Notes under the pieces: model-generated
What the model was told of the DNA's origin: nothing
What the model saw: only the letters and a program-made list of their open reading frames with translations
The model's database searches: none
Assembly: GCA_963793895.1 (NCBI GenBank)
Contig: CAWCBV010000004.1
Coordinates: 304,704 to 368,703, forward strand
Source of the DNA: an uncultured Gammaproteobacteria bacterium
GTDB taxonomy: Bacteria > Pseudomonadota > Gammaproteobacteria > Steroidobacterales > Steroidobacteraceae
Reading direction: 5' to 3'
DNA length: 64,000 bases
Made by a program: the position numbers and the translations under genes
Part shown: positions 1-64,000 of the stretch, piece by piece
How the letters are laid out: every line of letters starts with the position of its first letter
Numbering within the stretch: the first letter of the stretch is position 1

Positions 1-991
1 CCGCCTGCGCGAGGTCGTAGACCGCCATCACATAGCGCGCGCTGTTGTTATAGCGCGTGATCACGTAGAAGTTCTTGAAGCCGACGCGGTAGGCGGGACC
101 GTCATGCTGCTCGGCGGAGATGAGTACCACCGGGGTGTTGCCCGGCAGGTCGCCGTCCACCTTGACGCCGTGCGTGGCGAGGCTGTCGAGCGTCTCGTTG
201 AGCTCCAGGTTGTGCGAATCGATCTGGAAGGTCGGATCCGGGTCGAGGTGCACTTCGGCGAGCACGGGCGCGGCGGGAACCCAGCCGTACTCCTTCAGGT
301 AGTTGGCGACGCTGGCGAGGATGTCATCCCAGTCGCCCCACAGGTCGCGCGTCTTGTCGCTGTCCGCGTCGACCGCGAAACGGCGGTAGGCCGATGGCAT
401 GAACTGCGGCACGCCCATGGCGCCTGCGTACGAACCCAGGGTGGTTACAGGGTCGAGCTTGTTCTCGCGGGCGAGCAGCAGGAACTGCTCGAGCTCGGCA
501 CGAAAGTAGTTGCCGCGCTGCGGGTAGTCGAACGCCAGCGTCGCGAGCGCATCGAGCACGCGAAAGCGACCCGTCTGGCGCCCGTAGAAAGTCTCGACGC
601 CGATGATTGCGACCAGGTATTCGGGCGGCACCTGGTAGGTGGCCGCAACGCGCTCCAGCGCCACCTTGTGGTCGATCCAGAACTGCGCCCCGAGAGTGAT
701 GCGTTCGCTGGTCAGGAAGCGCTCGCGATATTCCCACCAGGGAGCCACCTTCTCGATCGGCCGGTTGATGAGGTCGAGGATTTTCTGCTGCGGCTGGGCC
801 TGGCGCAGCAGCACACGCAACTCATGGCGACTCAGACCGTCGCGTTCCGCCACCTCGTTTATGAAGTGCGCAATCTCCGGGCGCTTGACGTCAAACCCTG
901 CGGCGGGTGGGGTTTGCGGCTGCGCGAATGCGGGCGCGCACACGCACGCCAGCACCAACACGGCGAGCCAGGAAGCTAAGCGTTTGTTCAA
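1..991 (-). CDS. mltB: Lytic murein transglycosylase B; the start is in the window, the 3' end runs off the window edge
   Basis: The minus-strand frame is open from the window edge. My translation gives a signal peptide, (M)NKRLASWLAVLVLACVCAPAFA. It continues with ...IIGVETFYGR...GAMGVPQFMPS..., typical of the SLT_2/MltB family. The gene is absent from the ORF track because it is truncated. The putative TTG start at 991 directly abuts the rodA stop. Confidence 0.8.
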   Translation of the reverse strand, partial: MNKRLASWLAVLVLACVCAPAFAQPQTPPAAGFDVKRPEIAHFINEVAERDGLSRHELRVLLRQAQPQQKILDLINRPIEKVAPWWEYRERFLTSERITLGAQFWIDHKVALERVAATYQVPPEYLVAIIGVETFYGRQTGRFRVLDALATLAFDYPQRGNYFRAELEQFLLLARENKLDPVTTLGSYAGAMGVPQFMPSAYRRFAVDADSDKTRDLWGDWDDILASVANYLKEYGWVPAAPVLAEVHLDPDPTFQIDSHNLELNETLDSLATHGVKVDGDLPGNTPVVLISAEQHDGPAYRVGFKNFYVITRYNNSARYVMAVYDLAQA

Positions 992-2131
992 CTACGATCC
1001 GATGAGCTTGCGGCGGGAGTACAGCGCCATGAGAATACCGAAGCCCGCCAGGAGCGTCACGACCGAACTGCCGCCATAACTCACCAGCGGCAAGGGCACG
1101 CCGACCACCGGCAGAAGACCGGTCACCATGCCGGCGTTGATGAACACGTAGACGAAGAATGTCAGCGCGAGACTGCCGGCGAGCAGGCGCGCGAAAGTGT
1201 CCTGGGTCTGGGTCGCAAGATAGATGGCGCGGCCGACCACGAACGCGTAGAGGAGCAAGAGCAAGAGCAGGCCCAGCAGGCCAAACTCCTCGCCTACGAC
1301 CGCGAAAATGAAGTCGGTCGAGCGTTCGGGAAGGAATTCCAGCTGCGCCTGGCTGCCGTTCATCCACCCCTTGCCGAACACGCCGCCCGAGCCGATCGCG
1401 ATCTGTGACTGGATGATGTGATAGCCGGCGCCCAAAGGATCGGTCTGCGGATTGAGGAAGGTGAGTACGCGCTTGCGCTGATAGTCATGCATGAAGCTCC
1501 AGCCAAACCAGGCGGCGGCCGCGGCCAGCGCCAGCAGCGCCAGGATCACGCGGGCACGCAGTCCGGCGAGGATGATGACGAGTGCGCCCGCGGCGGCGAT
1601 CAGCGCCGCGGTCCCGAGGTCCGGCTGGATCGCTACCAGAGCCACCGGCACGAGAATCAGCGCGCCGAGCGTCGCGAGTGACACCCAGCCCGGCGGCAGC
1701 GGGCGCTCGTGCAGGTACCAGGCGCACATCATCGGCACCGACAGCTTCATGAGTTCGGAGGGCTGAAAGCGGAACAGCCCCAGGTCGAGCCAGCGTTGCG
1801 CGCCCATGCCGATGTGGCCGATCGCCACCACGATCACCAGCAGCACGCAGCCGCCGGCGTACAGCCAGGGCGCGGAGCGGCGCAGGAAGTTGGGATTGAC
1901 GCGCGCCAGCAGCAGCATCGCGACCGCGCCCAGGGCCAGGCGCGCCACGGTGCGCAGCAGCGTATTCATGCTCTGGCCCGAGGCGCTGTACAGGATGACC
2001 AGGCCGTAAACCGCGATCAGGGCGAGCCCGATCACCAGCGGCCCGTCGATTTTCAGTGCGAGCAGCACGCGCGCCGCGGTAGTGAGCGTGCGGCGCGTGC
2101 GTGAACCAGTGGTGACCTCTTCGTAGATCAT
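992..2131 (-). CDS. rodA: Rod shape-determining SEDS peptidoglycan glycosyltransferase RodA
   Basis: 379-aa polytopic membrane protein of the FtsW/RodA family. It lies downstream of mrdA with a 4-nt overlap, in the canonical mrdA-rodA order. Confidence 0.93.
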   Translation of the reverse strand: MIYEEVTTGSRTRRTLTTAARVLLALKIDGPLVIGLALIAVYGLVILYSASGQSMNTLLRTVARLALGAVAMLLLARVNPNFLRRSAPWLYAGGCVLLVIVVAIGHIGMGAQRWLDLGLFRFQPSELMKLSVPMMCAWYLHERPLPPGWVSLATLGALILVPVALVAIQPDLGTAALIAAAGALVIILAGLRARVILALLALAAAAAWFGWSFMHDYQRKRVLTFLNPQTDPLGAGYHIIQSQIAIGSGGVFGKGWMNGSQAQLEFLPERSTDFIFAVVGEEFGLLGLLLLLLLYAFVVGRAIYLATQTQDTFARLLAGSLALTFFVYVFINAGMVTGLLPVVGVPLPLVSYGGSSVVTLLAGFGILMALYSRRKLIGS

Positions 2132-4080
2132 GTCGTGTGGCTGGGTCCGGGGGCCGGTGTGGGCTCGGGTGCGATCGCGCTCGCCGGCGCCTTCAGCTTG
2201 CCGTCCGGGCCGAGCAGGTAGGCATCGAGCACCTTGCGTGCAACCGGTGCTGCGTTGCTCGCGCCCCAGCCGGCATTCTCGACCAGCACCGCGACCGCGA
2301 TGCGTGGCGCTTCCGCCGGCGCAAAGGCGACGAACCAGGCGTGATCGCGCAGCCGCTCGGGCACCGTGTTCGCGTTGTATTTCGCGTTCTGCGCCACCGT
2401 GAATACCTGGGCGGTGCCGGTCTTGCCGGCGGCCTGGTACGGTGCGTCCTTGAACATGGCCGCGGCGGTGCCGCAGTAGCGGGCGCAGTGCGTGGTACCG
2501 ACCATCGCCCCGATCACCACCGTCCAGTCGTCAGCGGACACGCCCTTGATCGGGGCTTCCTCGATCGGGGCCAGCCACTGCACGTGTCCGGATGCGTCGC
2601 GCACGCCCTTGATCAGGCGCGGACGAAAGTCGCGGCCGCGCTCGCCGAGGATCCCCGTGATGTGCGCAAGCTGGATGGGCGTCACCAGCAGGTAGCCCTG
2701 GCCGATGCCGATGTTGACCGTCTCGCCGGGGAACCAGACCTGGTCCTCGGGACGCTTGAACGTGCGGCGCTTCCACTCCGGGCTGGGCAACAAGCCCGCT
2801 TTCTCGCCGCTGATGTCAATGCCCGTGGGTTGGCCGTAGCCGAAGGGCCCAAGGAAGGCCGCGATGCGGTCGATTCCCAGCGTCGAAGCGAGCCGGTAGA
2901 AATACACGTCGGAGGAGCGCGCGATCGCCTCCGGCATGTCGAGCCAGCCGCGCGGCTCGGCCTTGTCCGCGCGCCACACGTGGCGGCTGCCCGGGAGGGA
3001 GAACACGCCGTTGCAGAACACCTTGGTGTCCACCGCGATTGTGTGGTCGGTAAGCGCGGCCAGCCCGAGCACCGGCTTGATGGTCGAGCCGGAAGGGTAG
3101 GCGCCGCGCAGTGCGCGGTTGAACAACGGGCGGTCGATGTCGTCGCGCAGCTCGCGGTACTCAGGTCCGGTGATGCCGCGCCCGAAGAGCGAGGGATCGA
3201 AGCCCGGCAGGCTCGCCAACGCGATGACATCGCCGTTGCCGGGGTCGAGCGCGACCACCGCGCCGCGGTGTCCCGCGAGCGCGCTCTCGGCAACGCGCTG
3301 CACGTTCAGGTCGATCGACAGCAGCAGATCGTCGCCGGCGATGGGCGACTTGTTATTCAGCTCCGGCACGAAGGCGCCCTGACGCGCCACCGAGCGGCCT
3401 TGCGCGTTCACCAGCACCTCACGGTTGCCGTTGATGCCGTGCAGCTGCTTCTCGTATGCGCTCTCGACCCCGAGCTTGCCGATGAGCGAGGTGCCGTTGT
3501 AGGCGGTGCGGTCGATGTGCTTGAGGTCTGTCTCGCTGATGGCGCCGACGTAGCCAAGTGCGTGCACCGCGAGCCCGCCGTTCGGGTACCAGCGCGTTTC
3601 GCGCGTTTTGATGTCGAGTCCCGGGAACTGGAAGCGCCGCACGGCAAAGCGCGCCACCTCCTCGTCCGACATGCGCAGGCGGATCGGCACGCTGTCAAAG
3701 CCGCGGCTCGAATCGATGGTGCGTTCCACCTCGTCGACATCGTCGGCGCGCAGCAGATCCAGCTGCACCAGGGCGTCGAGCGTCTTTTGCAGGTCCGGCA
3801 CTTCCTCCGGCACCAGCTCCAGCTGGTAGGCCGGCTGGTTGCCGGCGATCAGCTCGCCGCTGCGATCGAGGATCAGGCCGCGCGCCGCGGGGATCGGCTC
3901 GAGACGCACGCGGTTGCCCTGCGACAGATCCGAGTAGTAGTCATGCCGCACCACCTGCAGCATGAACAGGCGCGCGATCAGGCCGACGGTGGCGAGCCCC
4001 ATCAGGGCTGCGCAGATGAGCGAGCGCTGATCGAAGAGGCGCTGTTCGCGCCAGTGGTCCTTGATGCGCACGCTCGGCAT
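2128..4080 (-). CDS. mrdA: Penicillin-binding protein 2 (elongasome transpeptidase)
   Basis: 650-aa ORF with an N-terminal TM segment. It has a PBP dimerisation domain and a transpeptidase domain (STIKP motif seen). It sits between mreD and rodA. Confidence 0.93.
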   Translation of the reverse strand: MPSVRIKDHWREQRLFDQRSLICAALMGLATVGLIARLFMLQVVRHDYYSDLSQGNRVRLEPIPAARGLILDRSGELIAGNQPAYQLELVPEEVPDLQKTLDALVQLDLLRADDVDEVERTIDSSRGFDSVPIRLRMSDEEVARFAVRRFQFPGLDIKTRETRWYPNGGLAVHALGYVGAISETDLKHIDRTAYNGTSLIGKLGVESAYEKQLHGINGNREVLVNAQGRSVARQGAFVPELNNKSPIAGDDLLLSIDLNVQRVAESALAGHRGAVVALDPGNGDVIALASLPGFDPSLFGRGITGPEYRELRDDIDRPLFNRALRGAYPSGSTIKPVLGLAALTDHTIAVDTKVFCNGVFSLPGSRHVWRADKAEPRGWLDMPEAIARSSDVYFYRLASTLGIDRIAAFLGPFGYGQPTGIDISGEKAGLLPSPEWKRRTFKRPEDQVWFPGETVNIGIGQGYLLVTPIQLAHITGILGERGRDFRPRLIKGVRDASGHVQWLAPIEEAPIKGVSADDWTVVIGAMVGTTHCARYCGTAAAMFKDAPYQAAGKTGTAQVFTVAQNAKYNANTVPERLRDHAWFVAFAPAEAPRIAVAVLVENAGWGASNAAPVARKVLDAYLLGPDGKLKAPASAIAPEPTPAPGPSHTT

Positions 4081-4081
4081 G

Positions 4082-4555
4082 TCAGGATCGCCGGCCGGCG
4101 ACGTACGCGAGGATAGCCGCGGCCGGCGGCCAGATGAGTGCGCCGGTCAGGGTGTGCACCCAGCGCTGCGGAGTCGTCACCGCGTGTCCGGTCCAGCCAT
4201 CGATCATGAACAGCACGATCTCGTAAACGACGAGCGCCGCGAACACGATGAGCGCCTGCTGGATCGCGGGCTTGGAGCGGATTCGCTGATGCTCGCGCAC
4301 CGCGATGTAGGTGACCAGCGCCAGCGCCAGCGCGTGCTCCCCGAGCACCGGACCCTGAAAGACATCGAGCGCGAGGCCGGCGAAGAACCCGAACGCGATA
4401 CCGCCGGTGCGCGGTGCGTTCACGGACCAGTAGAGCACCGTCAGCACCAGGAACGCCGGGCGCAGCATGTCGAGCCACGGCGGCAGCGGCAGCACCGTGA
4501 GCACCAGCGCCACGAACGCGCTGAAAAACAGCCGGCCGCGGCCCTCCGGCTTCAT
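4082..4555 (-). CDS. mreD: Rod shape-determining protein MreD
   Basis: 157-aa very hydrophobic protein. It overlaps the mreC stop by 4 nt and ends 2 nt before the mrdA start. Confidence 0.85.
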   Translation of the reverse strand: MKPEGRGRLFFSAFVALVLTVLPLPPWLDMLRPAFLVLTVLYWSVNAPRTGGIAFGFFAGLALDVFQGPVLGEHALALALVTYIAVREHQRIRSKPAIQQALIVFAALVVYEIVLFMIDGWTGHAVTTPQRWVHTLTGALIWPPAAAILAYVAGRRS

Positions 4556-5589
4556 TGTTCGCCCTCTGGCGCGGCAGGTGATGCCGTCGGCGGCGGTGGC
4601 GTGGCTGTTGGCGGGGCGGTGGCTCCTTGCGCGGCGGCGCGAGGCTCCGCCACCGCTCGCGGGGCATGCGCCTGGGGCTGCATGTCGCGGTTGCCGCTCT
4701 TCAGATCACCGCCGAGCGTGTTGGGTACGGGCGCCGCCGGGTGACCGGCGCGGAACCACACCAGCATCACCTCGGAGTCTGAGTCGATATGGGCGAGGGG
4801 CGCCGCGCGCACCTGCGCCAGTGGCTGCACCGCATCGCGGTGCACTTCGGTGACGCGGGCCACCGGGTAGCCTTCCGGAAAGACCCCGCCGAGGCCCGAG
4901 GTTACCAGCAGGTCGCCCGCCCTGATGTCGGCGTTGCCAGGCAGGTACGGCAACGCGAGCGAGGTGGCATCTCCTGCACCCACGGCAATGGTGCGCAGTC
5001 CCGTGCGCTCGACCCGCACCGGCAGGGCGTGTTCCGGGTCCGTGATGAGGATGACTTCCGCACTCCAGGGTCCGATATGCGTCGTCTGACCGACCAGGCC
5101 CTTGTCATCGAGCACGGCCTGGGCCGCGAACACGCCGTTGGCGGCGCCGCGGTTGATGAGCAGCTTCTGCCGCAGGCTGTTCAGCTGGATATTGACGATC
5201 TCGGCGGCGAGCCAGTGGTCGACGACCGGGGGCAGAGCCGCGTGCAGCCCGCGCAATTCGCCGTTCTCGCGCGCCAGCGCATCGTAGCGCATGGCGAGCA
5301 CTTCGAGGTCGCGTTGCTGTGCGCGCAGGCGCGCGTTCTCAGCCTGCAGCGCGGCGCGCGCCTGGAAGGTTTCGCGCAGCCAGGCCAAGGCGGCGGCCGG
5401 AGAGCTGACGGCGAGCTGGATCGGATAGGCCGTGGCCTGCAGGACGTAGCGCACCTGCTCGAGGTAGTGCGCCCTCTGGTCGAGGTACATGACCATGACC
5501 GCGAGCATCGCGTAGAGGGTGAAGCGAAAGCCGGCGGAGCCACCGCGCGCCTGCAGGGGTCTGCCGCCGCCTGTCCCGAAAGCGGCCAC
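4552..5589 (-). CDS. mreC: Rod shape-determining protein MreC, with an Ala/Pro-rich C-terminal tail
   Basis: 345 aa with an N-terminal TM, a coiled-coil segment (ALQAENARLRAQQRDLE) and a beta-barrel region. It sits in the mreBCD position. Confidence 0.9.
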   Translation of the reverse strand: MAAFGTGGGRPLQARGGSAGFRFTLYAMLAVMVMYLDQRAHYLEQVRYVLQATAYPIQLAVSSPAAALAWLRETFQARAALQAENARLRAQQRDLEVLAMRYDALARENGELRGLHAALPPVVDHWLAAEIVNIQLNSLRQKLLINRGAANGVFAAQAVLDDKGLVGQTTHIGPWSAEVILITDPEHALPVRVERTGLRTIAVGAGDATSLALPYLPGNADIRAGDLLVTSGLGGVFPEGYPVARVTEVHRDAVQPLAQVRAAPLAHIDSDSEVMLVWFRAGHPAAPVPNTLGGDLKSGNRDMQPQAHAPRAVAEPRAAAQGATAPPTATPPPPTASPAAPEGEQ

Positions 5590-5616
5590 CTAAGACCCGC
5601 GCGCTCCCTTATCCAT

Positions 5617-5703
5617 TTGGCCAGAATCACCGGTGGTGATTCTGGCGGACAGTAGCTTCGTTTCCGCCGGCAAAAGGCGCGGCTTTTGCCGGCTGCGGTG
5701 GTG
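5617..5703. repeat. 87-nt REP-like intergenic element with three hairpins, copy 1 (between mreB and mreC)
   Basis: Hairpins at 5620-5646 (12-bp stem), about 5644-5668, and 5666-5693 (11-bp stem). It is collinear with the same-length copy at 16798-16884, with compensatory stem changes. Confidence 0.7.
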
Positions 5704-5710
5704 CGACACG

Positions 5711-6802
<1,092 letters not shown>

Positions 6803-6888
6803 CTAGCAACCGACAGGACATTGAGCAAGGCAACATGTATGATTTTGCGCAGGTTTTCTCATTTCATCCACGCATCCTCTCCACTCCC

Positions 6889-7179
6889 ATGAGCCTCACA
6901 CGCGAGCAGATCGCAAGCATCGCCGCCCTGGCGCGCCTGGAACTCACCGCGGCCGAAATTCCGGTGTACCAGGAGACACTGTCGCGGATTGTCGACTTCA
7001 TCGGCGCCCTGGAGCGCGCCCCTACCGCCGGCGTCGCCCCGATGGCGCATCCGCTGCCGGGACTCTCGCAGCGCCTGCGGCCCGACCTGGTGACCGAGGT
7101 GGACCGTCACGAGGAGTACCAGTCGAACGCGCCGCTTACTGCGGCCGGGCTGTACCTCGTTCCCAGGGTCATCGAGTGA
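6889..7179 (+). CDS. gatC: Asp/Glu-tRNA amidotransferase subunit C
   Basis: [23 protein letters not shown]... is a typical GatC. I chose the internal ATG at 6889 within ORF 6835-7179. The gene lies immediately upstream of gatA. Confidence 0.9.
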
Positions 7180-7186
7180 GGCTCAG

Positions 7187-8650
7187 GTGAGCGATCTGCA
7201 CACCGCCACCGTCACGCAGCTGGCCGCCGGGCTCAAGGCGCGCAAGTTCTCCAGCGTCGAACTCGTGACGGCGCTGCTGGCGCGCATCGAGCGTGCCCAG
7301 GGGGCCCTCAATGCGTTCATATCGGTGACGCGCGAGCCGGCGCTCGCGGCGGCCGCGGCTGCCGATCGTGCCCTCGCTGGGACTGGCGCCGGCGCGCTGA
7401 CCGGCGTGCCCATCGCCCACAAGGACATCTTCTGCACCCTGGGCGTACGCACCACCTGCGGCTCGCGCATGCTCGAGAATTTCGTCTCGCCCTACGACGC
7501 CACGGTGGTCGCGAAGCTCAAGGGTGCGGGCGCGGTGATGCTCGGCAAGACCAACATGGACGAGTTCGCGATGGGCTCCTCCAACGAGAACAGCTACTTC
7601 GGGCCGGTGCGCAATCCCTGGGACCCGCAGCTCGTGCCCGGGGGCTCCTCCGGCGGTTCAGCGGCCGCGGTAGCGGCGCGCCTCATTCCCGGGGCGACCG
7701 CCACCGACACCGGCGGCTCGATCCGCCAGCCGGCGGCGCTGTGCGGCGTCACGGGATTGAAGCCCACCTACGGGCGCGTCTCGCGCTACGGCATGATCGC
7801 CTTTGCCTCGAGTCTCGACCAGGCCGGTGTGCTGACGGTGAGCGCGGCGGATGCGGCGCTGATGCTGCGCGAAATGGCGGGCTTCGACGCCAATGATTCC
7901 ACCAGCGTGGACGCACCGGTGCCCGACTATGTCGCCGCGCTCGAGCAGCCGCTCGCGGGCCTGAAGATCGGGCTGCTGCAGGAGTTCTTCGACCAGGGCC
8001 TGGATCCGCAAAACGAGCTGCGGGTGCGCGAGGCGCTGAAAGTGTACGAGCAGCTGGGAGCTAAGCTCACGAGCGTGAGCCTGCCGAACCTGCCGCTGTC
8101 GGTGCCGGTGTACTACGTCGTCGCGCCCGCCGAGTGCTCCTCGAACCTCGCGCGCTTCGACGGCGTGCGCTTCGGCCACCGCTGCGAGAACCCGCGCGAC
8201 CTCAGCGACCTTTACCGGCGCTCGCGCGGCGAGGGTTTCGGCGCGGAAGTGAAGCGACGCATCATGACCGGCACCTACGTGCTCTCGGCCGGCTACTATG
8301 ACGCCTACTATCTGAAGGCGCAGCGCGTGCGGCAGCTCATCAGCGCCGATTTTACCCGCGCCTTCCAGGACGTGGACGTGCTCATGGGGCCCACGACACC
8401 CACACCGGCTTTCGCAATCGGTGCGAAGACGGCCGATCCCATCACCATGTACCTGAACGACATCTACACCATCGGTGCGAACCTGGCGGGACTGCCCGCG
8501 GTGTCGATTCCCTGCGGCTTTGTGCGCGATCTGCCGGTCGGCCTGCAGATCGTCGGCCCGCATTTCAGCGAGGCGCGCATTCTCGCCGCCGCGCATGCCC
8601 TGCAGCGCGCCACCGACTGGCACACGCGCCTGCCGCCGGGGTACGCATGA
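7187..8650 (+). CDS. gatA: Asp/Glu-tRNA amidotransferase subunit A
   Basis: 487 aa with the amidase signature ([12 protein letters not shown]). It is in gatCAB order. Confidence 0.95.
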
Positions 8651-10083
8651 GCGCCTGGGAAACGGTTATCGGGCTTGAGATCCACGCGCAGCTCAGCACC
8701 CGCTCCAAGATCTTCTCCGGTTCCGCGACCGCGTATGGAGCGCCTCCCAACGCGCAGGCGAATCTGGTCGACCTGGGTTACCCGGGTGTGCTGCCGGTGC
8801 TGAACGCGGAAGCGGTGCGCATGGCGGTCAAGCTCGGACTTGCGATCAACGCGCGCATCGCACCGCACTCGGTATTCGCCCGCAAGAACTACTTCTACCC
8901 GGACCTGCCGAAGGGCTACCAGATCAGCCAGTACGAGCTGCCGATCGTCGCCAATGGCACGCTCGACATCCAGCTCGAGGACGGGAGTAAGAAGCGCATT
9001 GGCATCACGCGCGCGCACCTCGAGGAGGACGCGGGCAAGTCGCTGCACGAGGGGCTGCCCGGGGTCACCGGCATCGACCTGAACCGCGCCGGTACACCGC
9101 TGGTGGAGATCGTATCCGAGCCGGACATGCGCTCGGCAAAGGAAGCCGTCGCCTACATGAAAAAGGTGCACACCCTGGTGCGCTATCTGGAGATCTGCGA
9201 CGGCAATATGCAGGAGGGCTCGTTCCGCTGTGACGCCAACGTCTCGGTGCGCAAGGCCGGCGCGGACAGGTTCGGCACGCGCGCGGAGATCAAGAACCTC
9301 AACTCCTTCCGCTACATCGAGCGCGCCATCAATTTCGAGGTGGAGCGGCAGATCGAGCTCATCGAATCCGGCGGCAAGGTGGTGCAGGAGACGCGCCTTT
9401 ACGATCCGGACAAGGGCGAGACGCGCTCCATGCGCTCCAAGGAAGAAGCCAACGACTACCGCTACTTCCCCGACCCGGACCTGCTGCCGGTGGTGCTCGA
9501 GGAAAGTTTCATCGACTCGGTGCGCAGGAGCCTGCCGGAACTGCCGGATCACAAGGCCGCGCGCTTCGTCTCGCAGTTCGCCCTGTCGGCCTACGATGCG
9601 GCGGTGCTCACGGCCAGCCGGGAGCTCGCCGACTACTACGAGGGCGTGGTGCACGAGGCGCCCCAGGAGCCGAAGCTCGCCGCCAACTGGGTCATGGGGG
9701 ATTTCGCAGCCGCGCTCAATCGGGAAAATCTCGACGTCACCGCCGGCAAGATGCCGGCCGCGCGTCTCGGGGGACTTCTGAAGCGCATCAGCGATCAGAC
9801 AATCTCCGGCAAGATCGCCAAGGACGTGTTCGAGACCATGTGGTCGGACGGGACGGAAGCGGATGCGGTAATCGCCCAGAAGGGACTGCGGCAAATCACC
9901 GATGCGGCCGCCATTGAACGCGTCATCGACGAGGTGATGGCGAAGAATCCCGGCCAGCTCGCCGACTACCGCGCGGGCAAGGACAAGCTGTTCGGCTTTT
10001 TTGTCGGCCAGGTGATGAAGGCGACCGGCGGCAAGGCAAACCCTGCGCAGCTGAACGAGCTGTTGCTGCGGAAGCTGAAATGA
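8647..10083 (+). CDS. gatB: Asp/Glu-tRNA amidotransferase subunit B
   Basis: 478 aa. [16 protein letters not shown]... is a canonical GatB N-terminus. There is a 4-nt overlap with gatA. Confidence 0.95.
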
Positions 10084-10991
10084 CCGATCTCGTGCGCCGC
10101 TTCATCTTCGAAAAGCGGCCGGTGCGCGGCCACTGGGTGCACCTTCAGAGCGCGTGGCGCGACCTGCGCGCCCACACCGATTACCCGCCGGCGGTCAGGG
10201 AGCTCCTCGGCCAGGCGGTGGCGGCCTCGGTGCTGCTCGCCGCCACCTTGAAGTTCCGCGGCACGCTGACTTTCCAGCTGCAAGGCGACGGCGCGCTGAA
10301 CCTGCTGGTGGCGCAGTGCACCCATGATTTCCGCCTGCGCGCGGTGGCGCGCTTTGATGACGCGGCGGTGCGGGAGATTGCAGCTGACACGCGCCGCGGC
10401 GCCGTGTTTCGCCGGCTCGTCGGCGCCGACGGCAAGATCACGGTCACCATCGAAGCGGATGAGAAGAGCATGCGCTACCAGGGCATCGTGCCCCTGTCCG
10501 GCACCTCGCTCGCGGAATCGCTGGAGGCGTACTTCGCTTCGTCCGAGCAGCTGCCGACGCGGGTGCTGCTCGGCGCCGACGATACCGCTAGCGCGGGGCT
10601 CCTGGTGCAGCGCCTCCCGGACGCCGGCGCGGACACGTCCGAGGAAGTGGCCCTGGCGTGGGGCGTGGCACAGCGCGGAATCGAGTCTCTGGACCCATCG
10701 GCGCTGCTGCAGGTGCCGGTCGAGAAGTTGCTCGCGCAGGGCTTTCCGGGAAGCGATCTGCGCCTCTTCCGCGGGACACCGGTGCTGTTCGAGTGCCGCT
10801 GCAGTTCCGGGAGGGTCGCGGGCCTGCTGCGCGCCCTCGGCGAGGACGAGGTGCGTGGCGTACTAAAAGAGCAGGGCGCGGTAACCGTAACCTGCGAGTT
10901 CTGCCGCCGTCCGTATCGCTTTAATGCGTCGGACGTCGAGACCCTGTTTTCGCAGGGTCAGGCTGAGGGTGGATCCGCTGCGATCCACTAG
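10080..10991 (+). CDS. hslO: Redox-regulated chaperone Hsp33
   Basis: 303 aa. The C-terminal zinc-centre cysteines are present: CRC at FECRCS and CxxC at [10 protein letters not shown]. There is a 4-nt overlap with gatB. Confidence 0.88.
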
Positions 10992-11139
10992 AGCCCAAAA
11001 GCGACGTACTGTCGCATTAGTCGAACAATAGGCGTCAATTATCCGGACGCCCTGCCTCGGGCGGCCGCCTGACCCAGCCATTCGGTTGGAGCGCGGTTTC
11101 AGCGCTTCCCCTGATAGTTAAAGATTTGTACAATTCATC

Positions 11140-16792
<5,653 letters not shown>

Positions 16793-16797
16793 GTTTA

Positions 16798-16884
16798 TTG
16801 GCCAAAATCGCCTGCGGCGATTTTGGCAGACATCAGCTTCGTTGCCACCGGCGAAAGGCGTGACTTTCGCCGGCTACGGCGGTG
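16798..16884. repeat. 87-nt REP-like intergenic element with three hairpins, copy 2 (between convergent metH and mtgA)
   Basis: Hairpins at 16801-16827 (12-bp stem) and 16848-16873 (10-bp stem). It has the same length and order as the copy at 5617-5703, with covarying stem positions. Confidence 0.7.
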
Positions 16885-16906
16885 ACCATACGGTCGGGCC
16901 GCGGCG

Positions 16907-17641
16907 TCAGTGCGAAGAGCGCCGCTCGTGCTCGAGAGCGCGCAGGTACTGCGCACCGCCCAGCTCGCGCATCTGCCCGAGAATCCACTCGCGTCGCGCG
17001 ATGACGTAGCGCGACGGGCGGTCGACGCGCAACAGATGCGGGTTCGGCAGCACCGCGGCGAGCAGCGCCGCGTCGCGCGAGTCCAGGCTGCGCGCGGACT
17101 TGTGCCAGAAGTGCTGGGCCGCCGCTTGTACGCCGTAGATACGATCGCCGAACTGCGCGATGTTCAGGTACATCTCGAGGATGCGTTCCTTCGGCCACAA
17201 GGTCTCGATCAGCACGGTGAACCAGGCCTCGAGGCCCTTGCGCACGAAGCTGTGGCCGCTCCACAGGAACAGGTTCTTCGCCACCTGCTGGGAAATAGTG
17301 CTCGCGCCGCGCAGCCGTTTGCCGCGCTCGCTCGCGCGCACCGCGTCGCGGATAGAGTCGAAATCGAAACCGGCATGAAACGGAAACTGCTGATCCTCCG
17401 AGGCGATCACCGCGATGGCCGCTTGCGGGGAGATCTCCTCGAGGCTCGCCCAGCGGAATTCGGTGTGATAGCCGCGCACGCCGGCACGCCAGGCCGCGAC
17501 CCGCGCTTCCAGCATGACGGCACTGGTCGTGGGATGGAACCAGCGCAACATTAGCACCGGCAGCGCCGTGACCACGAGGCCTGCCAGCAGCAGCACGGCG
17601 AAGCCCTTGAGGAGCGCCCCCAGCACCCCGGCGCGCGCCAC
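16907..17641 (-). CDS. mtgA: Monofunctional biosynthetic peptidoglycan transglycosylase
   Basis: 244 aa with an N-terminal TM. GT51 motifs are present: IASEDQQFPFHAGFD and RGASTISQQVAKNLFL. Confidence 0.92.
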   Translation of the reverse strand: MARAGVLGALLKGFAVLLLAGLVVTALPVLMLRWFHPTTSAVMLEARVAAWRAGVRGYHTEFRWASLEEISPQAAIAVIASEDQQFPFHAGFDFDSIRDAVRASERGKRLRGASTISQQVAKNLFLWSGHSFVRKGLEAWFTVLIETLWPKERILEMYLNIAQFGDRIYGVQAAAQHFWHKSARSLDSRDAALLAAVLPNPHLLRVDRPSRYVIARREWILGQMRELGGAQYLRALEHERRSSH

Positions 17642-17652
17642 GCGGACGTCCG

Positions 17653-18141
17653 CTAGGGGCTCAGGCGGCGCGCCGACACGATCACCACATCTTCCAGCGG
17701 CGCGTCGGTGTAGCCCTGGCGGCGGCCGGTGCCGACGCGGGCGATTTTGTCGATAACGTCCATGCCTTCAGTGACGCGCCCGAACACGGCATAGCCGAAG
17801 TCGCGCGGACCGTGGTCGAGGAACGCGTTGTCGGCGAGATTCACGAAGAACTGCGAGGTGGCGCTGTTGATGTCACTGGTGCGGGCCATCGACAGGAAGC
17901 CGCGGCCGTTCTTCAGGCCGTTCTTGGCCTCGTTCGCGATTGCCGCACGGGTTTTCTTGTTGGCAAAGTCGGCGGAAAGACCACCGCCCTGGATCACGAA
18001 CCCGGGAACGATGCGATGAAAGATAGTGCCGTCGAAGAACCCGTCATCGACGTAGCGCAGGAAGTTCTCCACGGTGACCGGTGCCTCCTTGGCAAACAGT
18101 TCCACCGTGAAGGGACCGTGTGAGGTTTCGAAGCGGATCAT
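17653..18141 (-). CDS. Cyclophilin-type peptidyl-prolyl cis-trans isomerase (cytoplasmic, PpiB-like)
   Basis: 162 aa. Contains [14 protein letters not shown] and [19 protein letters not shown]. No signal peptide. Confidence 0.9.
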
Positions 18142-18992
18142 TGTTGTCCTTCCGTCATGCGCTCAAGTCCGGCGAGATCGCGGTGCGAGCGTACGTGACG
18201 CATGCCGGCGAGGACAAGCTCGTGACGCACCGCTTGCGCCTGGGCGGCGCCGTGCTCGAGCAGGAGCCAGCCGCCGGGCTCAAGATGCGCACCCGCCGCG
18301 CGGATGATGGTCCTGAGGCAGGCGAGCCCATCGTTGCCCGGGGTAAGCGCCAGCCGCGGCTCGTGCGCCAGCCCCGCCAGGTGCGGATCATCGGCCGCGA
18401 CGTAGGGCGGATTGCTCACGAGCAGATCGAAGCGCTCGCCCGCCAACGGCTCGAACCAGCTGCCGAGGCGGAATTCAACCTGGGTGATGTGCATTGCTGC
18501 GGCGTTGTCCCGCGCCACGGCCAGTGCGTCCGGGGACACATCGCTCGCCACCAGGCGCCACGCGGGGCGCGCGCTCGCCAGGGCCAGCGCGATGGCGCCG
18601 GAGCCGGTGCCCAGGTCCGCCACACGCGCACGCTCCGCCGGCCACAACGCCAGGGCGCGCTCCACCAACAGCTCCGTCTCCGGCCGCGGGATCAGCACCG
18701 CGGGCGTGACTTGCAGGCGCAGGCTCCAGAAATCCTTTTCGCCGGTCAGGTACGCCACCGGCTCCCCGGCGGCGCGGCGCTCGAGCAGGGCGCGGTAGCG
18801 CCGGGCCGCCGCCGCCGCCGGGCTCTCCTCCGGGTGTGAGCGCAGCCGCGTCCGCGGGACACCCAGGACGTGCGCGAGCAACACCTGCGCATCCAGATCC
18901 GGGGTCGCCTCGGGCGCCGCTCCGGGCGTGGATGCGCACAGCCGTCGTACCCCCTCCTCGAGGAGGGTTGCCACCGTTAAGTTCACCGTCAT
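18138..18992 (-). CDS. prmC: Release-factor glutamine N5-methyltransferase
   Basis: The NPPY motif (VSNPPYV) and the SAM-binding [10 protein letters not shown] motif are present. The internal ATG at 18992 ([14 protein letters not shown]) fits family length better than the ORF-track start at 19145, which would overlap the divergent gene. Confidence 0.85.
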
Positions 18993-19026
18993 GCGCACTT
19001 TCGCTTCGGACCGGTAATATGCACGA

Positions 19027-19815
19027 ATGACAAACAACCTGTACCCGCCGCCGCGCCCGCAGACCGTGGGCGAAGTTCTCGATACGGCATTCCGTATTTT
19101 TCGTGCCACGCTGCCGAAGTGCCTGCCGTACGCCACACTGTCCATGCTCGCCGCGCAGCTGCCAAATATCTATGAGCTGCTGCAAGGTCACCCGTTGCAG
19201 CGCTCGCTGCTCGAGCGGCACGATGGGATGTTTTGGCTGCTGGAAATCATCGGCACCATCGCCTCCCTTACGCTGTGGGGCGCCATCGTGCGGCGACAGT
19301 ACGCCCTGGCCAGCGGCCAGCCAGCGGCCCCGGAAGGCGGGGAGCTGAGCGCCGCGCTGCGGCGCGTGCCGGGGCTCTTCGCGGTCTCGCTCCTGCTGGG
19401 ACTCGCGGTCGCGGCAGGGCTGTTGCTCCTCGTCATACCGGGCCTGATTGTCGCGACCAGGCTTTCGTCTGCAGTCACGGCGTACCTTCTGACCAGCCGC
19501 GGCGTGTTCGGAAGTCTCGGCCACAGCTGGCGGCTGACGGCCGGAAACTTCTGGCGCCTGACGCTGATTTTCAGCGTCGGCCTGGTGCTGATGCTGGTGT
19601 TCTACGTGCTGGCGGGCGTCATCGCGGCCGCGGTCGCGGCGCCCTTCGCGCTTGGCGATATCGCTCTGGTCACCGCGTTAATGGCGGCAGTGGCGGTGAT
19701 TCTGGGTTCGGTCGGCACGCCGTTCTACGCGGCGCTGGCGCTTGCCGTGTTCGGGGATCTGTCCGTGCGCGCGGAGGGTACCGATCTCGCCGCCCGCATC
19801 GCTGCCCCCACGTAG
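19027..19815 (+). CDS. Polytopic membrane protein of unknown function, first gene of the MoxR module
   Basis: 262 aa with several long hydrophobic segments. It sits 3 nt upstream of the DUF4129-like gene. No family is confidently recognised. Confidence 0.6.
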   Translation: MTNNLYPPPRPQTVGEVLDTAFRIFRATLPKCLPYATLSMLAAQLPNIYELLQGHPLQRSLLERHDGMFWLLEIIGTIASLTLWGAIVRRQYALASGQPAAPEGGELSAALRRVPGLFAVSLLLGLAVAAGLLLLVIPGLIVATRLSSAVTAYLLTSRGVFGSLGHSWRLTAGNFWRLTLIFSVGLVLMLVFYVLAGVIAAAVAAPFALGDIALVTALMAAVAVILGSVGTPFYAALALAVFGDLSVRAEGTDLAARIAAPT

Positions 19816-19818
19816 CCC

Positions 19819-20757
19819 ATGCGCCGCGCTCTCCTGGCGCTGCTCATAGGGGTATCCGCAGCGCCGCTCGCGCAGGCACACGACGCCCTGGCGGCGATTG
19901 ATGCATGCCTGGTGCAGCTCGATACCCTGGACTTCGGTTACGAGCGGATTGCAGCACGTTGCCCCGATCTGACACCGAGTCTCGTGGCGAGTCCGTGGGA
20001 GCCGTGGCTGCCACGCGACTGGTATCGGCCTCACAACCAGCTATCCGCCAACTCGCTGGTGGAGTTACGCGGGCTGCTGCAGCGCGAAGCGGCGCGCACG
20101 CCGTCTGGCCACGAACCGGGCACGGCCACGGTGAACGGCGTGCTGGCGGCGCTGAGTCAGGCGGAACATCCCTACAGCTGGTGGCAGCGCCTGAAGAGTT
20201 GGTTGCGCGGGCTGCTTACGCGATCCACGCAGCCCGAGCAGGACAGTTGGCTGCAGCGCCTGCTCATGCGTATGCACCTGCCAGCGGCGCTGACGCGCTG
20301 GATCGAGTGGCTGGCGCTGGCGCTGACGGTCCTGGTGGGCGCCGGGATTGTGCTGAATGAGCTGCGGCTTGCGGGCTGGATCGCTTTCAGACGCCGCCGC
20401 GGGGTGTCGGCACCTGCCGCCGCCGGCGACGCCGGCACGAGCGTGAGGCTCGAGGACCTGGAGAGCGCGAGCCCGTCCCAACAGCCGCGGCTGCTGCTTG
20501 AGCTGGTTGCCGCGCGTCTCGTGCAACAGTCGCGCCTGCCTCCCGCACGCGCACTCACGGTGCGCGAGTTGAGCGGTGCCGCGCGCCTGGAGGAGCCGGC
20601 CGATCGTCGCCGCCTGAATGAACTGGCTGCGGCCTGTGAGCGCGTGCGTTTCTCGGACCAGGAGGTTGCCCCGGCGATACTCGCGCTCGCGCTTGCGCAG
20701 GGACGTGAGCTGCTCGCCTCGCTCGAGGCGCCGCTCACACGGGCACAGGGCGCCTGA
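19819..20757 (+). CDS. DUF4129-like membrane-anchored protein
   Basis: 312 aa with a signal/TM segment, a mid TM and a C-terminal Arg-rich helical domain (LTVRELSGAAR...CERVRFSDQEV) like DUF4129. The gene context (DUF4350-MoxR-DUF58) supports the call. Confidence 0.6.
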   Translation: MRRALLALLIGVSAAPLAQAHDALAAIDACLVQLDTLDFGYERIAARCPDLTPSLVASPWEPWLPRDWYRPHNQLSANSLVELRGLLQREAARTPSGHEPGTATVNGVLAALSQAEHPYSWWQRLKSWLRGLLTRSTQPEQDSWLQRLLMRMHLPAALTRWIEWLALALTVLVGAGIVLNELRLAGWIAFRRRRGVSAPAAAGDAGTSVRLEDLESASPSQQPRLLLELVAARLVQQSRLPPARALTVRELSGAARLEEPADRRRLNELAAACERVRFSDQEVAPAILALALAQGRELLASLEAPLTRAQGA

Positions 20758-20767
20758 AGGCGGGCGC

Positions 20768-22039
20768 GTGCGCGAACGCCTGATCACGCTCGCTTGTGCG
20801 CTCGGCGCGCTGGTTTTGTTCGCGACCCTGCTCGTGCGCGGTGACGCACCCGACAGTCACAGCGCCGGGCGCCCGACAACGGCTGAGCAGCGCGGCAACG
20901 GGCTCATGGCCGCCATGACCTGGCTGCACGGGGAAGGTATTCGCACGCTGTCGGTGCGTGAGCGTTTCGATAAGCTCGCGACCCGCCGCGACTTGCCCGC
21001 GACCGGCAATCTCATGATCGTGACGCTGCCAGTCGCTATACCCTTCAGCCTCACCGAACTCGGCGCGCTCAATAACTGGGTACACGCCGGCAACACACTA
21101 CTGATACTCGCGACACTTTCCGACCGGCCCGAGTGGGGCCGTTCCGGCCTCATGCTCCTCAGCGACCTGCAGGCGCTCGCGGGGCTCGACGTGCGCGCAG
21201 CGCGCGGCGGCGATCACCCGCAGGCGAGTGACCCCGGTACTGTGTTCGGGCCGGTGAGCGCTCTGCCAAAGCCGCAGCGCGGGACCCTGGTGGCCAACAG
21301 GCCGCACCCTTACCTGCGCGGGGTCAGCACCGCGACTGCGTGGTCCGACTATGTGCCGCAGAGCTGGACCGTGACCATCCCGCGCGACGGTTTCGTACTG
21401 TCGCTCGCACACCAGCGCGAGAACGGTGCTGATGTGCTGTGGCTGCGCGCCGTATCCGCCGGAACCATAATCGTGAGCGGCTTCGGTTCGCTGTTCAGCA
21501 ATCGCGCTCTGGGAGTTGAGGACAATGCACGCCTGCTCGCCAACATCGTCGGCAGCGCGGTGAGTCCTGCGGGCGCGGTGTTGTTCGACGACGAGCACCA
21601 GGGGCTGACCGCCGCTTATGATCCGGCGAAATTCTACCGCGACCCGCGCCTGTACCAGACGCTCGGGGTGCTGGCGGCATTGTGGGTTATGTGGGTGCTG
21701 GGGGGCACGCGGCTGCGCCTGCAGCGAGTGCGCAAACGCGCGCCGCGCGAGACGGAACTGGTGCGCGCCACCGGGCCGTTTCTCGCCCGGGTGCTGCGGC
21801 CGGCGGCCGCCGCGCGGCGCATGTACGAGCATTTTTTTGCACGTCTGCGCGCCCGCACGCGCCGCAGCAGTCAGGACGGGGACGCGCCCTGGGAGTGGCT
21901 CAAACAGCAGCCCCGGCTGTCGCGTACCGATGTGCTACAGCTCAGGGAATGGTATGCCGAGGCATACTCGGACCGACGCGTACCGCTCTCGCAATTGCAC
22001 AATCTCATCGTTCGCATTGAAAGGCAGCTCACCGCATGA
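20768..22039 (+). CDS. DUF4350-like membrane protein
   Basis: An in-frame GTG at 20768 (VRERLITLACALGALVLFATLL...) avoids a 140-nt overlap with the upstream gene. It has an N-terminal TM, a periplasmic domain and a second TM. The stop overlaps the moxR start. Confidence 0.6.
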   Translation: MRERLITLACALGALVLFATLLVRGDAPDSHSAGRPTTAEQRGNGLMAAMTWLHGEGIRTLSVRERFDKLATRRDLPATGNLMIVTLPVAIPFSLTELGALNNWVHAGNTLLILATLSDRPEWGRSGLMLLSDLQALAGLDVRAARGGDHPQASDPGTVFGPVSALPKPQRGTLVANRPHPYLRGVSTATAWSDYVPQSWTVTIPRDGFVLSLAHQRENGADVLWLRAVSAGTIIVSGFGSLFSNRALGVEDNARLLANIVGSAVSPAGAVLFDDEHQGLTAAYDPAKFYRDPRLYQTLGVLAALWVMWVLGGTRLRLQRVRKRAPRETELVRATGPFLARVLRPAAAARRMYEHFFARLRARTRRSSQDGDAPWEWLKQQPRLSRTDVLQLREWYAEAYSDRRVPLSQLHNLIVRIERQLTA

Positions 22040-22986
22040 GCGCATCGATCCAACAGCTGGAAGAATCTCTGGCACGGGAACTCGGCCAGGTGGTCATCGG
22101 CGCCAGCGCCGCCGTGCGGCAACTGGTGATCGCGCTCGTCGCCCGAGGTCACGTACTCGTGCAGGGCGTTCCGGGCCTGGGCAAGACGCTCCTGGCCAAG
22201 GCGCTGGCGCGCGCGCTGGGCGGGGAATTCAAGCGCATCCAGGGCACGGCCGATCTGATGCCGAGCGACATCACCGGGGTGCATGTGTTCGATGAGGCGC
22301 AGCGCACCTTCGTGTTCCGTCCGGGACCGCTGTTCGCGGATGTGGTCCTGGTGGATGAGATCAACCGCGCGGGTCCGAAGACCCAGTCGGCGCTGCTGGA
22401 AGCGATGGAAGAGCGGCAGGTGAGCGTGGAGCGTGCCGCCTGGCAGCTGCCCGAGGACTTCCTGGTGATCGCGACCCAGAACCCGCGCGAGTTCGAAGGC
22501 ACCTATCCCTTGCCCGAATCGCAGCTCGATCGCTTCATGCTGCGCATCGATATGGACTACCCGGCGCGCGAAAGCGAGGCCGATATTCTCAACCGCTACG
22601 GCGGCGTCACGTCCGCGGCGCAGGCGGCGTTGGGGGCGGTTAAGGTGCTGGAGCGTAATCTGCTGGTGGAGGCTCGCGCCGAGGTCGATCGGATTCGGGT
22701 CGCCGAGGGGCTGGTGGCGTACGTACTGGATCTCGCGCACGCCTCGCGTGAACACCCGCGGCTGACGCTGGGCGTGTCGACGCGCGGGGCGCTGGCGCTG
22801 GTAAAGGCGGCGCGCATCACCGCGGGATTGCGCGGCGGGGAGTTCGTTACACCGGACGATGTCAAGGAGGCCGCGGTGAGCGTGCTGGCCCACCGCCTGG
22901 TGTTGACGCCGGAAGCGGCGCTCGAGGGCGCGAGCGACTCTGACGTCGTGCGGGCGCTCCTGGCCGAGACGCCCGTGCCACGCTGA
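22036..22986 (+). CDS. MoxR-family AAA+ ATPase
   Basis: 316 aa with Walker A GVPGLGKT, Walker B VLVDEINRA and sensor regions. The size is typical of MoxR. Confidence 0.92.
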   Translation: MSASIQQLEESLARELGQVVIGASAAVRQLVIALVARGHVLVQGVPGLGKTLLAKALARALGGEFKRIQGTADLMPSDITGVHVFDEAQRTFVFRPGPLFADVVLVDEINRAGPKTQSALLEAMEERQVSVERAAWQLPEDFLVIATQNPREFEGTYPLPESQLDRFMLRIDMDYPARESEADILNRYGGVTSAAQAALGAVKVLERNLLVEARAEVDRIRVAEGLVAYVLDLAHASREHPRLTLGVSTRGALALVKAARITAGLRGGEFVTPDDVKEAAVSVLAHRLVLTPEAALEGASDSDVVRALLAETPVPR

Positions 22987-22993
22987 CGCACGC

Positions 22994-24289
22994 ATGCATC
23001 TCGCACGCCGTGCCTACTTCCTTGCGCTGCTGACAGCGCTGCTGGCGATCGTCGCCATCTGGTCGGACGAGCGTGACGTGGGGTTGCTGTGGCGCATCGT
23101 GGCGCTGTTGTTGCTCACGGGGCTCGCGTGCGAAGGACTCCTGATGCGCCGCGCCCGTTTAAGGGTGCGGCTCGCCGCGGCGCCGCGTGCTTATCTCGGC
23201 AGGGCCGAGTCCGCGGCCTTCGTATTCGAAAACGGTGCCGCCCGAGCGTGCACGCTCGAATACGCTGCCGCAGTCCCGGCGGGCCTGGAAACCTCCGCGC
23301 TGGTGCGTCGCGTGACGGCGCCGGCGCGCGGCTCGGTGCGCGATGCACTGACGCTGCTGCCGGTGCGGCTTGGGCGAGCGCAGTGGCCGGGACTGCCGGC
23401 GCGTCTTCTGGGCGCGCTCCAGCTCGCCTGGTGGAACGCGGTGCTACAGCCGGCGCAGGGCATCGTCGTGGCTCCCGACACGCTGCGTACTGCGCTACGG
23501 CCGCGTGGCATGGCCGGCGGCGCGCGCCCGCGACGGGTAGCGGGCGCGGGCGCAGAGCTGCATCAGTTGCGGGCCTATGTGCGCGGCGATCCCCTGGCGC
23601 GCATCGACTGGAAGGCCACCGCACGGGCCGGCTCCCTGGTGACGCGCGAATTCAGTGAAGACCAGCATCTGGACATCATGGTCGCTATCGACGCGGGACG
23701 CTTCAGCAGCGTCCATGCCGGCAAGCTCGACCGCTTCGGCCTGTATGCAAATCTGGCGGCGCGTTTTGCGCAGATCGTCACCCATCGCGAGGACCGCATC
23801 GGCCTCGTGGTGTACGCCGACCGCCCGCTCGCAATGCTCGCGCCGGCGCGCGGCCTCGCCGCAGTGACGCGCCTGCGCCGCACGCTCGAGCAGCTGTCGG
23901 TGCAGCCGGCGGAGTCGGATCCGACCGCGGCGGCAGTGTGCATACGCGGCCTCCTCAAGCACCGCGGGCTCATTGTGATGCTCACCGACCTCGATGATGC
24001 CAGTGTCGCCGATCAGCTCGCGCGCGCGGTGCGCCTGCTCGCCCCGCCGCACCTGGTGGTGGTCGCCGGGGTGCACAGCGGCGAGATCGGTGAGCTTGCG
24101 CAGCGCGAGGCGCAGGCGTGGCTGGATCCGTGGATCGCGCTGGCGGCGACCGAGCACGAGATGCGCGCCGCCGCGCAGCGCTCGTTCCTGCGACATCTGG
24201 GTGCGCCCGTGGTCGCAGCACCCGCCGAACGGCTCGAGCAAGCGGTGTTCGCACAGTACGAGGCGCTGCGACGCTCGCGGCGTGTCTAG
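22994..24289 (+). CDS. DUF58 (vWA-like) protein, MoxR partner
   Basis: 431 aa with two N-terminal TMs. It carries the DUF58 hallmark LRAYVRGDPLARIDWKATARAGSLVTREF and lies directly after moxR. Confidence 0.85.
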   Translation: MHLARRAYFLALLTALLAIVAIWSDERDVGLLWRIVALLLLTGLACEGLLMRRARLRVRLAAAPRAYLGRAESAAFVFENGAARACTLEYAAAVPAGLETSALVRRVTAPARGSVRDALTLLPVRLGRAQWPGLPARLLGALQLAWWNAVLQPAQGIVVAPDTLRTALRPRGMAGGARPRRVAGAGAELHQLRAYVRGDPLARIDWKATARAGSLVTREFSEDQHLDIMVAIDAGRFSSVHAGKLDRFGLYANLAARFAQIVTHREDRIGLVVYADRPLAMLAPARGLAAVTRLRRTLEQLSVQPAESDPTAAAVCIRGLLKHRGLIVMLTDLDDASVADQLARAVRLLAPPHLVVVAGVHSGEIGELAQREAQAWLDPWIALAATEHEMRAAAQRSFLRHLGAPVVAAPAERLEQAVFAQYEALRRSRRV

Positions 24290-24295
24290 GACGCG

Positions 24296-25288
24296 TCAGC
24301 GGGCTGCTAACTTGCGGGGCCGGCCGAACAGCCAGCCGCTGAGCATCAGCACCATGAGAAGCCAGTAACTCACGCCAATCACGACGCGCGCCTGCAGCGA
24401 AACATGCGGGTTGGGTGACACGTAGCCCTCGATGAGACCGGCGCCGATGAGTAGCAGCACGCACGCGACGAGGAGCTTGCCGGAGCGCAGCACCGCGACG
24501 CGGAACGATTCGATGCGCCCCGCCTCGCCGGGGCGCGCCAGCGCCTCCCCGACCGCCGCACCCGCGGCTCCCGAGAGGCAGATGACCGACAGTTCCACGC
24601 AGCCGTGCGCCACGATGAACGTCAGCAGCTGATCACGCAGCCCGTGCTGACTCACGAAGGCCAATGCAGCGCCGAGCAGCAGCCCGTTCAGGCCCAGCAC
24701 GTACAAAGTGCCGAGACCGAACAGGAAGCCGGTGCACCAGGCGGTGAGGCTTACCACGATGTTGTTAGCGAACAGCTGCACTGACATCACCGACGGCGGG
24801 ACGATGTTGAGCACACCCTCGGTCCACAGCTGGCCGCGCTCGACCTTGGCGATGGCATCCGGCGAGGCAAACAGCGCAATGAGTTCAGGATACTGATGCA
24901 CGAGCATGTAGCCCGCGCCCAAGGCCAACACGAAGATCAGGCTCGACCATAGGATGTACGGCCGTAGCCAGCGCATCACGGCGGGGATCTCGTCGCGGAA
25001 CAGGGCCAGCAGCGCCGCCCCGAGCCGCCACGCGCCGTGATGCAGGGTGGTGTGCGCGCGGGCGTACGCGGCTTCCAGATATTCACGCGTCCGGGTGTCA
25101 GGCAGAAGCGCGCGGGCGCGCGCGAGGTCGTGCGCCAGCAGCCGATAGTCATCGGCCATGCGCGTTGCGTCCCCGGCATCCTCGGTCGTGCCCCGGGCGA
25201 GACGCCGGGCGCGCGCGAATCCCTCGCGCCACAAGTCCGCACGCTGCAGCAGGTTTGTCGCCAGAGCCTGCTGGCGCCGGTCGCTCAC
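24296..25288 (-). CDS. SpoIIM-like (stage II sporulation protein M family) membrane protein
   Basis: 330 aa. The polytopic core contains LGLNGLLLGA and AHGCVELSVI, typical of the family. The start overlaps the RDD gene stop by 4 nt. Confidence 0.65.
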   Translation of the reverse strand: MSDRRQQALATNLLQRADLWREGFARARRLARGTTEDAGDATRMADDYRLLAHDLARARALLPDTRTREYLEAAYARAHTTLHHGAWRLGAALLALFRDEIPAVMRWLRPYILWSSLIFVLALGAGYMLVHQYPELIALFASPDAIAKVERGQLWTEGVLNIVPPSVMSVQLFANNIVVSLTAWCTGFLFGLGTLYVLGLNGLLLGAALAFVSQHGLRDQLLTFIVAHGCVELSVICLSGAAGAAVGEALARPGEAGRIESFRVAVLRSGKLLVACVLLLIGAGLIEGYVSPNPHVSLQARVVIGVSYWLLMVLMLSGWLFGRPRKLAAR

Positions 25289-26034
25289 GCGCTGCGCGCT
25301 CCGCGCAACAGCGTCTGCAGTTGCGCGCGCAAGCCGGCGTCGTCGCCGGGCGCTGCGCCAGCGGGGGTTGCGGCGGGCGCGGCAAACCGCGCAAGGGCCG
25401 CTCTTGCAAGCTGCGCGCGCGACGCTTCGCTCAACGCCGGCCAGCGCTCGAGCAGTTCGCCGATGATCTCAGCGCCGGCGGCGTCGAGGCGCGGAGCCGC
25501 GGCTTGTTCAGCCAGGGTCGGTGGTGGCCGCGGGTCGGCGCGCTCGTAGACCAGCAGTGTGCCCGCGGCCATGTCGCCGATGCGCAGGTGCTCGCGCGTC
25601 ACGATGGTCGCGGCGAGGCCCACGCCGTAGAACAGCGGCAGGCTGTCAAGCAGGCGGAAGATGTTGCGGGTGAGGAGCGCCCCGATGGAGGGCACACCGC
25701 CGTCGCGCGCCACGATGCGCACACCCGCCATGCGCTTGCCGGGCGTGCGGCCCCACAGTAAGGGTTCGAGTACACAGTGATAGAGGCAGTAAATCGCCAG
25801 CGCCGGCGCTCCCACCAAGCCGAACCAATGTGCGTCGTTGGTGAGCGGCGGCGTGAGCTTGAAGCGGCCGTTGAAGATGAGTGCGGCGACGATGTACCAG
25901 GCGAGCGCCAGGATCACGCGCACGTGCCAGTCGACAAGGAACGCGTAAGCGCGTGCGCCGGGTCCGGCCACGGACAGCGAGACGTCGATGCCGGTGTCGC
26001 TGTCGACGCTCAGGTCCGGGGCGGGAGCGCTCAT
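25285..26034 (-). CDS. RDD-family membrane protein
   Basis: 249 aa with an RDD-type N-terminus ([18 protein letters not shown]) and three TMs. The start overlaps the prfA stop (ATGA). Confidence 0.7.
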
Positions 26035-27110
26035 GTCTCTTCCGCCAGGAGCTGCGCCTGGTGCTCCTGCTGCAGCGCCCCGATCAGCTCATCGAGCTGC
26101 CCATCCATGATCTGCTGCAGCTTGTAGAGCGTCAGGTTGATGCGGTGGTCGGTGACCCGCCCCTGCGGGAAGTTGTAGGTGCGAATCCGTTCGGAGCGAT
26201 CGCCGCTGCCGACCTGCAGGCGGCGCGATTGCGCCTGCGCGCTATGCTGCTTTTCCTGTTCGGCGGCCAGCAGGCGCGCCTTCAGGAGCGCCATGGCGCG
26301 CGAGCGGTTCTTGTGCTGGGAGCGCTCGTCCTGGCATTCGACGACCAGGCCGCTCGGCAGGTGGGTAATGCGGATCGCCGACTCGGTCTTGTTCACGTGC
26401 TGTCCGCCGGCGCCCGAGGAGCGGTAGGTGTCGATGCGCAGTTCGGCCGGGTTGATCTGGATCTCATCCACTTCATCAAGCTCCGGCAGGATGGCGACGG
26501 TGCAGGCGGAAGTGTGGATGCGGCCCTGTGCCTCGGTGGCCGGCACGCGTTGCACGCGGTGCGTGCCGGACTCGAACTTCAGACGCGAGAACGCGCCCTT
26601 GCCGGCGATACGGCTGATGATTTCCTTGAAGCCGCCGTGCTCGCCGGGACTCTCGCTTAAGACTTCAGTCGCAAGGCCGTGACCCTCGGCGTAGCGGGCG
26701 TACATGCGGTGCAGCTCGCCGGCGAAGAGCGCCGCTTCATCGCCGCCGGTGCCGGCCCGCACTTCCAGAAAGATATTCTTGTCATCGCGCGGGTCCTGCG
26801 GCACGAGCAGCCGCCGCAGCTCTTCTTCCGCGGCCACGATCTGACCCTGCACGCGCGCCACCTCGTCGTTCCCGAGGGCGCGCATCTCGCCATCGCTGTC
26901 GGCCTGCAGGTCGCGCGCCGCCACCAGATCGCCTTCCAGCGCGTGATACTGGCCGAAGCGCTCCGCGAGCGGCTGCAGCCGCGCATACTCCATGGACAGC
27001 TCGCGGAAACGTTGCGACCCGCCGGCAACCTCGCTGCTGGCCAGCAACTGCCCGACCTCTTCAAAACGATCGGCCAGCTTCTGCAACCGTTGGTGGATGG
27101 ATTCCTTCAT
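26031..27110 (-). CDS. prfA: Peptide chain release factor 1
   Basis: The GGQ motif ([14 protein letters not shown]) and the PxT-type decoding region are present. The ATG at 27110 ([12 protein letters not shown]) is preferred over the ORF-track start at 27149. Confidence 0.95.
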
Positions 27111-27193
27111 GAGGGTGCATAGTCTCAGGATCTGTGTAGTTTGTGACAAGCTGCGCGGTGCGCGCTCCCTACGGAGGCTCTATAGTGACCGGC

Positions 27194-28957
27194 ATGCCGG
27201 TATTGAATCACCCAGGGCGTCTCTGCGCCGCGGTTTGCGCGGCGGGACTTGCGCTCACACAGCTCGCCGCGTGCGCCAGTGTTCACCCGCAGAAGGCGCC
27301 CGCGCCGCCGGCAGGGGACTCCACCGCGCTCACGGTTTCCGCCGAAGTCGCTCTGAAGCGGGGCGACTGTCGCACCGCGTCCGAGGACTATGCGCAGGCC
27401 GCCGCCAGCGGGGATGCGGCGCTCGCGCGCCGCGCCGGGCAGGTGGCCATCGCCTGTGAGCACGTACCCGCCGCGTGGCAGGCCGCGAACCGCTGGCGGA
27501 CGCTGGCGCCGCAGGACGTAGGCGCCAACACCCTGTATGCCGCGGTTGCCCTGAAGCTTTATCGCACCGCCGACGCGCGCAACGCCATTGTCGAGATCCG
27601 TCGGGCGGTAGAGCGCGATATTGCCCCCGCGGCGGGCGCCGGCAGCCCTGCGGCGCATCCGGGCAAGGGCGCCGCCGCCGATCCGCTCGCGACCAACATG
27701 GCCGAGTTGGCGGCGCTGCTGCTCGAGGAAGCTGACGCTGCAGGGGTGTCGACGGCGATGAGCGGCGCGCTCGACGGGCCGCCGGCGCCCTCGGCGCCGA
27801 TCCAGCTGCTCCTGGGTGAACTCGCGCTCAGCGCCTACGACGGGCCGCGTGCGGAGAGCTACGCGCGCCAGGTGCTGGCGCGCAACGAAAAGGACCTCGC
27901 CGCGCTGCACGTGCTGGCGCGCGCCTGTCTCCTGCAGGGCCGTGCCACCGAGGCGATCGGAGCTGCGCGTGCGGCGATGGCCGCGGACCCCATCCGCGGC
28001 GGACTGGAGCTTGCCGAGACCCTCGCCGCGCTCAATCGCTACGAGGAGGCCCGGGCGCAACTCGAGCAGCTGCGCGCCCAGGGCGCGCAACCGGAGGAAA
28101 TAGACCGGCGCCTGGCGCTGCTCGCGTTCGATTCCGGCGATCTGCCGGACGCCAAGGCGCGCTTCACCAAGCTGTTGTCGAACGGCGAGCGCAACGACGG
28201 CGCGCAGCTGTATCTGGCCGACATCGAAGCGCGCGCCGGCGATGCGACCGGTGCGATCGCGGACTACCGGCGGCTGTACGATTCGAGCGTCGCGCTGCCC
28301 GCGCGCTCGCGTGCTGCGGCTCTGCTGCTCGATCGCAACGCGCACGCCGAAGCGCTCGCACTCCTGGACGACTACACCGCGGACCACCCGGAGCAGGAAC
28401 TCGATCTCACGCTCGCCAAGGCGCGCCTGCTCGCTGATCATGGCGACGCTAACTTAGGTCTGACAGTTCTCAGGGCGGAACTGGATCGCCATCCGCAGCA
28501 TCCCGCGATCGAGTACGACCGGGCGGTCATTCTCGAGCAGGCAGGACAGGTGCATGAGTCGGTATCGGCCCTGGAGCATCTGCTCGCTGAGCGGCCCGAG
28601 GATCCGACGCTGCTGAACGCCCTGGGCTATACGCTGGCCGATCACTCGCTGGAGCTCCCGCACGCTGAAACCCTCATCCGGCGGGCACTCGCGGTGATGC
28701 CCGACAGCCCGGCGGCACTCGACAGCCTCGGCTGGGTGCGTTTTCGCCAGGGGGATGCGGGCGGCGCGGCGCGCACGCTCGCCCACGCCTGGTCCGTCGG
28801 GCGCGACGCCGAAATCGCGGCGCACCTGGGGGAGGCGCTGTGGATGAGCGGCGAACACAGTGAAGCGCGCAAAGTCTGGGCCACCGCGCTCGCCCGCGAG
28901 CCGGATTCGAAACCCCTGAAGGCCACGGTAAAGCGGTTCCTGCCCGATGCCCCGTAA
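27194..28957 (+). CDS. TPR-repeat lipoprotein upstream of lolB
   Basis: The ATG at 27194 gives MPVLNHPGRLCAAVCAAGLALTQLAAC, which carries a lipobox. Multiple TPR-like repeats follow. The position before lolB-ispE matches many Gammaproteobacteria. Confidence 0.75.
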   Translation: MPVLNHPGRLCAAVCAAGLALTQLAACASVHPQKAPAPPAGDSTALTVSAEVALKRGDCRTASEDYAQAAASGDAALARRAGQVAIACEHVPAAWQAANRWRTLAPQDVGANTLYAAVALKLYRTADARNAIVEIRRAVERDIAPAAGAGSPAAHPGKGAAADPLATNMAELAALLLEEADAAGVSTAMSGALDGPPAPSAPIQLLLGELALSAYDGPRAESYARQVLARNEKDLAALHVLARACLLQGRATEAIGAARAAMAADPIRGGLELAETLAALNRYEEARAQLEQLRAQGAQPEEIDRRLALLAFDSGDLPDAKARFTKLLSNGERNDGAQLYLADIEARAGDATGAIADYRRLYDSSVALPARSRAAALLLDRNAHAEALALLDDYTADHPEQELDLTLAKARLLADHGDANLGLTVLRAELDRHPQHPAIEYDRAVILEQAGQVHESVSALEHLLAERPEDPTLLNALGYTLADHSLELPHAETLIRRALAVMPDSPAALDSLGWVRFRQGDAGGAARTLAHAWSVGRDAEIAAHLGEALWMSGEHSEARKVWATALAREPDSKPLKATVKRFLPDAP

Positions 28958-29543
28958 ACTCGCGGCGGCCCTCGGGGTCGCAGCGCTTGGGCTGATCGCG
29001 GGATGCCGCAGCTTGCCCGTCACGGCCCCGGCGGCGCTGTCGTGGGAGGCGCGCCGGCCGCAACTGCAGGCGCGGGAGCGCTTCGAACTCAAGGGCCGGG
29101 TCGCCATCGCCGTTGCCGACCAGGGTGTCAACGCAAACCTGCAGTGGATCCAGGCTGGCGAGCGCACGCAGGTCACGCTGGAAGGTCCGTTCGGTGTCGG
29201 CGCGGTGCGCATCAGCGCCGCCGGCAATGATCTCGCCATCGTCAACGCTGACGGGCGGCGCGTCGACAGCGACGCGGCGCACGCCGAGCTCACATCACGC
29301 CTGGGGTTTGATCCGCCGCTGCAGAGCCTGCGGTACTGGATCCAGGGTGTGCCGGATCCGGCAACGCCCGCGACCCAGACACTCGAGCCCGGCGAGCAGC
29401 GGCTGCAGGCGCTCGCGCAGGGTGGGTGGAGCATCCTTTACACCTCCTACACGCGGGTTGGAAATGAGTGGCTGCCGGCGCGCCTGACCGTGCAGCGCGA
29501 CACCGTGCGGGTCCGCTTGCTGGTGGACGGCTGGCGGTTGTGA
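28947..29543 (+). CDS. lolB: Outer-membrane lipoprotein receptor LolB
   Basis: 198 aa with lipobox LIAGC. Size and position before ispE fit LolB. Confidence 0.85.
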   Translation: MPRKLAAALGVAALGLIAGCRSLPVTAPAALSWEARRPQLQARERFELKGRVAIAVADQGVNANLQWIQAGERTQVTLEGPFGVGAVRISAAGNDLAIVNADGRRVDSDAAHAELTSRLGFDPPLQSLRYWIQGVPDPATPATQTLEPGEQRLQALAQGGWSILYTSYTRVGNEWLPARLTVQRDTVRVRLLVDGWRL

Positions 29544-30397
29544 TCGGTCCGCAGACTCATTGGCCAGCTCCTGCAAAACTCAACCTGTTCTTGCATGTCA
29601 CCGGGCGGCGCGCCGACGGTTACCACGAACTGCAGACGTTGTTTCAACTCATCGACCTGTGCGACAGCATCGCGATTGCGGTGCGCGAGGATGGCGCAAT
29701 CGAGCGCCCGGCCGGAGACCCCGGCGTAACGGTGGAGGCGGATCTGGCGGTCCGCGCGGCGCGCCTGCTCAAGAGCGCCACGGGCTCGCACCTCGGCGCG
29801 ACCCTGAAGGTACACAAACGAATCCCGCTCGGCGGGGGCCTGGGTGGGGGCAGCTCCGATGCAGCGACGGTGCTTGTGGCGCTGAATGAGCTGTGGGGGA
29901 CCCGGCTATCGTTGCCGGAACTGGCCGCCCTTGGGCTCACCCTGGGCGCCGATGTGCCTGTTTTTGTTCAAGGTTCTTCCGCTTTTGGGGAGGGCCTCGG
30001 CGAGCGGCTGACCCCCGTAACGCTGCCGGCCAAGTGGTACACCATTATCCATCCCGGGGTCGGCGTGAGTACCCGGGAGGTGTTCCAGAGCCCTGAATTG
30101 ACACGAAATTCGCCCGTCAGCACAATACGCGCCCTTTTGGATTCGGGCGGGCGGAACGACTGCGAGGCCGCGGTGCGTAAGCACGCTCCCGAAGTGGCGC
30201 AAGCCCTCGACTGGCTGGCGCGGTTTGGGCCCGCGCACCTGACGGGTACCGGCGCGTGTGTGTTTGCCGCGTGCGAGAGCGCGGCACAAGCCGAGCGCCT
30301 GGCCGCGCGGGTGCCGGATCGGTGGCTGAGCTTCGTGGCTCGTGGCCTGAACATATCGCCGGTGCACGAGCAGCTTTCGAACGCGCGGCGGGGTTGA
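29540..30397 (+). CDS. ispE: 4-diphosphocytidyl-2-C-methyl-D-erythritol kinase
   Basis: A GTG at 29540 overlaps the lolB stop. The N-terminus WPAPAKLNLFLHVTGRRADGYHEL and the GHMP motif PLGGGLGGGSSDAA are present. Confidence 0.92.
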   Translation: MIGPQTHWPAPAKLNLFLHVTGRRADGYHELQTLFQLIDLCDSIAIAVREDGAIERPAGDPGVTVEADLAVRAARLLKSATGSHLGATLKVHKRIPLGGGLGGGSSDAATVLVALNELWGTRLSLPELAALGLTLGADVPVFVQGSSAFGEGLGERLTPVTLPAKWYTIIHPGVGVSTREVFQSPELTRNSPVSTIRALLDSGGRNDCEAAVRKHAPEVAQALDWLARFGPAHLTGTGACVFAACESAAQAERLAARVPDRWLSFVARGLNISPVHEQLSNARRG

Positions 30398-30449
30398 GGC
30401 GGCTGTAAGATGCGCGCCCGCTCGCTCTTTACGCGTGGCGGTGCGGTGC

Positions 30450-30524
30450 TGGGGTGTCGCCAAGTGGTAAGGCAGCGGGTTTTGATCCCGCCATTCGGAG
30501 GTTCGAATCCTTCCACCCCAGCCA
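30450..30524 (+). tRNA. tRNA-Gln (anticodon TTG)
   Basis: 75 nt. The 7-bp acceptor stem is tggggtg/cacccca. The anticodon loop is tTTTGAt, the T-loop is GGTTCGAATCC, and CCA is encoded. Confidence 0.93.
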
Positions 30525-30567
30525 GTTTCTTAAGAGGGCGATACGCGCACGGCGCATTTAAGAAGAT

Positions 30568-31524
30568 ATGAGTACCGGCGATACATTCGCGCTGTTTGCG
30601 GGCAACGCCAACCCGGCGCTGGCCCAGGACATCGCGCGCGCCCTGCAGACCCCGCTCGGGCGGGCGTATGTCGGGCGCTTCAGCGACGGTGAGGTGAATG
30701 TCGAGCTGATGGAGAACGTGCGCGGGCGGGACGTGTTCATCGTGCAGTCGACCTGTCCGCCGGCGAACGACAGCCTGATGGAGCTTCTGGTGATGGTGGA
30801 CGCGGCGCGCCGTGCGTCCGCCGCGCGCATCACCGCGGTGGTGCCGTATTTTGGCTACTCGCGCCAGGATCGCCGCCCACGCGCGACGCGCTCGGCGATC
30901 ACGGCGAAGCTGGTCGCCAACATGGTGTCGAGCGCCGGGGTGAATCGCCTGCTGACGATCGATCTGCATTCGGATCAGATCCAGGGATTCTTCGACATCC
31001 CGGTGGACAACGTGTACGCCTCGCCGGTGATGCTCGGGGACGCCTGGAAGCAGGCGCACCGCGACGTCATCGTGGTGTCGCCGGATGTCGGCGGCGTGGC
31101 GCGCGCCCGGGCCTTCGCCAAGCGCCTGGACGACGCGGACCTGGCGATCATCGACAAGCGCCGTCCGCGGCCGAACGAGTCGAAGGTGATGAACATCATC
31201 GGCGAGGTCGAGGGCCGCACCTGCGTGCTGGTGGACGACATGGTCGACACCGCCGGCACCTTGTGCCAGGCGGCGCAGGCGCTGAAGGACGAGGGCGCGG
31301 CCAGGGTGTTGGCTTACATCACGCACCCGATTCTTTCCGGGGGCGCGGTCGAGAAGATATCGCAGTCGGCGCTCGATGAGCTGGTCGTGACGGACACGAT
31401 CCCCCTGAGCGCCGCGGCGAAGAGCGCGGGCCGCATCCGGCAATTGTCGGTGGCGGCGCTGCTCGCCGAGACCATCCGCCGCATCCGCGAAGAGGAGTCG
31501 GTGAGTTCGCTGTACGTCGATTGA
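30568..31524 (+). CDS. prs: Ribose-phosphate pyrophosphokinase
   Basis: 318 aa with the PRPP-binding loop [12 protein letters not shown] and a canonical N-terminus [14 protein letters not shown]. Confidence 0.96.
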
Positions 31525-31596
31525 ATCGGGCAAAAGTTTTTGGGTGTGCGGGTTTGGTCGCGAACCGGCACGTGTTGTCACTAGTGGAGACTTGTA

Positions 31597-32400
31597 ATGC
31601 GTATTTCATTCACTTTCGGCGCGGACGCCCGCGAGATGCAAGGCAAAGGTGCGAGCCGCCGCCTGCGTCACACGGGCAAAGTTCCCGCCATCCTGTACGG
31701 CGCCCAGAAGGACGCCCAGGCCTTGATTCTTGATCAGCAGAACCTCCTCACCATGATCGGCGATGAGCGTTTCTACTCCTCGATCGTGCGGCTGAAGATC
31801 GGCGCGAGCACCCAGGAGGCGATCGTCAAGGATGTGCAGATGCATCCGGCGAAGAACCTCGTCGTGCACGTCGACCTGCAGCGCGTGGTCGAGAACGAGA
31901 AGATCCGTATCAGCCTGCCGATCCACTTCAAGGGCGCGAGCATCTCCCCGGGCGTGAAGACCGAAGGCGGCGTCGTATCGCACATGCGCGCCGACGTCGA
32001 GGTGTCGTGCCTGCCGAAGGATCTGCCGGAGTTCCTCGAGCTCGACATGTCCGGGATGGCCCTGAACGACACCAAGTTCATGGCGGACATTCCGCTGCCA
32101 CCTGGAGTTGCGATCCCCGAGCTCACGCAGCGCAATGCGCCGGTCGCCTCGATCCACGCGCCGCGCGCCGAGGAGCCGGAGCCGGTTGCCGCCGAGGCCG
32201 CCGCCGTGCCCGTCGAGGGTGCTGCAGCTCCTGCCACCGGAGCACCGGGAGCGCCGGGCACGCCGAGCGCGCCGGGCGCCGCGCCTGCCGCGGGCGCGGC
32301 CGGGGCCCCGGCCGCTGGCGATGCCAAGAAGGGCGAGGAGAAGAAGGAAGCCGCTTCTGCCAAGGCCGCTCCTGCCAAGAAGGAGGGCGGCAAGAAGTAG
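31597..32400 (+). CDS. rplY: 50S ribosomal protein L25/general stress protein Ctc, with a long Ala/Pro/Gly/Lys-rich tail
   Basis: The N-terminal 190 aa is a Ctc-type L25 (RRLRHTGKVPAILYG). The C-terminal stretch of about 75 aa is low complexity. Confidence 0.9.
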   Translation: MRISFTFGADAREMQGKGASRRLRHTGKVPAILYGAQKDAQALILDQQNLLTMIGDERFYSSIVRLKIGASTQEAIVKDVQMHPAKNLVVHVDLQRVVENEKIRISLPIHFKGASISPGVKTEGGVVSHMRADVEVSCLPKDLPEFLELDMSGMALNDTKFMADIPLPPGVAIPELTQRNAPVASIHAPRAEEPEPVAAEAAAVPVEGAAAPATGAPGAPGTPSAPGAAPAAGAAGAPAAGDAKKGEEKKEAASAKAAPAKKEGGKK

Positions 32401-32427
32401 CCGCCGCACCAGCGGAAAGATCGTCCG

Positions 32428-32458
32428 CCGGCCGCTTTAGCAACACTGAAGCGGCCGG
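32428..32458 (+). terminator. Perfect 10-bp hairpin after rplY (putative attenuator or weak intrinsic terminator)
   Basis: Stem ccggccgctt / aagcggccgg with an 11-nt loop. It is followed by tggcgtttctg, only a modest U-tract. Confidence 0.4.
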
Positions 32459-32485
32459 TGGCGTTTCTGCGGGTGAGTCAACGAC

Positions 32486-33115
32486 ATGACAGGTGAATCG
32501 CTCAAGCTGATCGTCGGGCTCGGGAATCCGGGCACCGAGTACGCGCGCACCCGGCACAACGCCGGCTTCCAGTTCGCCGACGAGCTGGCGCGCCGGCACG
32601 GCGCCACGTTCCGCAGCGAACCGCGGCATCGTGGGGAAGTTGCGCGCGTGCGCGTCGCCGACACCGAGCTGTGGTTGCTGAAGCCCATGAGCTACATGAA
32701 TCACAGCGGCGATCCGGTGCGCAGCGTCGCGAGCTTCTACAAGGTGCCGGTGGAGGCGCTGCTGGTCGCCTATGACGAGCTGGATTTTCCGGCCGGGGTC
32801 GTGCGCCTCAGACAGGGCGGCGGCGCCGCCGGCCACAACGGCATGCGCGATGTGATCGCCCAGATGGGGGATGGTTTCTGGCGGCTGCGGATCGGCATCG
32901 GCCATCCGGGCGATCGTTCGCAGGTGCTGGATTACGTGTTGGGCCGTCCGGGCGCCGCCGATACGCAGCTCATGCAGGATGCGATTGCCGCGGCCGCCGA
33001 CATCGTGCCAGTGCTCATGCAGGACGGCGCGCAGCCGGCGATGAATCGCCTGCACGGCCGCGATCCCGCGCCGGGCACCGATACGCCGGACGCCGCACCC
33101 GCGGGCAAGTCCTGA
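32486..33115 (+). CDS. pth: Peptidyl-tRNA hydrolase
   Basis: 209 aa. [21 protein letters not shown] is the canonical Pth N-terminus. Confidence 0.95.
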
Positions 33116-33116
33116 C

Positions 33117-34208
33117 ATGCCGATCCGCTGCGGCATCGTCGGTCTTCCGAACGTCGGCAAGTCGACGCTCTTCAACGCGCTGACACGCGCGCAGATCGCG
33201 GCCGAGAACTATCCGTTCTGCACCATCGATCCGAACGTCGGCGTCGTGCCGGTGCCCGATCCGCGCCTCGCACAACTGGCCGCAATCGCCAGGCCGGAAA
33301 AGATCATGCCGACGACGGTGGAGTTCGTCGACATCGCGGGACTGGTCGCCGGCGCCTCGCAGGGCGAGGGGCTCGGCAACCAGTTTCTGTCGCACATCCG
33401 CGAGGTGGATGCGATCGCGCACGTCGTGCGCTGCTTCGAGAGCACCGACGTCATTCACGTGGCCGGCCGCATCGATCCGCTGTCGGACGTGGAGATCATC
33501 GACACGGAACTGGCGCTGGCGGATCTGGCCACGCTCGACAAGGGCCTCGAGCGCGCCACCAAGGCGGCCAAGAGCGGCGACAAGGATGCCGTCCGCCGCC
33601 GCGCACTGTTTGAGCGCGTCAAGGTGCAGCTGGATGCGGTGAAGCCGGTGCGTGCGCTCACGCTCACCGAGGAAGAGCGCCGCGATCTGCGCGAGCTGCA
33701 GCTGCTGACCGCGAAGCCGGTGATGTTCGTCGCCAACGTGGCCGAAAACGGCTTCACCAACAACCCGCTGCTGGCGGCGCTCGCAAAGCGTGCCGCCACG
33801 GAAGGCGCCATAGTGGTTGCGGTGTGCGCGGCGATCGAGGCGGAAATCGCCCAGCTGGAAGACGCCGACCGCGCCGACTTTCTCACCGAGCTGGGACTTG
33901 CGGAACCCGGGCTCAACCGCGTGATCCGCGCCGCCTATACCCTGCTCGGCCTGGAGACTTTCTTCACCGCCGGACCCAAGGAAGTGCGGGCCTGGACCGT
34001 TCGCATCGGCGCCACCGCGCCGCAGGCGGCGGGTGTGATTCACACCGACTTCGAGCGCGGCTTTATCCGCGCCGAAGTGATCGCGTTTGCGGACTACATC
34101 GCCGGTAAGGGCGAGGCGGGAGCCAAGGACGCCGGCAAACTGCGACTCGAGGGCAAGGAGTACATCGTCCAGGAAGCGGACGTCATGCACTTCAGGTTCA
34201 ATGTCTGA
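33117..34208 (+). CDS. ychF: Redox-regulated ribosome-binding ATPase YchF
   Basis: 363 aa with G1 [18 protein letters not shown], the Obg-like GTPase fold and a TGS domain. It follows pth as usual. Confidence 0.96.
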
Positions 34209-34226
34209 AGCGCCTTGCGGCGGCAC

Positions 34227-35324
34227 TCAACCCTTGCCGTGGTCCAGGTGCCAGGCGCGCAGCGTGTCGGCCTCTTTCTGCGGGTCGAGGCCGGCACGCA
34301 GCTTCGCCTGCCGCTCCGCCGGGAGTGTCTGAAACCACGCCAGCGTGTCGCGCACCGTGATCGCAAGCGGGCGCGAGCGCAGCCCTGTCTTCACGGCCGG
34401 CTGCACCGAAGTCAGTGACGCGCCGGCCGTGTCGCCCTTCACCGGCGACCACGGCGGCAGGTCGAGCTCCTCGGCTTTCCAGTGCGCGGCAAGAAAATCC
34501 TCCGCGACCCAGGTGACCGTCGTGCCGGCGCCCGGCGTCGCGCGCTGGCTTGCCGTGATGAGCTCACCCATGGTGAACGCACCGGCGGGCGAATCCGCGT
34601 TGAAGTAACCGCTGGTGCGCGACTCGACCAGATTCATCATCCAGGCGGTGAGGTCGCGCACATCGATGACCTGCACCGGATCGCGCGGCGTGCCCGGCGC
34701 CAGCATCTCGCCGCCTTTTGAGGCGCGCACCGGCCAGTAGGTGAAGCGGTCGCTGCGGTCGAGCGGCCCCACGATGTAGCCGGGCCGGACGATGCTGCTG
34801 CGCCCGTTGAAGGCCGCCGCCGAGTACTGCTCGCACAGCGCTTTCATGGGTCCGTAGCTATCGTTGGTGACTTCTTCAATATCCGGATTTGACAGCGTCC
34901 CGGTGGGCGAGTGCTCGTCGTTGGGTTTTGCGAAGCTCGCATAGACCGAGATGCTCGAGATGAACAGGCAGTAGCCGACGTTCGGAGCCAGGAGCTCCGC
35001 GGACATCTTCACGTATTTCGGGATGTAGCCGGTGTCGTCGACCACCGCATCCCACTTGCGCCCGCGCAGTGCGTCGAGCTTACCCTTGCGATCGCCGAGC
35101 AGTGTTTCGACACCGGTGACGCCGTCCGCGGCGGTCTTGCCGCGGTTGAAATGCGTCACTTTCCAGCCGCGGCGCAGCGCCTCCTGCGTCAGGTGCGGGC
35201 CGATGAAACCGGTACCGCCGAGGATCAACAGCGTCCCCGGCCGGGGGGCGGCCAGGGCGGCCGGCAGCGCAGCGCTCGTCGAGAGCCAGGCGGCCATCTG
35301 CAAAACGTCACGGCGGGATCTCAT
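34227..35324 (-). CDS. NAD(P)-binding epimerase/dehydratase (SDR) family protein with a twin-arginine signal
   Basis: The ATG at 35324 gives MRSRRDVLQMAAWLSTSAALPAALAA, a Tat-like signal. It is followed by the Rossmann motif LILGGTGFIGPHL. The ORF-track start at 35456 adds an Arg-rich leader that is unlikely to be real. Confidence 0.75.
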   Translation of the reverse strand: MRSRRDVLQMAAWLSTSAALPAALAAPRPGTLLILGGTGFIGPHLTQEALRRGWKVTHFNRGKTAADGVTGVETLLGDRKGKLDALRGRKWDAVVDDTGYIPKYVKMSAELLAPNVGYCLFISSISVYASFAKPNDEHSPTGTLSNPDIEEVTNDSYGPMKALCEQYSAAAFNGRSSIVRPGYIVGPLDRSDRFTYWPVRASKGGEMLAPGTPRDPVQVIDVRDLTAWMMNLVESRTSGYFNADSPAGAFTMGELITASQRATPGAGTTVTWVAEDFLAAHWKAEELDLPPWSPVKGDTAGASLTSVQPAVKTGLRSRPLAITVRDTLAWFQTLPAERQAKLRAGLDPQKEADTLRAWHLDHGKG

Positions 35325-35470
35325 GGGGGTGTCCGATCTGGCGGCTTTGCCGATGGTCCTAGACTGTGCGATTGCCCGGGTGCGGGCAATATCGCGAGGA
35401 GCACGCCGCCCGGCGCCGGTCGCAGGTTTGACACGCCCTGCCGAGGGTGAGGACAATGCGCGCCCCCGAT

Positions 35471-35547
35471 GGAAAGGTAGCTCAGCTGGTTAGAGCACGG
35501 CACTCATAATGCCGGGGTCGAGGGTTCGAGTCCCTCCCTTTCCACCA
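35471..35547 (+). tRNA. tRNA-Met (anticodon CAT, elongator-like)
   Basis: 77 nt. The acceptor stem is ggaaagg/cctttcc. The anticodon stem-loop is cggca-CTCATAA-tgccg. The T-arm is gaggg-TTCGAGT-ccctc and CCA is encoded. Lysidine-modified tRNA-Ile2 cannot be excluded from sequence alone. Confidence 0.9.
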
Positions 35548-35726
35548 CAATTCATGGGGCACGCTTGCGACGTCAGCCCATTTCCTGTTGGTTGTTCGGG
35601 CTGTGAATCCTCGTCAGGGGCCGGTTCGCGGGACGGCACGCCGGTGCAGCTGACACCGGACGCCGCGTGCGATGTTCTCGGCCAACGCGCTGCGGAACTG
35701 CGCGATGGACCGCAGTGACGCCAGGT

Positions 35727-35972
35727 CTAGGCTTTCTTCAAGAGCCGGGTGATCCACACAAGGAGCACCGCACCTATGAAGGCGACGATAATCGAGCCGA
35801 CCATTCCTCCGCCGGGCCAGATACCCAACATTCCGAAAACCCAGCCCCCGACGATGCCGCCCAGGATTCCCAGGATGATGTCAACCAAGACGCCGTAGCC
35901 GCCGCCCTTCATGACCTGGCCTGCAAGCCATCCGGCAATGAGTCCCACGATAATCCAGTACACCAAACCCAT
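35727..35972 (-). CDS. GlsB/YeaQ/YmgE-family (transglycosylase-associated) stress membrane protein
   Basis: The ATG at 35972 has a GGAGGG RBS. The 81-aa product MGLVYWIIVGLIAGWLAGQVMKGGGYG... is the typical Gly-zipper small membrane protein. Confidence 0.85.
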   Translation of the reverse strand: MGLVYWIIVGLIAGWLAGQVMKGGGYGVLVDIILGILGGIVGGWVFGMLGIWPGGGMVGSIIVAFIGAVLLVWITRLLKKA

Positions 35973-36078
35973 AAATCGACCCTCCGTTTTTTGTCTTTTT
36001 GCAAAGCTAGACAGCGTTGCAGTTCCCAGCCCCAGTATCGCACTCCTTTGTGAAAAGGGGTGGACGGAACGCCGACGG

Positions 36079-36615
36079 TCAGCGATAAGACTGTTCGTGC
36101 AGGTCTGCGACATAGGTCAGCGCGCCACCTACGACCCGCGCCGGCGATGTCATCGGATGCACGACGTTGTGTTTAGCATCGAGGATGTGCACGACCTCTA
36201 TGCCGCGCACGCTGAGCGCGTCGGCGATCATCGAGCGATGGCAGCGCCACCAGACCGCTTCTGCGCACATTATTGCGGTGCGCGCCTGAGCCGCCAGGTG
36301 TATGAGCTGGCCCAGCCCCTGCGCGAATTCCGGACTCGACATGTAGTCGGCATAGCCGCGAAACGAGGCATTGCGCCAGGCTGTGTTCGGCGAATCGGGT
36401 GAAACCCGCCGACGGCCGCCCAGCGCAGGCAACCAGTCATAGCCGATGCCGTGTCCGGCGAGCGTCGTCGCAAGTGCTTCCCTGCCGTATTGCGGATATT
36501 TCCGCGAACCGGGGAAGCTGCGCACGTCGGCGATGGTCTCCATGCGGGCTCCGGAGAGCAGGCCGAGGAACTCCTCGATCGCACGCGTGGAGTGCCCGAT
36601 CGTCCAGATTGTCAT
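36079..36615 (-). CDS. DUF488-family protein
   Basis: MTIWTIGHSTRAIEEFLGLL...FPGSRKYPQY matches the DUF488 N-terminal signature. An alternative start at 36645 lies 3 nt after the upstream stop. Confidence 0.75.
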   Translation of the reverse strand: MTIWTIGHSTRAIEEFLGLLSGARMETIADVRSFPGSRKYPQYGREALATTLAGHGIGYDWLPALGGRRRVSPDSPNTAWRNASFRGYADYMSSPEFAQGLGQLIHLAAQARTAIMCAEAVWWRCHRSMIADALSVRGIEVVHILDAKHNVVHPMTSPARVVGGALTYVADLHEQSYR

Positions 36616-36648
36616 CCGCGCTGCTAAAGCCGCTGAGGGTGACATCGG

Positions 36649-36861
36649 TCAGTCGATCTTGTGCAGCGCCCCGTCTTTGTGCATCGCGACGTGGTCGGTT
36701 TTGTCGCTCTTGATCTCGTACTGTGGGTCATCCGCGCTGGCGTGGTGCGTATAACCCTTGTAGTCGGTGTTCTTCTTGTGCACCTTGATGATTTTGCCGC
36801 TGACGTGGCCTGCTTCCGAGTTCCAGCGCACGTGATCGCCTACTTTAAATTTTGTGGTCAT
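36649..36861 (-). CDS. DUF2945 (HVA1/TUDOR-like) small protein
   Basis: 70 aa. KVGDHVRWNSEAGHVSGKIIKVH...DDPQYEIKSDKTDHVAMHK is the typical family pattern. Confidence 0.75.
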   Translation of the reverse strand: MTTKFKVGDHVRWNSEAGHVSGKIIKVHKKNTDYKGYTHHASADDPQYEIKSDKTDHVAMHKDGALHKID

Positions 36862-37215
36862 AGGAATAACTCCTCCCGGAAGGTGAGAACATCAGGGCAG
36901 CAAAGCCTTCGCGCGCGCATAGACATTGTAGATGGTGAACCGGTATTCGCGCAGCACCGTGCAGCTGATCCGGGATCGCGAGTGACGGCTCATGGCCGGT
37001 CAGCGACCGTCGATTTCAACCGACCCACCGACTCATTCGCACCATTGATGATCGTCCGGCTTGCCTGAGCCTCCATCAGAAATGCACTCGGCCGACAACA
37101 ACGGGGTTTACGATGCGCTTACGCTCTGGGAGCAGCTCCGCATCCGCAGACGCGAGAAGTCCCGGTGGCGACGCTCCGGTCGCCGGCCACAACGCCGCCT
37201 GCACTAACGTGTACT

Positions 37216-37704
37216 CTAAGCGCGAGCAGTTCCGCGCCATGCCGCTTCGATGGCGGCGATGTCGATCTTTTTCATTTTCATCATCGCCTCGAACGCGCGC
37301 TTGGCGGCCGCACGGTCGGAGTCGGTCGTTGCGTCCAGCAGCGTCCGCGGGGTGATCTGCCAGGACAAGCCCCATCTGTCCTTGCACCATCCGCACGCGC
37401 TTTCGGTGCCGCCGTTGTTGACGATCGCGTTCCAGTAGCGGTCCGTCTCGGCCTGGTTATCGGTGACGATCTGAAATGAAAAGGCCTCGGAGTGCTTGAA
37501 CGCCGGGCCGCCATTGAGGCCGAGGCAGGGCACTCCAAGTACCGTAAATTCGACCGTGAGCACCTGTCCCTGTTTGCCGGCAGGGTAGTCGCCCGGGGCG
37601 CCGTGGACCGCTATCACGGTGCTGTCCGGAAAGGTCTGAGCGTAGAACCTGGCGGCATCCTCTGCTGTGCCGTCATACCAAAGACAAATCACGTTCTTGG
37701 CCAT
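37216..37704 (-). CDS. VOC-superfamily protein (PhnB / 3-demethylubiquinone-9 3-methyltransferase-like domain)
   Basis: 162 aa. Contains ICLWYDGTAEDAARFYAQTF...GWCKDRWGLSWQI, characteristic of this glyoxalase-fold family. Confidence 0.75.
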   Translation of the reverse strand: MAKNVICLWYDGTAEDAARFYAQTFPDSTVIAVHGAPGDYPAGKQGQVLTVEFTVLGVPCLGLNGGPAFKHSEAFSFQIVTDNQAETDRYWNAIVNNGGTESACGWCKDRWGLSWQITPRTLLDATTDSDRAAAKRAFEAMMKMKKIDIAAIEAAWRGTARA

Positions 37705-37897
37705 CGTCTGTCTCCGTTCGCTCGTCAGAGGGCGACCCGTCTAAGGCTACAACGAAACAGCAACCCGGGATTCGACCGCATTCGGCGGCAGTGCCAAGGC
37801 CGCGCCTGTCCTACAGTGAATTGCGCGCTTTGCCGACTTCCTGAGCGACGACGGAGTGCTCCCATTATGACTTATAGGGTCATCGACGGAGCGACTC

Positions 37898-38107
37898 ATG
37901 AAAACGATGACGTGCAGACAGCTCGGCGGGAAATGCGACCAACCCTTGTCGGCTGGCTCTTGGGAAGAAATGGTGAAGGCCATGACGAAGCACGTCATGG
38001 ACAAGCATCCTGATGTTGCGAAACAAATGGAATCAATGCATAACGAAGATCCAAAGAAATGGGGCAGGGCAATGAAGCCAAAATGGGATGCGGCGCCGGA
38101 AACCTAG
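37898..38107 (+). CDS. DUF1059 small protein
   Basis: 69 aa. MKTMTCRQLGGKCDQPLSAGSWEEMVKAMTKHVMDKHP is the typical DUF1059 pattern. Confidence 0.7.
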   Translation: MKTMTCRQLGGKCDQPLSAGSWEEMVKAMTKHVMDKHPDVAKQMESMHNEDPKKWGRAMKPKWDAAPET

Positions 38108-38141
38108 CGCACTTCCGTGGCTGAACGGAGCCCTGGGCGAC

Positions 38142-38281
38142 AAAGGTAGCTTCGAGCCGATCGATCCACATATGCACATATGCAAGAGTTCGAGCATATT
38201 AAGATCCTATTCGTTGTCGGGTTTGGGCCGATTGTCCGCGACGGACTCGGGTTGAGGGTTCGAGTCCCTCCCTTCCCACCA
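38142..38281 (+). pseudogene. Degenerate, interrupted tRNA-Met-like relic (att copy 1)
   Basis: 38248-38281 matches the tRNA 3' 34 nt with 3 mismatches. 38142-38151 (aaaggtagct) matches the tRNA 5' acceptor/D-arm start. About 95 nt of AT-richer DNA, including a catatgca direct repeat, separates the two pieces. Confidence 0.5.
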
Positions 38282-38463
38282 ATCAGATCAGAGTGATAGC
38301 GGTCGCCGCCGAGATTGGCTGGCCCGCTGTAAGCGTACCGTAAGCGCAGAAGTAGACCTTCTGCCGATCTTGATCACCGAATCCACGTATTCGCGGCTGC
38401 GTTTATAGTGCGCACGACACTCGCGATTCGGGTCGTCAGATACTGCCACCTTATGTGAACGCG

Positions 38464-40509
38464 CTACTGCGGCAGGTTCATCTTCTTGAGTAGTGCCTTG
38501 AAGCGCGGATCGGCGTGCAGGCGATCGAGCAGCAGGTCGACTTTGACCTCTGACAGGCCGCCATCGCGCTGTTGGTAGGCGCGCTCGAGCCACTCGAACG
38601 CCTTGTCCTTCTCGCCGCGCCATGCAAGTGCCTCGGCGACCTGATAGGCGCCATCCGCAGCATGCTTGGCGATCAACTCGTCGAGGGCCTGCTGGGACTC
38701 CTTCGCGTGACCGAGGCTGTGCTCGGCCATGGCGACGTCGGTCAGCCTGAAAAACTCGATACCGATCTTGCGCGCCGTCGCGAGTGCCTCGGCCGCGTTG
38801 CCCTCGAGCAGCCACAGTATGGCCATGTGATGCCCGCCGAAGCTCGACTCCGGATTGATCTCGAGGCAGCGACGCAATGCCTCGTGTGCGGCGGGGTAGT
38901 CTCGGTGGAATGTCAGGTATTGACCAAGGTTCGACCAAGCGATAGCGGACAATGGATCAATCTCCGTCGCCCTTCTTCCTACCGCAATGGCCTCTGGCAA
39001 CCGGCCGAGCCTTTCCAGCAGCGTAGCGTAGCTCCCCTGAACTTTGTCGGACGCGGGATCAAGCGCCAACGCCTTCTCCAAGTCCGCTTCAGCACCGGTC
39101 CAGTCCCAGCTGACGTTCATGCGCAGAACTCCGCGCGACGCATAGCCGTCGGCCTTCTGCGGCGCGAGGATAACGGCCCTCTCGGCGTAAGCCATCGCTT
39201 GCCTTCGGCCTGCTGCATCGCCGGTCGAATCCGCGAGGGTGTACTCCGAGAGAGCAAGACTGGCATAGGCCGCGGCGTAGTCGGAATCGAGTGCGATGGC
39301 TTTTTGGAACGCGTCGATCGCCCGTCGCCAGCCGTCGATGTTGCCTCGACTGTGAAACCGTTTGCCGAGCAGATACTGATTGTAGGCCTCGGTGTTTGAG
39401 CTGCGGTACGCGGCGACGGCCTGCGCCGGTACGAGCTTGGCTTTCAGCACCTCGACCACGGCGGCGGCGATCTCGTCCTGGACCTTGAAGATGTCCTTGA
39501 TGTCCCGGTCGTAGGTTCTTGACCAAAGGTGATAGCCGTTGTCGGCACGGATAAGCTGCACGGTCACCCGGAGCGTGTTGCCAGCCTTCCGCACGCTCCC
39601 TTCGAGAACGTGGGCGACGCGCAGTTTCTGAGCAATGCTCGGGACATCGTCCGCCTTGCCCTTGAAGGCGAACGACGAGGTGCGGGCCGGCACCCGCAGG
39701 TCCTGGACCTGCGCCAGGAGGTCAATGAGTTCCTCGCTCAATCCGTCCGAGAAGTACTCCTGGTCCTTCTTCTCGCTCATGTCGACAAACGGCAGTACCG
39801 CGACGGACTTCTCCGGGATCGCGACCGGTGGGGGCGTGCCGACCTGAGCAGTCGATGACGAGGTCTGCGCATCTGCTGCAGGCCGCTTCGACAGCCACAA
39901 CTTGTCCACCGCAAAGTAGCCGACGCCGATAACCGCGACTGCCGCGATCAGCAGCAGGACACCCGGCGTTGGTCGCGGCGCGGCAAGACTCGGCGCAGGC
40001 AGTCGGGGCGCAGCCCCAGTGGGCGGCACTGCGGGGCCGGCTGGCGATCTGACCTCTCCGGGTGCATGAGCCGCTTCGGGCGACAGCAGCCGCAAGACGC
40101 GCTCAACGAAGGCCGGTCGCGCGTCCCCGTTGTGCAAGCGAGTCCATTGCGCCACGGAGAACGCATCCGGCACATCCGCGTCCGTCTCGGGCGTGTCGTC
40201 GACGCAGACCGGCACGATGAACGGTCGGGTGCGCCCCATCAGGTGCGTGCGCTGATCCGCGAGCCTCCACTCAAGCCTGAAGTATCCTTCCGTCCTCTCC
40301 TGGGTATGGGACGAGATGATCGGGAGGAAGAGCGCGCAGTCCCGTATCTGGTGGCGAATCTTTTGGTCCCAAGCATCGCCGCCCCGAAGGGCGCTCTGGT
40401 CGAACCAGACTTCGATGCCGGCGGCTCGCAGTGTGTCGGCGATACGTCGCGCCGCCTCGGCATCCTGCGAGGCATAGCTCAGGAATACGGCTCTAGCCGG
40501 CTCGGTCAT
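38464..40509 (-). CDS. Transmembrane TIR-domain protein with a periplasmic TolB-N-like (COG5616-type) domain and TPR repeats
   Basis: The TIR_2-like N-terminus is AVFLSYASQDAEAARRIADTLRAAGIEVWFDQ...YFRLEWRLA. One TM follows (GVLLLIAAVAVIGVGYFAV). Then comes VLPFVDMSEKKDQEYFSDGLSEELI...LEGSVRKAGNTLRVTVQLI, followed by TPRs. The ATG at 40509 is preferred; the ORF track extends to 40668. Confidence 0.8.
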   Translation of the reverse strand: MTEPARAVFLSYASQDAEAARRIADTLRAAGIEVWFDQSALRGGDAWDQKIRHQIRDCALFLPIISSHTQERTEGYFRLEWRLADQRTHLMGRTRPFIVPVCVDDTPETDADVPDAFSVAQWTRLHNGDARPAFVERVLRLLSPEAAHAPGEVRSPAGPAVPPTGAAPRLPAPSLAAPRPTPGVLLLIAAVAVIGVGYFAVDKLWLSKRPAADAQTSSSTAQVGTPPPVAIPEKSVAVLPFVDMSEKKDQEYFSDGLSEELIDLLAQVQDLRVPARTSSFAFKGKADDVPSIAQKLRVAHVLEGSVRKAGNTLRVTVQLIRADNGYHLWSRTYDRDIKDIFKVQDEIAAAVVEVLKAKLVPAQAVAAYRSSNTEAYNQYLLGKRFHSRGNIDGWRRAIDAFQKAIALDSDYAAAYASLALSEYTLADSTGDAAGRRQAMAYAERAVILAPQKADGYASRGVLRMNVSWDWTGAEADLEKALALDPASDKVQGSYATLLERLGRLPEAIAVGRRATEIDPLSAIAWSNLGQYLTFHRDYPAAHEALRRCLEINPESSFGGHHMAILWLLEGNAAEALATARKIGIEFFRLTDVAMAEHSLGHAKESQQALDELIAKHAADGAYQVAEALAWRGEKDKAFEWLERAYQQRDGGLSEVKVDLLLDRLHADPRFKALLKKMNLPQ

Positions 40510-41197
40510 CGAGGCGTCGCTCCCTCGGCCGTGGCTCGGGGTCCTTCTAGGGGTGCCGCCGACCTCGCCCGCGAACGTCAGCTTATCCGAATTCGAGTGT
40601 CCGCTCTCGGGCCGGGCGAACGGGTGCTTGGGGTCGACAACGGCCCTAAGCGACAAATCGGCGGTCATCCCGACCGCACCCGGCCATCACCGGGAAGCTC
40701 AGCTGGGGCAAATGTGTGCCGATTGCCGACGTTCCGCGTTGCTATCTACCTGCGAAGCGTCGATCGGTGCGGCTTACGCATCTTACGGCCGGCGCGCTGC
40801 GGGTCCGGCGCTTAGCACAAATGAAAGACACACAACGTAGCCCCTGGCCGAAAGATCCTCTCGGATGCGATCGTGCCTTTGGCGAGCTGCTTGGCTTTCT
40901 TTTTGTGACGGCGATGTTTTAACGCGCGCATAACCCGCAGACTAGCCGGAGTATCCTTAACTGTTCGCGCTGGGTGGCGCTAAAAACACCAACATATCAC
41001 CGTCCCTGGAAGGACTGCCTCGAAGCCGTCACTCGCGGACTGCGAGAGTATTCAGATAGACTCGCCCTATGCGGTTGCGAACTAATCTTGACCCGAGAAT
41101 TGGCTCAATAACACTCACCAACCCGCCGCGATATTGAGCTTGAATTGTGCTCTCGATCGACAAGCGACCGAGGGCAAGAGAGCAGGAGGATAGTGCT

Positions 41198-41389
41198 ATG
41201 GCACGCGCGCCCATGAAACTGAATCTGAAGAAGGAAAAAATGCACAGGGACGTGGGTAAGGCTCCTGGGGCCAAGATCACGGAAGCTGACATCGCGAAGG
41301 AGAAATCGAGGGGCGGTGTCTTCGCCAAGCGCGCGCAATTTGCTGAGAACGCCAAGAAGTGGAATCACCCCGGCAAGGGGAAACGATAG
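41198..41389 (+). CDS. Small basic hypothetical protein (63 aa)
   Basis: An AGGAGG RBS sits 7 nt before the ATG at 41198. The Lys-rich product is MARAPMKLNLKKEKMHRDVGKAPGAK...KKWNHPGKGKR. It has a possible DUF3008-like flavour, but the family is not established. Confidence 0.45.
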   Translation: MARAPMKLNLKKEKMHRDVGKAPGAKITEADIAKEKSRGGVFAKRAQFAENAKKWNHPGKGKR

Positions 41390-41946
41390 CGCAAGACTTG
41401 CCGCGGCCACGATCCACGCCTTCCAGCCAGTCGTAACTGCGGTTCAGCGTAAAACGGTGGCGTCGAGATCTGCTGACCGTAGGTATGCCCTCAATCGGGT
41501 GAAAATCACGCTTTGAACTTCCCATCAAACAGTAGGAGTTCAAAATGTTGGCACCACCGTTGTATCTGGCCGCCGCGATCCCTGGAACTAGGGCAAGCTA
41601 GTCGGGCAAAAAGCACAGCTCAAGCTCAGGGACATTTGGGCGATTCGAGTTCGCCTTGAGCCGCGGGCTTGCCATGCGCTCCATAGGCGCGCAGCACCGA
41701 CGGTTCCAAGGTTGACCGCATCTGGATGCGGTTCGAAATCCATTGGGCCGGTTGACGGGTGACGAAGCTGACGCCAGCCGATCTGGTGCAGCACGCCAGG
41801 CTTCCGATCGCTGCACCTTGTAGGTCAGATTGACGCAAGAGCACGCCCGGCCTAACGTCTTTGTGCAGGCGATAGTTGAAACTGGATAATCTCGTTCTTA
41901 GATTTACTCAGATTCGTCAGTCTGAACGGCGTGGATAGGGCGAAGC

Positions 41947-42705
41947 ATGCCTGTCCTTGTCAAATTCTTTGAGTGGTTTGGCGAATTTGGGAGCTTCTGC
42001 GGCCGGGTGGCCCGCACGGGCTTTGTTCCTCCTTACGAGCGGCAGGAATTCGTCTGCCAGCTCGATGAAGTGGGAGCAAGATCGCTGCTGCTCGTGGCCC
42101 TTGCAGGAGCGGCCACTGGAGTGGTTCTTTCGCTCGAGACACGCGACAGCCTCTTGCGGTTTGGGGCCAAGCCATTGCTCCCCGCTGTCATTGTCATTTC
42201 CATCATCAAGGAAAGCGGCCCGATCATCACCGGCTTGATGGCCAGCGGCCGCGTCGGCGCGGGCATCGGTGCCGAATTAGCCGCGATGAAGGTCACGGAA
42301 CAAATCGACGCCATCGAAGCGTCAGCCGTAGATCCATACAAGTACCTGGTCGCCACGCGCGTCCTGGCCTGCGTGTTGATGCTGCCTTTGCTTACATTGG
42401 CGGCGGATTTCTGCGGCGTCCTGATGGGGTGGCTCGCGAACACCCTGGTCGAACCCATCTCCCTGCGCCGTTTCGTACAGGCGGGCTTCAGCAGCATGAC
42501 CTTCAACGACTTCCTGGCTCCGACGTTTAAGACCGCGGTGTTTGGTTTGATTATCGGCCTGGTGTCGTCCTTCGAAGGCATGCGCGCGCAAGGAGGTACA
42601 GAAGGCGTGGAACGCGCGGCGGCCAACTCTGTTGTCTTGTCTTCTATCTTCATCATTCTGGCTGATGTCTTGCTGGTTCGGTTGATTCTGGTGTTCTTCC
42701 CTTGA
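41947..42705 (+). CDS. MlaE-family ABC transporter permease
   Basis: 252 aa. Contains GPIITGLMASGRVGAGIGAELAAMKVTEQIDAIEA, the MlaE/YrbE signature. G+C is visibly lower than in the core. Confidence 0.88.
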   Translation: MPVLVKFFEWFGEFGSFCGRVARTGFVPPYERQEFVCQLDEVGARSLLLVALAGAATGVVLSLETRDSLLRFGAKPLLPAVIVISIIKESGPIITGLMASGRVGAGIGAELAAMKVTEQIDAIEASAVDPYKYLVATRVLACVLMLPLLTLAADFCGVLMGWLANTLVEPISLRRFVQAGFSSMTFNDFLAPTFKTAVFGLIIGLVSSFEGMRAQGGTEGVERAAANSVVLSSIFIILADVLLVRLILVFFP

Positions 42706-42712
42706 GGCAAGG

Positions 42713-43462
42713 ATGAAAACCAACACTGCTGCGCCAGCAATCCAGGTGAAGTCATTGCGCAAGTCATTTGGCGCTCAGGTTGTGTTGAACGCAATCGATC
42801 TGAAGGTAGCGCAGGGAGAGACTTTGGCGGTGCTGGGGCGGAGCGGCACCGGCAAGAGTGTCTTGTTGAAATTGATTGTTGGTCTGCAACAGCCCGACGC
42901 CGGTTCCATTTGCATCCACGGACAGGAGGTCGCCGGTATCGCACTGCAGCGCCTGAATGAAATCCGGCTCAAGATTGGCTTCTTGTTCCAGTCGGCAGCT
43001 CTGTATGACTCCATGACGGTCGCAGAAAACGTGGCCTTTCCGCTGAAAAGGCATAAAAAAATGTCCGACGCCAGCCGCAAGCAGCAAGTAAAAAGGCTGC
43101 TGGCGAGCGTCGGCATGGAGAAGGATTTGGACAAAATGCCGGCGCAGATTTCCGGGGGAATGAAGAAGCGTGTCGGCTTGGCCCGTGCTCTAGCGCTGTC
43201 GCCCGATATCCTGCTTTTTGATGAGCCCACCACCGGGCTGGATCCAATTACTGCCGGAGAAATCAGCGAACTGATACTGGGGTTGCAGAAGGAACACAAA
43301 ATGGCCTCGATTATCGTCACGCACGACGTTCAGGTCGCCCGTGCGGTCTCCGACCGCCTGGCGTTGATGCGCGATGGAAAAATCCTGATCGAGGGAACAT
43401 TTGACCATCTGCATAAGAGTCATGACAGGTTCGTTAGCCGCTTTCTTCAGCCGGCCTCGTAG
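42713..43462 (+). CDS. MlaF-like ABC transporter ATP-binding protein
   Basis: 249 aa with Walker A GRSGTGKS, signature ISGGMKKR and Walker B LLFDEPTTGLD. Confidence 0.9.
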   Translation: MKTNTAAPAIQVKSLRKSFGAQVVLNAIDLKVAQGETLAVLGRSGTGKSVLLKLIVGLQQPDAGSICIHGQEVAGIALQRLNEIRLKIGFLFQSAALYDSMTVAENVAFPLKRHKKMSDASRKQQVKRLLASVGMEKDLDKMPAQISGGMKKRVGLARALALSPDILLFDEPTTGLDPITAGEISELILGLQKEHKMASIIVTHDVQVARAVSDRLALMRDGKILIEGTFDHLHKSHDRFVSRFLQPAS

Positions 43463-44371
43463 GTGAAGATCATGTCGAGAACATTTCGGCTAGGGGCATT
43501 CATTGTTGGAACTCTCTTGATTCTCGCAACCGGTGTCTTTTTGATCGGCGATAAGGAGTTCCTTTTCAGCTCAACGTTTCCGCTGAAAGCTGATTTCCAG
43601 AATGTCGCCGGGCTGAGTTTAGGTGCCGACGTGCGAGTGGGTGGCTTACGCGAAGGAACTATTCAACGTATCGAACTGCCAAGCCGGCCTGATGGAAAAG
43701 TCACGGTCGTGATGAAGATGCACGACTCTACCAGGAATATTATTCGGAAGGATTCCGTCGCATCGATCAAGACGGAAGGACTGCTGGGCGACAAGTACGT
43801 GGAGGTCTCTTTCGGATCGAAAGAGGCGCCGCAAGTCCAGGATGGAGACGCCATTCGGAGCGTCGCCCCGGAGGATGTCGCCGAGGCGGCCAGTGCCGTT
43901 GCCGCGCAATCCAAAGCTGTGCTTACCGCTGTCCAGGAGGATGTGGAGGCACTTAAGGAAAATTTCCTTTTGCGTGGGTTTTTTAATAAACGCGGCTATG
44001 AGGACTCCGCCGATTTGAACAAGCACGCCATCTCGCGGTTGCCGACCAAACCGCATATCAAGGAGTTTGAGTACAGCGCGTCGGAACTCTTTGAGCAACC
44101 GGACAGCGCGAAACTGAAGAATGAGAAAGCCCTCAAGGAGGCAGGAACATTCCTGGAACAAAATAAGTTCGGATTAGTGGTGGTGGCGGCCTCCGAAGTG
44201 CTGGGCGATTCGGACAAGGAGCGGGTGCTGACGCAGGCCAAGGCCATGGTTGTTCGCGATTACCTCGCAGAGAATTTCAGGTTGGACGACACGCGAATCA
44301 AAACTATCGGGCTTGGGAAAACTAAGGCGATGGGTGACACCAGTAAGGTCAGAATCTTGATATATCCCTGA
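43463..44371 (+). CDS. MCE/MlaD-family substrate-binding protein with an extended C-terminal domain
   Basis: 302 aa with an N-terminal TM and an MCE domain (ADFQNVAGLSLGADVRVGGLREGTIQRIEL). The extra C-terminal stretch of about 150 aa has a weak OmpA_C-like pattern (LTQAKAMVVRDYLAENFRLDDTRIKTIGLGKT). Confidence 0.8.
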   Translation: MKIMSRTFRLGAFIVGTLLILATGVFLIGDKEFLFSSTFPLKADFQNVAGLSLGADVRVGGLREGTIQRIELPSRPDGKVTVVMKMHDSTRNIIRKDSVASIKTEGLLGDKYVEVSFGSKEAPQVQDGDAIRSVAPEDVAEAASAVAAQSKAVLTAVQEDVEALKENFLLRGFFNKRGYEDSADLNKHAISRLPTKPHIKEFEYSASELFEQPDSAKLKNEKALKEAGTFLEQNKFGLVVVAASEVLGDSDKERVLTQAKAMVVRDYLAENFRLDDTRIKTIGLGKTKAMGDTSKVRILIYP

Positions 44372-44409
44372 TCACTGGTGTCCGACACGTTTCATAGCAA
44401 TATCAGTTG

Positions 44410-44688
44410 GTTCGGAAGCCCAAATTCGGCGCCAAACCGTCCGAGCTCTCGCCGAACGTCCTCCAGCGCCAGTTCGCTGTGAGCAAGCCGAATAAGGCTT
44501 GGGTTACCGACATTACTACATCCGCACCTGGGAAGGCTGGCTCTACCTGGCAGTCATCATGGATCTCTTTTCGAGAAAGATCGTTAGCTGGGCAGTGGCG
44601 CCGAACATCCGAAAAGAACTCGTGCTCGACGCCGTGCTGATGGCGGTTCGCCCTCGTCGGCCAAGGAAAACCATCATTCATTCGGGGA
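44410..44688 (+). pseudogene. IS3-family transposase (OrfB, integrase-core start) fragment, frameshifted
   Basis: Two frames together read ...NVLQRQFAVSKPNKAWVTDIT / YIRTWEGWLYLAVIMDLFSRKIVSWAV..., the conserved IS3 rve-domain entry. There is no start and no DDE completion. Confidence 0.75.
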
Positions 44689-44810
44689 TCAAACAACATC
44701 TGCGGATCAAACGCCTCTTCGGCACTTCCGAGAACGCCGCGAAAAGCCAAATTTGGATCGCCGTCACCACTTACGTGCTGGTGGCGATCGTCCCCAAGCG
44801 GCTGAACGCA
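44689..44810 (+). pseudogene. IS4/IS5-type (DDE_Tnp_1) transposase C-terminal fragment
   Basis: KQHLRIKRLFGTSENAAKSQIWIAVTTYVLVAIVPKRLN resembles the conserved C-terminus of IS4-family transposases. It is fused in frame to the IS3 fragment. Confidence 0.6.
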
Positions 44811-45054
44811 AGTCCAGGGAGACTCTGGGCGATCCGTAGATTCCGTTACTCGCGTTGAACGAGGCGCGGATCAGCTTCAGACGCCGTGCGTTCTCGATTC
44901 ACCGACGGCTCTGTGGTTCTTTCAGCCATGCGTAATAGACGCTGTGGGTTACCTCCAGGACCCTGCACATCTGCCGCGCGTTGTACTGGTGGCGATGGGT
45001 CCTGATGAACTCATAGACGCGTTTCGTTCTTCCCGAACTGAACTTCGTGGACAT
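44811..45054 (-). pseudogene. IS3-family transposase N-terminal (HTH_21) fragment, inverted relative to 44410-44688
   Basis: The minus strand reads MSTKFSSGRTKRVYEFIRTHRHQYNARQMCRVLEVTHSVYYAWLKEPQSRR. After a frameshift it reads RRLKLIRASFNASNGIYGSPRVSLDLR, typical of an IS3 OrfB N-terminus. Confidence 0.7.
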
Positions 45055-45437
45055 CGCAGCTCCTTGGCGCTCTCTTGAGCGTCAAATCTACGTGTCCACA
45101 AAACCCTGGGAAGTCCACGCGCAGGCACCCGCCTCGAGCAGTGTCCGGCGCGACATTGCAGTCTTTCTCATGACTCATTTCTCCTTTTTTTATAGCCCGG
45201 GCTTCGGGTTGGTGGTGTCAATCTGTCCTCGGAGCGAGGGGACACGAGGACGAATTCGTTTCAATTGACGGGTGCTAATCGACAACTCGCGGCGAGTCTA
45301 AGAGGCCGACCGCAAGCGCCGCACATCTTTACGGTGTAGCGGTCGGATTCGACCATGAAGTGGATGTTGTTGAGGTGAACAGTGCTGCTGTGGGCGAGGT
45401 GAACGCGGAATTTTGTTCAATGTGAGGAACGGGCGCG

Positions 45438-45783
45438 ACGGCAGTTTTAGCTACACCAAGGAGACCCACCAACTCACACTAGGACCGATCGACCTGTCGG
45501 TGCAGGACAGAGAAACGATCAACGTCCCGGTTTGGGCCGGCGTAGGCGCGATAGTGGTTGGCGGCGTGCTCCTGCTCTTGGGAAAGGGAAAGCGCTGGTT
45601 TCTGATGGTCCCAGACTACTGTTGCAATGGAAAGACCAGTTGCTGCAATTTCAAGCGGCAGACGACGAGGGTATGCGCAGAAGTGAAGGGGCCGCTGGGG
45701 TTACAACCGACGTTTTGCGGCGGGTGATTAGTGCTATTTCTCGGATCGATCCTGACTTGAAGCACACGTCGCAGTCGTGCTGA
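45438..45783 (+). pseudogene. Truncated and fused duplicate of the 48124-48680 gene pair
   Basis: It is collinear with 48185-48680 but lacks the first 20 codons of the DUF3185-like gene. It also carries a deletion of about 170 nt that joins the two genes. Confidence 0.75.
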
Positions 45784-45881
45784 CCGTCATTTTTACGCGC
45801 TGATAGTGGCAATTCGCTCGGCTCGGGTTGCGCGTCCATCGCCATGATCTGCCGCTCGTTAGCCTGATAGTTCGCGATCTG

Positions 45882-46065
45882 CGCACGAGGGGCGGCAGCT
45901 ATCGGTGTGCGGGAGTTTTGCGGGGATCGGTCGTGCTCGGTTGTGCCTCGTCCTGCCAATTGCAACGGGCGCTCCTCGGCAAGTTGTTGAAATTACACGC
46001 TACCTTTTTCGTCGACCGCATTCATAATGCCGGGGTCGAGGGTTCGAGTCCCTCCCTTTCCACCA
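45882..46065 (+). repeat. Conserved arm plus tRNA-Met 3'-half repeat (att copy 2)
   Basis: 46022-46065 is identical to the last 44 nt of the tRNA. The upstream arm of about 100 nt is shared with 47470-47582, 48683-48781 and 57108-57221. Confidence 0.85.
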
Positions 46066-46324
46066 ATCAAATCAGCGTGTCGGACATCGGCCCCAAACTG
46101 CCGACTCGCCGTAAGCGCATGGTAAGCGCAGAAACTCGAACTTCTCCGTTCTCGATCGGGAAATCCAGGTGTTTTCGATTGCGCTGATAAGCGCACGCCA
46201 AAATGCTGCTGAGGTCTTGAGACCACCTTAGTAGTCCTGTGACAGGTTGCTGCCGAAAGCCTTCTCGTCGGGGTTCTCTTCCGCGTAGTGAAGAGCCAGG
46301 CGGCCGACCGCGAGATCGACGACT

Positions 46325-46840
46325 TCAAGACCGTCCCACGCTCGCGCCCAGGGTGACGAGAAGCTCGTCCAGTTGCTCGAACGTCTCTCCCATCGCATCC
46401 GCCGCCCCGGTGCCGGCGGCGTCGAGAGCTTCCTTCGAGGGATACAGCTCGTGCATGACCAGCAACGTCTTGCCGCCTTTTTCCGCGAAGGTCACCGTCG
46501 TGACGGAACCCTCGTCACTTTCCTCATTGGTCCAGACGAGGCGCGAGTGCGGTGTTACTTCCTTGTACGTGCCGAAGAACGCCGCTTGTGAGTCCCCATG
46601 TGCGAACTCCAAACGGTACCTGCCCCCGACACGAACATCCATTTCGCAGGAAAGCAGGGACATTCCCATCGACTTCGGCACCCACCACTGCCTGAACAGC
46701 TCGGGCTTGGTCCACGCCTGGAACACGAGGCGCGCCGGGCCGTTGAAAGTTCGCGTGACGACGAGCTCACGCTCGGACTTCCGCTCCACCGTCGTGCGGT
46801 TCTTCATGGAGGTAGGATCACCCTCTCTTCTTGCGTCCAT
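46325..46840 (-). CDS. SRPBCC-superfamily (AHSA1/Aha1-like) protein
   Basis: 171 aa. Contains LVVTRTFNGPARLVFQAWTKPELFRQWW...RLVWT, the AHSA1-domain pattern. An AAGGAGA RBS sits 6 nt before the ATG at 46840, which overlaps the arsR-like 3' end. Confidence 0.8.
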   Translation of the reverse strand: MDARREGDPTSMKNRTTVERKSERELVVTRTFNGPARLVFQAWTKPELFRQWWVPKSMGMSLLSCEMDVRVGGRYRLEFAHGDSQAAFFGTYKEVTPHSRLVWTNEESDEGSVTTVTFAEKGGKTLLVMHELYPSKEALDAAGTGAADAMGETFEQLDELLVTLGASVGRS

Positions 46841-47183
46841 CGACCTTCTCCTTTCGTTTCAGTTCCTCGACAACCCTTCCCAGCTCGTCGAAGCGTGCGT
46901 CCCAGAGCTGGCGGTACCTCTCGATCCATGCCGCCTCTTCCTCCAGTCGGCGCAGGCCGAGCTTGCAGGTTCGCACGCGTCCGACCTTCTCCGTGGTGAC
47001 GAGCCCCGCCTGCTCCAGGACGCCGACATGCTTCTTCATGCCAGTGAGGGTCATGTGGAACTTCCCGGCAAGGTCCGTGATCGAGGCGTCTGCACGGCCG
47101 AGCTGCTCCAGAACGCCGCGTCGGGTGGCGTCCGAGAGCGCGGCGAACGAGGCATCGAAGCGGGTCCGGATATACTGAACCAT
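46818..47183 (-). CDS. ArsR/SmtB-family transcriptional regulator
   Basis: The wHTH is ALSDATRRGVLEQLGRADASITDLAGKFHMTLTGMKKHVGVLEQAGLV. The ATG at 47183 is preferred over the TTG at 47267 and lies in the centre of a 24-bp perfect palindrome. Confidence 0.8.
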   Translation of the reverse strand: MVQYIRTRFDASFAALSDATRRGVLEQLGRADASITDLAGKFHMTLTGMKKHVGVLEQAGLVTTEKVGRVRTCKLGLRRLEEEAAWIERYRQLWDARFDELGRVVEELKRKEKVDGRKKRG

Positions 47184-47195
47184 ATGGTTCAGTAT
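47172..47195. promoter_or_regulatory. 24-bp perfect palindrome ATACTGAACCATATGGTTCAGTAT (candidate ArsR/SmtB operator)
   Basis: The sequence is perfectly self-complementary. The TGAAC/GTTCA arms resemble known ArsR/SmtB operators. It is centred on the regulator's start codon. Confidence 0.6.
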
Positions 47196-47469
47196 GTAAC
47201 ACACGGATTGGCAGTAAGCAAGGGGAGGCCGAGCGCGCGCTGCGTTGCCGGCCGCCTTCACTCCCAAATCGACTTCATTTCGATGCAGATGCGATCGACT
47301 CGGCGATCCCCAGGCCGAACAGCGGGGAGAACGGCGATGAGGAGATGGGACCGGTCAGGGACGAGTATGGTGACGAGTACCGGGGGCGCGGCGTGAGTGC
47401 GCGCGACCATCGCATACAGAGTGGCGCGCACCGGGACTCACGATCAGAAGGTCGCGACTTCGGAGGTCT

Positions 47470-47627
47470 GAGGAGATTTGCGGGAATCAGTTGTGCTCAG
47501 TGGTGCTTCGTGGTGCCAAATTGCAACGGGCACCCCTCGGCAAGTTATTGAATTTACAGATTACCTTGAGCCAACAACCGCGCTCATAATGCCGGGGTCG
47601 AGGGTTCGAGTCCCTCCCTTTCCACCA
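47470..47627 (+). repeat. Conserved arm plus tRNA-Met 3'-half repeat (att copy 3)
   Basis: 47583-47627 is identical to the last 45 nt of the tRNA. The arm is shared with the other copies, with a 1-nt indel (gccaaattgc versus gccaattgc). Confidence 0.85.
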
Positions 47628-47923
47628 ATGACTTACGCGCACTTTCGATCACGCGCCACAAAGTTTGCTGCGGACGGCAGAGCCCATGCGTCCATGCAGT
47701 ACTCAATGATAGTTGGACCAGGGCAGAACCGGTGGCGCACATGGCGATCCATCGTCATGCGTGGCGCCTCGAGTGGATGCTATTCGGCTTGCGGTACGAT
47801 TTCCCCTATGTACGCTATCGCACAGACGGTGACGGCGCGGAGAGTTACTCGATAGGCGGAGCGGCGGACGAGACACTGAATCCCACTCGTTCGCGCTGAC
47901 GTTTCAAATAAGGAGAAGTTACC

Positions 47924-48070
47924 ATGCTCTACACGATTGCAGTCATCCTGGTTGTCCTTTGGCTTCTCGGTCTTGTCAGCTCCTACACCATGGGCGGCTT
48001 CATTCACGTCCTCCTGGTGGTCGCGCTCGTGGTGATCGTGATTCAAGTGATTCAAGGTCGACGCGGATAA
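47924..48070 (+). CDS. lmo0937-family small membrane protein (48 aa)
   Basis: This is below the ORF-track size cut-off. An AAGGAG RBS sits 8 nt upstream. The product is MLYTIAVILVVLWLLGLVSSYTMGGFIHVLLVVALVVIVIQVIQGRRG, the typical family pattern. Confidence 0.75.
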   Translation: MLYTIAVILVVLWLLGLVSSYTMGGFIHVLLVVALVVIVIQVIQGRRG

Positions 48071-48123
48071 CGACCCTGTGCCCGTGGTGGGGATCCGGTT
48101 GTCTCATTGACAGGAGAAGCGAC

Positions 48124-48345
48124 ATGAGCGCGATCAAGATCGCGGCGGCAGTGCTGATTGTGGCCGGCGTCCTGGGCTTGGTGTACGGCAGTTTTAGCTA
48201 CACCAAGGAGACCCAGCACGTCACACTAGGACCGATCGACCTGTCGGTGAAGGACAGAGAAACGATCAACGTGCCGGTTTGGGCCGGCGTAGGCGCGATA
48301 TTGGTTGGCGGCGTGCTCCTGCTCTTGGGAAAGGGAAAACGCTAG
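48124..48345 (+). CDS. DUF3185-like two-TM small membrane protein (73 aa)
   Basis: The internal ATG at 48124 has an AGGAGA RBS. The product is MSAIKIAAAVLIVAGVLGLVYGSFSYTKETQHVTLGPIDLSVKDRETINVPVWAGVGAILVGGVLLLLGKGKR. Confidence 0.65.
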   Translation: MSAIKIAAAVLIVAGVLGLVYGSFSYTKETQHVTLGPIDLSVKDRETINVPVWAGVGAILVGGVLLLLGKGKR

Positions 48346-48407
48346 TTCCTCAACGCGGGACGGGCGTTCGCGGCGCGGCTTGACGAGAGAGATCGCACAG
48401 GAGTCGA

Positions 48408-48680
48408 ATGATTGCGATGGACGTTGACAGAGCAATGAAGAATCCCGCCAACGTCTTTGACACGCCAGAGGCGTTGAGTGCATCGACAGAGCTGACCACT
48501 GAGCAGAAGCTCGCGCTCTTGTTGCAATGGAAAGACCAGTTGCTGCAATTTCAAGCTGCAGACGACGAGGGTATGCGCAGAAGTGAAGGGGCTGCGGGCG
48601 TTACAACCGACGTTTTGGGGCGGGTGATTAGTTCTATTTCTCGGCTCGATCCTGACTTGAAACAGACGTCGCAGCCCTGA
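48408..48680 (+). CDS. Hypothetical 90-aa protein
   Basis: An AGGAG RBS is present. The C-terminal 55 aa are conserved in the degraded duplicate at 45613-45783. No family is recognised. Confidence 0.45.
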   Translation: MIAMDVDRAMKNPANVFDTPEALSASTELTTEQKLALLLQWKDQLLQFQAADDEGMRRSEGAAGVTTDVLGRVISSISRLDPDLKQTSQP

Positions 48681-48682
48681 CC

Positions 48683-48811
48683 GCACGAAGGGCGGTAGCT
48701 ATCGGTGTGCGGGAGTTTTGCGGGAATCGGTCGTGCTCGGTTGTGCCTCGTCCTGCCAATTGCAACGGGCGCTCCTCGGCATCGAGGGTTCGAGTCCCTC
48801 TCTTTCCACCA
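48683..48811 (+). repeat. Conserved arm fused to a shortened tRNA-Met 3' repeat (att copy 4)
   Basis: The arm is nearly identical to 45882-45980. A clean deletion of about 60 nt joins it to the tRNA T-arm-to-CCA segment at 48782-48811, which has 1 mismatch. Confidence 0.8.
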
Positions 48812-48946
48812 GTTAATCAATTAGTTATGGTGATTTTGTGCCTGGATGCGCTCTGGCATGGCTTGGCAAGTCCATAGCAAGTCCACAGGGCAAGGAAACC
48901 GGATCGCAGAGGGCGCCATCGATACGAAAGCCCGTCGGGCCACAAC

Positions 48947-50059
48947 TTGCACAGGTCCACCTTTCGGATGCGGGGGCAGGGCGTGAATAACAAAACATCA
49001 CCGGCGGGTTGGCGCGTTTGGCTCTTAGCGATTGGTGTTCTATGGCTCGCCACGACTGTTGTTATTTGGTGGCGTCACGACTGGTATGCCCCCGGCACTG
49101 ATTCGACTACGGTCGCTGGTGCTATCGGATACTCGGCCGCATACGCCGCGATGGGGTTGCTAGGCAATGCACTGCTTGTTGCCGGCTTGATGTACGCGCC
49201 GCGCGCGTGGCGTGGCGTGCGCAAACTCCTGCCGCGCTACTTCCAGTTTTCCGCGAGCCGCCCCGATGCAGCGGCACGCAGCATGGGCGGCGCCTCAACT
49301 GCACCGTTAGGTGTCCAGGACACCTTATCGTGGTGTCTTGGGCAGGGGATTCACACGACGCGTTTGATTGGCCTGGCTCCACTCGAACAGTATGAAACTC
49401 ACGGCCTTTCCAGTCCGATTTCAATCTGGCCGTCTTGGAAGATGCATCTGCTTGTTTGGGGCGGCGGACCTCTTCTATTCTTTGCCAGTGTCGCTGCTCT
49501 GCTGGGCGCCAATGGTCTGAAGGCGAGATTCCTGGGCGGATTTGGCATTGTATTCTTTGGCTTTGCCTTGATCCTGTTTGCCAGCGCGTTGATACGGGGA
49601 CGCACCAAAGGCCTCGTTGAGTTCTCAACGCGCGGAATGTGGATTTCAACCCTGGGAATCACGTTGCCATGGCGCTCAATCGGACCGGCCTGGGTCAATA
49701 CAACCAAAAAGACGGACGAGGTCGTTTTTATCGTTCGGGACATTGACACATATGCCAAGAATCTCGACCCGTTGGCTGCACTTCATCTTCGTCTACTAAA
49801 GCGTACTCTCGATGTTGGAAAAGGTGGTCTGATCGACTTCGGAGTAAAGCGTGTGCTTCAGGCTGCAGGTGCAGGCGGCGAATTTAAGAAAATACAAGAG
49901 CAGCTGGAATATGCGCGAACGCAAGCAGCATCGGATTCATCTGCGATTTTGCTAAACATCCCCGCGCCATTTAGGATTGGAATCGCTCCGCAATCGCTTG
50001 TGGCAATGCTAAATGCGGAATACGCGAAGCATACAACCGCCCTTCGCACGGATGCCTAA
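48947..50059 (+). CDS. Hypothetical polytopic membrane protein with a soluble C-terminal domain
   Basis: 370 aa from a TTG start; in-frame ATG at 48968 and GTG at 48983 are alternatives. It has several TM segments. G+C is lower than in the core. No family is recognised. Confidence 0.5.
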   Translation: MHRSTFRMRGQGVNNKTSPAGWRVWLLAIGVLWLATTVVIWWRHDWYAPGTDSTTVAGAIGYSAAYAAMGLLGNALLVAGLMYAPRAWRGVRKLLPRYFQFSASRPDAAARSMGGASTAPLGVQDTLSWCLGQGIHTTRLIGLAPLEQYETHGLSSPISIWPSWKMHLLVWGGGPLLFFASVAALLGANGLKARFLGGFGIVFFGFALILFASALIRGRTKGLVEFSTRGMWISTLGITLPWRSIGPAWVNTTKKTDEVVFIVRDIDTYAKNLDPLAALHLRLLKRTLDVGKGGLIDFGVKRVLQAAGAGGEFKKIQEQLEYARTQAASDSSAILLNIPAPFRIGIAPQSLVAMLNAEYAKHTTALRTDA

Positions 50060-50077
50060 CCCTGCGTTCAAGCTACG

Positions 50078-50773
50078 ATGAAGGTCCAGCGGGCTGCAGT
50101 CGCCGACGCGCTCTCTCAGAGCCGGCTCGCCCGGCTGCCGGCGGATGTTACGGCCGCGCTCATCGAAGAGGCGGTGCTGGTCGACGTACCTGCCGGAGGC
50201 GTTCCAATCCGGCAGGGCCACGACGCCTGGGCGGGGTTACTCGTTAGCGGTCTACTGCGAGCTTTTCATACCACCGTCGATGGCCGGCAGGTCACGGTGC
50301 GCTACGCTCGGACCGGCGAGTTGCTCGCCATCAACACATTGTATGTGCCGCGCGCGGGCGCACTGGGCGTCCAGGCACTGACGGCCTGCCGCATTCTGAT
50401 GATGCGACCCGCAACTGCACGCTCAATCGCCGAGCGCGACCCCCGAGTCGCCAACCTGTTTGCGGAGGAGATCGCGTATCGCTTACTCATGATTGTGAAT
50501 GAGCTGGCCGGCAACACTTTTGGCACCATGCGCCAGCGTGTGGTGCGTCATCTGCTCGACATCGCCGCCGGTGCGTCCGGTCAGAGTCTACCGCTGGTTG
50601 CGCGGCTCACCCAGCAGGCGCTCGCCGACGACGTCGGCTCTGTTCGCGAAGTGGTGGTACGGCTGCTGCGCGAGCTGCGCGACGAAGGACTCATCCGCAC
50701 AGGACGTGACGAGATTGAGATCCTCGACCCGGATCGCCTGCACGCGGAGACGTTTCCGCGCGGGGAGTATTGA
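50078..50773 (+). CDS. Crp/Fnr-family transcriptional regulator
   Basis: 231 aa with a cNMP-binding-like beta-roll and a C-terminal HTH (LTQQALADDVGSVREVVVRLLRELRDEGLI). Confidence 0.8.
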   Translation: MKVQRAAVADALSQSRLARLPADVTAALIEEAVLVDVPAGGVPIRQGHDAWAGLLVSGLLRAFHTTVDGRQVTVRYARTGELLAINTLYVPRAGALGVQALTACRILMMRPATARSIAERDPRVANLFAEEIAYRLLMIVNELAGNTFGTMRQRVVRHLLDIAAGASGQSLPLVARLTQQALADDVGSVREVVVRLLRELRDEGLIRTGRDEIEILDPDRLHAETFPRGEY

Positions 50774-50795
50774 AGGGGCCGCCGCCCAGCCGTCG

Positions 50796-50809
50796 GGAAC
50801 AATTGTTCC
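50796..50809. promoter_or_regulatory. 14-bp perfect palindrome GGAACAATTGTTCC between the Crp-like gene and the oxidase gene
   Basis: The sequence is perfectly self-complementary. It shares GAACA/TGTTC half-sites with the palindromes at 58060-58096. Confidence 0.4.
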
Positions 50810-50883
50810 TCACCGCTGGCGCATCGGTCGCTGAAGCACACTCCGGCCTCGGCTAAAGTGGCCTCGCAAACCCCGGAGGCCCG

Positions 50884-52218
50884 ATGGAACTCATCGAACC
50901 CACGCACGCCGAGTACGACCGTGCCCGCAGAGTCTGGAATGGCGCCATTGACCGCCAGCCCGTGGCGATTGCCCGTGTAGCGAACGGCCGCGAGATCGCC
51001 ACGCTCCTGCGCCAAGCGCGTTCGACCGGCCAGAGCGTGACCGTGCGCGGTGGCGGCCACAGCGCCCCCGGCCACAGTGTTGCCGACGGAGCGTTGCTCA
51101 TCGACCTGTGCCGGATGGCCTCGGTCCAGGTGGATGCGGAGCGCGCTGTCGCGCGCGTGGGCGGGGGCTGCCTCTGGTCGCACGTTGACGCCGCGACGGC
51201 AGCGCACGGCCTTGCCACCACCGGCGGCCTCGTGTCGCACACCGGCGTGGGCGGCCTCACGCTCGGCGGTGGCATCGGCTGGCTGATGCGCAAGTACGGC
51301 CTGACCATCGACAACCTGCTGTCGGCCGAGGTCGTGCTCGCCGACGGCACACCGGTGCGCGCCAGCGAACTGGAGCACCCGGATCTATTCTGGGCGTTGC
51401 GCGGCGGAGGCGGGAACTTTGGCGTCGTCACCGAGTTCGAGTTTCGTCTACATCCCGTGCGCACGGTCATCGCGGGCATGCTCCTCTACCCGGCCAGCCG
51501 TGCCAACGCAATCCTAAGGTTCTATCGTGAGTTCACGGCAACGGCGCCGGACGAGCTCACCACGGTCTTCGCGTTTCTGACCGCGCCGCCTGCCCCGTTT
51601 GTTCCCGCTCCGCTGCAGGGCACGCCGGTCGTCGCGATCGTCGCCTGCTGGGCGGGGGATCTCGAGCGCGGTGCGGCGGCGCTGCGGCCCCTGCACACTT
51701 ATGGCCCGCCGGCCGTCGACCTGCTCGGCGAGATGCCGTACGTCGCGTTGCAGTCCATGCTCGACCCCGGCGCGCCTCATGGCCTGCACTACCACATGAA
51801 GTCGGCCAACTTCGCTGACCTGAGTGACGCAGCGATCGACGACATCGTGGCGGGCGCCGCACGCATGGCGTCGCCGCTGAGCCAGTTGCACCTCCATCAT
51901 CTTGGCGGCGCGATATCGCGCGTGGCCGCCGATGCGACCGCGTACGCGAATCGTGCCGCTGCCTACATCCTCAACGTCATCCCGTCGTGGTCCGACCCCG
52001 CCGATAGCGCGACCAATGTGGATTGGGCGCGCGCGACGTTTGACCGGGCTGCGGTGCATTCGAACGGGTCGGTATACGTGAACTTCCTCGGCGACGAGGG
52101 TCAGGACCGCGTCAAAGCGGCGTTCGGGGCGGACAAGTACGCGCGCCTCGCGAAGATCAAGCGCCAGTACGACCCCGACAACGTGTTTCGCTACAACCAG
52201 AATATTCGACCCGCGTAA
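50884..52218 (+). CDS. FAD-binding (PCMH-type) oxidoreductase with a BBE-like C-terminus
   Basis: 444 aa. Contains VRGGGHS, the FAD_binding_4 pattern, and the C-terminal YDPDNVFRYNQNIRP berberine-bridge-like motif. Confidence 0.85.
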   Translation: MELIEPTHAEYDRARRVWNGAIDRQPVAIARVANGREIATLLRQARSTGQSVTVRGGGHSAPGHSVADGALLIDLCRMASVQVDAERAVARVGGGCLWSHVDAATAAHGLATTGGLVSHTGVGGLTLGGGIGWLMRKYGLTIDNLLSAEVVLADGTPVRASELEHPDLFWALRGGGGNFGVVTEFEFRLHPVRTVIAGMLLYPASRANAILRFYREFTATAPDELTTVFAFLTAPPAPFVPAPLQGTPVVAIVACWAGDLERGAAALRPLHTYGPPAVDLLGEMPYVALQSMLDPGAPHGLHYHMKSANFADLSDAAIDDIVAGAARMASPLSQLHLHHLGGAISRVAADATAYANRAAAYILNVIPSWSDPADSATNVDWARATFDRAAVHSNGSVYVNFLGDEGQDRVKAAFGADKYARLAKIKRQYDPDNVFRYNQNIRPA

Positions 52219-52313
52219 TCGAACGGCGGCGCAGCAAGAAAACAGTCGCGTTACGGCATCTCGGTCGCGGCGCCGATTTCCGCAGCCGCGCGAGACGAAA
52301 AAGGAAGCAAATC

Positions 52314-52856
52314 ATGAAGCATAAGTTCATCGGGGCTGCAGTAGCGGCGGCGTTCGGCGTGACCGGAATTTCGGCGCACGCAGGCTGTACAGACCCAAGG
52401 GAATCAGCCCAACAGGGGTCCTTTCACAAGACTTCCCGTCTGTTGCTTGAGAATTCGATCGCAGGGAGAGGTTCGCAGAACGCAAGCGCCGCCGACAATA
52501 TCGTCGGCACCTGGCACGTGACCTACACCACCGAAGGATCCCCGGGCGGGGAGGCTTTCATTCAGTGGCACAACGACGGCACCGAGTTTGAGAACATCAA
52601 CTTTCCCATCCTGGGCGGAAACATCTGCATGGGTTCATGGAAACCCGTCGATAGAACGCATGTCTTTCGGTCCCACATCGGCTGGCTCTATACGAACGGA
52701 CTCCTGTCCGGATACTTCACCGAGACTGAGACCGATGAAGTTGCGCACCACGGTAACTCGTATAGCGGAATCAACGACACCAAGATCTACGATCTCGACG
52801 GCAACCTACAAGTCGAATTGGCGGGCACGGCGGTAGCTACGCGCATCCCGCCTTAG
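52314..52856 (+). CDS. Secreted hypothetical protein
   Basis: 180 aa with signal peptide MKHKFIGAAVAAAFGVTGISAHA and an AAGGAAG RBS. No family is recognised. Confidence 0.55.
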   Translation: MKHKFIGAAVAAAFGVTGISAHAGCTDPRESAQQGSFHKTSRLLLENSIAGRGSQNASAADNIVGTWHVTYTTEGSPGGEAFIQWHNDGTEFENINFPILGGNICMGSWKPVDRTHVFRSHIGWLYTNGLLSGYFTETETDEVAHHGNSYSGINDTKIYDLDGNLQVELAGTAVATRIPP

Positions 52857-52907
52857 GTGTCGTTTGTCGTGCGGCCGGTCGTGCTATCGAGGAGAGTTTT
52901 GCGTGGC

Positions 52908-52944
52908 AAGGGGTCCGGATTGGTGCTCACAATCTGGACCCCTT
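52908..52944. terminator. Long hairpin between convergent genes
   Basis: A 14-bp stem, aaggggtccggatt / aatctggacccctt, with one G-U pair and a 9-nt loop. There is no clear U-tract on either strand, so terminator function is tentative. Confidence 0.4.
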
Positions 52945-52987
52945 GAAATGAGCCTTGGCACGCCTGTCGCCACGCTAGCGCAAGCCG

Positions 52988-53356
52988 CTAGCGATTCTGG
53001 GACACAAGAGCTGTGGGCAGCGGCGTTTTGTTCTTCGCGTTGAATACGGCGGACAACGCGGGCTGGTTTACCCTAGTCACTCCGTTTGCGATTGCATCAT
53101 GCACGCAGCGAGCTTCATCCGCGTCCGTCTTGAACCAATAGTACGAGCATGCGCCCTGGGCCGCCGCTCGGATGCGCTCGTAGAGCACAAGCGCGCCGGA
53201 CGGGTTCGATATCTTGAGATCCGCAAATTTCACGGTAACGCTGACGGAGCTGCTGGGGTCAGCAGCTGAAACGGCGCTGAAGCTCGAGGCAAGAGCGCTG
53301 AAGATCGCGGTAGCGATAAGGCCCCGAAGGCCGGTGGAGGGGGTCGATGTGTTCAT
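52988..53356 (-). CDS. UrcA-family secreted protein
   Basis: 122 aa with a signal peptide. VKFADLKISNPSGALVLYERIRAAAQGAC...C is the typical UrcA pattern. Confidence 0.7.
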   Translation of the reverse strand: MNTSTPSTGLRGLIATAIFSALASSFSAVSAADPSSSVSVTVKFADLKISNPSGALVLYERIRAAAQGACSYYWFKTDADEARCVHDAIANGVTRVNQPALSAVFNAKNKTPLPTALVSQNR

Positions 53357-53710
53357 GGTCGTCTCCTGGATTGTCGATTGGGCGATAGAGCCGGGGTCGT
53401 TAGGAAGCGGTCCCGCGTCGGTATCCCTTGGATGCCACGCTGAACTTTTGCTGCCTTACCCAAACAGACACGGTCCGTGGATCAAACCCGACATCGGGGG
53501 CGGAAATTTGCGGACGCGGGCCATTTCCAAGTCCGAGCGGGGCTCAGTTCGGACTCATTCCCCTCTCGAAACAGGGGGTTGCCGAGGCCTGGGGGCGGGC
53601 GCGCAATCCTCGCCCTGCCGGGGCGAGTAGTTCGCCGCCATCGCCCATGCGGGCACCGTCAAGTTGGCTAATATCGGACCCGTGCACGTGGCAAGACACT
53701 GGATCAGTAA

Positions 53711-54262
53711 GTGACTCAGCTCACCGCGCTAATAGGCCGCATTCAAGCGGGCGACACTGCGGCGCGCGATGCGCTGTTTGCGGCCGCGTATGACGAGCTG
53801 CACCGGCTGGCACGAGCTCGGTTGCGAGACGGAGGACGCAGCACGATGCTCGACACCACCGCACTCGTACATGAGTCGTACCTGCGGTTCGTGCGTGCGG
53901 GGGAGCTCCGTGCCGAGGACCGCCGGGCGTTCTTTGCGTACGCTTCGCAGGTGATGCGATCAGTGATCGTCAACAGCGTGCGCGAGCGCATCGCGCAGAA
54001 GAGGGGTGGTGACTGGCTGCCGTTGAAGCTATCAACCGAGCTCGCAGCCAGTATCCCCGACCGCGAAGACGAGGTATTACGAGTGCACGAGGCGCTGGAA
54101 CTCCTGGAGAAGGCTGACCCTCGATTGGCGCAGGTGGCGCAGATGCGCTACTTTGGCGGTTACAGCGAGCAGGAAATTGCTGAAACGCTGGACGTCACCG
54201 AACGCACTGTCCAACGCGACTGGGAGAAAGCGCGGCTGATCCTCGCGGCAGCGCTGCGGTGA
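53711..54262 (+). CDS. ECF-type sigma-70 family factor of the Ser/Thr-kinase-linked class
   Basis: 183 aa from a GTG start. Contains LIGRIQAGDTAARDALFAAAYDELHRLARARL...TALVHESYLR...KRGG...MRYFGGYSEQEIAETLDVTERTVQRDWEKAR. This matches the ECF family that lacks an anti-sigma partner and sits next to a kinase. Confidence 0.85.
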   Translation: MTQLTALIGRIQAGDTAARDALFAAAYDELHRLARARLRDGGRSTMLDTTALVHESYLRFVRAGELRAEDRRAFFAYASQVMRSVIVNSVRERIAQKRGGDWLPLKLSTELAASIPDREDEVLRVHEALELLEKADPRLAQVAQMRYFGGYSEQEIAETLDVTERTVQRDWEKARLILAAALR

Positions 54263-54313
54263 GCCATCACGACTGACCGTACGCGGGCCACCTGCCTGTC
54301 GCCTCAAAGATCG

Positions 54314-57010
54314 ATGACACTAACGATTGCTCAGATGTCGGTGATGAGCCGCCTGCTCGATGAGGCGCTGCCGCTCGATGAAGCTGCTCGCCGCGCCTGG
54401 CTTGAGAAGCAATCACCCCGGTATCCGGATCTCGCCCAACACTTGCGCGAAGCGCTGCTGCCGCAAAATTCTCAGGCTGCGTATTCCAAATCATCGTTGA
54501 CGCTGCCGGGGCTCGCATTCGCCCAAGAGGCGAGTGCCGCGCCCGCGAGCGGCCTGCAACCGGGCGCACGGGTGGGCCCGTACGAGTTAATTCGGCTCCT
54601 CGGTGCCGGGGGCATGGCCGAGGTGTGGCTCGCCAGGCGTGCCGACGGTGCCTTCAAGCGCGAGGTGGCTCTGAAGCTTCCGATGAGCAGCCGCCTGCGC
54701 AAGGACCTCGAGCCGCGTTTTGCCAGAGAGCGCGACATTCTGGCGAGCCTCGAGCATCCCCATATCGCGCGTTTCTACGATGCCGGGATCGATCCGAACG
54801 GGTTGCCGTACGTGGCGATGGAGTACGTCCAAGGACAACCGCTGACGGAGTGGTGCGATGCTCAACGTCTCGGCATCCCTGCCCGCCTGGAATTATTCCG
54901 GCAGGTACTCGAAGCCGTGCAATACGCGCACGAAAAACGGGTCATCCACCGTGACCTCAAGCCCTCCAACATTCTGGTGACCGAGTCCCATCAGGTGCGG
55001 CTGCTGGACTTTGGCGTCTCCAGGCTGCTGGAGGCGGAGGAGTCGGACCGGACTCCACTCACGAGTGTTTACGGTCGGGCATTTACGCCGGATTACGCCA
55101 GTCCCGAGTTGCTGCGCGGCGATCCGATCGATGCGCGCAGTGACATCTATTCACTGGGTGTGGTGCTCTACGAGATGCTGACCGGCGTTCGTCCCTACCG
55201 ACTGAAGCGCGCGGCGGCGATCGGAATGCTCGATCAGGCGATCGGCACGGTCGAGGTGAAAAAACCCAGCACGCAGTCTGCGCAGGCCGCGAGCGCTCAC
55301 CGTGGCACCACGCCAGAGAGTTTGACGCGGCAGCTGCGCGGCGATCTGGACGCCATCACGCTCAAGGCACTCGCGAGGGAACCTGCTGAGCGGTATCCGA
55401 GCGCCGCCGCCCTGGCGCAGGATCTACGGCGCTATATCGAGGGAAAACCTATCGAGGCGCGCCCGGCCCGATTCACCGATCGGCTGCGCAAGTTCGTACG
55501 TCGCAATAAGACGGTGGTGGGGGTCACCGCGACGGCAGCCGCAGCAATTCTTGCAACGATCGGATACACGCTACACCGTGAAACTGTAGCCCGGGCAAAG
55601 ATCGCGGCGAGCACAGGCGCTGTATCGGCGCCGTTGGTCGCCGCTTCCCTGTCCCCGACGCACTCGATCGTTGTCCTGCCATTTGTCGATATGAGCGAGA
55701 AGAAGGACCAGGAGTATTTCTCTGACGGCCTGTCGGAGGAGCTGATCGAGCTGCTCGGCAAGACGCCCGGACTGCGGGTCATCCCGCGGACGTCATCCTT
55801 TTACTTCAAGGCAAGGGCGGAAACGCTTGAGACGATTGCCGCGCAGCTGCGTGTCGCGAATGTACTAGAAGGTAGCGTCCGCAAGGCCGGCAATCGACTG
55901 CGAGTCACCGCACAGCTCATTCGCGCGGATACCAGCGAGCAGCTTTGGTCTGAGACCTACGATCGCGACCTGCGTGACGTCTTCAAAGTTCAGGACGAGA
56001 TCGCCGGCGCCGTGGTTTCAGCGCTGCAGATCAAACTCGCCCCCGCTCGGCAAGCAGCTAATTTGCACCGCACGTCGAATCCTGAGGCCCACAATCAGTA
56101 CCTCCTTGGTCGGCAATTCTTCGAACGCGGAACACTCGGCGGCTTTCGGCGCGCCGCCGAAGCCTTCCGTAAGGCCGTCGAACTTGATCCCCGTTACGCC
56201 GCCGCTTACGCCGAACTCGCCATAGCGGAGTCCTTCGTTGCGGATCCCAGCGGTGATGCGGCAGGGCAGCAGCAAGCCCTGGCGGCGGCGGACAAGGCGG
56301 TAGAGCTGGCTCCGGACGATGCCGACGCCTATGCGACGCGCGGCTATATGCGACTTAGGCGCACCTGGGATTGGAGGGGAGCACAGGCGGATCTTGAGAA
56401 GGCGCTGACTTACGATTCGACCAACAGCGCGCTGCAGTGGCTATACGTGACGCTGCTAGCTGACTTCGGCCGGCGGCCTGAGGCGATGGCGGCGGCGAAA
56501 AAGGCAACCGAGCTGGACCCGTTATCGGCCACGGCGTGGCTGGCCCTCGCCTGGAACCTCGCCGACAACCGGCAGTTTGCAGCCGCCCACGAGGCCCTTC
56601 GCCGGGCACTCGAGATCCAACCCGAATCGACTATTCTCCTGGCTTCTCTTGGGGGACTCCAGTTGGATGAGGGCAACGCCACGGAGTCGCTGGCCACGTA
56701 CCGGCAAGTGAGTGATGAGGAAGTTCGTCTGTTCGGCGTCGCGAGGGCCGAGCATACGCTCGGTCACGCCAAAGAGTCGCAACAGGCACTCGATCAGTTT
56801 ATAGCCAAGGCGGGGCAAGCGAAGGCTTACGACATCGCGGAGATCTATGCGTGGCGCGGCGAGAAGGATAAAGCTTTCGAATGGCTGGATCGGGCGTACC
56901 AACAGCACAGTAGCGATCTGTACGGTGTCAGGAGCGATGCGTCTCTCGCGTCGCTTCGCGGCGACGCTCGCTTCGCCGCGCTGCTGAGGAAGATGAACCT
57001 GCCGGAGTGA
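54314..57010 (+). CDS. Transmembrane Ser/Thr protein kinase with a periplasmic TolB-N-like domain and TPR repeats
   Basis: 898 aa. Hanks kinase motifs are present: GAGGMAEVW, VALK, HRDLKPSNILV, DFG, SPE. One TM follows. The sensor half is paralogous to the TIR protein (VLPFVDMSEKKDQEYFSDGLSEELIELL...; C-terminus ...AWRGEKDKAFEWLDRAYQQ...LLRKMNLPE). Confidence 0.9.
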   Translation: MTLTIAQMSVMSRLLDEALPLDEAARRAWLEKQSPRYPDLAQHLREALLPQNSQAAYSKSSLTLPGLAFAQEASAAPASGLQPGARVGPYELIRLLGAGGMAEVWLARRADGAFKREVALKLPMSSRLRKDLEPRFARERDILASLEHPHIARFYDAGIDPNGLPYVAMEYVQGQPLTEWCDAQRLGIPARLELFRQVLEAVQYAHEKRVIHRDLKPSNILVTESHQVRLLDFGVSRLLEAEESDRTPLTSVYGRAFTPDYASPELLRGDPIDARSDIYSLGVVLYEMLTGVRPYRLKRAAAIGMLDQAIGTVEVKKPSTQSAQAASAHRGTTPESLTRQLRGDLDAITLKALAREPAERYPSAAALAQDLRRYIEGKPIEARPARFTDRLRKFVRRNKTVVGVTATAAAAILATIGYTLHRETVARAKIAASTGAVSAPLVAASLSPTHSIVVLPFVDMSEKKDQEYFSDGLSEELIELLGKTPGLRVIPRTSSFYFKARAETLETIAAQLRVANVLEGSVRKAGNRLRVTAQLIRADTSEQLWSETYDRDLRDVFKVQDEIAGAVVSALQIKLAPARQAANLHRTSNPEAHNQYLLGRQFFERGTLGGFRRAAEAFRKAVELDPRYAAAYAELAIAESFVADPSGDAAGQQQALAAADKAVELAPDDADAYATRGYMRLRRTWDWRGAQADLEKALTYDSTNSALQWLYVTLLADFGRRPEAMAAAKKATELDPLSATAWLALAWNLADNRQFAAAHEALRRALEIQPESTILLASLGGLQLDEGNATESLATYRQVSDEEVRLFGVARAEHTLGHAKESQQALDQFIAKAGQAKAYDIAEIYAWRGEKDKAFEWLDRAYQQHSSDLYGVRSDASLASLRGDARFAALLRKMNLPE

Positions 57011-57107
57011 GACTGAGCTGAGCCGCGCTAACCGAATGTCCCTGCGTGCTAGGCGAGGTTCGGTCGAAAGCGGCCGACAAACGCTTCCCGGCCTCTCATG
57101 CGTGGCA

Positions 57108-57266
57108 TGCGGGAGATTTGCGGGAGTCGGTCGTGCTCAGTTGTGCTTCGTGGTGCCAATTGCAACGGGCGCCCCTTGGCAAGTTGTTGAACCTACAGGT
57201 TACCTTGAGCCAATGACTGCGCTCATAATGCCAGGGTCGAGGGTTCGAGTCCCTCCCTTTCCACCA
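57108..57266 (+). repeat. Conserved arm plus tRNA-Met 3'-half repeat (terminal att copy)
   Basis: 57222-57266 matches the last 45 nt of the tRNA with 1 mismatch. It ends 1 nt before the stop codon of the convergent Crp-like gene. Confidence 0.85.
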
Positions 57267-57267
57267 C

Positions 57268-58008
57268 TTACTGAAGCACCCGACGCGGCAGCAGGCGTTC
57301 GCTTTCTTTCCTGACCACCGCGTAACACTCGCAACACAGCTGTTCCAGTCGTGGCCGGTTCAGCACCGTGATCTGACCGCGGTTGTATTTGATCACGCCA
57401 AGCTTCTGCAACTTGCCAGCGGCCTCGGTGACACCTTCACGGCGGACGCCAAGCATGTTGGCGATCAGATCCTGCGTCATGGTCAATTGGTTAGCTGACA
57501 GGCGATCGAGTGACAGAAGTAGCCAGCGGCATAGTTGCTGGTCCACCGAGTGATGGCGATTGCAGACTGCAGTCTGCGCCATCTGCGTGAGCAGAGCCTG
57601 GGTGTAGCGCAGCAGCAGAAGTTGCATCGGACCATTTCGATGGAACTCTTCCTTGAGCTGCTGTCCGATCAGCCGGTAAGCGTGACCGGCGCTTTGCACA
57701 ATCGCCCGACTCGGGGTGGTTTCACCGCCCATGAACAGCGCGATGCCGATGAGCCCTTCGTTGCCAACCACCGAAATTTCCGCCGACGCGCCATCTGTCA
57801 GGACGTACAACAGGGATACGATGGAATCGATCGGAAAATACACGTGTCGCAGGACATCGCCGGACTCGTACAAGACCTTGCCGAGCGGCAGCGGGACGAG
57901 CTGCAGGTGCGGGAAGAGTCGAGTCCGCTCCGCTGCGGACAGCGCCGCCAGCAGGTGATTTTGTAGTGGATCGTGGGAGCCGGGCATGGAGAGCCTCGCG
58001 CTGGTCAA
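57268..58008 (-). CDS. Crp/Fnr-family transcriptional regulator (paralog A)
   Basis: 246 aa with a cNMP-binding-like domain and an HTH (MTQDLIANMLGVRREGVTEAAGKLQKLGVI). It aligns along its full length with the divergent neighbour. Confidence 0.85.
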   Translation of the reverse strand: MTSARLSMPGSHDPLQNHLLAALSAAERTRLFPHLQLVPLPLGKVLYESGDVLRHVYFPIDSIVSLLYVLTDGASAEISVVGNEGLIGIALFMGGETTPSRAIVQSAGHAYRLIGQQLKEEFHRNGPMQLLLLRYTQALLTQMAQTAVCNRHHSVDQQLCRWLLLSLDRLSANQLTMTQDLIANMLGVRREGVTEAAGKLQKLGVIKYNRGQITVLNRPRLEQLCCECYAVVRKESERLLPRRVLQ

Positions 58009-58059
58009 CCACGGCGCTATTCAGTGCCTGAAGCATAGCTGAAATTCCGCGGACGCACT

Positions 58060-58096
58060 GTGTTCGCTAGAGAACACTTTTGTTCGGAGGCGAACA
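58060..58096. promoter_or_regulatory. Two tandem TGTTC-N6-GAACA palindromes in the divergent Crp-like intergenic region
   Basis: The first is gTGTTCgctagaGAACAc at 58060-58077. The second is TGTTCggaggcGAACA at 58081-58096. Their centres are 20 nt apart. Confidence 0.55.
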
Positions 58097-58238
58097 TAAT
58101 TGCTTGTTTTTGCTACACTAAATTATACTTACAAATCACCGCGGTAGCTTTCGACTGGATCACGTCCGCGCTCGACCGAGGCTCGAAGATTGGCTCCCCG
58201 AAGGAGTTGCACACGCGGGCACGCTGGGGGGTTCTCAA

Positions 58239-58979
58239 TTGGTTGGCGCACGACAAGTTTCGGATCCGAACCACCTGCTTGCTGCGTTGCCCCGCAAGGA
58301 TTACCGCAAACTGCTGCCCCTCCTGGCACCGGTGAAGCTGGCCTTCGGGGAGATTCTCTATGAATCCCAGTCTCAGATTCGCGACGTGTACTTTCCCAAC
58401 GACTGCTTCGTCTCAATGCTGACTACCGTGGACGACGACAAGGCTGCGGAGGTCGGACTGATCGGTTCTGAGGGCATGATTGGGGTTCCTATGGCGCTGG
58501 GGGTCGCCGTCTCGCCTTTTCGGGCGGTGGTACAAGGCGAAGGCACAGCGATGCGGATGACGACAGCAGACTTTCGCCGCCATTTCAGCACCAGCGCTGC
58601 GTTGAAGAGAGAGGTGTTCCTCTTTACCCACTTGCTCATGATCCAGATCGCGCAGACCGCGGCGTGCAACCGCTTCCACGTGGTGACGCAGCGCATGGCT
58701 CGTTGGTTGTTGATGACCCATGATCGCGTCAACTCCAACGAGTTTCGCATTACGCAGGAATTTCTTGCGCTCATGCTGGGCGTGCGGCGCGTGGGCGTCA
58801 GCGTGGCAATGTGCGCCCTGCGGGACCGCAAGGTCATCTCCTACCGGCGCGGCACCATCAGGATCCTCGACCAGGGAGGCCTCGTAGCAGCTGCCTGCAG
58901 CTGCTACAAAACTGTCAAAGACACGTATTCCCGGGCGCAAGCTCACAAGGGGAATTCTCGGCCAGCGCATCACAAGTAA
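58239..58979 (+). CDS. Crp/Fnr-family transcriptional regulator (paralog B)
   Basis: 246 aa with the same architecture. The HTH is ITQEFLALMLGVRRVGVSVAMCALRDRKVI. Confidence 0.85.
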   Translation: MVGARQVSDPNHLLAALPRKDYRKLLPLLAPVKLAFGEILYESQSQIRDVYFPNDCFVSMLTTVDDDKAAEVGLIGSEGMIGVPMALGVAVSPFRAVVQGEGTAMRMTTADFRRHFSTSAALKREVFLFTHLLMIQIAQTAACNRFHVVTQRMARWLLMTHDRVNSNEFRITQEFLALMLGVRRVGVSVAMCALRDRKVISYRRGTIRILDQGGLVAAACSCYKTVKDTYSRAQAHKGNSRPAHHK

Positions 58980-59322
58980 CACGGGCGGCACTGCGCACAC
59001 CTGCGCAGTGCTCGAAGCGCTGTGCCTCCCGTACCTGTTAAGGGGAGGGCTGCTCTAGCCTTAGTGCTCCACCGCACGGACGCCGCGCATCGGCGCCTGA
59101 TATACCAGAGCTCTAGACAATCGCGCCTCCACCTGAACCTAGTTATCAAAAAATGGCGAGCGCGTGTCCCTGCGGGGTGCCTTTGGGGCACCTCGCATTC
59201 GTTGTCCTCGACGACATGTCCTACTCCTGCGCGGTCGAGCGGCAGAATCGCAGGCGAAACGGAGAGTGCGCATCATTGGTGCCGTGCGTCAACAGCGGCC
59301 GATCAAATGAGCGGGGAGCAAT

Positions 59323-59766
59323 ATGAGCTACGTCGATAGCAATCTCTTGCCGGGGGAGCAGGTTACGTTTCGCACGCACCTTTCACTGGTCATCTTCACG
59401 GTACCGGTGGCTCTCGCGGTCGTGGCGCTGGTCTTTTATCTGATTGGTCCGGGGACGCGGATGGTTGGCCATCTCTGTCTACTCGGTGCGCTCGCGGTTG
59501 GGGCGGTGAAATACTTCGACTACGCCACCTCCGAATTCGCCGTAACGAACAAACGGATCATCATCAAGGTCGGCTTTCTAAAACGGCGAACGCTCGAAAT
59601 GCAGGTTCAGAAGGTCGAGACGGTGGCGGTTAACCAAGGCATCGGCGCCCGGATTCTTGGCTATGGGGACATTCTCGTCACCGGAACGGGTGGAACCAAG
59701 GAAGCTTTTGGGCACGTCAGCGCACCGTTGAAACTGCGTCACGCGGTACAAGCCGCATCGGTCTGA
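59323..59766 (+). CDS. Bacterial PH-domain (bPH_2/YdbS-like) membrane protein
   Basis: 147 aa with two TMs. EFAVTNKRIIIKVGFLKRRTLEMQVQKVETVAV is typical of bPH_2. Confidence 0.75.
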   Translation: MSYVDSNLLPGEQVTFRTHLSLVIFTVPVALAVVALVFYLIGPGTRMVGHLCLLGALAVGAVKYFDYATSEFAVTNKRIIIKVGFLKRRTLEMQVQKVETVAVNQGIGARILGYGDILVTGTGGTKEAFGHVSAPLKLRHAVQAASV

Positions 59767-59886
59767 GGCATGAGCCTACTAGCGCAGACACCAGTGATGC
59801 ACCCTCTGCTCGACCAGAAAGGCTTCGGCGGCGCCTTCCTGCAGTGAAACCCCGGGGTCGCACAGCCGTATAGTGCAGGGTTCCCG

Positions 59887-62058
59887 TTACCTGGCGATCC
59901 CCAACGCCTCTGCAATTCTCGCCGCGACGAGATAGGCATCGCCGTGGGGTTGGTCCGGGTAGTGCTGCGCACCGCGATTCCAGGCGTCCCCGATCGCGAA
60001 CCAGTCAATGGGCTGCGCGGGCCGGCCGGTGCGCAGCTCATCGTCGAGCGAGCGAAAGTAGAGTGCCCAGCGCACGCGGTAGTAGTCCCGGGTCAACCCG
60101 GCCCAGTCCCGGTTGCCATAGTCATGCAGATTGGCGCCGTCACTCGCCTGCCGATCACCCCAGGTCGTGAGGATCGAACGCGCGTCATAGTTCAGACGTG
60201 CGCGCTCCAGCGGCGTTGAAGCCCAGGGTTGCACGTAGGCAAGCCAGGTTCCGACCAGGAACGAGCGATCGGTAGCGAGCAGTTGCTCCTGCAGATCCAT
60301 CAGTCGCAGCCAGCGTTGCGTCAATGCCTCGAACTGCAGGCGATTCCTCGAGTTGTAAGCCGCCTTGATCTGCGGCAACAGCGCGCGACTTTCATTGGCA
60401 AGCGTCTGGCGTCCAACATCCACCAGATCGTACGAGCTGGTGCGCAGCCGAGGCGCCGCTCGCAGCAGCTCGGGCAGTGCGCGCTTAAAAGCTTCGGCGT
60501 CATAGCGCATCGCCTCGGGCGACCAGTTCGATGCTCGGTCTGCGCTGAGGCTGGGACGTGCGTTGAATAACGACTCCTGTGCCGCATCGCGCTCGCTGTT
60601 GAATGCCACGTCGTCGATGCGTATGTTGTAGGCGGTATCCCGCAGCACCTTCCAGGCAGCTAGCGCGTGCACATCGGCCGCAGCGTAACGGCGCTGCACA
60701 TACTCGCTGGTCCATGCGCAGACATCGAGCGGCTCGTTGCGCCAGGCCATCTCCGTGAAAAGGTCGAAGGCAAACGGATTGGTATCCATGCCTTCGGTAA
60801 AGACAGCGGTTCCTGCCATGTTGCCGTTGGTGCGGCCCAGACGCTGCAGCCTGGCCGTGATGTTGCTGACGTCAGCACCCAGCGTGGTACGCCCGCCGAA
60901 CTCCCAGATGCCGCCAAATAGGAATGGCGCGCCCTGGAAATCTCTCTGCCGATCGTCACGCGGTACGCGGTCATGATCGATGTCGATCACGAGCAGATGC
61001 CGGCGGTCGACGCCGGAGAGCAGCTCCCTGCGGGGGTTACCCTGCCAGGCGAGCATCATCCAGTTCGCCTGCGGGTGCGCTGCGAACAGCGCGTTCTGCA
61101 CGGCACGGGCCGCGTCGGGCACCGGTACGTCGCCGGAGGCTCCGCCTTCCTGGAACACCTCCATGTCATAGATGCTGCTGTCGCCGAACAGCTCGTGTTG
61201 ATGCCGATAAAATGCGGTCGCGAGTTGCGCAAACATCGGGTCGCGCGGATCCAGCCAATCGGGTCGCGTAAAGCCTGCCCATTCGCCCTGTGGGATGACG
61301 TGGACGCTGGGGAATCTGTCATGAAAGTCATTCGGCACGATGCCGTAAAAGCCCGGCAGCACGGGTGTAATGCCCAGTTCCCGCAGGCGAGCGATGATCT
61401 TCTGCGCGGAGGCTACGCGCTTTTGCAGCAGTTCACGGCTGATCGGGCCGTTGAAGCAGCACAGGTTGCCCATCAGCTGCCAGTTCTGATGGGCCGGCTG
61501 GGTAATCCAGCCGCGAATCTCCTGGTCCGAGTAGCCGAAGTCGCGGAACGTCCGGTAGAGCACCATATCGGTGCCGCGCTCGATGATGATTGCGTTGATA
61601 CCGGACAGGGCGAGTACGTCTATTTCCCGCTGCCAGCGCGGCCAATCCCAGTACGGTGAGGTGTAGCCATCGACGTTCTCGTTGAGCGCATACCGGTAGG
61701 CGTAAGGGGTTTGCATTTCAATTGCGGCGACCGGCAAGGGAAAGTCGCGCGCGGTGCCGAGTTGATCCCCGGCAGATGAGATATGCACCTGCGCGACGTA
61801 CTTCAGGTACCAGTTCACGCCGAACAGCAGCGCGCTCGCTGTGCTGCCCTCGATCCTGATGTGCCCATGCGCGCTCGAGATGCGGAATCTCTCGCGACCA
61901 GTCGTCGATTCAATCGCACCCAGCTCGAACTGCGCGGCGTGCCGTGGTAGCAGTCGTTGCAGGACGCCTTGGGCAGAATGGACATCAAGGCCGGGTGATG
62001 CCACGGCATGAGCCAACAGCGTCAGGAAGAGCAACAGAGCTTCAAGGCGAGCGATCAT
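59887..62058 (-). CDS. Alpha-N-acetylglucosaminidase (GH89, NAGLU-like), secreted
   Basis: The ATG at 62058 gives the signal peptide MIARLEALLLFLTLLAHAVA. The NAGLU N-terminal, TIM-barrel and C-terminal regions are recognisable (YWDWPRWQREIDVLALSGINA). The ORF-track start at 62109 would overlap the upstream gene. Confidence 0.8.
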   Translation of the reverse strand: MIARLEALLLFLTLLAHAVASPGLDVHSAQGVLQRLLPRHAAQFELGAIESTTGRERFRISSAHGHIRIEGSTASALLFGVNWYLKYVAQVHISSAGDQLGTARDFPLPVAAIEMQTPYAYRYALNENVDGYTSPYWDWPRWQREIDVLALSGINAIIIERGTDMVLYRTFRDFGYSDQEIRGWITQPAHQNWQLMGNLCCFNGPISRELLQKRVASAQKIIARLRELGITPVLPGFYGIVPNDFHDRFPSVHVIPQGEWAGFTRPDWLDPRDPMFAQLATAFYRHQHELFGDSSIYDMEVFQEGGASGDVPVPDAARAVQNALFAAHPQANWMMLAWQGNPRRELLSGVDRRHLLVIDIDHDRVPRDDRQRDFQGAPFLFGGIWEFGGRTTLGADVSNITARLQRLGRTNGNMAGTAVFTEGMDTNPFAFDLFTEMAWRNEPLDVCAWTSEYVQRRYAAADVHALAAWKVLRDTAYNIRIDDVAFNSERDAAQESLFNARPSLSADRASNWSPEAMRYDAEAFKRALPELLRAAPRLRTSSYDLVDVGRQTLANESRALLPQIKAAYNSRNRLQFEALTQRWLRLMDLQEQLLATDRSFLVGTWLAYVQPWASTPLERARLNYDARSILTTWGDRQASDGANLHDYGNRDWAGLTRDYYRVRWALYFRSLDDELRTGRPAQPIDWFAIGDAWNRGAQHYPDQPHGDAYLVAARIAEALGIAR

Positions 62059-62065
62059 CGGACAA

Positions 62066-63340
62066 TTACGAAAATCGCGTCCGCTCCCACAAGCTCCACG
62101 TGCCCGCAATCAAGCTCAGCAGCAGGACCCCACTCAGAACCGCAATCCAGCGGATATCCATCCCGAGTGGCGGCACCACGGCCCGTACACCCAGCCACAC
62201 AAAGAGGCCCGTTGCGGAGGCGACAATCGCATAGTCCCACCAGTAACGCCGTTCGCCGCGCACCGGGAAATCCTCCCCCTCCATCGAGGCGATCGTCCGG
62301 TCATGATCCAAGCCGTAACGGCTGCACTCCCGCAGCACTGCCTCGTTCGTCAACGACATCTCCCGTGCCGACGCCACCGCCGTACTGATGGCCAGCGCCC
62401 CCAGGATCATCACAATTGAACCGGCCACGACCAGCAGCTCGTGCGCATGGTCAGCGGTCGCCAGCTCACCAAAGACCAGCGCACCCCACGCCAGCCCCCA
62501 CAACTGATTTGTGTTGGAGAGCGGAATCCCGCGCCCAATCCCCAGGTACTTGGTTGCGAACTGCTGAAACAGGTCGCCGATCACCCACATAAACCCGCCC
62601 AGGAACAGCCAGAACACCGCGCCGCGAACATGCAGTAACTGGAACGCCGACGAGTTCCATCCGCCGTCGAGCGCCAGCGTCAGGGCCAGCACCGTGCCCA
62701 GCTCTCCCACGGTAAACACCGTGACGAACGACAGCGGATTCATCCCACTCAGATAAGCCTTGCGGTACGGGACATACATCGTCCCCCACATCAGGCTCGC
62801 GCCGATCGCGGCAATGATTCCGCTCAAGGCTCTGTGCCCCAACGCCATTTCGCCATTGAGCGTACTGAAGCCGAGCATCACGGCCGCAATGACGATGCAC
62901 ACCGCACCCACCACCACCTTGCCGATGTTCTTCGCGCTCGCTCCCTTCAACTCGCTGAACAGCACCCGGCCCCAGAACAGGCCGATGAGCGAATTCATGT
63001 TCCACAAGGGAAACGCCACCGCCAACCCCACCTCGCGGATTGCGAACACGGTCAGCGTGTTCGCCACGGCCCACAGCGCTCCCGCCAGCAGCGCCCAGAC
63101 GATCAGGTGCTTGCGCTCGAGCAAGTCGGTAAAGACGTAAGTCGTTCCCTTGAGCAGCGCAGGAAAGGTCCACCGCGCCGTAAATACCCCCGCGACCATG
63201 CAAAGCGAAATGGCAAAAGGGGAGTACCCCGCCGTCACCAGCTTGGTCGGAGCCTCGGCGGCACCCAGCCAAACCCCGGCCGTCAATCCGCAGATCACCC
63301 CAAGACCATGCAGCGATAGCCCCTTTTTTTGCATCCTCAT
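62066..63340 (-). CDS. DMT-superfamily sugar transporter (GRP/TMEM144-like)
   Basis: 424-aa polytopic membrane protein. It lies upstream of and close to the GH89 gene. The family call comes from the overall pattern only. Confidence 0.5.
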   Translation of the reverse strand: MRMQKKGLSLHGLGVICGLTAGVWLGAAEAPTKLVTAGYSPFAISLCMVAGVFTARWTFPALLKGTTYVFTDLLERKHLIVWALLAGALWAVANTLTVFAIREVGLAVAFPLWNMNSLIGLFWGRVLFSELKGASAKNIGKVVVGAVCIVIAAVMLGFSTLNGEMALGHRALSGIIAAIGASLMWGTMYVPYRKAYLSGMNPLSFVTVFTVGELGTVLALTLALDGGWNSSAFQLLHVRGAVFWLFLGGFMWVIGDLFQQFATKYLGIGRGIPLSNTNQLWGLAWGALVFGELATADHAHELLVVAGSIVMILGALAISTAVASAREMSLTNEAVLRECSRYGLDHDRTIASMEGEDFPVRGERRYWWDYAIVASATGLFVWLGVRAVVPPLGMDIRWIAVLSGVLLLSLIAGTWSLWERTRFS

Positions 63341-63527
63341 TCGGCTAACTCAATGCAACCAAAAGAGCGATGCCAATCAGGAGCACGCAGAAAGGCACCC
63401 AGAAGTGACTATCTCCAACAATTTTCTTTGCCTCGCGAGAAAAGCTCATTCAATCCACCCCCAACGTCGCGGCTCCCGCTCCGTCACGCCAAGCGATGCC
63501 AATGCGGGTCGTCTCCGCGCACGGCGC

Positions 63528-64000
63528 TCACCGGGACAAGTTTATGGTGCGATTTTCACGCCATGACAAGGTCGCCGCCTCGGCCAACTCCAGTGCCTTG
63601 ACGCCGTCATCGATGGTCGTACGCAGCCCGACACCGTTGAGCAGGGCGTCAAAGAAATGCGCGATCTCGCGTGCGTATGCGGCGCGATAGCGTTCCAGGA
63701 AGAAATGCTCGGGCGTGTCCTGGCTGATGCCGTGCGCCGTCGATGACACCACTTCTGTCGGCCTGTGATTGGCCGCCTGCAGCATGCCTTTGCTGCCCAG
63801 CACTTCAAAGCGCTGATCGTAGCCATAGGCGGCACGGCGGCTGGCGTTGATCTGGCATAAACGGCCGCGACGGGTGCGGATGGTCACGGCCGCCGAATCG
63901 ATGTCGCCGGCTTGCGCAATCGCCGGGTCGCTCAGGCAGCTGCCGGTCGCCGAAATGCTGTGGGCTTCGTCATCGAGTATCCAGCGGAAAATGTCGAAGT
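63528..64000 (-). CDS. Gfo/Idh/MocA-family oxidoreductase (3' part; the start lies beyond the window end)
   Basis: The C-terminal dimerisation-domain pattern is ...YDQRFEVLGSKGMLQAANHRP...FFLERYRAAYAREIAHFFDAL...DGVKALELAEAA. The reading frame stays open to the window edge. Confidence 0.65.
   Translation of the reverse strand, partial: FDIFRWILDDEAHSISATGSCLSDPAIAQAGDIDSAAVTIRTRRGRLCQINASRRAAYGYDQRFEVLGSKGMLQAANHRPTEVVSSTAHGISQDTPEHFFLERYRAAYAREIAHFFDALLNGVGLRTTIDDGVKALELAEAATLSWRENRTINLSR

Follow-up and report, generated by a model that had tools for sequence, protein, structure and literature searches.

Five tandem remnants of integrative elements, probably decayed, at the tRNA-Met gene of an uncultured gammaproteobacterium

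Downstream of an intact tRNA-Met(CAT) gene in an uncultured gammaproteobacterium lie five same-strand copies of the 3' part of this gene, which raises the question of how the DNA between them was acquired and whether it is still mobile. We analyzed a window of 64 kb, i.e. the whole stretch of DNA considered here and the only part of this genome covered. A single intact tRNA-Met(CAT) gene was recovered by both ARAGORN and Rfam. As the attB target, this gene bounds the array on the left; the layout is as follows:

35471..35547, + strand: intact tRNA-Met(CAT) (ARAGORN; Rfam tRNA, 73 bits)
38248..38281, + strand: repeat 1, T-arm to CCA, 3 mismatches in 34 nt
46022..46065, + strand: repeat 2, 44 nt without mismatch to the tRNA, anticodon loop to CCA
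47583..47627, + strand: repeat 3, 45 nt without mismatch to the tRNA, anticodon loop to CCA
48782..48811, + strand: repeat 4, 30 nt, 1 mismatch, preceded by a 54-nt internal deletion
57222..57266, + strand: repeat 5, 45 nt, 1 mismatch, distal end of the array
57268..58008, - strand: Crp-like regulator gene, flank beyond the array (Pfam)

Using a 30-nt query from the T-arm to CCA with at most 3 mismatches, exactly six matches were found, all on the + strand and ending at 35547, 38281 (2 mismatches), 46065, 47627, 48811 (1 mismatch) and 57266; 100 dinucleotide-preserving shuffles gave none. In-register alignment showed that identity to the tRNA begins in the anticodon loop for three copies. The earlier sequence-only reading, which had reported the intact gene, its five direct copies and their lengths and mismatch counts, is confirmed in all these points. 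For the short repeat 1, a crossover in the T-loop by a different element family fits as well as decay does.

The same reading had taken the Crp-like gene to be the original distal flank of the tRNA. Repeat 5 adjoins the stop of this gene, and the same type of junction is present in two related contigs, L061 (88% identity over 1.75 kb) and L007, in agreement with that view. The left flank is syntenic with contigs L014, L046 and L004. Between these conserved outer flanks the content differs from contig to contig, so that comparison with relatives finds the locus variably filled, with the break in synteny and composition that is characteristic of tDNA islands. G+C is 0.54–0.65 across most of the interval vs 0.65–0.72 upstream. 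Together with the IS3-family remnant listed below, this bears out the lower G+C, accessory genes and IS debris described before. The five cassettes contain:

35548..38247: cargo of cassette 1 (Pfam on ORFs and six-frame Pfam)
35727-36113, - strand: Transgly_assoc, cassette 1 (Pfam)
36079-36645, - strand: DUF488, cassette 1 (Pfam)
36649-36861, - strand: Hva1_TUDOR, cassette 1 (Pfam)
37216-37704, - strand: 3-dmu-9_3-mt/PhnB-like, cassette 1 (Pfam)
38464..40668, - strand: TIR-TPR protein gene, cassette 2 (Pfam TIR_2 and TPR)
41947..44371, + strand: MlaE, ABC ATPase and MlaD-OmpA transporter genes, cassette 2 (Pfam)
44398..45300, + strand: IS3-family transposase remnant (rve, HTH_21 and HTH_Tnp_1 fragments; Pfam on ORF and six-frame)
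46325..47267, - strand: AHSA1/SRPBCC gene and ArsR-type HTH_20 regulator gene, sole cargo of cassette 3 (Pfam)
47628..48707: cassette 4, with a small membrane protein gene at 47959-48345 (+ strand) and a 90-aa ORF at 48408-48680
48947..57010, + strand: cargo of cassette 5 (Pfam; PADLOC), including small secreted ORFs and a 370-aa membrane ORF that matches no family
50078-50773, + strand: Crp-like regulator, cassette 5 (Pfam)
50884-52218, + strand: FAD/BBE oxidase, cassette 5 (Pfam)
53711-54262, + strand: ECF sigma factor, cassette 5 (Pfam)
54314-57010, + strand: Ser/Thr kinase-TPR protein, cassette 5 (Pfam)

PADLOC matches the TIR-TPR protein at the level of the TIR domain only. A DUF5670 match in the six-frame Pfam search probably belongs to the small membrane protein of cassette 4.

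Both sides of the repeats carry conserved arms, which had not been mentioned in the sequence-only reading. Four of the five copies have an attP-type arm (P) of about 110 nt on their upstream side, and three have a second arm (P'), with paired 9-mers, downstream:

45908..46021, + strand: P arm of cassette 2, with GCGGGR at 45909 and 45920, a GTKGTGCY repeat and the near-palindrome TTGCAACGGGCGCTCCTCGGCAA
47472..47582, + strand: P arm of cassette 3; GTKGTGCY occurs three times, at 47490, 47500 and 47510
48708..48781, + strand: P arm of cassette 4, joined straight to the T-arm through the 54-nt internal deletion
57108..57221, + strand: P arm of cassette 5, conserved
38282..38440, + strand: type A P' arm, left end of cassette 2, with GTAAGCG at 38329 and 38340, 11 nt apart
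46066..46264, + strand: type A P' arm, left end of cassette 3, with GTAAGCG at 46111 and 46122
48812..48905, + strand: second P' arm type, at the left end of cassette 5; GCAAGTCCA occurs twice, at 48866 and 48877

The direct repeats of the P arm are helically phased, with two GCGGGR units spaced by 11 nt and two to three GTKGTGCY units spaced by 10 nt. In the P' arms the paired 9-mers are 11 nt apart and vary by element type (GTAAGCGCA vs GCAAGTCCA). Judging by this layout, the arms may bind Int and accessory proteins. When 97 post-core flanks were clustered, the left ends of the cassettes fell into at least three different P' families. The arms at 38282 and 46066 fall in one cluster with the P' arms found ahead of the type A integrases of L014 and L017, that at 38282 grouping with 17 other post-core flanks in all; the arm at 48812 clusters with post-core flanks of L027, L039 and L044. 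The left end of cassette 1 is a singleton. In this cassette we found neither an integrase nor a conserved P arm or other recognisable arms, and its segment 35563-36003 recurs with 93% identity in L056 with no tRNA nearby; being armless and represented there away from a tRNA, cassette 1 is the weaker case for an integrated element.

No tyrosine or serine recombinase or Xis was detectable in the interval. Pfam searches of 35548-57330, on ORFs and on 210 open six-frame non-genic segments, found no recombinase, and tblastn of the interval with the integrase types A, B and C of relatives gave a best E-value of 0.13. As a positive control, the same Pfam model detects the integrases of the relatives at 1e-25 to 1e-29. 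Neither a recombinase pseudogene in the interval nor an integrase anywhere in the 64-kb window was found, so that the absence of a recombinase or excisionase from the interval, first noted in the sequence-only reading, also holds for profile searches.

Where integrases belong in such elements can be seen in relatives. A pattern search found the P arm in 8 Steroidobacteraceae or gammaproteobacterial MAG contigs and in at least 80 soil metagenome contigs, together at least 88 Steroidobacteraceae-like soil contigs, often as arrays. Among the matches listed, the end of a tRNA-Met 3' half follows the arm at 104–106 nt in about 60 of 88 contigs, and many arm-bearing contigs carry two to three such halves. 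Tyrosine integrases in the relatives are encoded on the opposite strand, directly after the intact tRNA or a repeat (type A: Phage_integrase and Arm-DNA-bind_3; type B: Phage_integrase; Pfam). Behind the type A P' arm they occur in graded states: 434 aa in L014, about 433 aa with frameshifts in L017, stubs of 123 aa in L033, about 80 aa in L024, L041 and L076 and 37 aa in L032, and nothing in L002, L031 and the window. After the P' arm at 38282-38440 no integrase gene was found, and the TIR-TPR gene occupies its position. The P' arm at 46066 is 82% identical to L033 up to 46264, and alignment and translations show its homology to integrase-bearing relatives to stop where the catalytic domain would start. 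An integrase near the tDNA-proximal end of each island, a further hallmark of tDNA islands, is present in L014, L017, L019, L046 and L074 and missing from the window. The P arms of cassettes 2 and 3 match the right ends of integrase-bearing elements in L017, L074 and L046; for the P' type of cassette 5 no integrase partner was found, though both arms are present.

Taken together, we consider it probable (about 0.75) that five remnants of integrative elements make up 35548-57266 as a tandem accretion array. A tyrosine integrase would have recombined the attP of each element with the tRNA-Met 3' half, each insertion restoring the tRNA from the element's copy of the 3' half and displacing the earlier one downstream. 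As a result of this displacement, every junction would consist of the P arm of the left element, a tRNA 3' half and the P' arm of the right element. Crossovers would have occurred mostly in the anticodon loop, one probably in the T-loop. The integrase genes, which in this element family lie on the opposite strand right after the P' arm, would later have been deleted, leaving cargo and att arms. The order of insertion is one that we infer. That each cassette once had its own integrase we infer from the relatives only, because no stub survives in any of the five. The repeats, the arms and the integrases of relatives support the earlier claim that elements integrated serially and site-specifically into the tRNA-Met 3' half and left this locus as their footprint.

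The decay of the elements is less easily reconciled with two observations. Three repeats are perfect or near-perfect and both arm types keep their paired repeats, an intactness that exceeds the expectation for old neutral relics and fits sites still in use. Furthermore, one P-arm family serves cassettes with differing P' arms, which is not predicted by a simple model in which one Int N-terminal domain reads both arms. We considered whether the cassettes are active non-autonomous elements, their arm-core-arm junctions being recombined in trans by an integrase of type A, B or C from elsewhere in the genome or from an incoming element. If so, cassettes or groups of them could be excised, reshuffled and co-transferred, amounting to functional cis-mobilisation and an integron-like capture platform. 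An attP-site layout is found at every junction, the integrase-less P' arms retain the two GTAAGCG repeats just as those of integrase-bearing relatives do, and cassettes can be as small as 1.2–1.5 kb. In other bacteria, CIME-ICE tandems are documented to transfer by conjugation (PMC5704250).

Among 41 non-redundant junctions, each with at least 1.5 kb of downstream sequence, 35 lack an integrase, which makes such junctions the majority in the clade; however, integrases are present at 3 of 4 tRNA-proximal vs 3 of 37 distal junctions (Fisher p = 0.007), and passive decay predicts this bias as well as the graded stubs. The P arms are 84–97% identical to one another within the window and 78–93% identical to arms of contigs whose flanking genes are only 78–88% identical, but arm identity to L061 (85%) is not above that of nearby intergenic DNA (85.5%). 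The window holds no integrase in its 64 kb, and among the contigs compared we found no case of the same att-bounded cassette in a different context. Cargo common to several genomes is not bounded by att sites, the segments shared with L083 and L056 ending elsewhere. Cores and arms are often truncated in relatives: the AHSA1/SRPBCC and HTH_20 pair of cassette 3 has an 85% identical counterpart in L052 and L083, with truncated core and arm. These comparisons of sequence, namely the graded loss at a homologous position, the tRNA-proximal bias, the truncated cores and arms and the cargo shared without att boundaries, favour decay. Mobilisation in trans is unlikely in our view, and the suggestion of an unusual gene-capture platform at this tRNA is not supported.

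A much smaller chance is given to local duplication, with homologous recombination between arm-core units, as the main source of the array's growth. Over about 600 nt, the stretch 48185-48811 in the right part of cassette 4 copies cassette 2's right end (45438-46065) at 93–97% identity, and cassette 4 may have originated by duplication rather than by a separate integration. The TIR-TPR and kinase-TPR genes also have a 1.3-kb paralogous half in common. The five cassettes otherwise share no cargo, however, their left ends belong to several P' families, and bona fide integrases stand at the expected position in relatives; duplication accounts for cassette 4 at most. It is hardly credible that arm and tRNA 3' half are repeated for their own sake, as a regulatory element or a functional non-coding RNA. 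Although about 95 nt are strongly conserved over 60 distinct sequences and the RNAalifold energy is below that of column shuffles, the fold is weak (about -9 kcal/mol for a length of 114 nt) and equal for the two strands (z = -5.5 and -7.5), which is how a DNA palindrome behaves. Rfam matches nothing but the tRNA, the conserved blocks consist of phased direct repeats of the kind typical of arm sites that bind protein, and the unit always lies at the expected attR position.

Like integron cassette arrays, the locus lines up small cargo units, most of them promoterless-looking, with a recombination site repeated between them. An integron was nevertheless rejected: there is no intI or other tyrosine recombinase, attI or Pc in the window, what repeats is not a folded attC but a tRNA 3' half flanked by long arms, and the cassettes are multi-gene with both orientations. 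Closer are the tandem tDNA islands catalogued by Islander (Hudson et al. 2015, PMC4383910), in which a regenerated tDNA and displaced 3' fragments likewise mark island ends. Islander recognises anticodon-centred and T-stem crossover classes as well as tandem arrays, and lists 125 arrays of at least 2 islands and 4 of at least 3 (PMC4383910). Because a tandem member is accepted only with its own integrase (PMC4383910), an integrase-less array of five units would be filtered out.

The sequence-only reading had set decay through loss of every int gene against CIME-like cassettes. Our comparative data favour the former, but the alternatives are not truly opposed, since the term CIME denotes, by definition, a decayed element whose integration genes are lost and whose attL and attR are kept, arising by integration, decay and further integration (PMC5704250). 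Structurally the cassettes are remnants of this cis-mobilizable type: they have no integration or transfer genes, and for cassettes 2 and 3 attL and attR are related to those of integrase-bearing elements. As with streptococcal CIMEs that accrete with ICEs or IMEs, the definition fits; there, mobilisation of CIME-ICE tandems was demonstrated (PMC5704250, citing Pavlovic et al. 2004 and Bellanger et al. 2011), whereas the present cassettes have no functional resident partner visible in the window, and form a longer array of five units in a soil gammaproteobacterial host.

A close precedent is provided by the ssrA-specific islands of Dehalococcoides, which stand downstream of the tmRNA gene in tandem arrays (McMurdie et al. 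2011, PMC3146451). In both systems several tandem islands of strain-variable content are each bounded by a direct repeat of a t(m)RNA 3' end with a conserved motif just upstream, and the reverse-strand integration module beside attL resembles the arrangement in our relatives. The target there is ssrA rather than tRNA-Met, the repeat measures 20 bp rather than 30–45 nt, the recombinase is the serine recombinase DsiB rather than several tyrosine integrase types as in our relatives, and the arms described here are far longer (about 110 and 190 nt). About half of the Dehalococcoides islands (15) are without an integration module, and the authors proposed these to be cis-mobilizable or fixed remnants (PMC3146451); in our window none of the five cassettes keeps an integrase. 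We therefore regard the tRNA-Met array as most probably a known kind of decayed island array rather than a new gene-capture system.

The window contains one tRNA-Met(CAT) gene at 35471-35547 on the forward strand (ARAGORN; Rfam agrees with 73 bits). Sliding 20-mers of this gene, with two mismatches allowed, matched five further sites on the same strand, which were then aligned in register with the tRNA.

Copies of the tRNA-Met 3' part
38248-38281, forward strand: repeat 1, T-arm onward, three mismatches in 34 nt
46022-46065, forward strand: repeat 2, identical to the tRNA from anticodon loop to CCA
47583-47627, forward strand: repeat 3, identical to the tRNA from anticodon loop to CCA
48782-48811, forward strand: repeat 4, last 30 nt of the tRNA, one mismatch
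57222-57266, forward strand: repeat 5, one base different from the tRNA

The 30-nt segment from T-arm to CCA has six matches with at most three mismatches, compared to zero in 100 dinucleotide-preserving shuffles. By 20-mer search, alignment and shuffles alike, the sequence-only reading had described the tRNA and its five repeats accurately. The repeats divide the array (35548-57266) into cassettes 1-5. Most of it has a G+C of 0.54-0.65, versus 0.65-0.72 upstream.

Directly 5' of each of repeats 2-5 we found a conserved P arm of ~110 nt that had previously gone unnoticed, and further arms (P') lie 3' of the repeats.

Arms beside the repeats
45908-46021: P arm of cassette 2, precedes repeat 2
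47472-47582: P arm of cassette 3, precedes repeat 3
48708-48781: P arm of cassette 4, precedes repeat 4, joined to the T-arm by a 54-nt internal deletion
57108-57221: P arm of cassette 5, precedes repeat 5
38282-38440: P' arm, 3' of repeat 1, GTAAGCG twice, 11 nt apart
46066-46264: P' arm, 3' of repeat 2, GTAAGCG twice, 11 nt apart
From 48812: P' arm of another kind, 3' of repeat 4, GCAAGTCCA twice, 11 nt apart

The four P arms share 84-97% pairwise identity and contain GCGGGR twice at 11-nt spacing, GTKGTGCY up to three times at 10-nt spacing and the near-palindrome TTGCAACGGGCGCCCCTCGGCAA. Homology links the P' arms at 38282-38440 and 46066-46264. Among all four P' arms (from 38282, 46066, 47628 and 48812) at least three families can be told apart: one with GTAAGCGCA pairs, one with GCAAGTCCA pairs and a singleton. 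The P arms of the four cassettes form one family, from which the P' 9-mers are absent. Since arms are found on both sides of the repeats, each junction appears to be laid out as P arm, core (the tRNA-Met 3' half) and P' arm, as expected of tandem integrated elements of one superfamily.

Cargo of the cassettes and genes of the distal flank
Cassette 1 (Pfam): Transgly_assoc, DUF488, Hva1_TUDOR, 3-dmu-9_3-mt/PhnB-like protein
Cassette 2 (Pfam): TIR-TPR protein, MlaE, ABC ATPase, MlaD-OmpA, IS3 rve remnant, small membrane protein
Cassette 3 (Pfam): AHSA1/SRPBCC protein and ArsR-type regulator, nothing else
Cassette 4: small membrane protein and 90-aa ORF
Cassette 5 (Pfam): 370-aa membrane ORF (no family), Crp-like regulator, FAD/BBE oxidase, ECF sigma factor, Ser/Thr kinase-TPR protein
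Past 57266 (Pfam): two Crp-like genes, bPH_2 protein, NAGLU glycosidase, sugar transporter

Cassette 4 repeats the right end of cassette 2 in its own right 600 nt, with 93-97% identity. Within this duplicated segment, just 5' of both arms, lie the two copies of the small membrane protein gene (...SFSYTKETHQLTLGPIDLSV...GKGKR; 45413-45727 and 47959-48345). A C-terminal half of ~1.3 kb is common to the TIR-TPR gene, leftmost in cassette 2, and the kinase-TPR gene, rightmost in cassette 5. The shared stretches (38466-39798, reverse strand, and 55673-57008, forward strand) have 66% nucleotide identity, are inverted relative to each other and both end in ...LLKKMNLPQ/E, so that a single sensor or repeat module is joined to N-terminal effector domains of two kinds. 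PADLOC gave defence-like matches, at domain level only (TIR to Aga/SAVED-TIR models, the kinase to PD-T4-6, DUF488 to PDC-M45B), for cargo at 36079-36645, 38464-40668 and 53711-57010. The ECF sigma factor (PF07638) lies directly 5' of the kinase, and the two look more like a signalling pair. Exact-match look-ups of six proteins from the window found none of them on record.

We compared the locus with related contigs (L numbers below). The arm pattern AATTGCAACGGGCNCNCCTNGGCA occurs in eight species-representative contigs, all of them Steroidobacteraceae or unclassified gammaproteobacterial soil MAGs, and in at least 80 soil metagenome contigs. In ~60 of the 88 loci listed a tRNA-Met 3' half follows it and ends 104-106 nt further on, while in the remaining ones the core is mostly truncated or diverged. 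Many of these 88 carry two or three tRNA-Met 3' halves, and four have an intact tRNA. On the left, the flank of the window (32.5-35.5 kb) shares synteny and 78-83% identity with L014, L046 and L004. On the right, the stretch that begins at the last arm and includes both Crp genes is 88% identical to L061 over 1.75 kb, and L007 shows the same core-to-Crp junction; both support the earlier proposal of the Crp gene as native distal flank. Between these conserved outer flanks the content is wholly different among the window and its relatives. The tRNA-Met site is thus differently filled in relatives; empty sites did not appear in this sample, which was chosen for having the arm.

Past the last repeat (57267-64000) G+C stays at 0.58-0.63, versus 0.65-0.72 before 35 kb; this flank is nonetheless conserved in L061 and L007. 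By analogy with Dehalococcoides, where the region past the last ssrA repeat was proposed as an older, fixed island, the same may hold here.

Three of the related contigs contain an insertion of ~870 nt with terminal inverted repeats (GATATGGCC...GGCCATATTG) that parts the arm from the core (L005 ~2610-3480, L017 ~8170-9040, L055 ~300-1170). L006 lacks it at the corresponding position, which suggests a small insertion element of the non-autonomous kind. In some tRNA-Met 3' halves the last bases are ...TTTCCATTC instead of ...TTTCCACCA, followed by the common flank AACCAGTTACGCTATCC (core ends in arm-forward orientation: L005 3519, L007 1454, L017 9084, L055 1214). They may mark the terminus of a different element family, or else the tRNA end that the chromosome originally had, with no CCA encoded. 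Just past its arm, L054 (OBLT010160468.1) carries the Illumina adapter AGATCGGAAGAGCACACGTCTGAACTCCAGTCAC, an assembly artefact in a public metagenome record.

In relatives, tyrosine integrases are located directly 3' of the intact tRNA or a repeat, on the opposite strand and with their 3' end toward the core. They were recovered by motif search and tblastn; Pfam analysis of 66 ORFs from the first eight loci had shown no integrase among the 25 of 54 families listed.

Tyrosine integrase types in related contigs
Type A: Phage_integrase and Arm-DNA-bind_3; complete in L014, near-complete and cut by the contig end in L074, frameshifted in L017
Type B: Phage_integrase; complete in L019, begins 7 nt past a core
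Type C: frameshifted in L046, fragments in L088 and L006

For L017, L074 and L046 the integrase lies at the left end and the conserved arm at the right end of one element. When 97 post-core flanks were clustered, the two GTAAGCG arms of the window fell into the largest class (18 members), which also has the arms in front of the type A integrases of L014 and L017. Behind arms of this class the integrase measures 434 aa, ~433 aa with frameshifts, 123, ~80 or 37 aa, or is absent. The homology of the window to integrase-bearing relatives ends at ~46264, where the catalytic domain would start, and an AHSA1 gene comes next. Only 6 of 41 non-redundant junctions, each with at least 1.5 kb downstream, have an integrase homologue within 2 kb: 3 of 4 tRNA-proximal versus 3 of 37 distal ones (Fisher p = 0.007). 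Such a bias is expected if the intact tRNA is where new elements come in, with older ones decaying as they are displaced outward. No integrase partner was found in relatives for the GCAAGTCCA-type P' arm. Searching IMG/VR with the type A integrase revealed relatives of up to 56% identity, and the two closest loci (L089 and L090) have no tRNA-Met core or arm nearby.

The stretch encoding the C-terminus of the type C integrase (...SRKSPA...), at ~2230-2250 in L046 and near the contig end of L088, reads as GCGGGAGATTTGCGGGAG in reverse complement. Since the conserved P arm begins with this paired motif too, type C elements have it flanking the core on either side.

Within the array itself, the sequence-only reading had seen neither recombinase nor excisionase. 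Pfam found no recombinase among all plausible ORFs. We then translated all stretches outside confidently assigned genes in six frames (210 stop-free segments of at least 35 aa, 13.9 thousand residues); with E up to 0.1 these gave no Phage_integrase, Resolvase, Recombinase or Xis/AlpA, only IS3 fragments (rve, HTH_21, HTH_Tnp_1), DUF1059, DUF5670 and noise. The DUF5670 match probably belongs to the small membrane protein. Using tblastn, the three integrase types had a best E of 0.13 against 35001-58000, i.e. noise only, and zero matches at E up to 1e-3 against the whole window. The same Pfam model was checked on the integrases of the relatives, which it scores at 1e-25 to 1e-29 (positive control). 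The absence is real at the sensitivity available, at which alternative frames within intact genes were covered by tblastn alone and remnants below ~30 aa could be missed.

Do the integrase-less cassettes still move? They could form a standing pool of small att-bounded cassettes at the Steroidobacteraceae tRNA-Met that is still serviced in trans, which we consider unlikely. It is equally doubtful that, through the common P arm, any of several integrases, whether co-resident or incoming, could excise the cassettes, change their order and export them, making the locus a tRNA-anchored, trans-serviced capture platform. A small chance of retained trans service is allowed because elements that differ in P' arm and integrase type share an unvarying P arm, a combination that is unexplained if one Int N-terminal domain reads both arms, and because the sites are intact, with perfect cores and paired arm repeats. 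In contrast, shared cargo in relatives does not end at such sites. The gene pair of cassette 3 recurs at 85% identity and in the same orientation in L052 and L083, but there the left core is truncated and the right arm is reduced to its last ~40 nt; L043 has the two genes inverted. L056 and L083 contain counterparts to parts of cassettes 1 and 4 (93-94% identity) whose ends lack att sites. Between the window and L061 the arms are 85% identical, no more than neighboring intergenic sequence (85.5%) or codon position 3 (72-86%), although these arms may not be orthologous since the cassettes left of them are unrelated. In none of these comparisons did an integrase-less cassette prove mobile.

An RNA function of the arm was rejected: Rfam matches only the tRNA, and for 47 arm-core units RNAalifold predicts a weak arm fold (about -9 kcal/mol) whose gain over column shuffles is alike on both strands (z = -5.5 and -7.5), as palindromic DNA would show and a strand-specific RNA would not. 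Likeness to an integron fails on every defining integron feature.

Repeats, arms and the relatives' integrases together support the proposed footprint of serial integration at tRNA-Met. Most likely, elements accreted at this gene and their integrase genes would then have been deleted, leaving CIME-type remnants (cis-mobilizable elements: decayed, without integration genes, keeping attL and attR). Such remnants are the norm in the Steroidobacteraceae-like clade, and the array is a clear but ordinary case of island accretion and decay. The sequence-only reading had opposed a decayed array to CIME-like cassettes. Both descriptions apply, and as integration, decay and further integration form the cycle that builds tandems (PMC5704250), they are two names for one known thing.

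In soil gammaproteobacteria of a little-studied clade, the locus records tRNA-Met as an integration hotspot where long arrays lack integrases. The ~110-nt arm, the 45-nt core and the paired P' 9-mers are usable markers and can bound islands overlooked by integrase-dependent island finders. Islander recognises tandem tDNA islands and requires an integrase in every member (PMC4383910), so that arrays like this one are invisible to it. If the cassettes were mobilisable in trans, the concept of CIMEs and accretion would reach the Proteobacteria and a larger scale. The closest published analogue is the ssrA island array of Dehalococcoides, in which a 20-bp repeat taken from the 3' end of the tmRNA bounds each of many tandem islands; every repeat has a conserved motif 5' of it, the integration module is located on the reverse strand beside attL, and 15 islands without this module were proposed to be cis-mobilizable or fixed (PMC3146451).

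Follow-up and report, generated by a model that had tools for sequence, protein, structure and literature searches.

A TIR domain as the predicted cytoplasmic output of a bacterial membrane receptor with a TolB-N-like and TPR periplasmic sensor

Analysis of a 64,000-nt stretch of DNA from an uncultured gammaproteobacterium of the family Steroidobacteraceae (contig CAWCBV010000004.1; the window, hereinafter) revealed a gene for a putative receptor in which a TIR domain, a single transmembrane (TM) helix, a TolB-N-like domain and a TPR superhelix follow one another. This domain order, proposed in the preliminary description of the window, is supported both by the Pfam matches and by the structural model. 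The best reading of the protein, and one that we favor by a modest measure, is that of a receptor whose sensor-driven clustering turns on the NAD+ chemistry of the TIR domain. To our knowledge, characterized bacterial TIR proteins are soluble anti-phage components or secreted virulence factors, and we found no description of a membrane TIR receptor with a TolB-like and TPR (COG5616-type) sensor in the literature, in agreement with the earlier remark that the system could not be recognized as a described one.

The open reading frame (ORF) list of the window contains an intact ORF at positions 38464–40668 of the minus strand. Homologs of the TIR receptor are about 681 aa long, start with the residues MTEP, and align with it from end to end, at identities of at most 92%; in addition, a Shine–Dalgarno-like sequence, GAGGGAG, lies approximately 10 nt upstream of the ATG codon at 40509. 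Due to the homolog lengths and starts and this Shine–Dalgarno-like sequence, we take positions 38464–40509 (minus strand, stop codon included, 681 aa, ATG at 40509) to be the true coding sequence, and a start at 40668 was dropped in favor of 40509. The in-frame extension of 53 codons upstream of the ATG (40510–40668, minus strand) has no counterpart in nearly all homologs and probably is untranslated. The gene geometry agrees with the proposal that the gene is monocistronic; since the counts of promoters and terminators in a scan of positions 37600–42000 did not exceed the shuffled expectation, the term refers to gene geometry alone. The closest relative comes from a soil metagenome-assembled genome annotated as “uncultured proteobacterium.”

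The TIR domain, predicted to be cytoplasmic, occupies residues 1–147 (40069–40509, minus strand), as seen from the Pfam match, the matches to PDB sequences, and the model, whose TIR blocks have pLDDT of about 67–93. With the Pfam TIR_2 family (PF13676) the protein scores 82.1–82.4 bits (E 5.7e-23) against the curated gathering cutoff of 28, which places it in the TIR superfamily. The PDB sequences matched by the TIR head include the TIR domains of PdTIR, AbTir, SPARTA, and TIR-STING, and the best of these matches, TIR-STING 6wt6 among them, have E-values of 1e-6 to 1e-9. The catalytic Glu of NAD+-cleaving TIR domains we take to lie in helix αC (SARM1 E642, AbTir E208, SPARTA E77). The preliminary description had noted a Glu at this position, and the profile alignment bears it out: E80 (E133 in the 734-aa numbering; codon 40270–40272, minus strand), lying in the motif EGYFRLEW, is aligned in the profile-to-PDB alignment with E77 of the SPARTA TIR, with the “eyEL” Glu of 7uxr, and with TIR-STING, where the register on SPARTA E77 requires a one-residue gap and the pairwise HMMER alignment with SPARTA places the Glu one residue off. 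E80 is retained in 79 of 80 close homologs, the remaining one having Gln, and is invariant in two alignments (A1 and A2), the second TIR type included. The residue at −4 relative to E80 is aromatic (Y76), and the BB loop D..L(R/K)xGD is present, with an invariant G44. Judging by sequence, the TIR head thus has the catalytic Glu of NAD+-cleaving TIR domains, and the corresponding activity is predicted for it.

The TIR domain is followed by a Pro/Ala-rich linker, also predicted to be cytoplasmic (residues 148–182; 39964–40068, minus strand), which is disordered (pLDDT below 50), and by the single TM helix (residues 183–205, GVLLLIAAVAVIGVGYFAV...; 39895–39963, minus strand), seen both in the translation and as a helix in the model. 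A hydrophobic segment is found at about residues 170–190 in nearly all family representatives. Both linkers flanking the TM helix are disordered and show little conservation, the mean identity being 33% in the linker and TM region versus 69% in the TIR domain. No signal peptide is present in the protein, and the positive-inside rule gives no clear answer for its TM helix. The paralogous kinase described below has an ATP-dependent kinase domain in the place of the TIR domain, its TM helix being preceded by RKFVRRNK, and the fold relatives of the α/β domain that follows the membrane segment in the TIR receptor (PelC, TolB-N, LpoB, FlgT, CadC) are all periplasmic proteins. We infer a bitopic inner-membrane protein with the N-terminus inside and the C-terminus outside.

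The predicted periplasmic part consists of two subdomains. The first one, residues 233–358 (39436–39813, minus strand; model pLDDT 82.8), has the α/β fold shared by TolB-N, PelC, LpoB, and the N-subdomain of CadC: Foldseek retrieved PelC (1e-7) and CadC (1.6e-4), as well as GNA1162, FlgT, TolB, and LpoB. In PDB sequences the TolB-N-like domain had no significant match, hence the relation is visible at the fold level only; a weak FlgO-like Pfam match lies at the same position. The second one is a TPR superhelix (residues 373–676; 38482–39393, minus strand) identified by Pfam TPR families and modeled with pLDDT above 90, whose end, at about 38485–38649 (minus strand), carries the TPR_END_plus motif (NCBIfam NF047558, 39.6 bits versus the cutoff of 32). 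As the full-length profile matched only TPR proteins among PDB sequences, the protein was searched domain by domain. Foldseek with the full-length model also yielded mostly TPR proteins, the only useful match being the periplasmic domain of CadC, aligned over about 300 columns (E 4e-6). The layout of CadC, that is, a cytoplasmic output, one TM helix, and an α/β subdomain followed by a helical one, is therefore reproduced at the fold level only; by sequence the protein falls outside the CadC family (NCBIfam CadC, E 2.5e-5, 23 bits versus the cutoff of 400).

A second copy of the sensor is found in the window on a receptor kinase. Positions 53711–54262 (plus strand) encode a sigma factor of the ECF43 type (PF07638, E 1.5e-44; TIGR02999, 178 bits versus the cutoff of 126), and the adjoining gene at 54314–57010 (plus strand) encodes a Hanks Ser/Thr receptor kinase of 898 aa (Pkinase, E 1.4e-45) composed of an N-terminal extension of about 89 aa, the kinase domain (residues 90–385), a TM helix at about residues 400–420 (55511–55573, plus strand), and the paralogous sensor (residues 447–898; 55652–57007, plus strand). 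The ECF43 consensus at the σ2.2 phosphorylation site, the DxxD position, is QTTA (PMC13147305), and the sigma factor has DTTA at the phospho-Thr position. By this sequence evidence, the two genes form an ECF43 pair similar to PknS/EcfK. The periplasmic TPR domain of PknS is required for signaling and holds back autophosphorylation (PMC13147305).

The preliminary description had held that the TIR protein and the kinase share the TM segment together with the sensor half. The homology of the extracytoplasmic modules is firm (BLASTP, 59% identity over 479 aa, E 9e-164; tblastn, 60.5% over residues 232–681; blastn between the genes, 66% over 1357 nt), yet it begins immediately beyond the membrane, the TM helices being unrelated. 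The near-identical stretches quoted as a sign of the same sensor, VLPFVDMSEKKDQEYFSDGLSEELI and AWRGEKDKAFEWL.RAYQQ, are indeed found in the sequence; as motifs conserved throughout the family, they do not mark a recent duplication. Thus, VLPF...DQEYFSDGL...EGSVR is the consensus of the whole sensor family, and the similar C-termini correspond to TPR_END_plus. We rejected the possibility that the two sensors arose by recent duplication or were homogenized by gene conversion, given the nucleotide identity of 66% and the presence of only two copies in the window. The sensors are, as far as these comparisons go, old paralogs (60% identical at the amino acid level).

These two proteins represent a small part of the diversity. 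The TIR head is found in at least 1,385 clusters at 50% identity (E of at most 1e-30), nearly all of them membrane-anchored, in Gammaproteobacteria, Burkholderiales, Verrucomicrobiota, and Acidobacteria, under the database names “TIR domain-containing protein” or “TolB-like protein”; of 149 representatives, 145 have the motif EG[YF]F[RK]xE[WF], and in nearly all of the full-length ones the TIR domain precedes a TM segment. Hence, rather than being unusual, as had been suggested, the copy in the window is an ordinary member of a very large and widely distributed family. Likewise, the notion of one sensor with two outputs is correct in that the sensor occurs on both TIR domains and kinases, but two is too few: at least six types of heads occur on the same sensor (two TIR types, a and b, Hanks kinases, Trans_reg_C wHTH, class III cyclases, and XRE HTH), in addition to headless anchor forms with two TM segments. 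The latter are common (about 17 of 66). The nearest neighbors of the sensor have mixed types of heads, and one protein, P0055, has 20–26% identity with the window protein across the TIR domain, linker, and TM helix, but 90–97% from residue ~230 on. The sequence data indicate that cassettes of a head plus a TM helix are exchanged at the periplasmic boundary of the sensor. As the same sensor is carried by kinases, cyclases, and DNA-binding domains, the TIR domain looks like one more signaling output. Kinases, cyclases, ToxR-like wHTH domains, and TIR domains are all outputs activated by dimerization or oligomerization.

Characterized TIR NADases need association to build composite active sites. 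In the mechanism that we favor, the CadC-like two-part sensor would take an envelope or periplasmic ligand or partner outside the cytoplasm, while inside the cell the AbTir/PdTIR-like TIR domain would be held on a floppy linker. The signal would be passed by sensor-driven clustering or de-clustering and not by a defined conformational change across the membrane, which is the most likely option since the linkers are disordered and poorly conserved and heads are exchanged together with their TM helices on one and the same sensor. Clustering would gather the TIR domains and thereby switch on cleavage of NAD+, the output being either NAD+ depletion or an ADP-ribose-derived signal. Topology, clustering mechanism, and enzymatic output are what we infer here. 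At none of the loci examined does the gene adjoin one for an effector or receptor of a nucleotide made by the TIR domain, so a signaling role requires an unlinked partner.

The genomic context bears on the main rival reading, in which the protein is an anti-phage or abortive-infection sensor that would respond to phage attack on the envelope by TIR-mediated depletion of NAD+ and so stop the growth of the cell or kill it, as a single-gene defense on a mobile island. The TIR gene is island-borne, as had been stated. A tRNA-Met (CAT) gene predicted by ARAGORN at 35471–35547 (plus strand) is the integration site bounding a region of low GC3, which drops there from 0.82–0.90 to 0.61–0.80. Direct repeats of its 3′-end occur on the plus strand at 38257–38281 (one mismatch; the boundary between islets, 183 nt past the TIR-gene stop codon), at 46041–46065 (the far end of the TIR-gene islet, preceded by a conserved element arm of about 60 nt), and at 57242–57266 (the end of the islet with the ECF-kinase pair, 232 nt past the kinase stop codon), further copies being at 47603–47627 and 48787–48811. 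The TIR gene and the ECF-kinase pair are both in this tandem array of islets; no tyrosine integrase was found in the islets, the only related piece being an rve fragment, and they look like decayed remnants.

Location in an islet array at a tRNA gene would suit a defense gene, as would the lack of synteny between loci even at 90% identity and the presence of several paralogs per genome with diversifying sensors. PADLOC reports domain-level matches of the TIR domain to Argonaute-associated TIR, TIR-SAVED, and ThsB, and single-gene TIR defense proteins are known, SpbK being an example (PMC12847820). However, no PADLOC model spans the whole TIR–TM–sensor architecture. Among 98 genes flanking 26 loci, the only recurring families are further TIR–TPR paralogs; neither a conserved partner gene nor recurrent defense genes were observed, and the PADLOC hits to neighbors are sporadic singletons, generic domains, and paralogous TIRs. 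In this sample of 26 loci, which is not a genome-wide statistic, repeated co-location of the family with known defense systems was not seen. Thoeris-type effectors (SIR2/SLOG, Macro, TM, and others) are absent from the window, from five annotated contexts, and from the 98 neighbors. Individual homologs reside in housekeeping or miscellaneous contexts (groESL/recA/alaS, GST, glycosyltransferases), an outcome that the preliminary description itself had named as counting against a defense role; the TIR head is strongly conserved (64–78% identity across proteins that are less than 50% identical overall), and the sensor occurs on ordinary signaling outputs (kinase with a sigma factor, wHTH, cyclase). 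Taken together, these observations speak against the idea of an abortive-infection-like response voiced in the preliminary description, and make the anti-phage reading unlikely, while the other half of that proposal, envelope-signal-gated NAD+ chemistry, would remain the best reading of the TIR receptor.

Clustering could alternatively serve recruitment: the gathered TIR domains would attract an unlinked cytoplasmic partner without NAD+ chemistry, that is, act as a non-enzymatic adaptor similarly to metazoan TLR/IL-1R. This possibility agrees with the TLR-like topology, with the lack of a linked effector, and with conservation of the TIR surface beyond the active site (the mean identity of 69% involves many invariant surface positions). 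On the other hand, the catalytic Glu, the aromatic residue at −4, and the BB-loop Gly are almost universal, and are shared by the second, unrelated TIR type, whereas the nearest solved relatives include enzymes and TIRs of the enzyme class (AbTir, SPARTA); we consider an adaptor role rather improbable.

Least probable by far is an inside-out device, in which the TIR domain would sense NAD+ or the metabolic state and the periplasmic part would act on peptidoglycan synthases, Tol–Pal, or polysaccharide export: the fold relatives of the α/β domain are components of envelope machines (PelC, TolB, LpoB, FlgT) and headless forms are common, which suggests that the module may do something by itself, but it is also carried by kinases and cyclases as well as by DNA-binding domains, all of them classical outside-in outputs, CadC, the solved match to both periplasmic subdomains, is a sensor, and floppy linkers are a poor route for transfer of force or conformation.

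Returning to the receptor with clustering-activated NAD+ chemistry, the protein has, where a receptor carries its output, a TIR domain with the residues for catalysis in place; in close relatives this position is held by kinases, cyclases, and ToxR-like domains. Were the TIR domain switched on by periplasmic sensing, NAD+-derived signaling would reach from immunity to general envelope and environmental sensing, and the family would provide both a simple bacterial model of clustering-activated TIR receptors and an experimental handle on the ligand of the widespread COG5616-type and TPR sensor. This ligand would be approachable by experiment because the head may be replaced with one better suited to a reporter assay, for example, the kinase together with its ECF43 sigma factor. 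A broader generalization, which we offer tentatively and regard as doubtful, is that TIR is a regular, interchangeable output of bacterial transmembrane signaling, so that the 1,385 or more clusters would be receptor NAD+-glycohydrolases or cyclases in which a cue from the envelope or the environment gives rise to a second messenger derived from NAD+, to be read by an unlinked effector; it would be a non-immune, housekeeping use of TIR chemistry and a prokaryotic counterpart of the TLR topology.

Among known systems, the TIR domains of AbTir, PdTIR, and BtpA/TcpB (PDB 7uwg, 8g83, 3h16, 4lzp, 4lqc) rank with the best matches of the TIR head at the sequence level. The AbTir/PdTIR type and the head share the VF(I/L)S(Y/H)A box 1, the BB loop D..L..GD, and the catalytic motif with an aromatic residue, three arbitrary residues, and Glu. 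The AbTir/PdTIR/BtpA–TcpB proteins are soluble, with coiled-coil or other N-terminal regions, whereas in the protein considered here a TM helix and a periplasmic sensor of about 450 aa are attached to the head, which has a clade motif of its own, EGYFRLEW. With ThsB, SPARTA TIR-APAZ, and CBASS TIR-SAVED it shares the TIR fold and the catalytic Glu (E80 on SPARTA E77); unlike these defense TIRs, the receptor is membrane-spanning, has an extracytoplasmic sensor, and lacks adjacent ThsA, Argonaute, or CD-NTase as well as a recurrent defense-island context.

[quoted passage not shown] The TIR receptor resembles them in topology and logic only: the chain order is reversed, with the TIR domain N-terminal and a type II orientation, the ectodomain is formed by TPR and a TolB-N-like domain instead of LRR or Ig, and, in contrast to these receptors, the bacterial TIR domain retains the catalytic Glu of the enzyme class. 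The features defining Toll-like receptors (LRR ectodomain, type I orientation, adaptor-recruiting TIR) are thus lacking, and nothing points to shared descent of the two architectures.

The pairs PknS–EcfK of X. citri and PknT–EcfP of V. parahaemolyticus are similar to the genes at 53711–57010 in the TIGR02999/PF07638 sigma factor with Thr in σ2.2, and the kinase at 54314–57010 resembles PknS and PknT in its N-terminal extension, TM helix, and TPR-rich periplasmic domain, while the TIR receptor differs from these pairs in having neither a kinase nor a linked sigma factor. Finally, CadC, a ToxR-like pH/cadaverine sensor (PDB 3ly7–3ly9), has the same succession of an α/β N-subdomain and a helical repeat subdomain; although the TPR array of the TIR receptor is canonical and much longer, and the sequence relation is marginal, both proteins are bitopic, with a cytoplasmic output, and the sensor family itself includes members with wHTH heads.

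Both open reading frames of the preliminary description are present, 38464–40668 on the reverse strand and 54314–57010 on the forward strand. In the former, Pfam recognizes TIR_2 (E = 5.7e-23; score 82 bits, cutoff 28) and, behind it, numerous TPR families; in the latter, Pkinase (E = 1.4e-45) is combined with the same TPR families. Since homologs of the TIR receptor are about 681 aa long and begin with MTEP, and GAGGGAG lies about 10 nt 5′ of the ATG at 40509, we assign the coding sequence to 38464–40509. The TIR receptor and the kinase are 59% identical over 479 residues (BLASTP, E = 9e-164), and the common part of their genes is 66% identical over 1357 nt; these are the only two copies of the periplasmic sensor in the window and, to judge from their sequences, are old paralogs. 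The homology sets in about 25 residues past the TM helix, and the TM helices are unrelated; hence, the claim that the proteins have the same TM and sensor half has to be narrowed to paralogous sensors, without the helix. The near-identical stretches quoted in its favor recur as family-wide motifs, the C-terminal one being the NCBIfam domain TPR_END_plus.

The AlphaFold2 model of the TIR receptor, built on 80 homologs (mean pLDDT 81), comprises a TIR fold (residues 1–147), a Pro/Ala-rich disordered segment (146–181), a single TM helix (183–205), a second disordered segment (206–229), an alpha/beta domain (235–358; pLDDT 82.8 when modeled on its own), and a TPR superhelix (373–676). For the alpha/beta domain, a sequence-level search found no relative in the PDB; by fold, Foldseek matched it to PelC, GNA1162, FlgT, the TolB N-domain, LpoB, and the N-subdomain of the CadC periplasmic sensor, all of them periplasmic (E from 1e-7 to 2e-4; TM-scores mostly about 0.5–0.65, lower for LpoB). 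With the full-length model, the alignment to the periplasmic part of CadC spans about 300 columns (E = 4e-6); the sensor thus has a CadC-like, two-part layout. We infer an N-in, C-out topology, as the receptor lacks a signal peptide, its paralog has an ATP-dependent kinase at the position equivalent to the TIR, and a basic cluster, RKFVRRNK, precedes the kinase TM helix.

In an index of 5.8 billion proteins, the TIR receptor has at least 8000 scored candidate homologs, all with E ≤ 1e-10; the best 120 of these are almost all TIR_2 + TPR proteins, the majority full length, with 57–95% identity. Homologs are named “TIR domain-containing protein” or “TolB-like protein” in their sources. With each species represented by a single genome, a scan yielded at least 600 stretches (598 confirmed), and the taxa among the matches listed include Steroidobacteraceae, Lysobacterales, Burkholderiales, Opitutaceae and other Verrucomicrobiota, Acidobacteria, Eisenbacteria, Krumholzibacteriia, and Zixibacteria. 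The TIR–TM–sensor architecture is common, and nothing sets the protein encoded in the window apart from the rest of its family. Searched on its own among 1.84 billion cluster representatives, the TIR head has 1,385 matches with E ≤ 1e-30; relaxing the threshold to E ≤ 1e-10 raises the count to 3,490. Clade features were read on the best 149 of these: the motif EG[YF]F[RK]xE[WF] is present in 145, a hydrophobic helix at about residues 170–190 in nearly all those of at least 450 aa, and the TolB-N-like domain in 75, while in 37 the TM helix is followed mostly by TPR repeats without this domain. Given these counts, members of the clade nearly always serve as the cytoplasmic head of a protein that spans the membrane once. 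About 20 of the 75 are forms of about 1,100 aa (P0129, P0136, P0142, P0145, P0148, P0154, P0166, P0180, P0182, and others), which keep the TIR head and TM and contain about 450 aa of additional TPR sequence ahead of the TolB-N-like domain, here at about residues 630–770.

The same sensor bears diverse heads. Among 66 full sensor-bearing ORFs, 27 have TIR_2, 13 Pkinase, and four Trans_reg_C; there are also class III nucleotide cyclases (L049, L079), an XRE-type HTH (L061), and kinases with a variant HRD box. About 17 of the 66 are headless, with a conserved two-TM anchor (..ELKRRNV.RV..AY...W...Q..) and no cytoplasmic domain. The headless N-termini (L030, L037, L041, L042, L045, L050, L058, L059, L062, L068, L075, L077, L078, L083, L084) carry F.ELKRRNV.RV..AY...W...Q as a two-TM hairpin, then FAW.FE.TP.GLK. 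Head types are intermixed among nearest neighbors by sensor region, e.g., L016, a TIR protein, and L044, a kinase, have sensors with 66% identity, and the closest relatives of the window kinase’s sensor are TIR-type sensors. One homolog, P0055, is 20–26% identical to the window protein in the TIR, linker, and TM, and 90–97% identical from about residue 230 to the end. This is a clean recombinant, in which the exchange unit is the head with its TM on one side and the periplasmic sensor on the other. P0054/P0055 (locus L004, 10001–11944) is a natural chimera relative to 38464–40509, with a different TIR type that keeps the catalytic Glu and a breakpoint at about residue 225–230, just outside the membrane. 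TIR-sensor genes are often tandem or nearby paralogs, several copies per genome, e.g., L004 7843–11944, L086 3590–10046, and neighbors of L017, L020, L023, L009, L035, and L040; L006 and L017 both lie on the MAG chromosome OY970302.1.

The TIR head matches PdTIR, AbTir, BtpA/TcpB, SPARTA TIR-APAZ, Cat1, and TIR-STING. In the profile-to-PDB alignment, its family-invariant Glu, E80 (codon 40270–40272), falls on E77 of SPARTA TIR-APAZ (with a one-residue gap needed), on the Glu of “eyELng” in 7uxr, and on “fEm” in TIR-STING, which agrees with the catalytic role earlier proposed for a Glu and makes E80 the probable catalytic residue. E80 is invariant even in alignments with a second TIR type, 23–26% identical to the window TIR, and 79 of 80 close homologs keep it. 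Also invariant is the Gly of the BB loop (G44), and four residues ahead of E80 lies the aromatic Y76.

Hanks kinases, class III cyclases, ToxR-like wHTH domains, and TIR domains are activated as dimers or oligomers, and the TIR NADase active site forms between protomers. On these grounds, we propose that the sensor may control clustering of the TIR heads; clustered heads would cleave NAD+, resulting either in NAD+ depletion or in a diffusible ADPR-derived signal, the latter requiring an unlinked reader, as the loci examined encode no linked effector. Identity is 33% in the disordered tethers flanking the TM helix, which are thus poorly conserved next to the TIR (69%) and the alpha/beta domain (76%), and heads travel with their own TM; both points favor proximity signaling over rigid coupling through the membrane.

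GC3 is 0.82–0.90 in genes up to 35.4 kb and 0.61–0.80 everywhere beyond, the break coinciding with tRNA-Met (35471–35547). The last 25 nt of this gene have five further copies downstream on the same strand (38257–38281, 46041–46065, 47603–47627, 48787–48811, 57242–57266; zero expected by chance), and three copies reach about 47 nt of tRNA-Met plus a common non-tRNA arm of about 60 nt. The repeats bear the mark of successive integrations into a tRNA gene, and the region resembles a row of decayed integrative elements arranged in tandem; a search for an integrase in the islets found only an rve core fragment (44499–44858), after the Mla operon. The TIR gene opens the islet 38282–46065, with 183 nt between its stop codon and the repeat, and the ECF-kinase pair closes the islet 48812–57266.

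The islet of the TIR gene also holds an operon of an MlaE permease, an MlaF-like ATPase, and an MlaD-OmpA fusion (41947–44371). The first small islet past the tRNA encodes Hva1_TUDOR, DUF488, and a Transgly_assoc membrane protein (36649–36861, 36079–36645, and 35727–36113). Between att repeats, 47628–50059 is low in GC and has no Pfam-recognizable genes, its 370-aa ORF (48947–50059) matching no family. Three Crp/FNR-family regulators (cNMP_binding + HTH_Crp_2) occur within 9 kb (50078–50773, 57268–58008, 58239–58979), two of them divergent, immediately past the last repeat. A 740-aa alpha-N-acetylglucosaminidase (59887–62109; NAGLU N, TIM-barrel, and C domains), of a family best known from eukaryotes, adjoins a sugar/EamA-type transporter.

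The TIR gene is island-borne and, by geometry, monocistronic, as had been stated, its nearest same-strand genes being more than 750 bp away, beyond an att repeat. Island location and paralog expansion would fit abortive-infection defense, but the gene contexts do not. The window neighbors are PhnB-like, DUF488, and Transgly_assoc proteins and the MlaE/MlaF/MlaD-OmpA operon; those of a 90%-identical homolog are peptidase M28, groESL, recA, and alaS; other, mutually unrelated contexts are tandem TIR-sensor paralogs, GST with SnoaL, and glycosyltransferases with thioredoxin. Around 26 TIR-type loci, 98 flanking genes were compared; the sole families to recur are further TIR + TPR paralogs (six of 98), and PADLOC matches are sporadic. 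The strongly conserved TIR head and the other heads borne by the same sensor also disagree with defense, which we consider unlikely. We give little credence to the TIR head being a non-enzymatic adaptor, as active-site residues are kept in two unrelated TIR types. The headless forms and the resemblance of the fold to PelC and LpoB would suit an inside-out envelope effector, but the output-type heads make it very improbable. Sensor-controlled clustering of an enzymatic TIR is thus our preferred reading.

Thousands of proteins of this family are already in databases under generic names. Our literature search found no paper describing the architecture or function of the TIR receptor, in line with the preliminary description, which had not recognized it as a described system; a survey of TIR diversity mentions TIR + TPR proteins, the membrane receptor form being absent from it (PMC7075850). 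The new element is, putatively, the use of a TIR enzyme as output domain in a bitopic receptor. The ECF-kinase pair is another representative of an already known type. The sigma-factor gene 53711–54262 (PF07638/TIGR02999 type), directly upstream of the kinase, is ECF43-type, with DTTA at the position of the ECF43 QTTA phospho-Thr motif, in keeping with the proposed coupling of the two. In Xanthomonas citri, EcfK is a phosphorylation target of PknS, which cannot signal without its periplasmic domain (PMC13147305). The window kinase resembles PknS in combining an N-terminal extension (about 89 aa here) with a TM helix and a periplasmic domain rich in TPRs.
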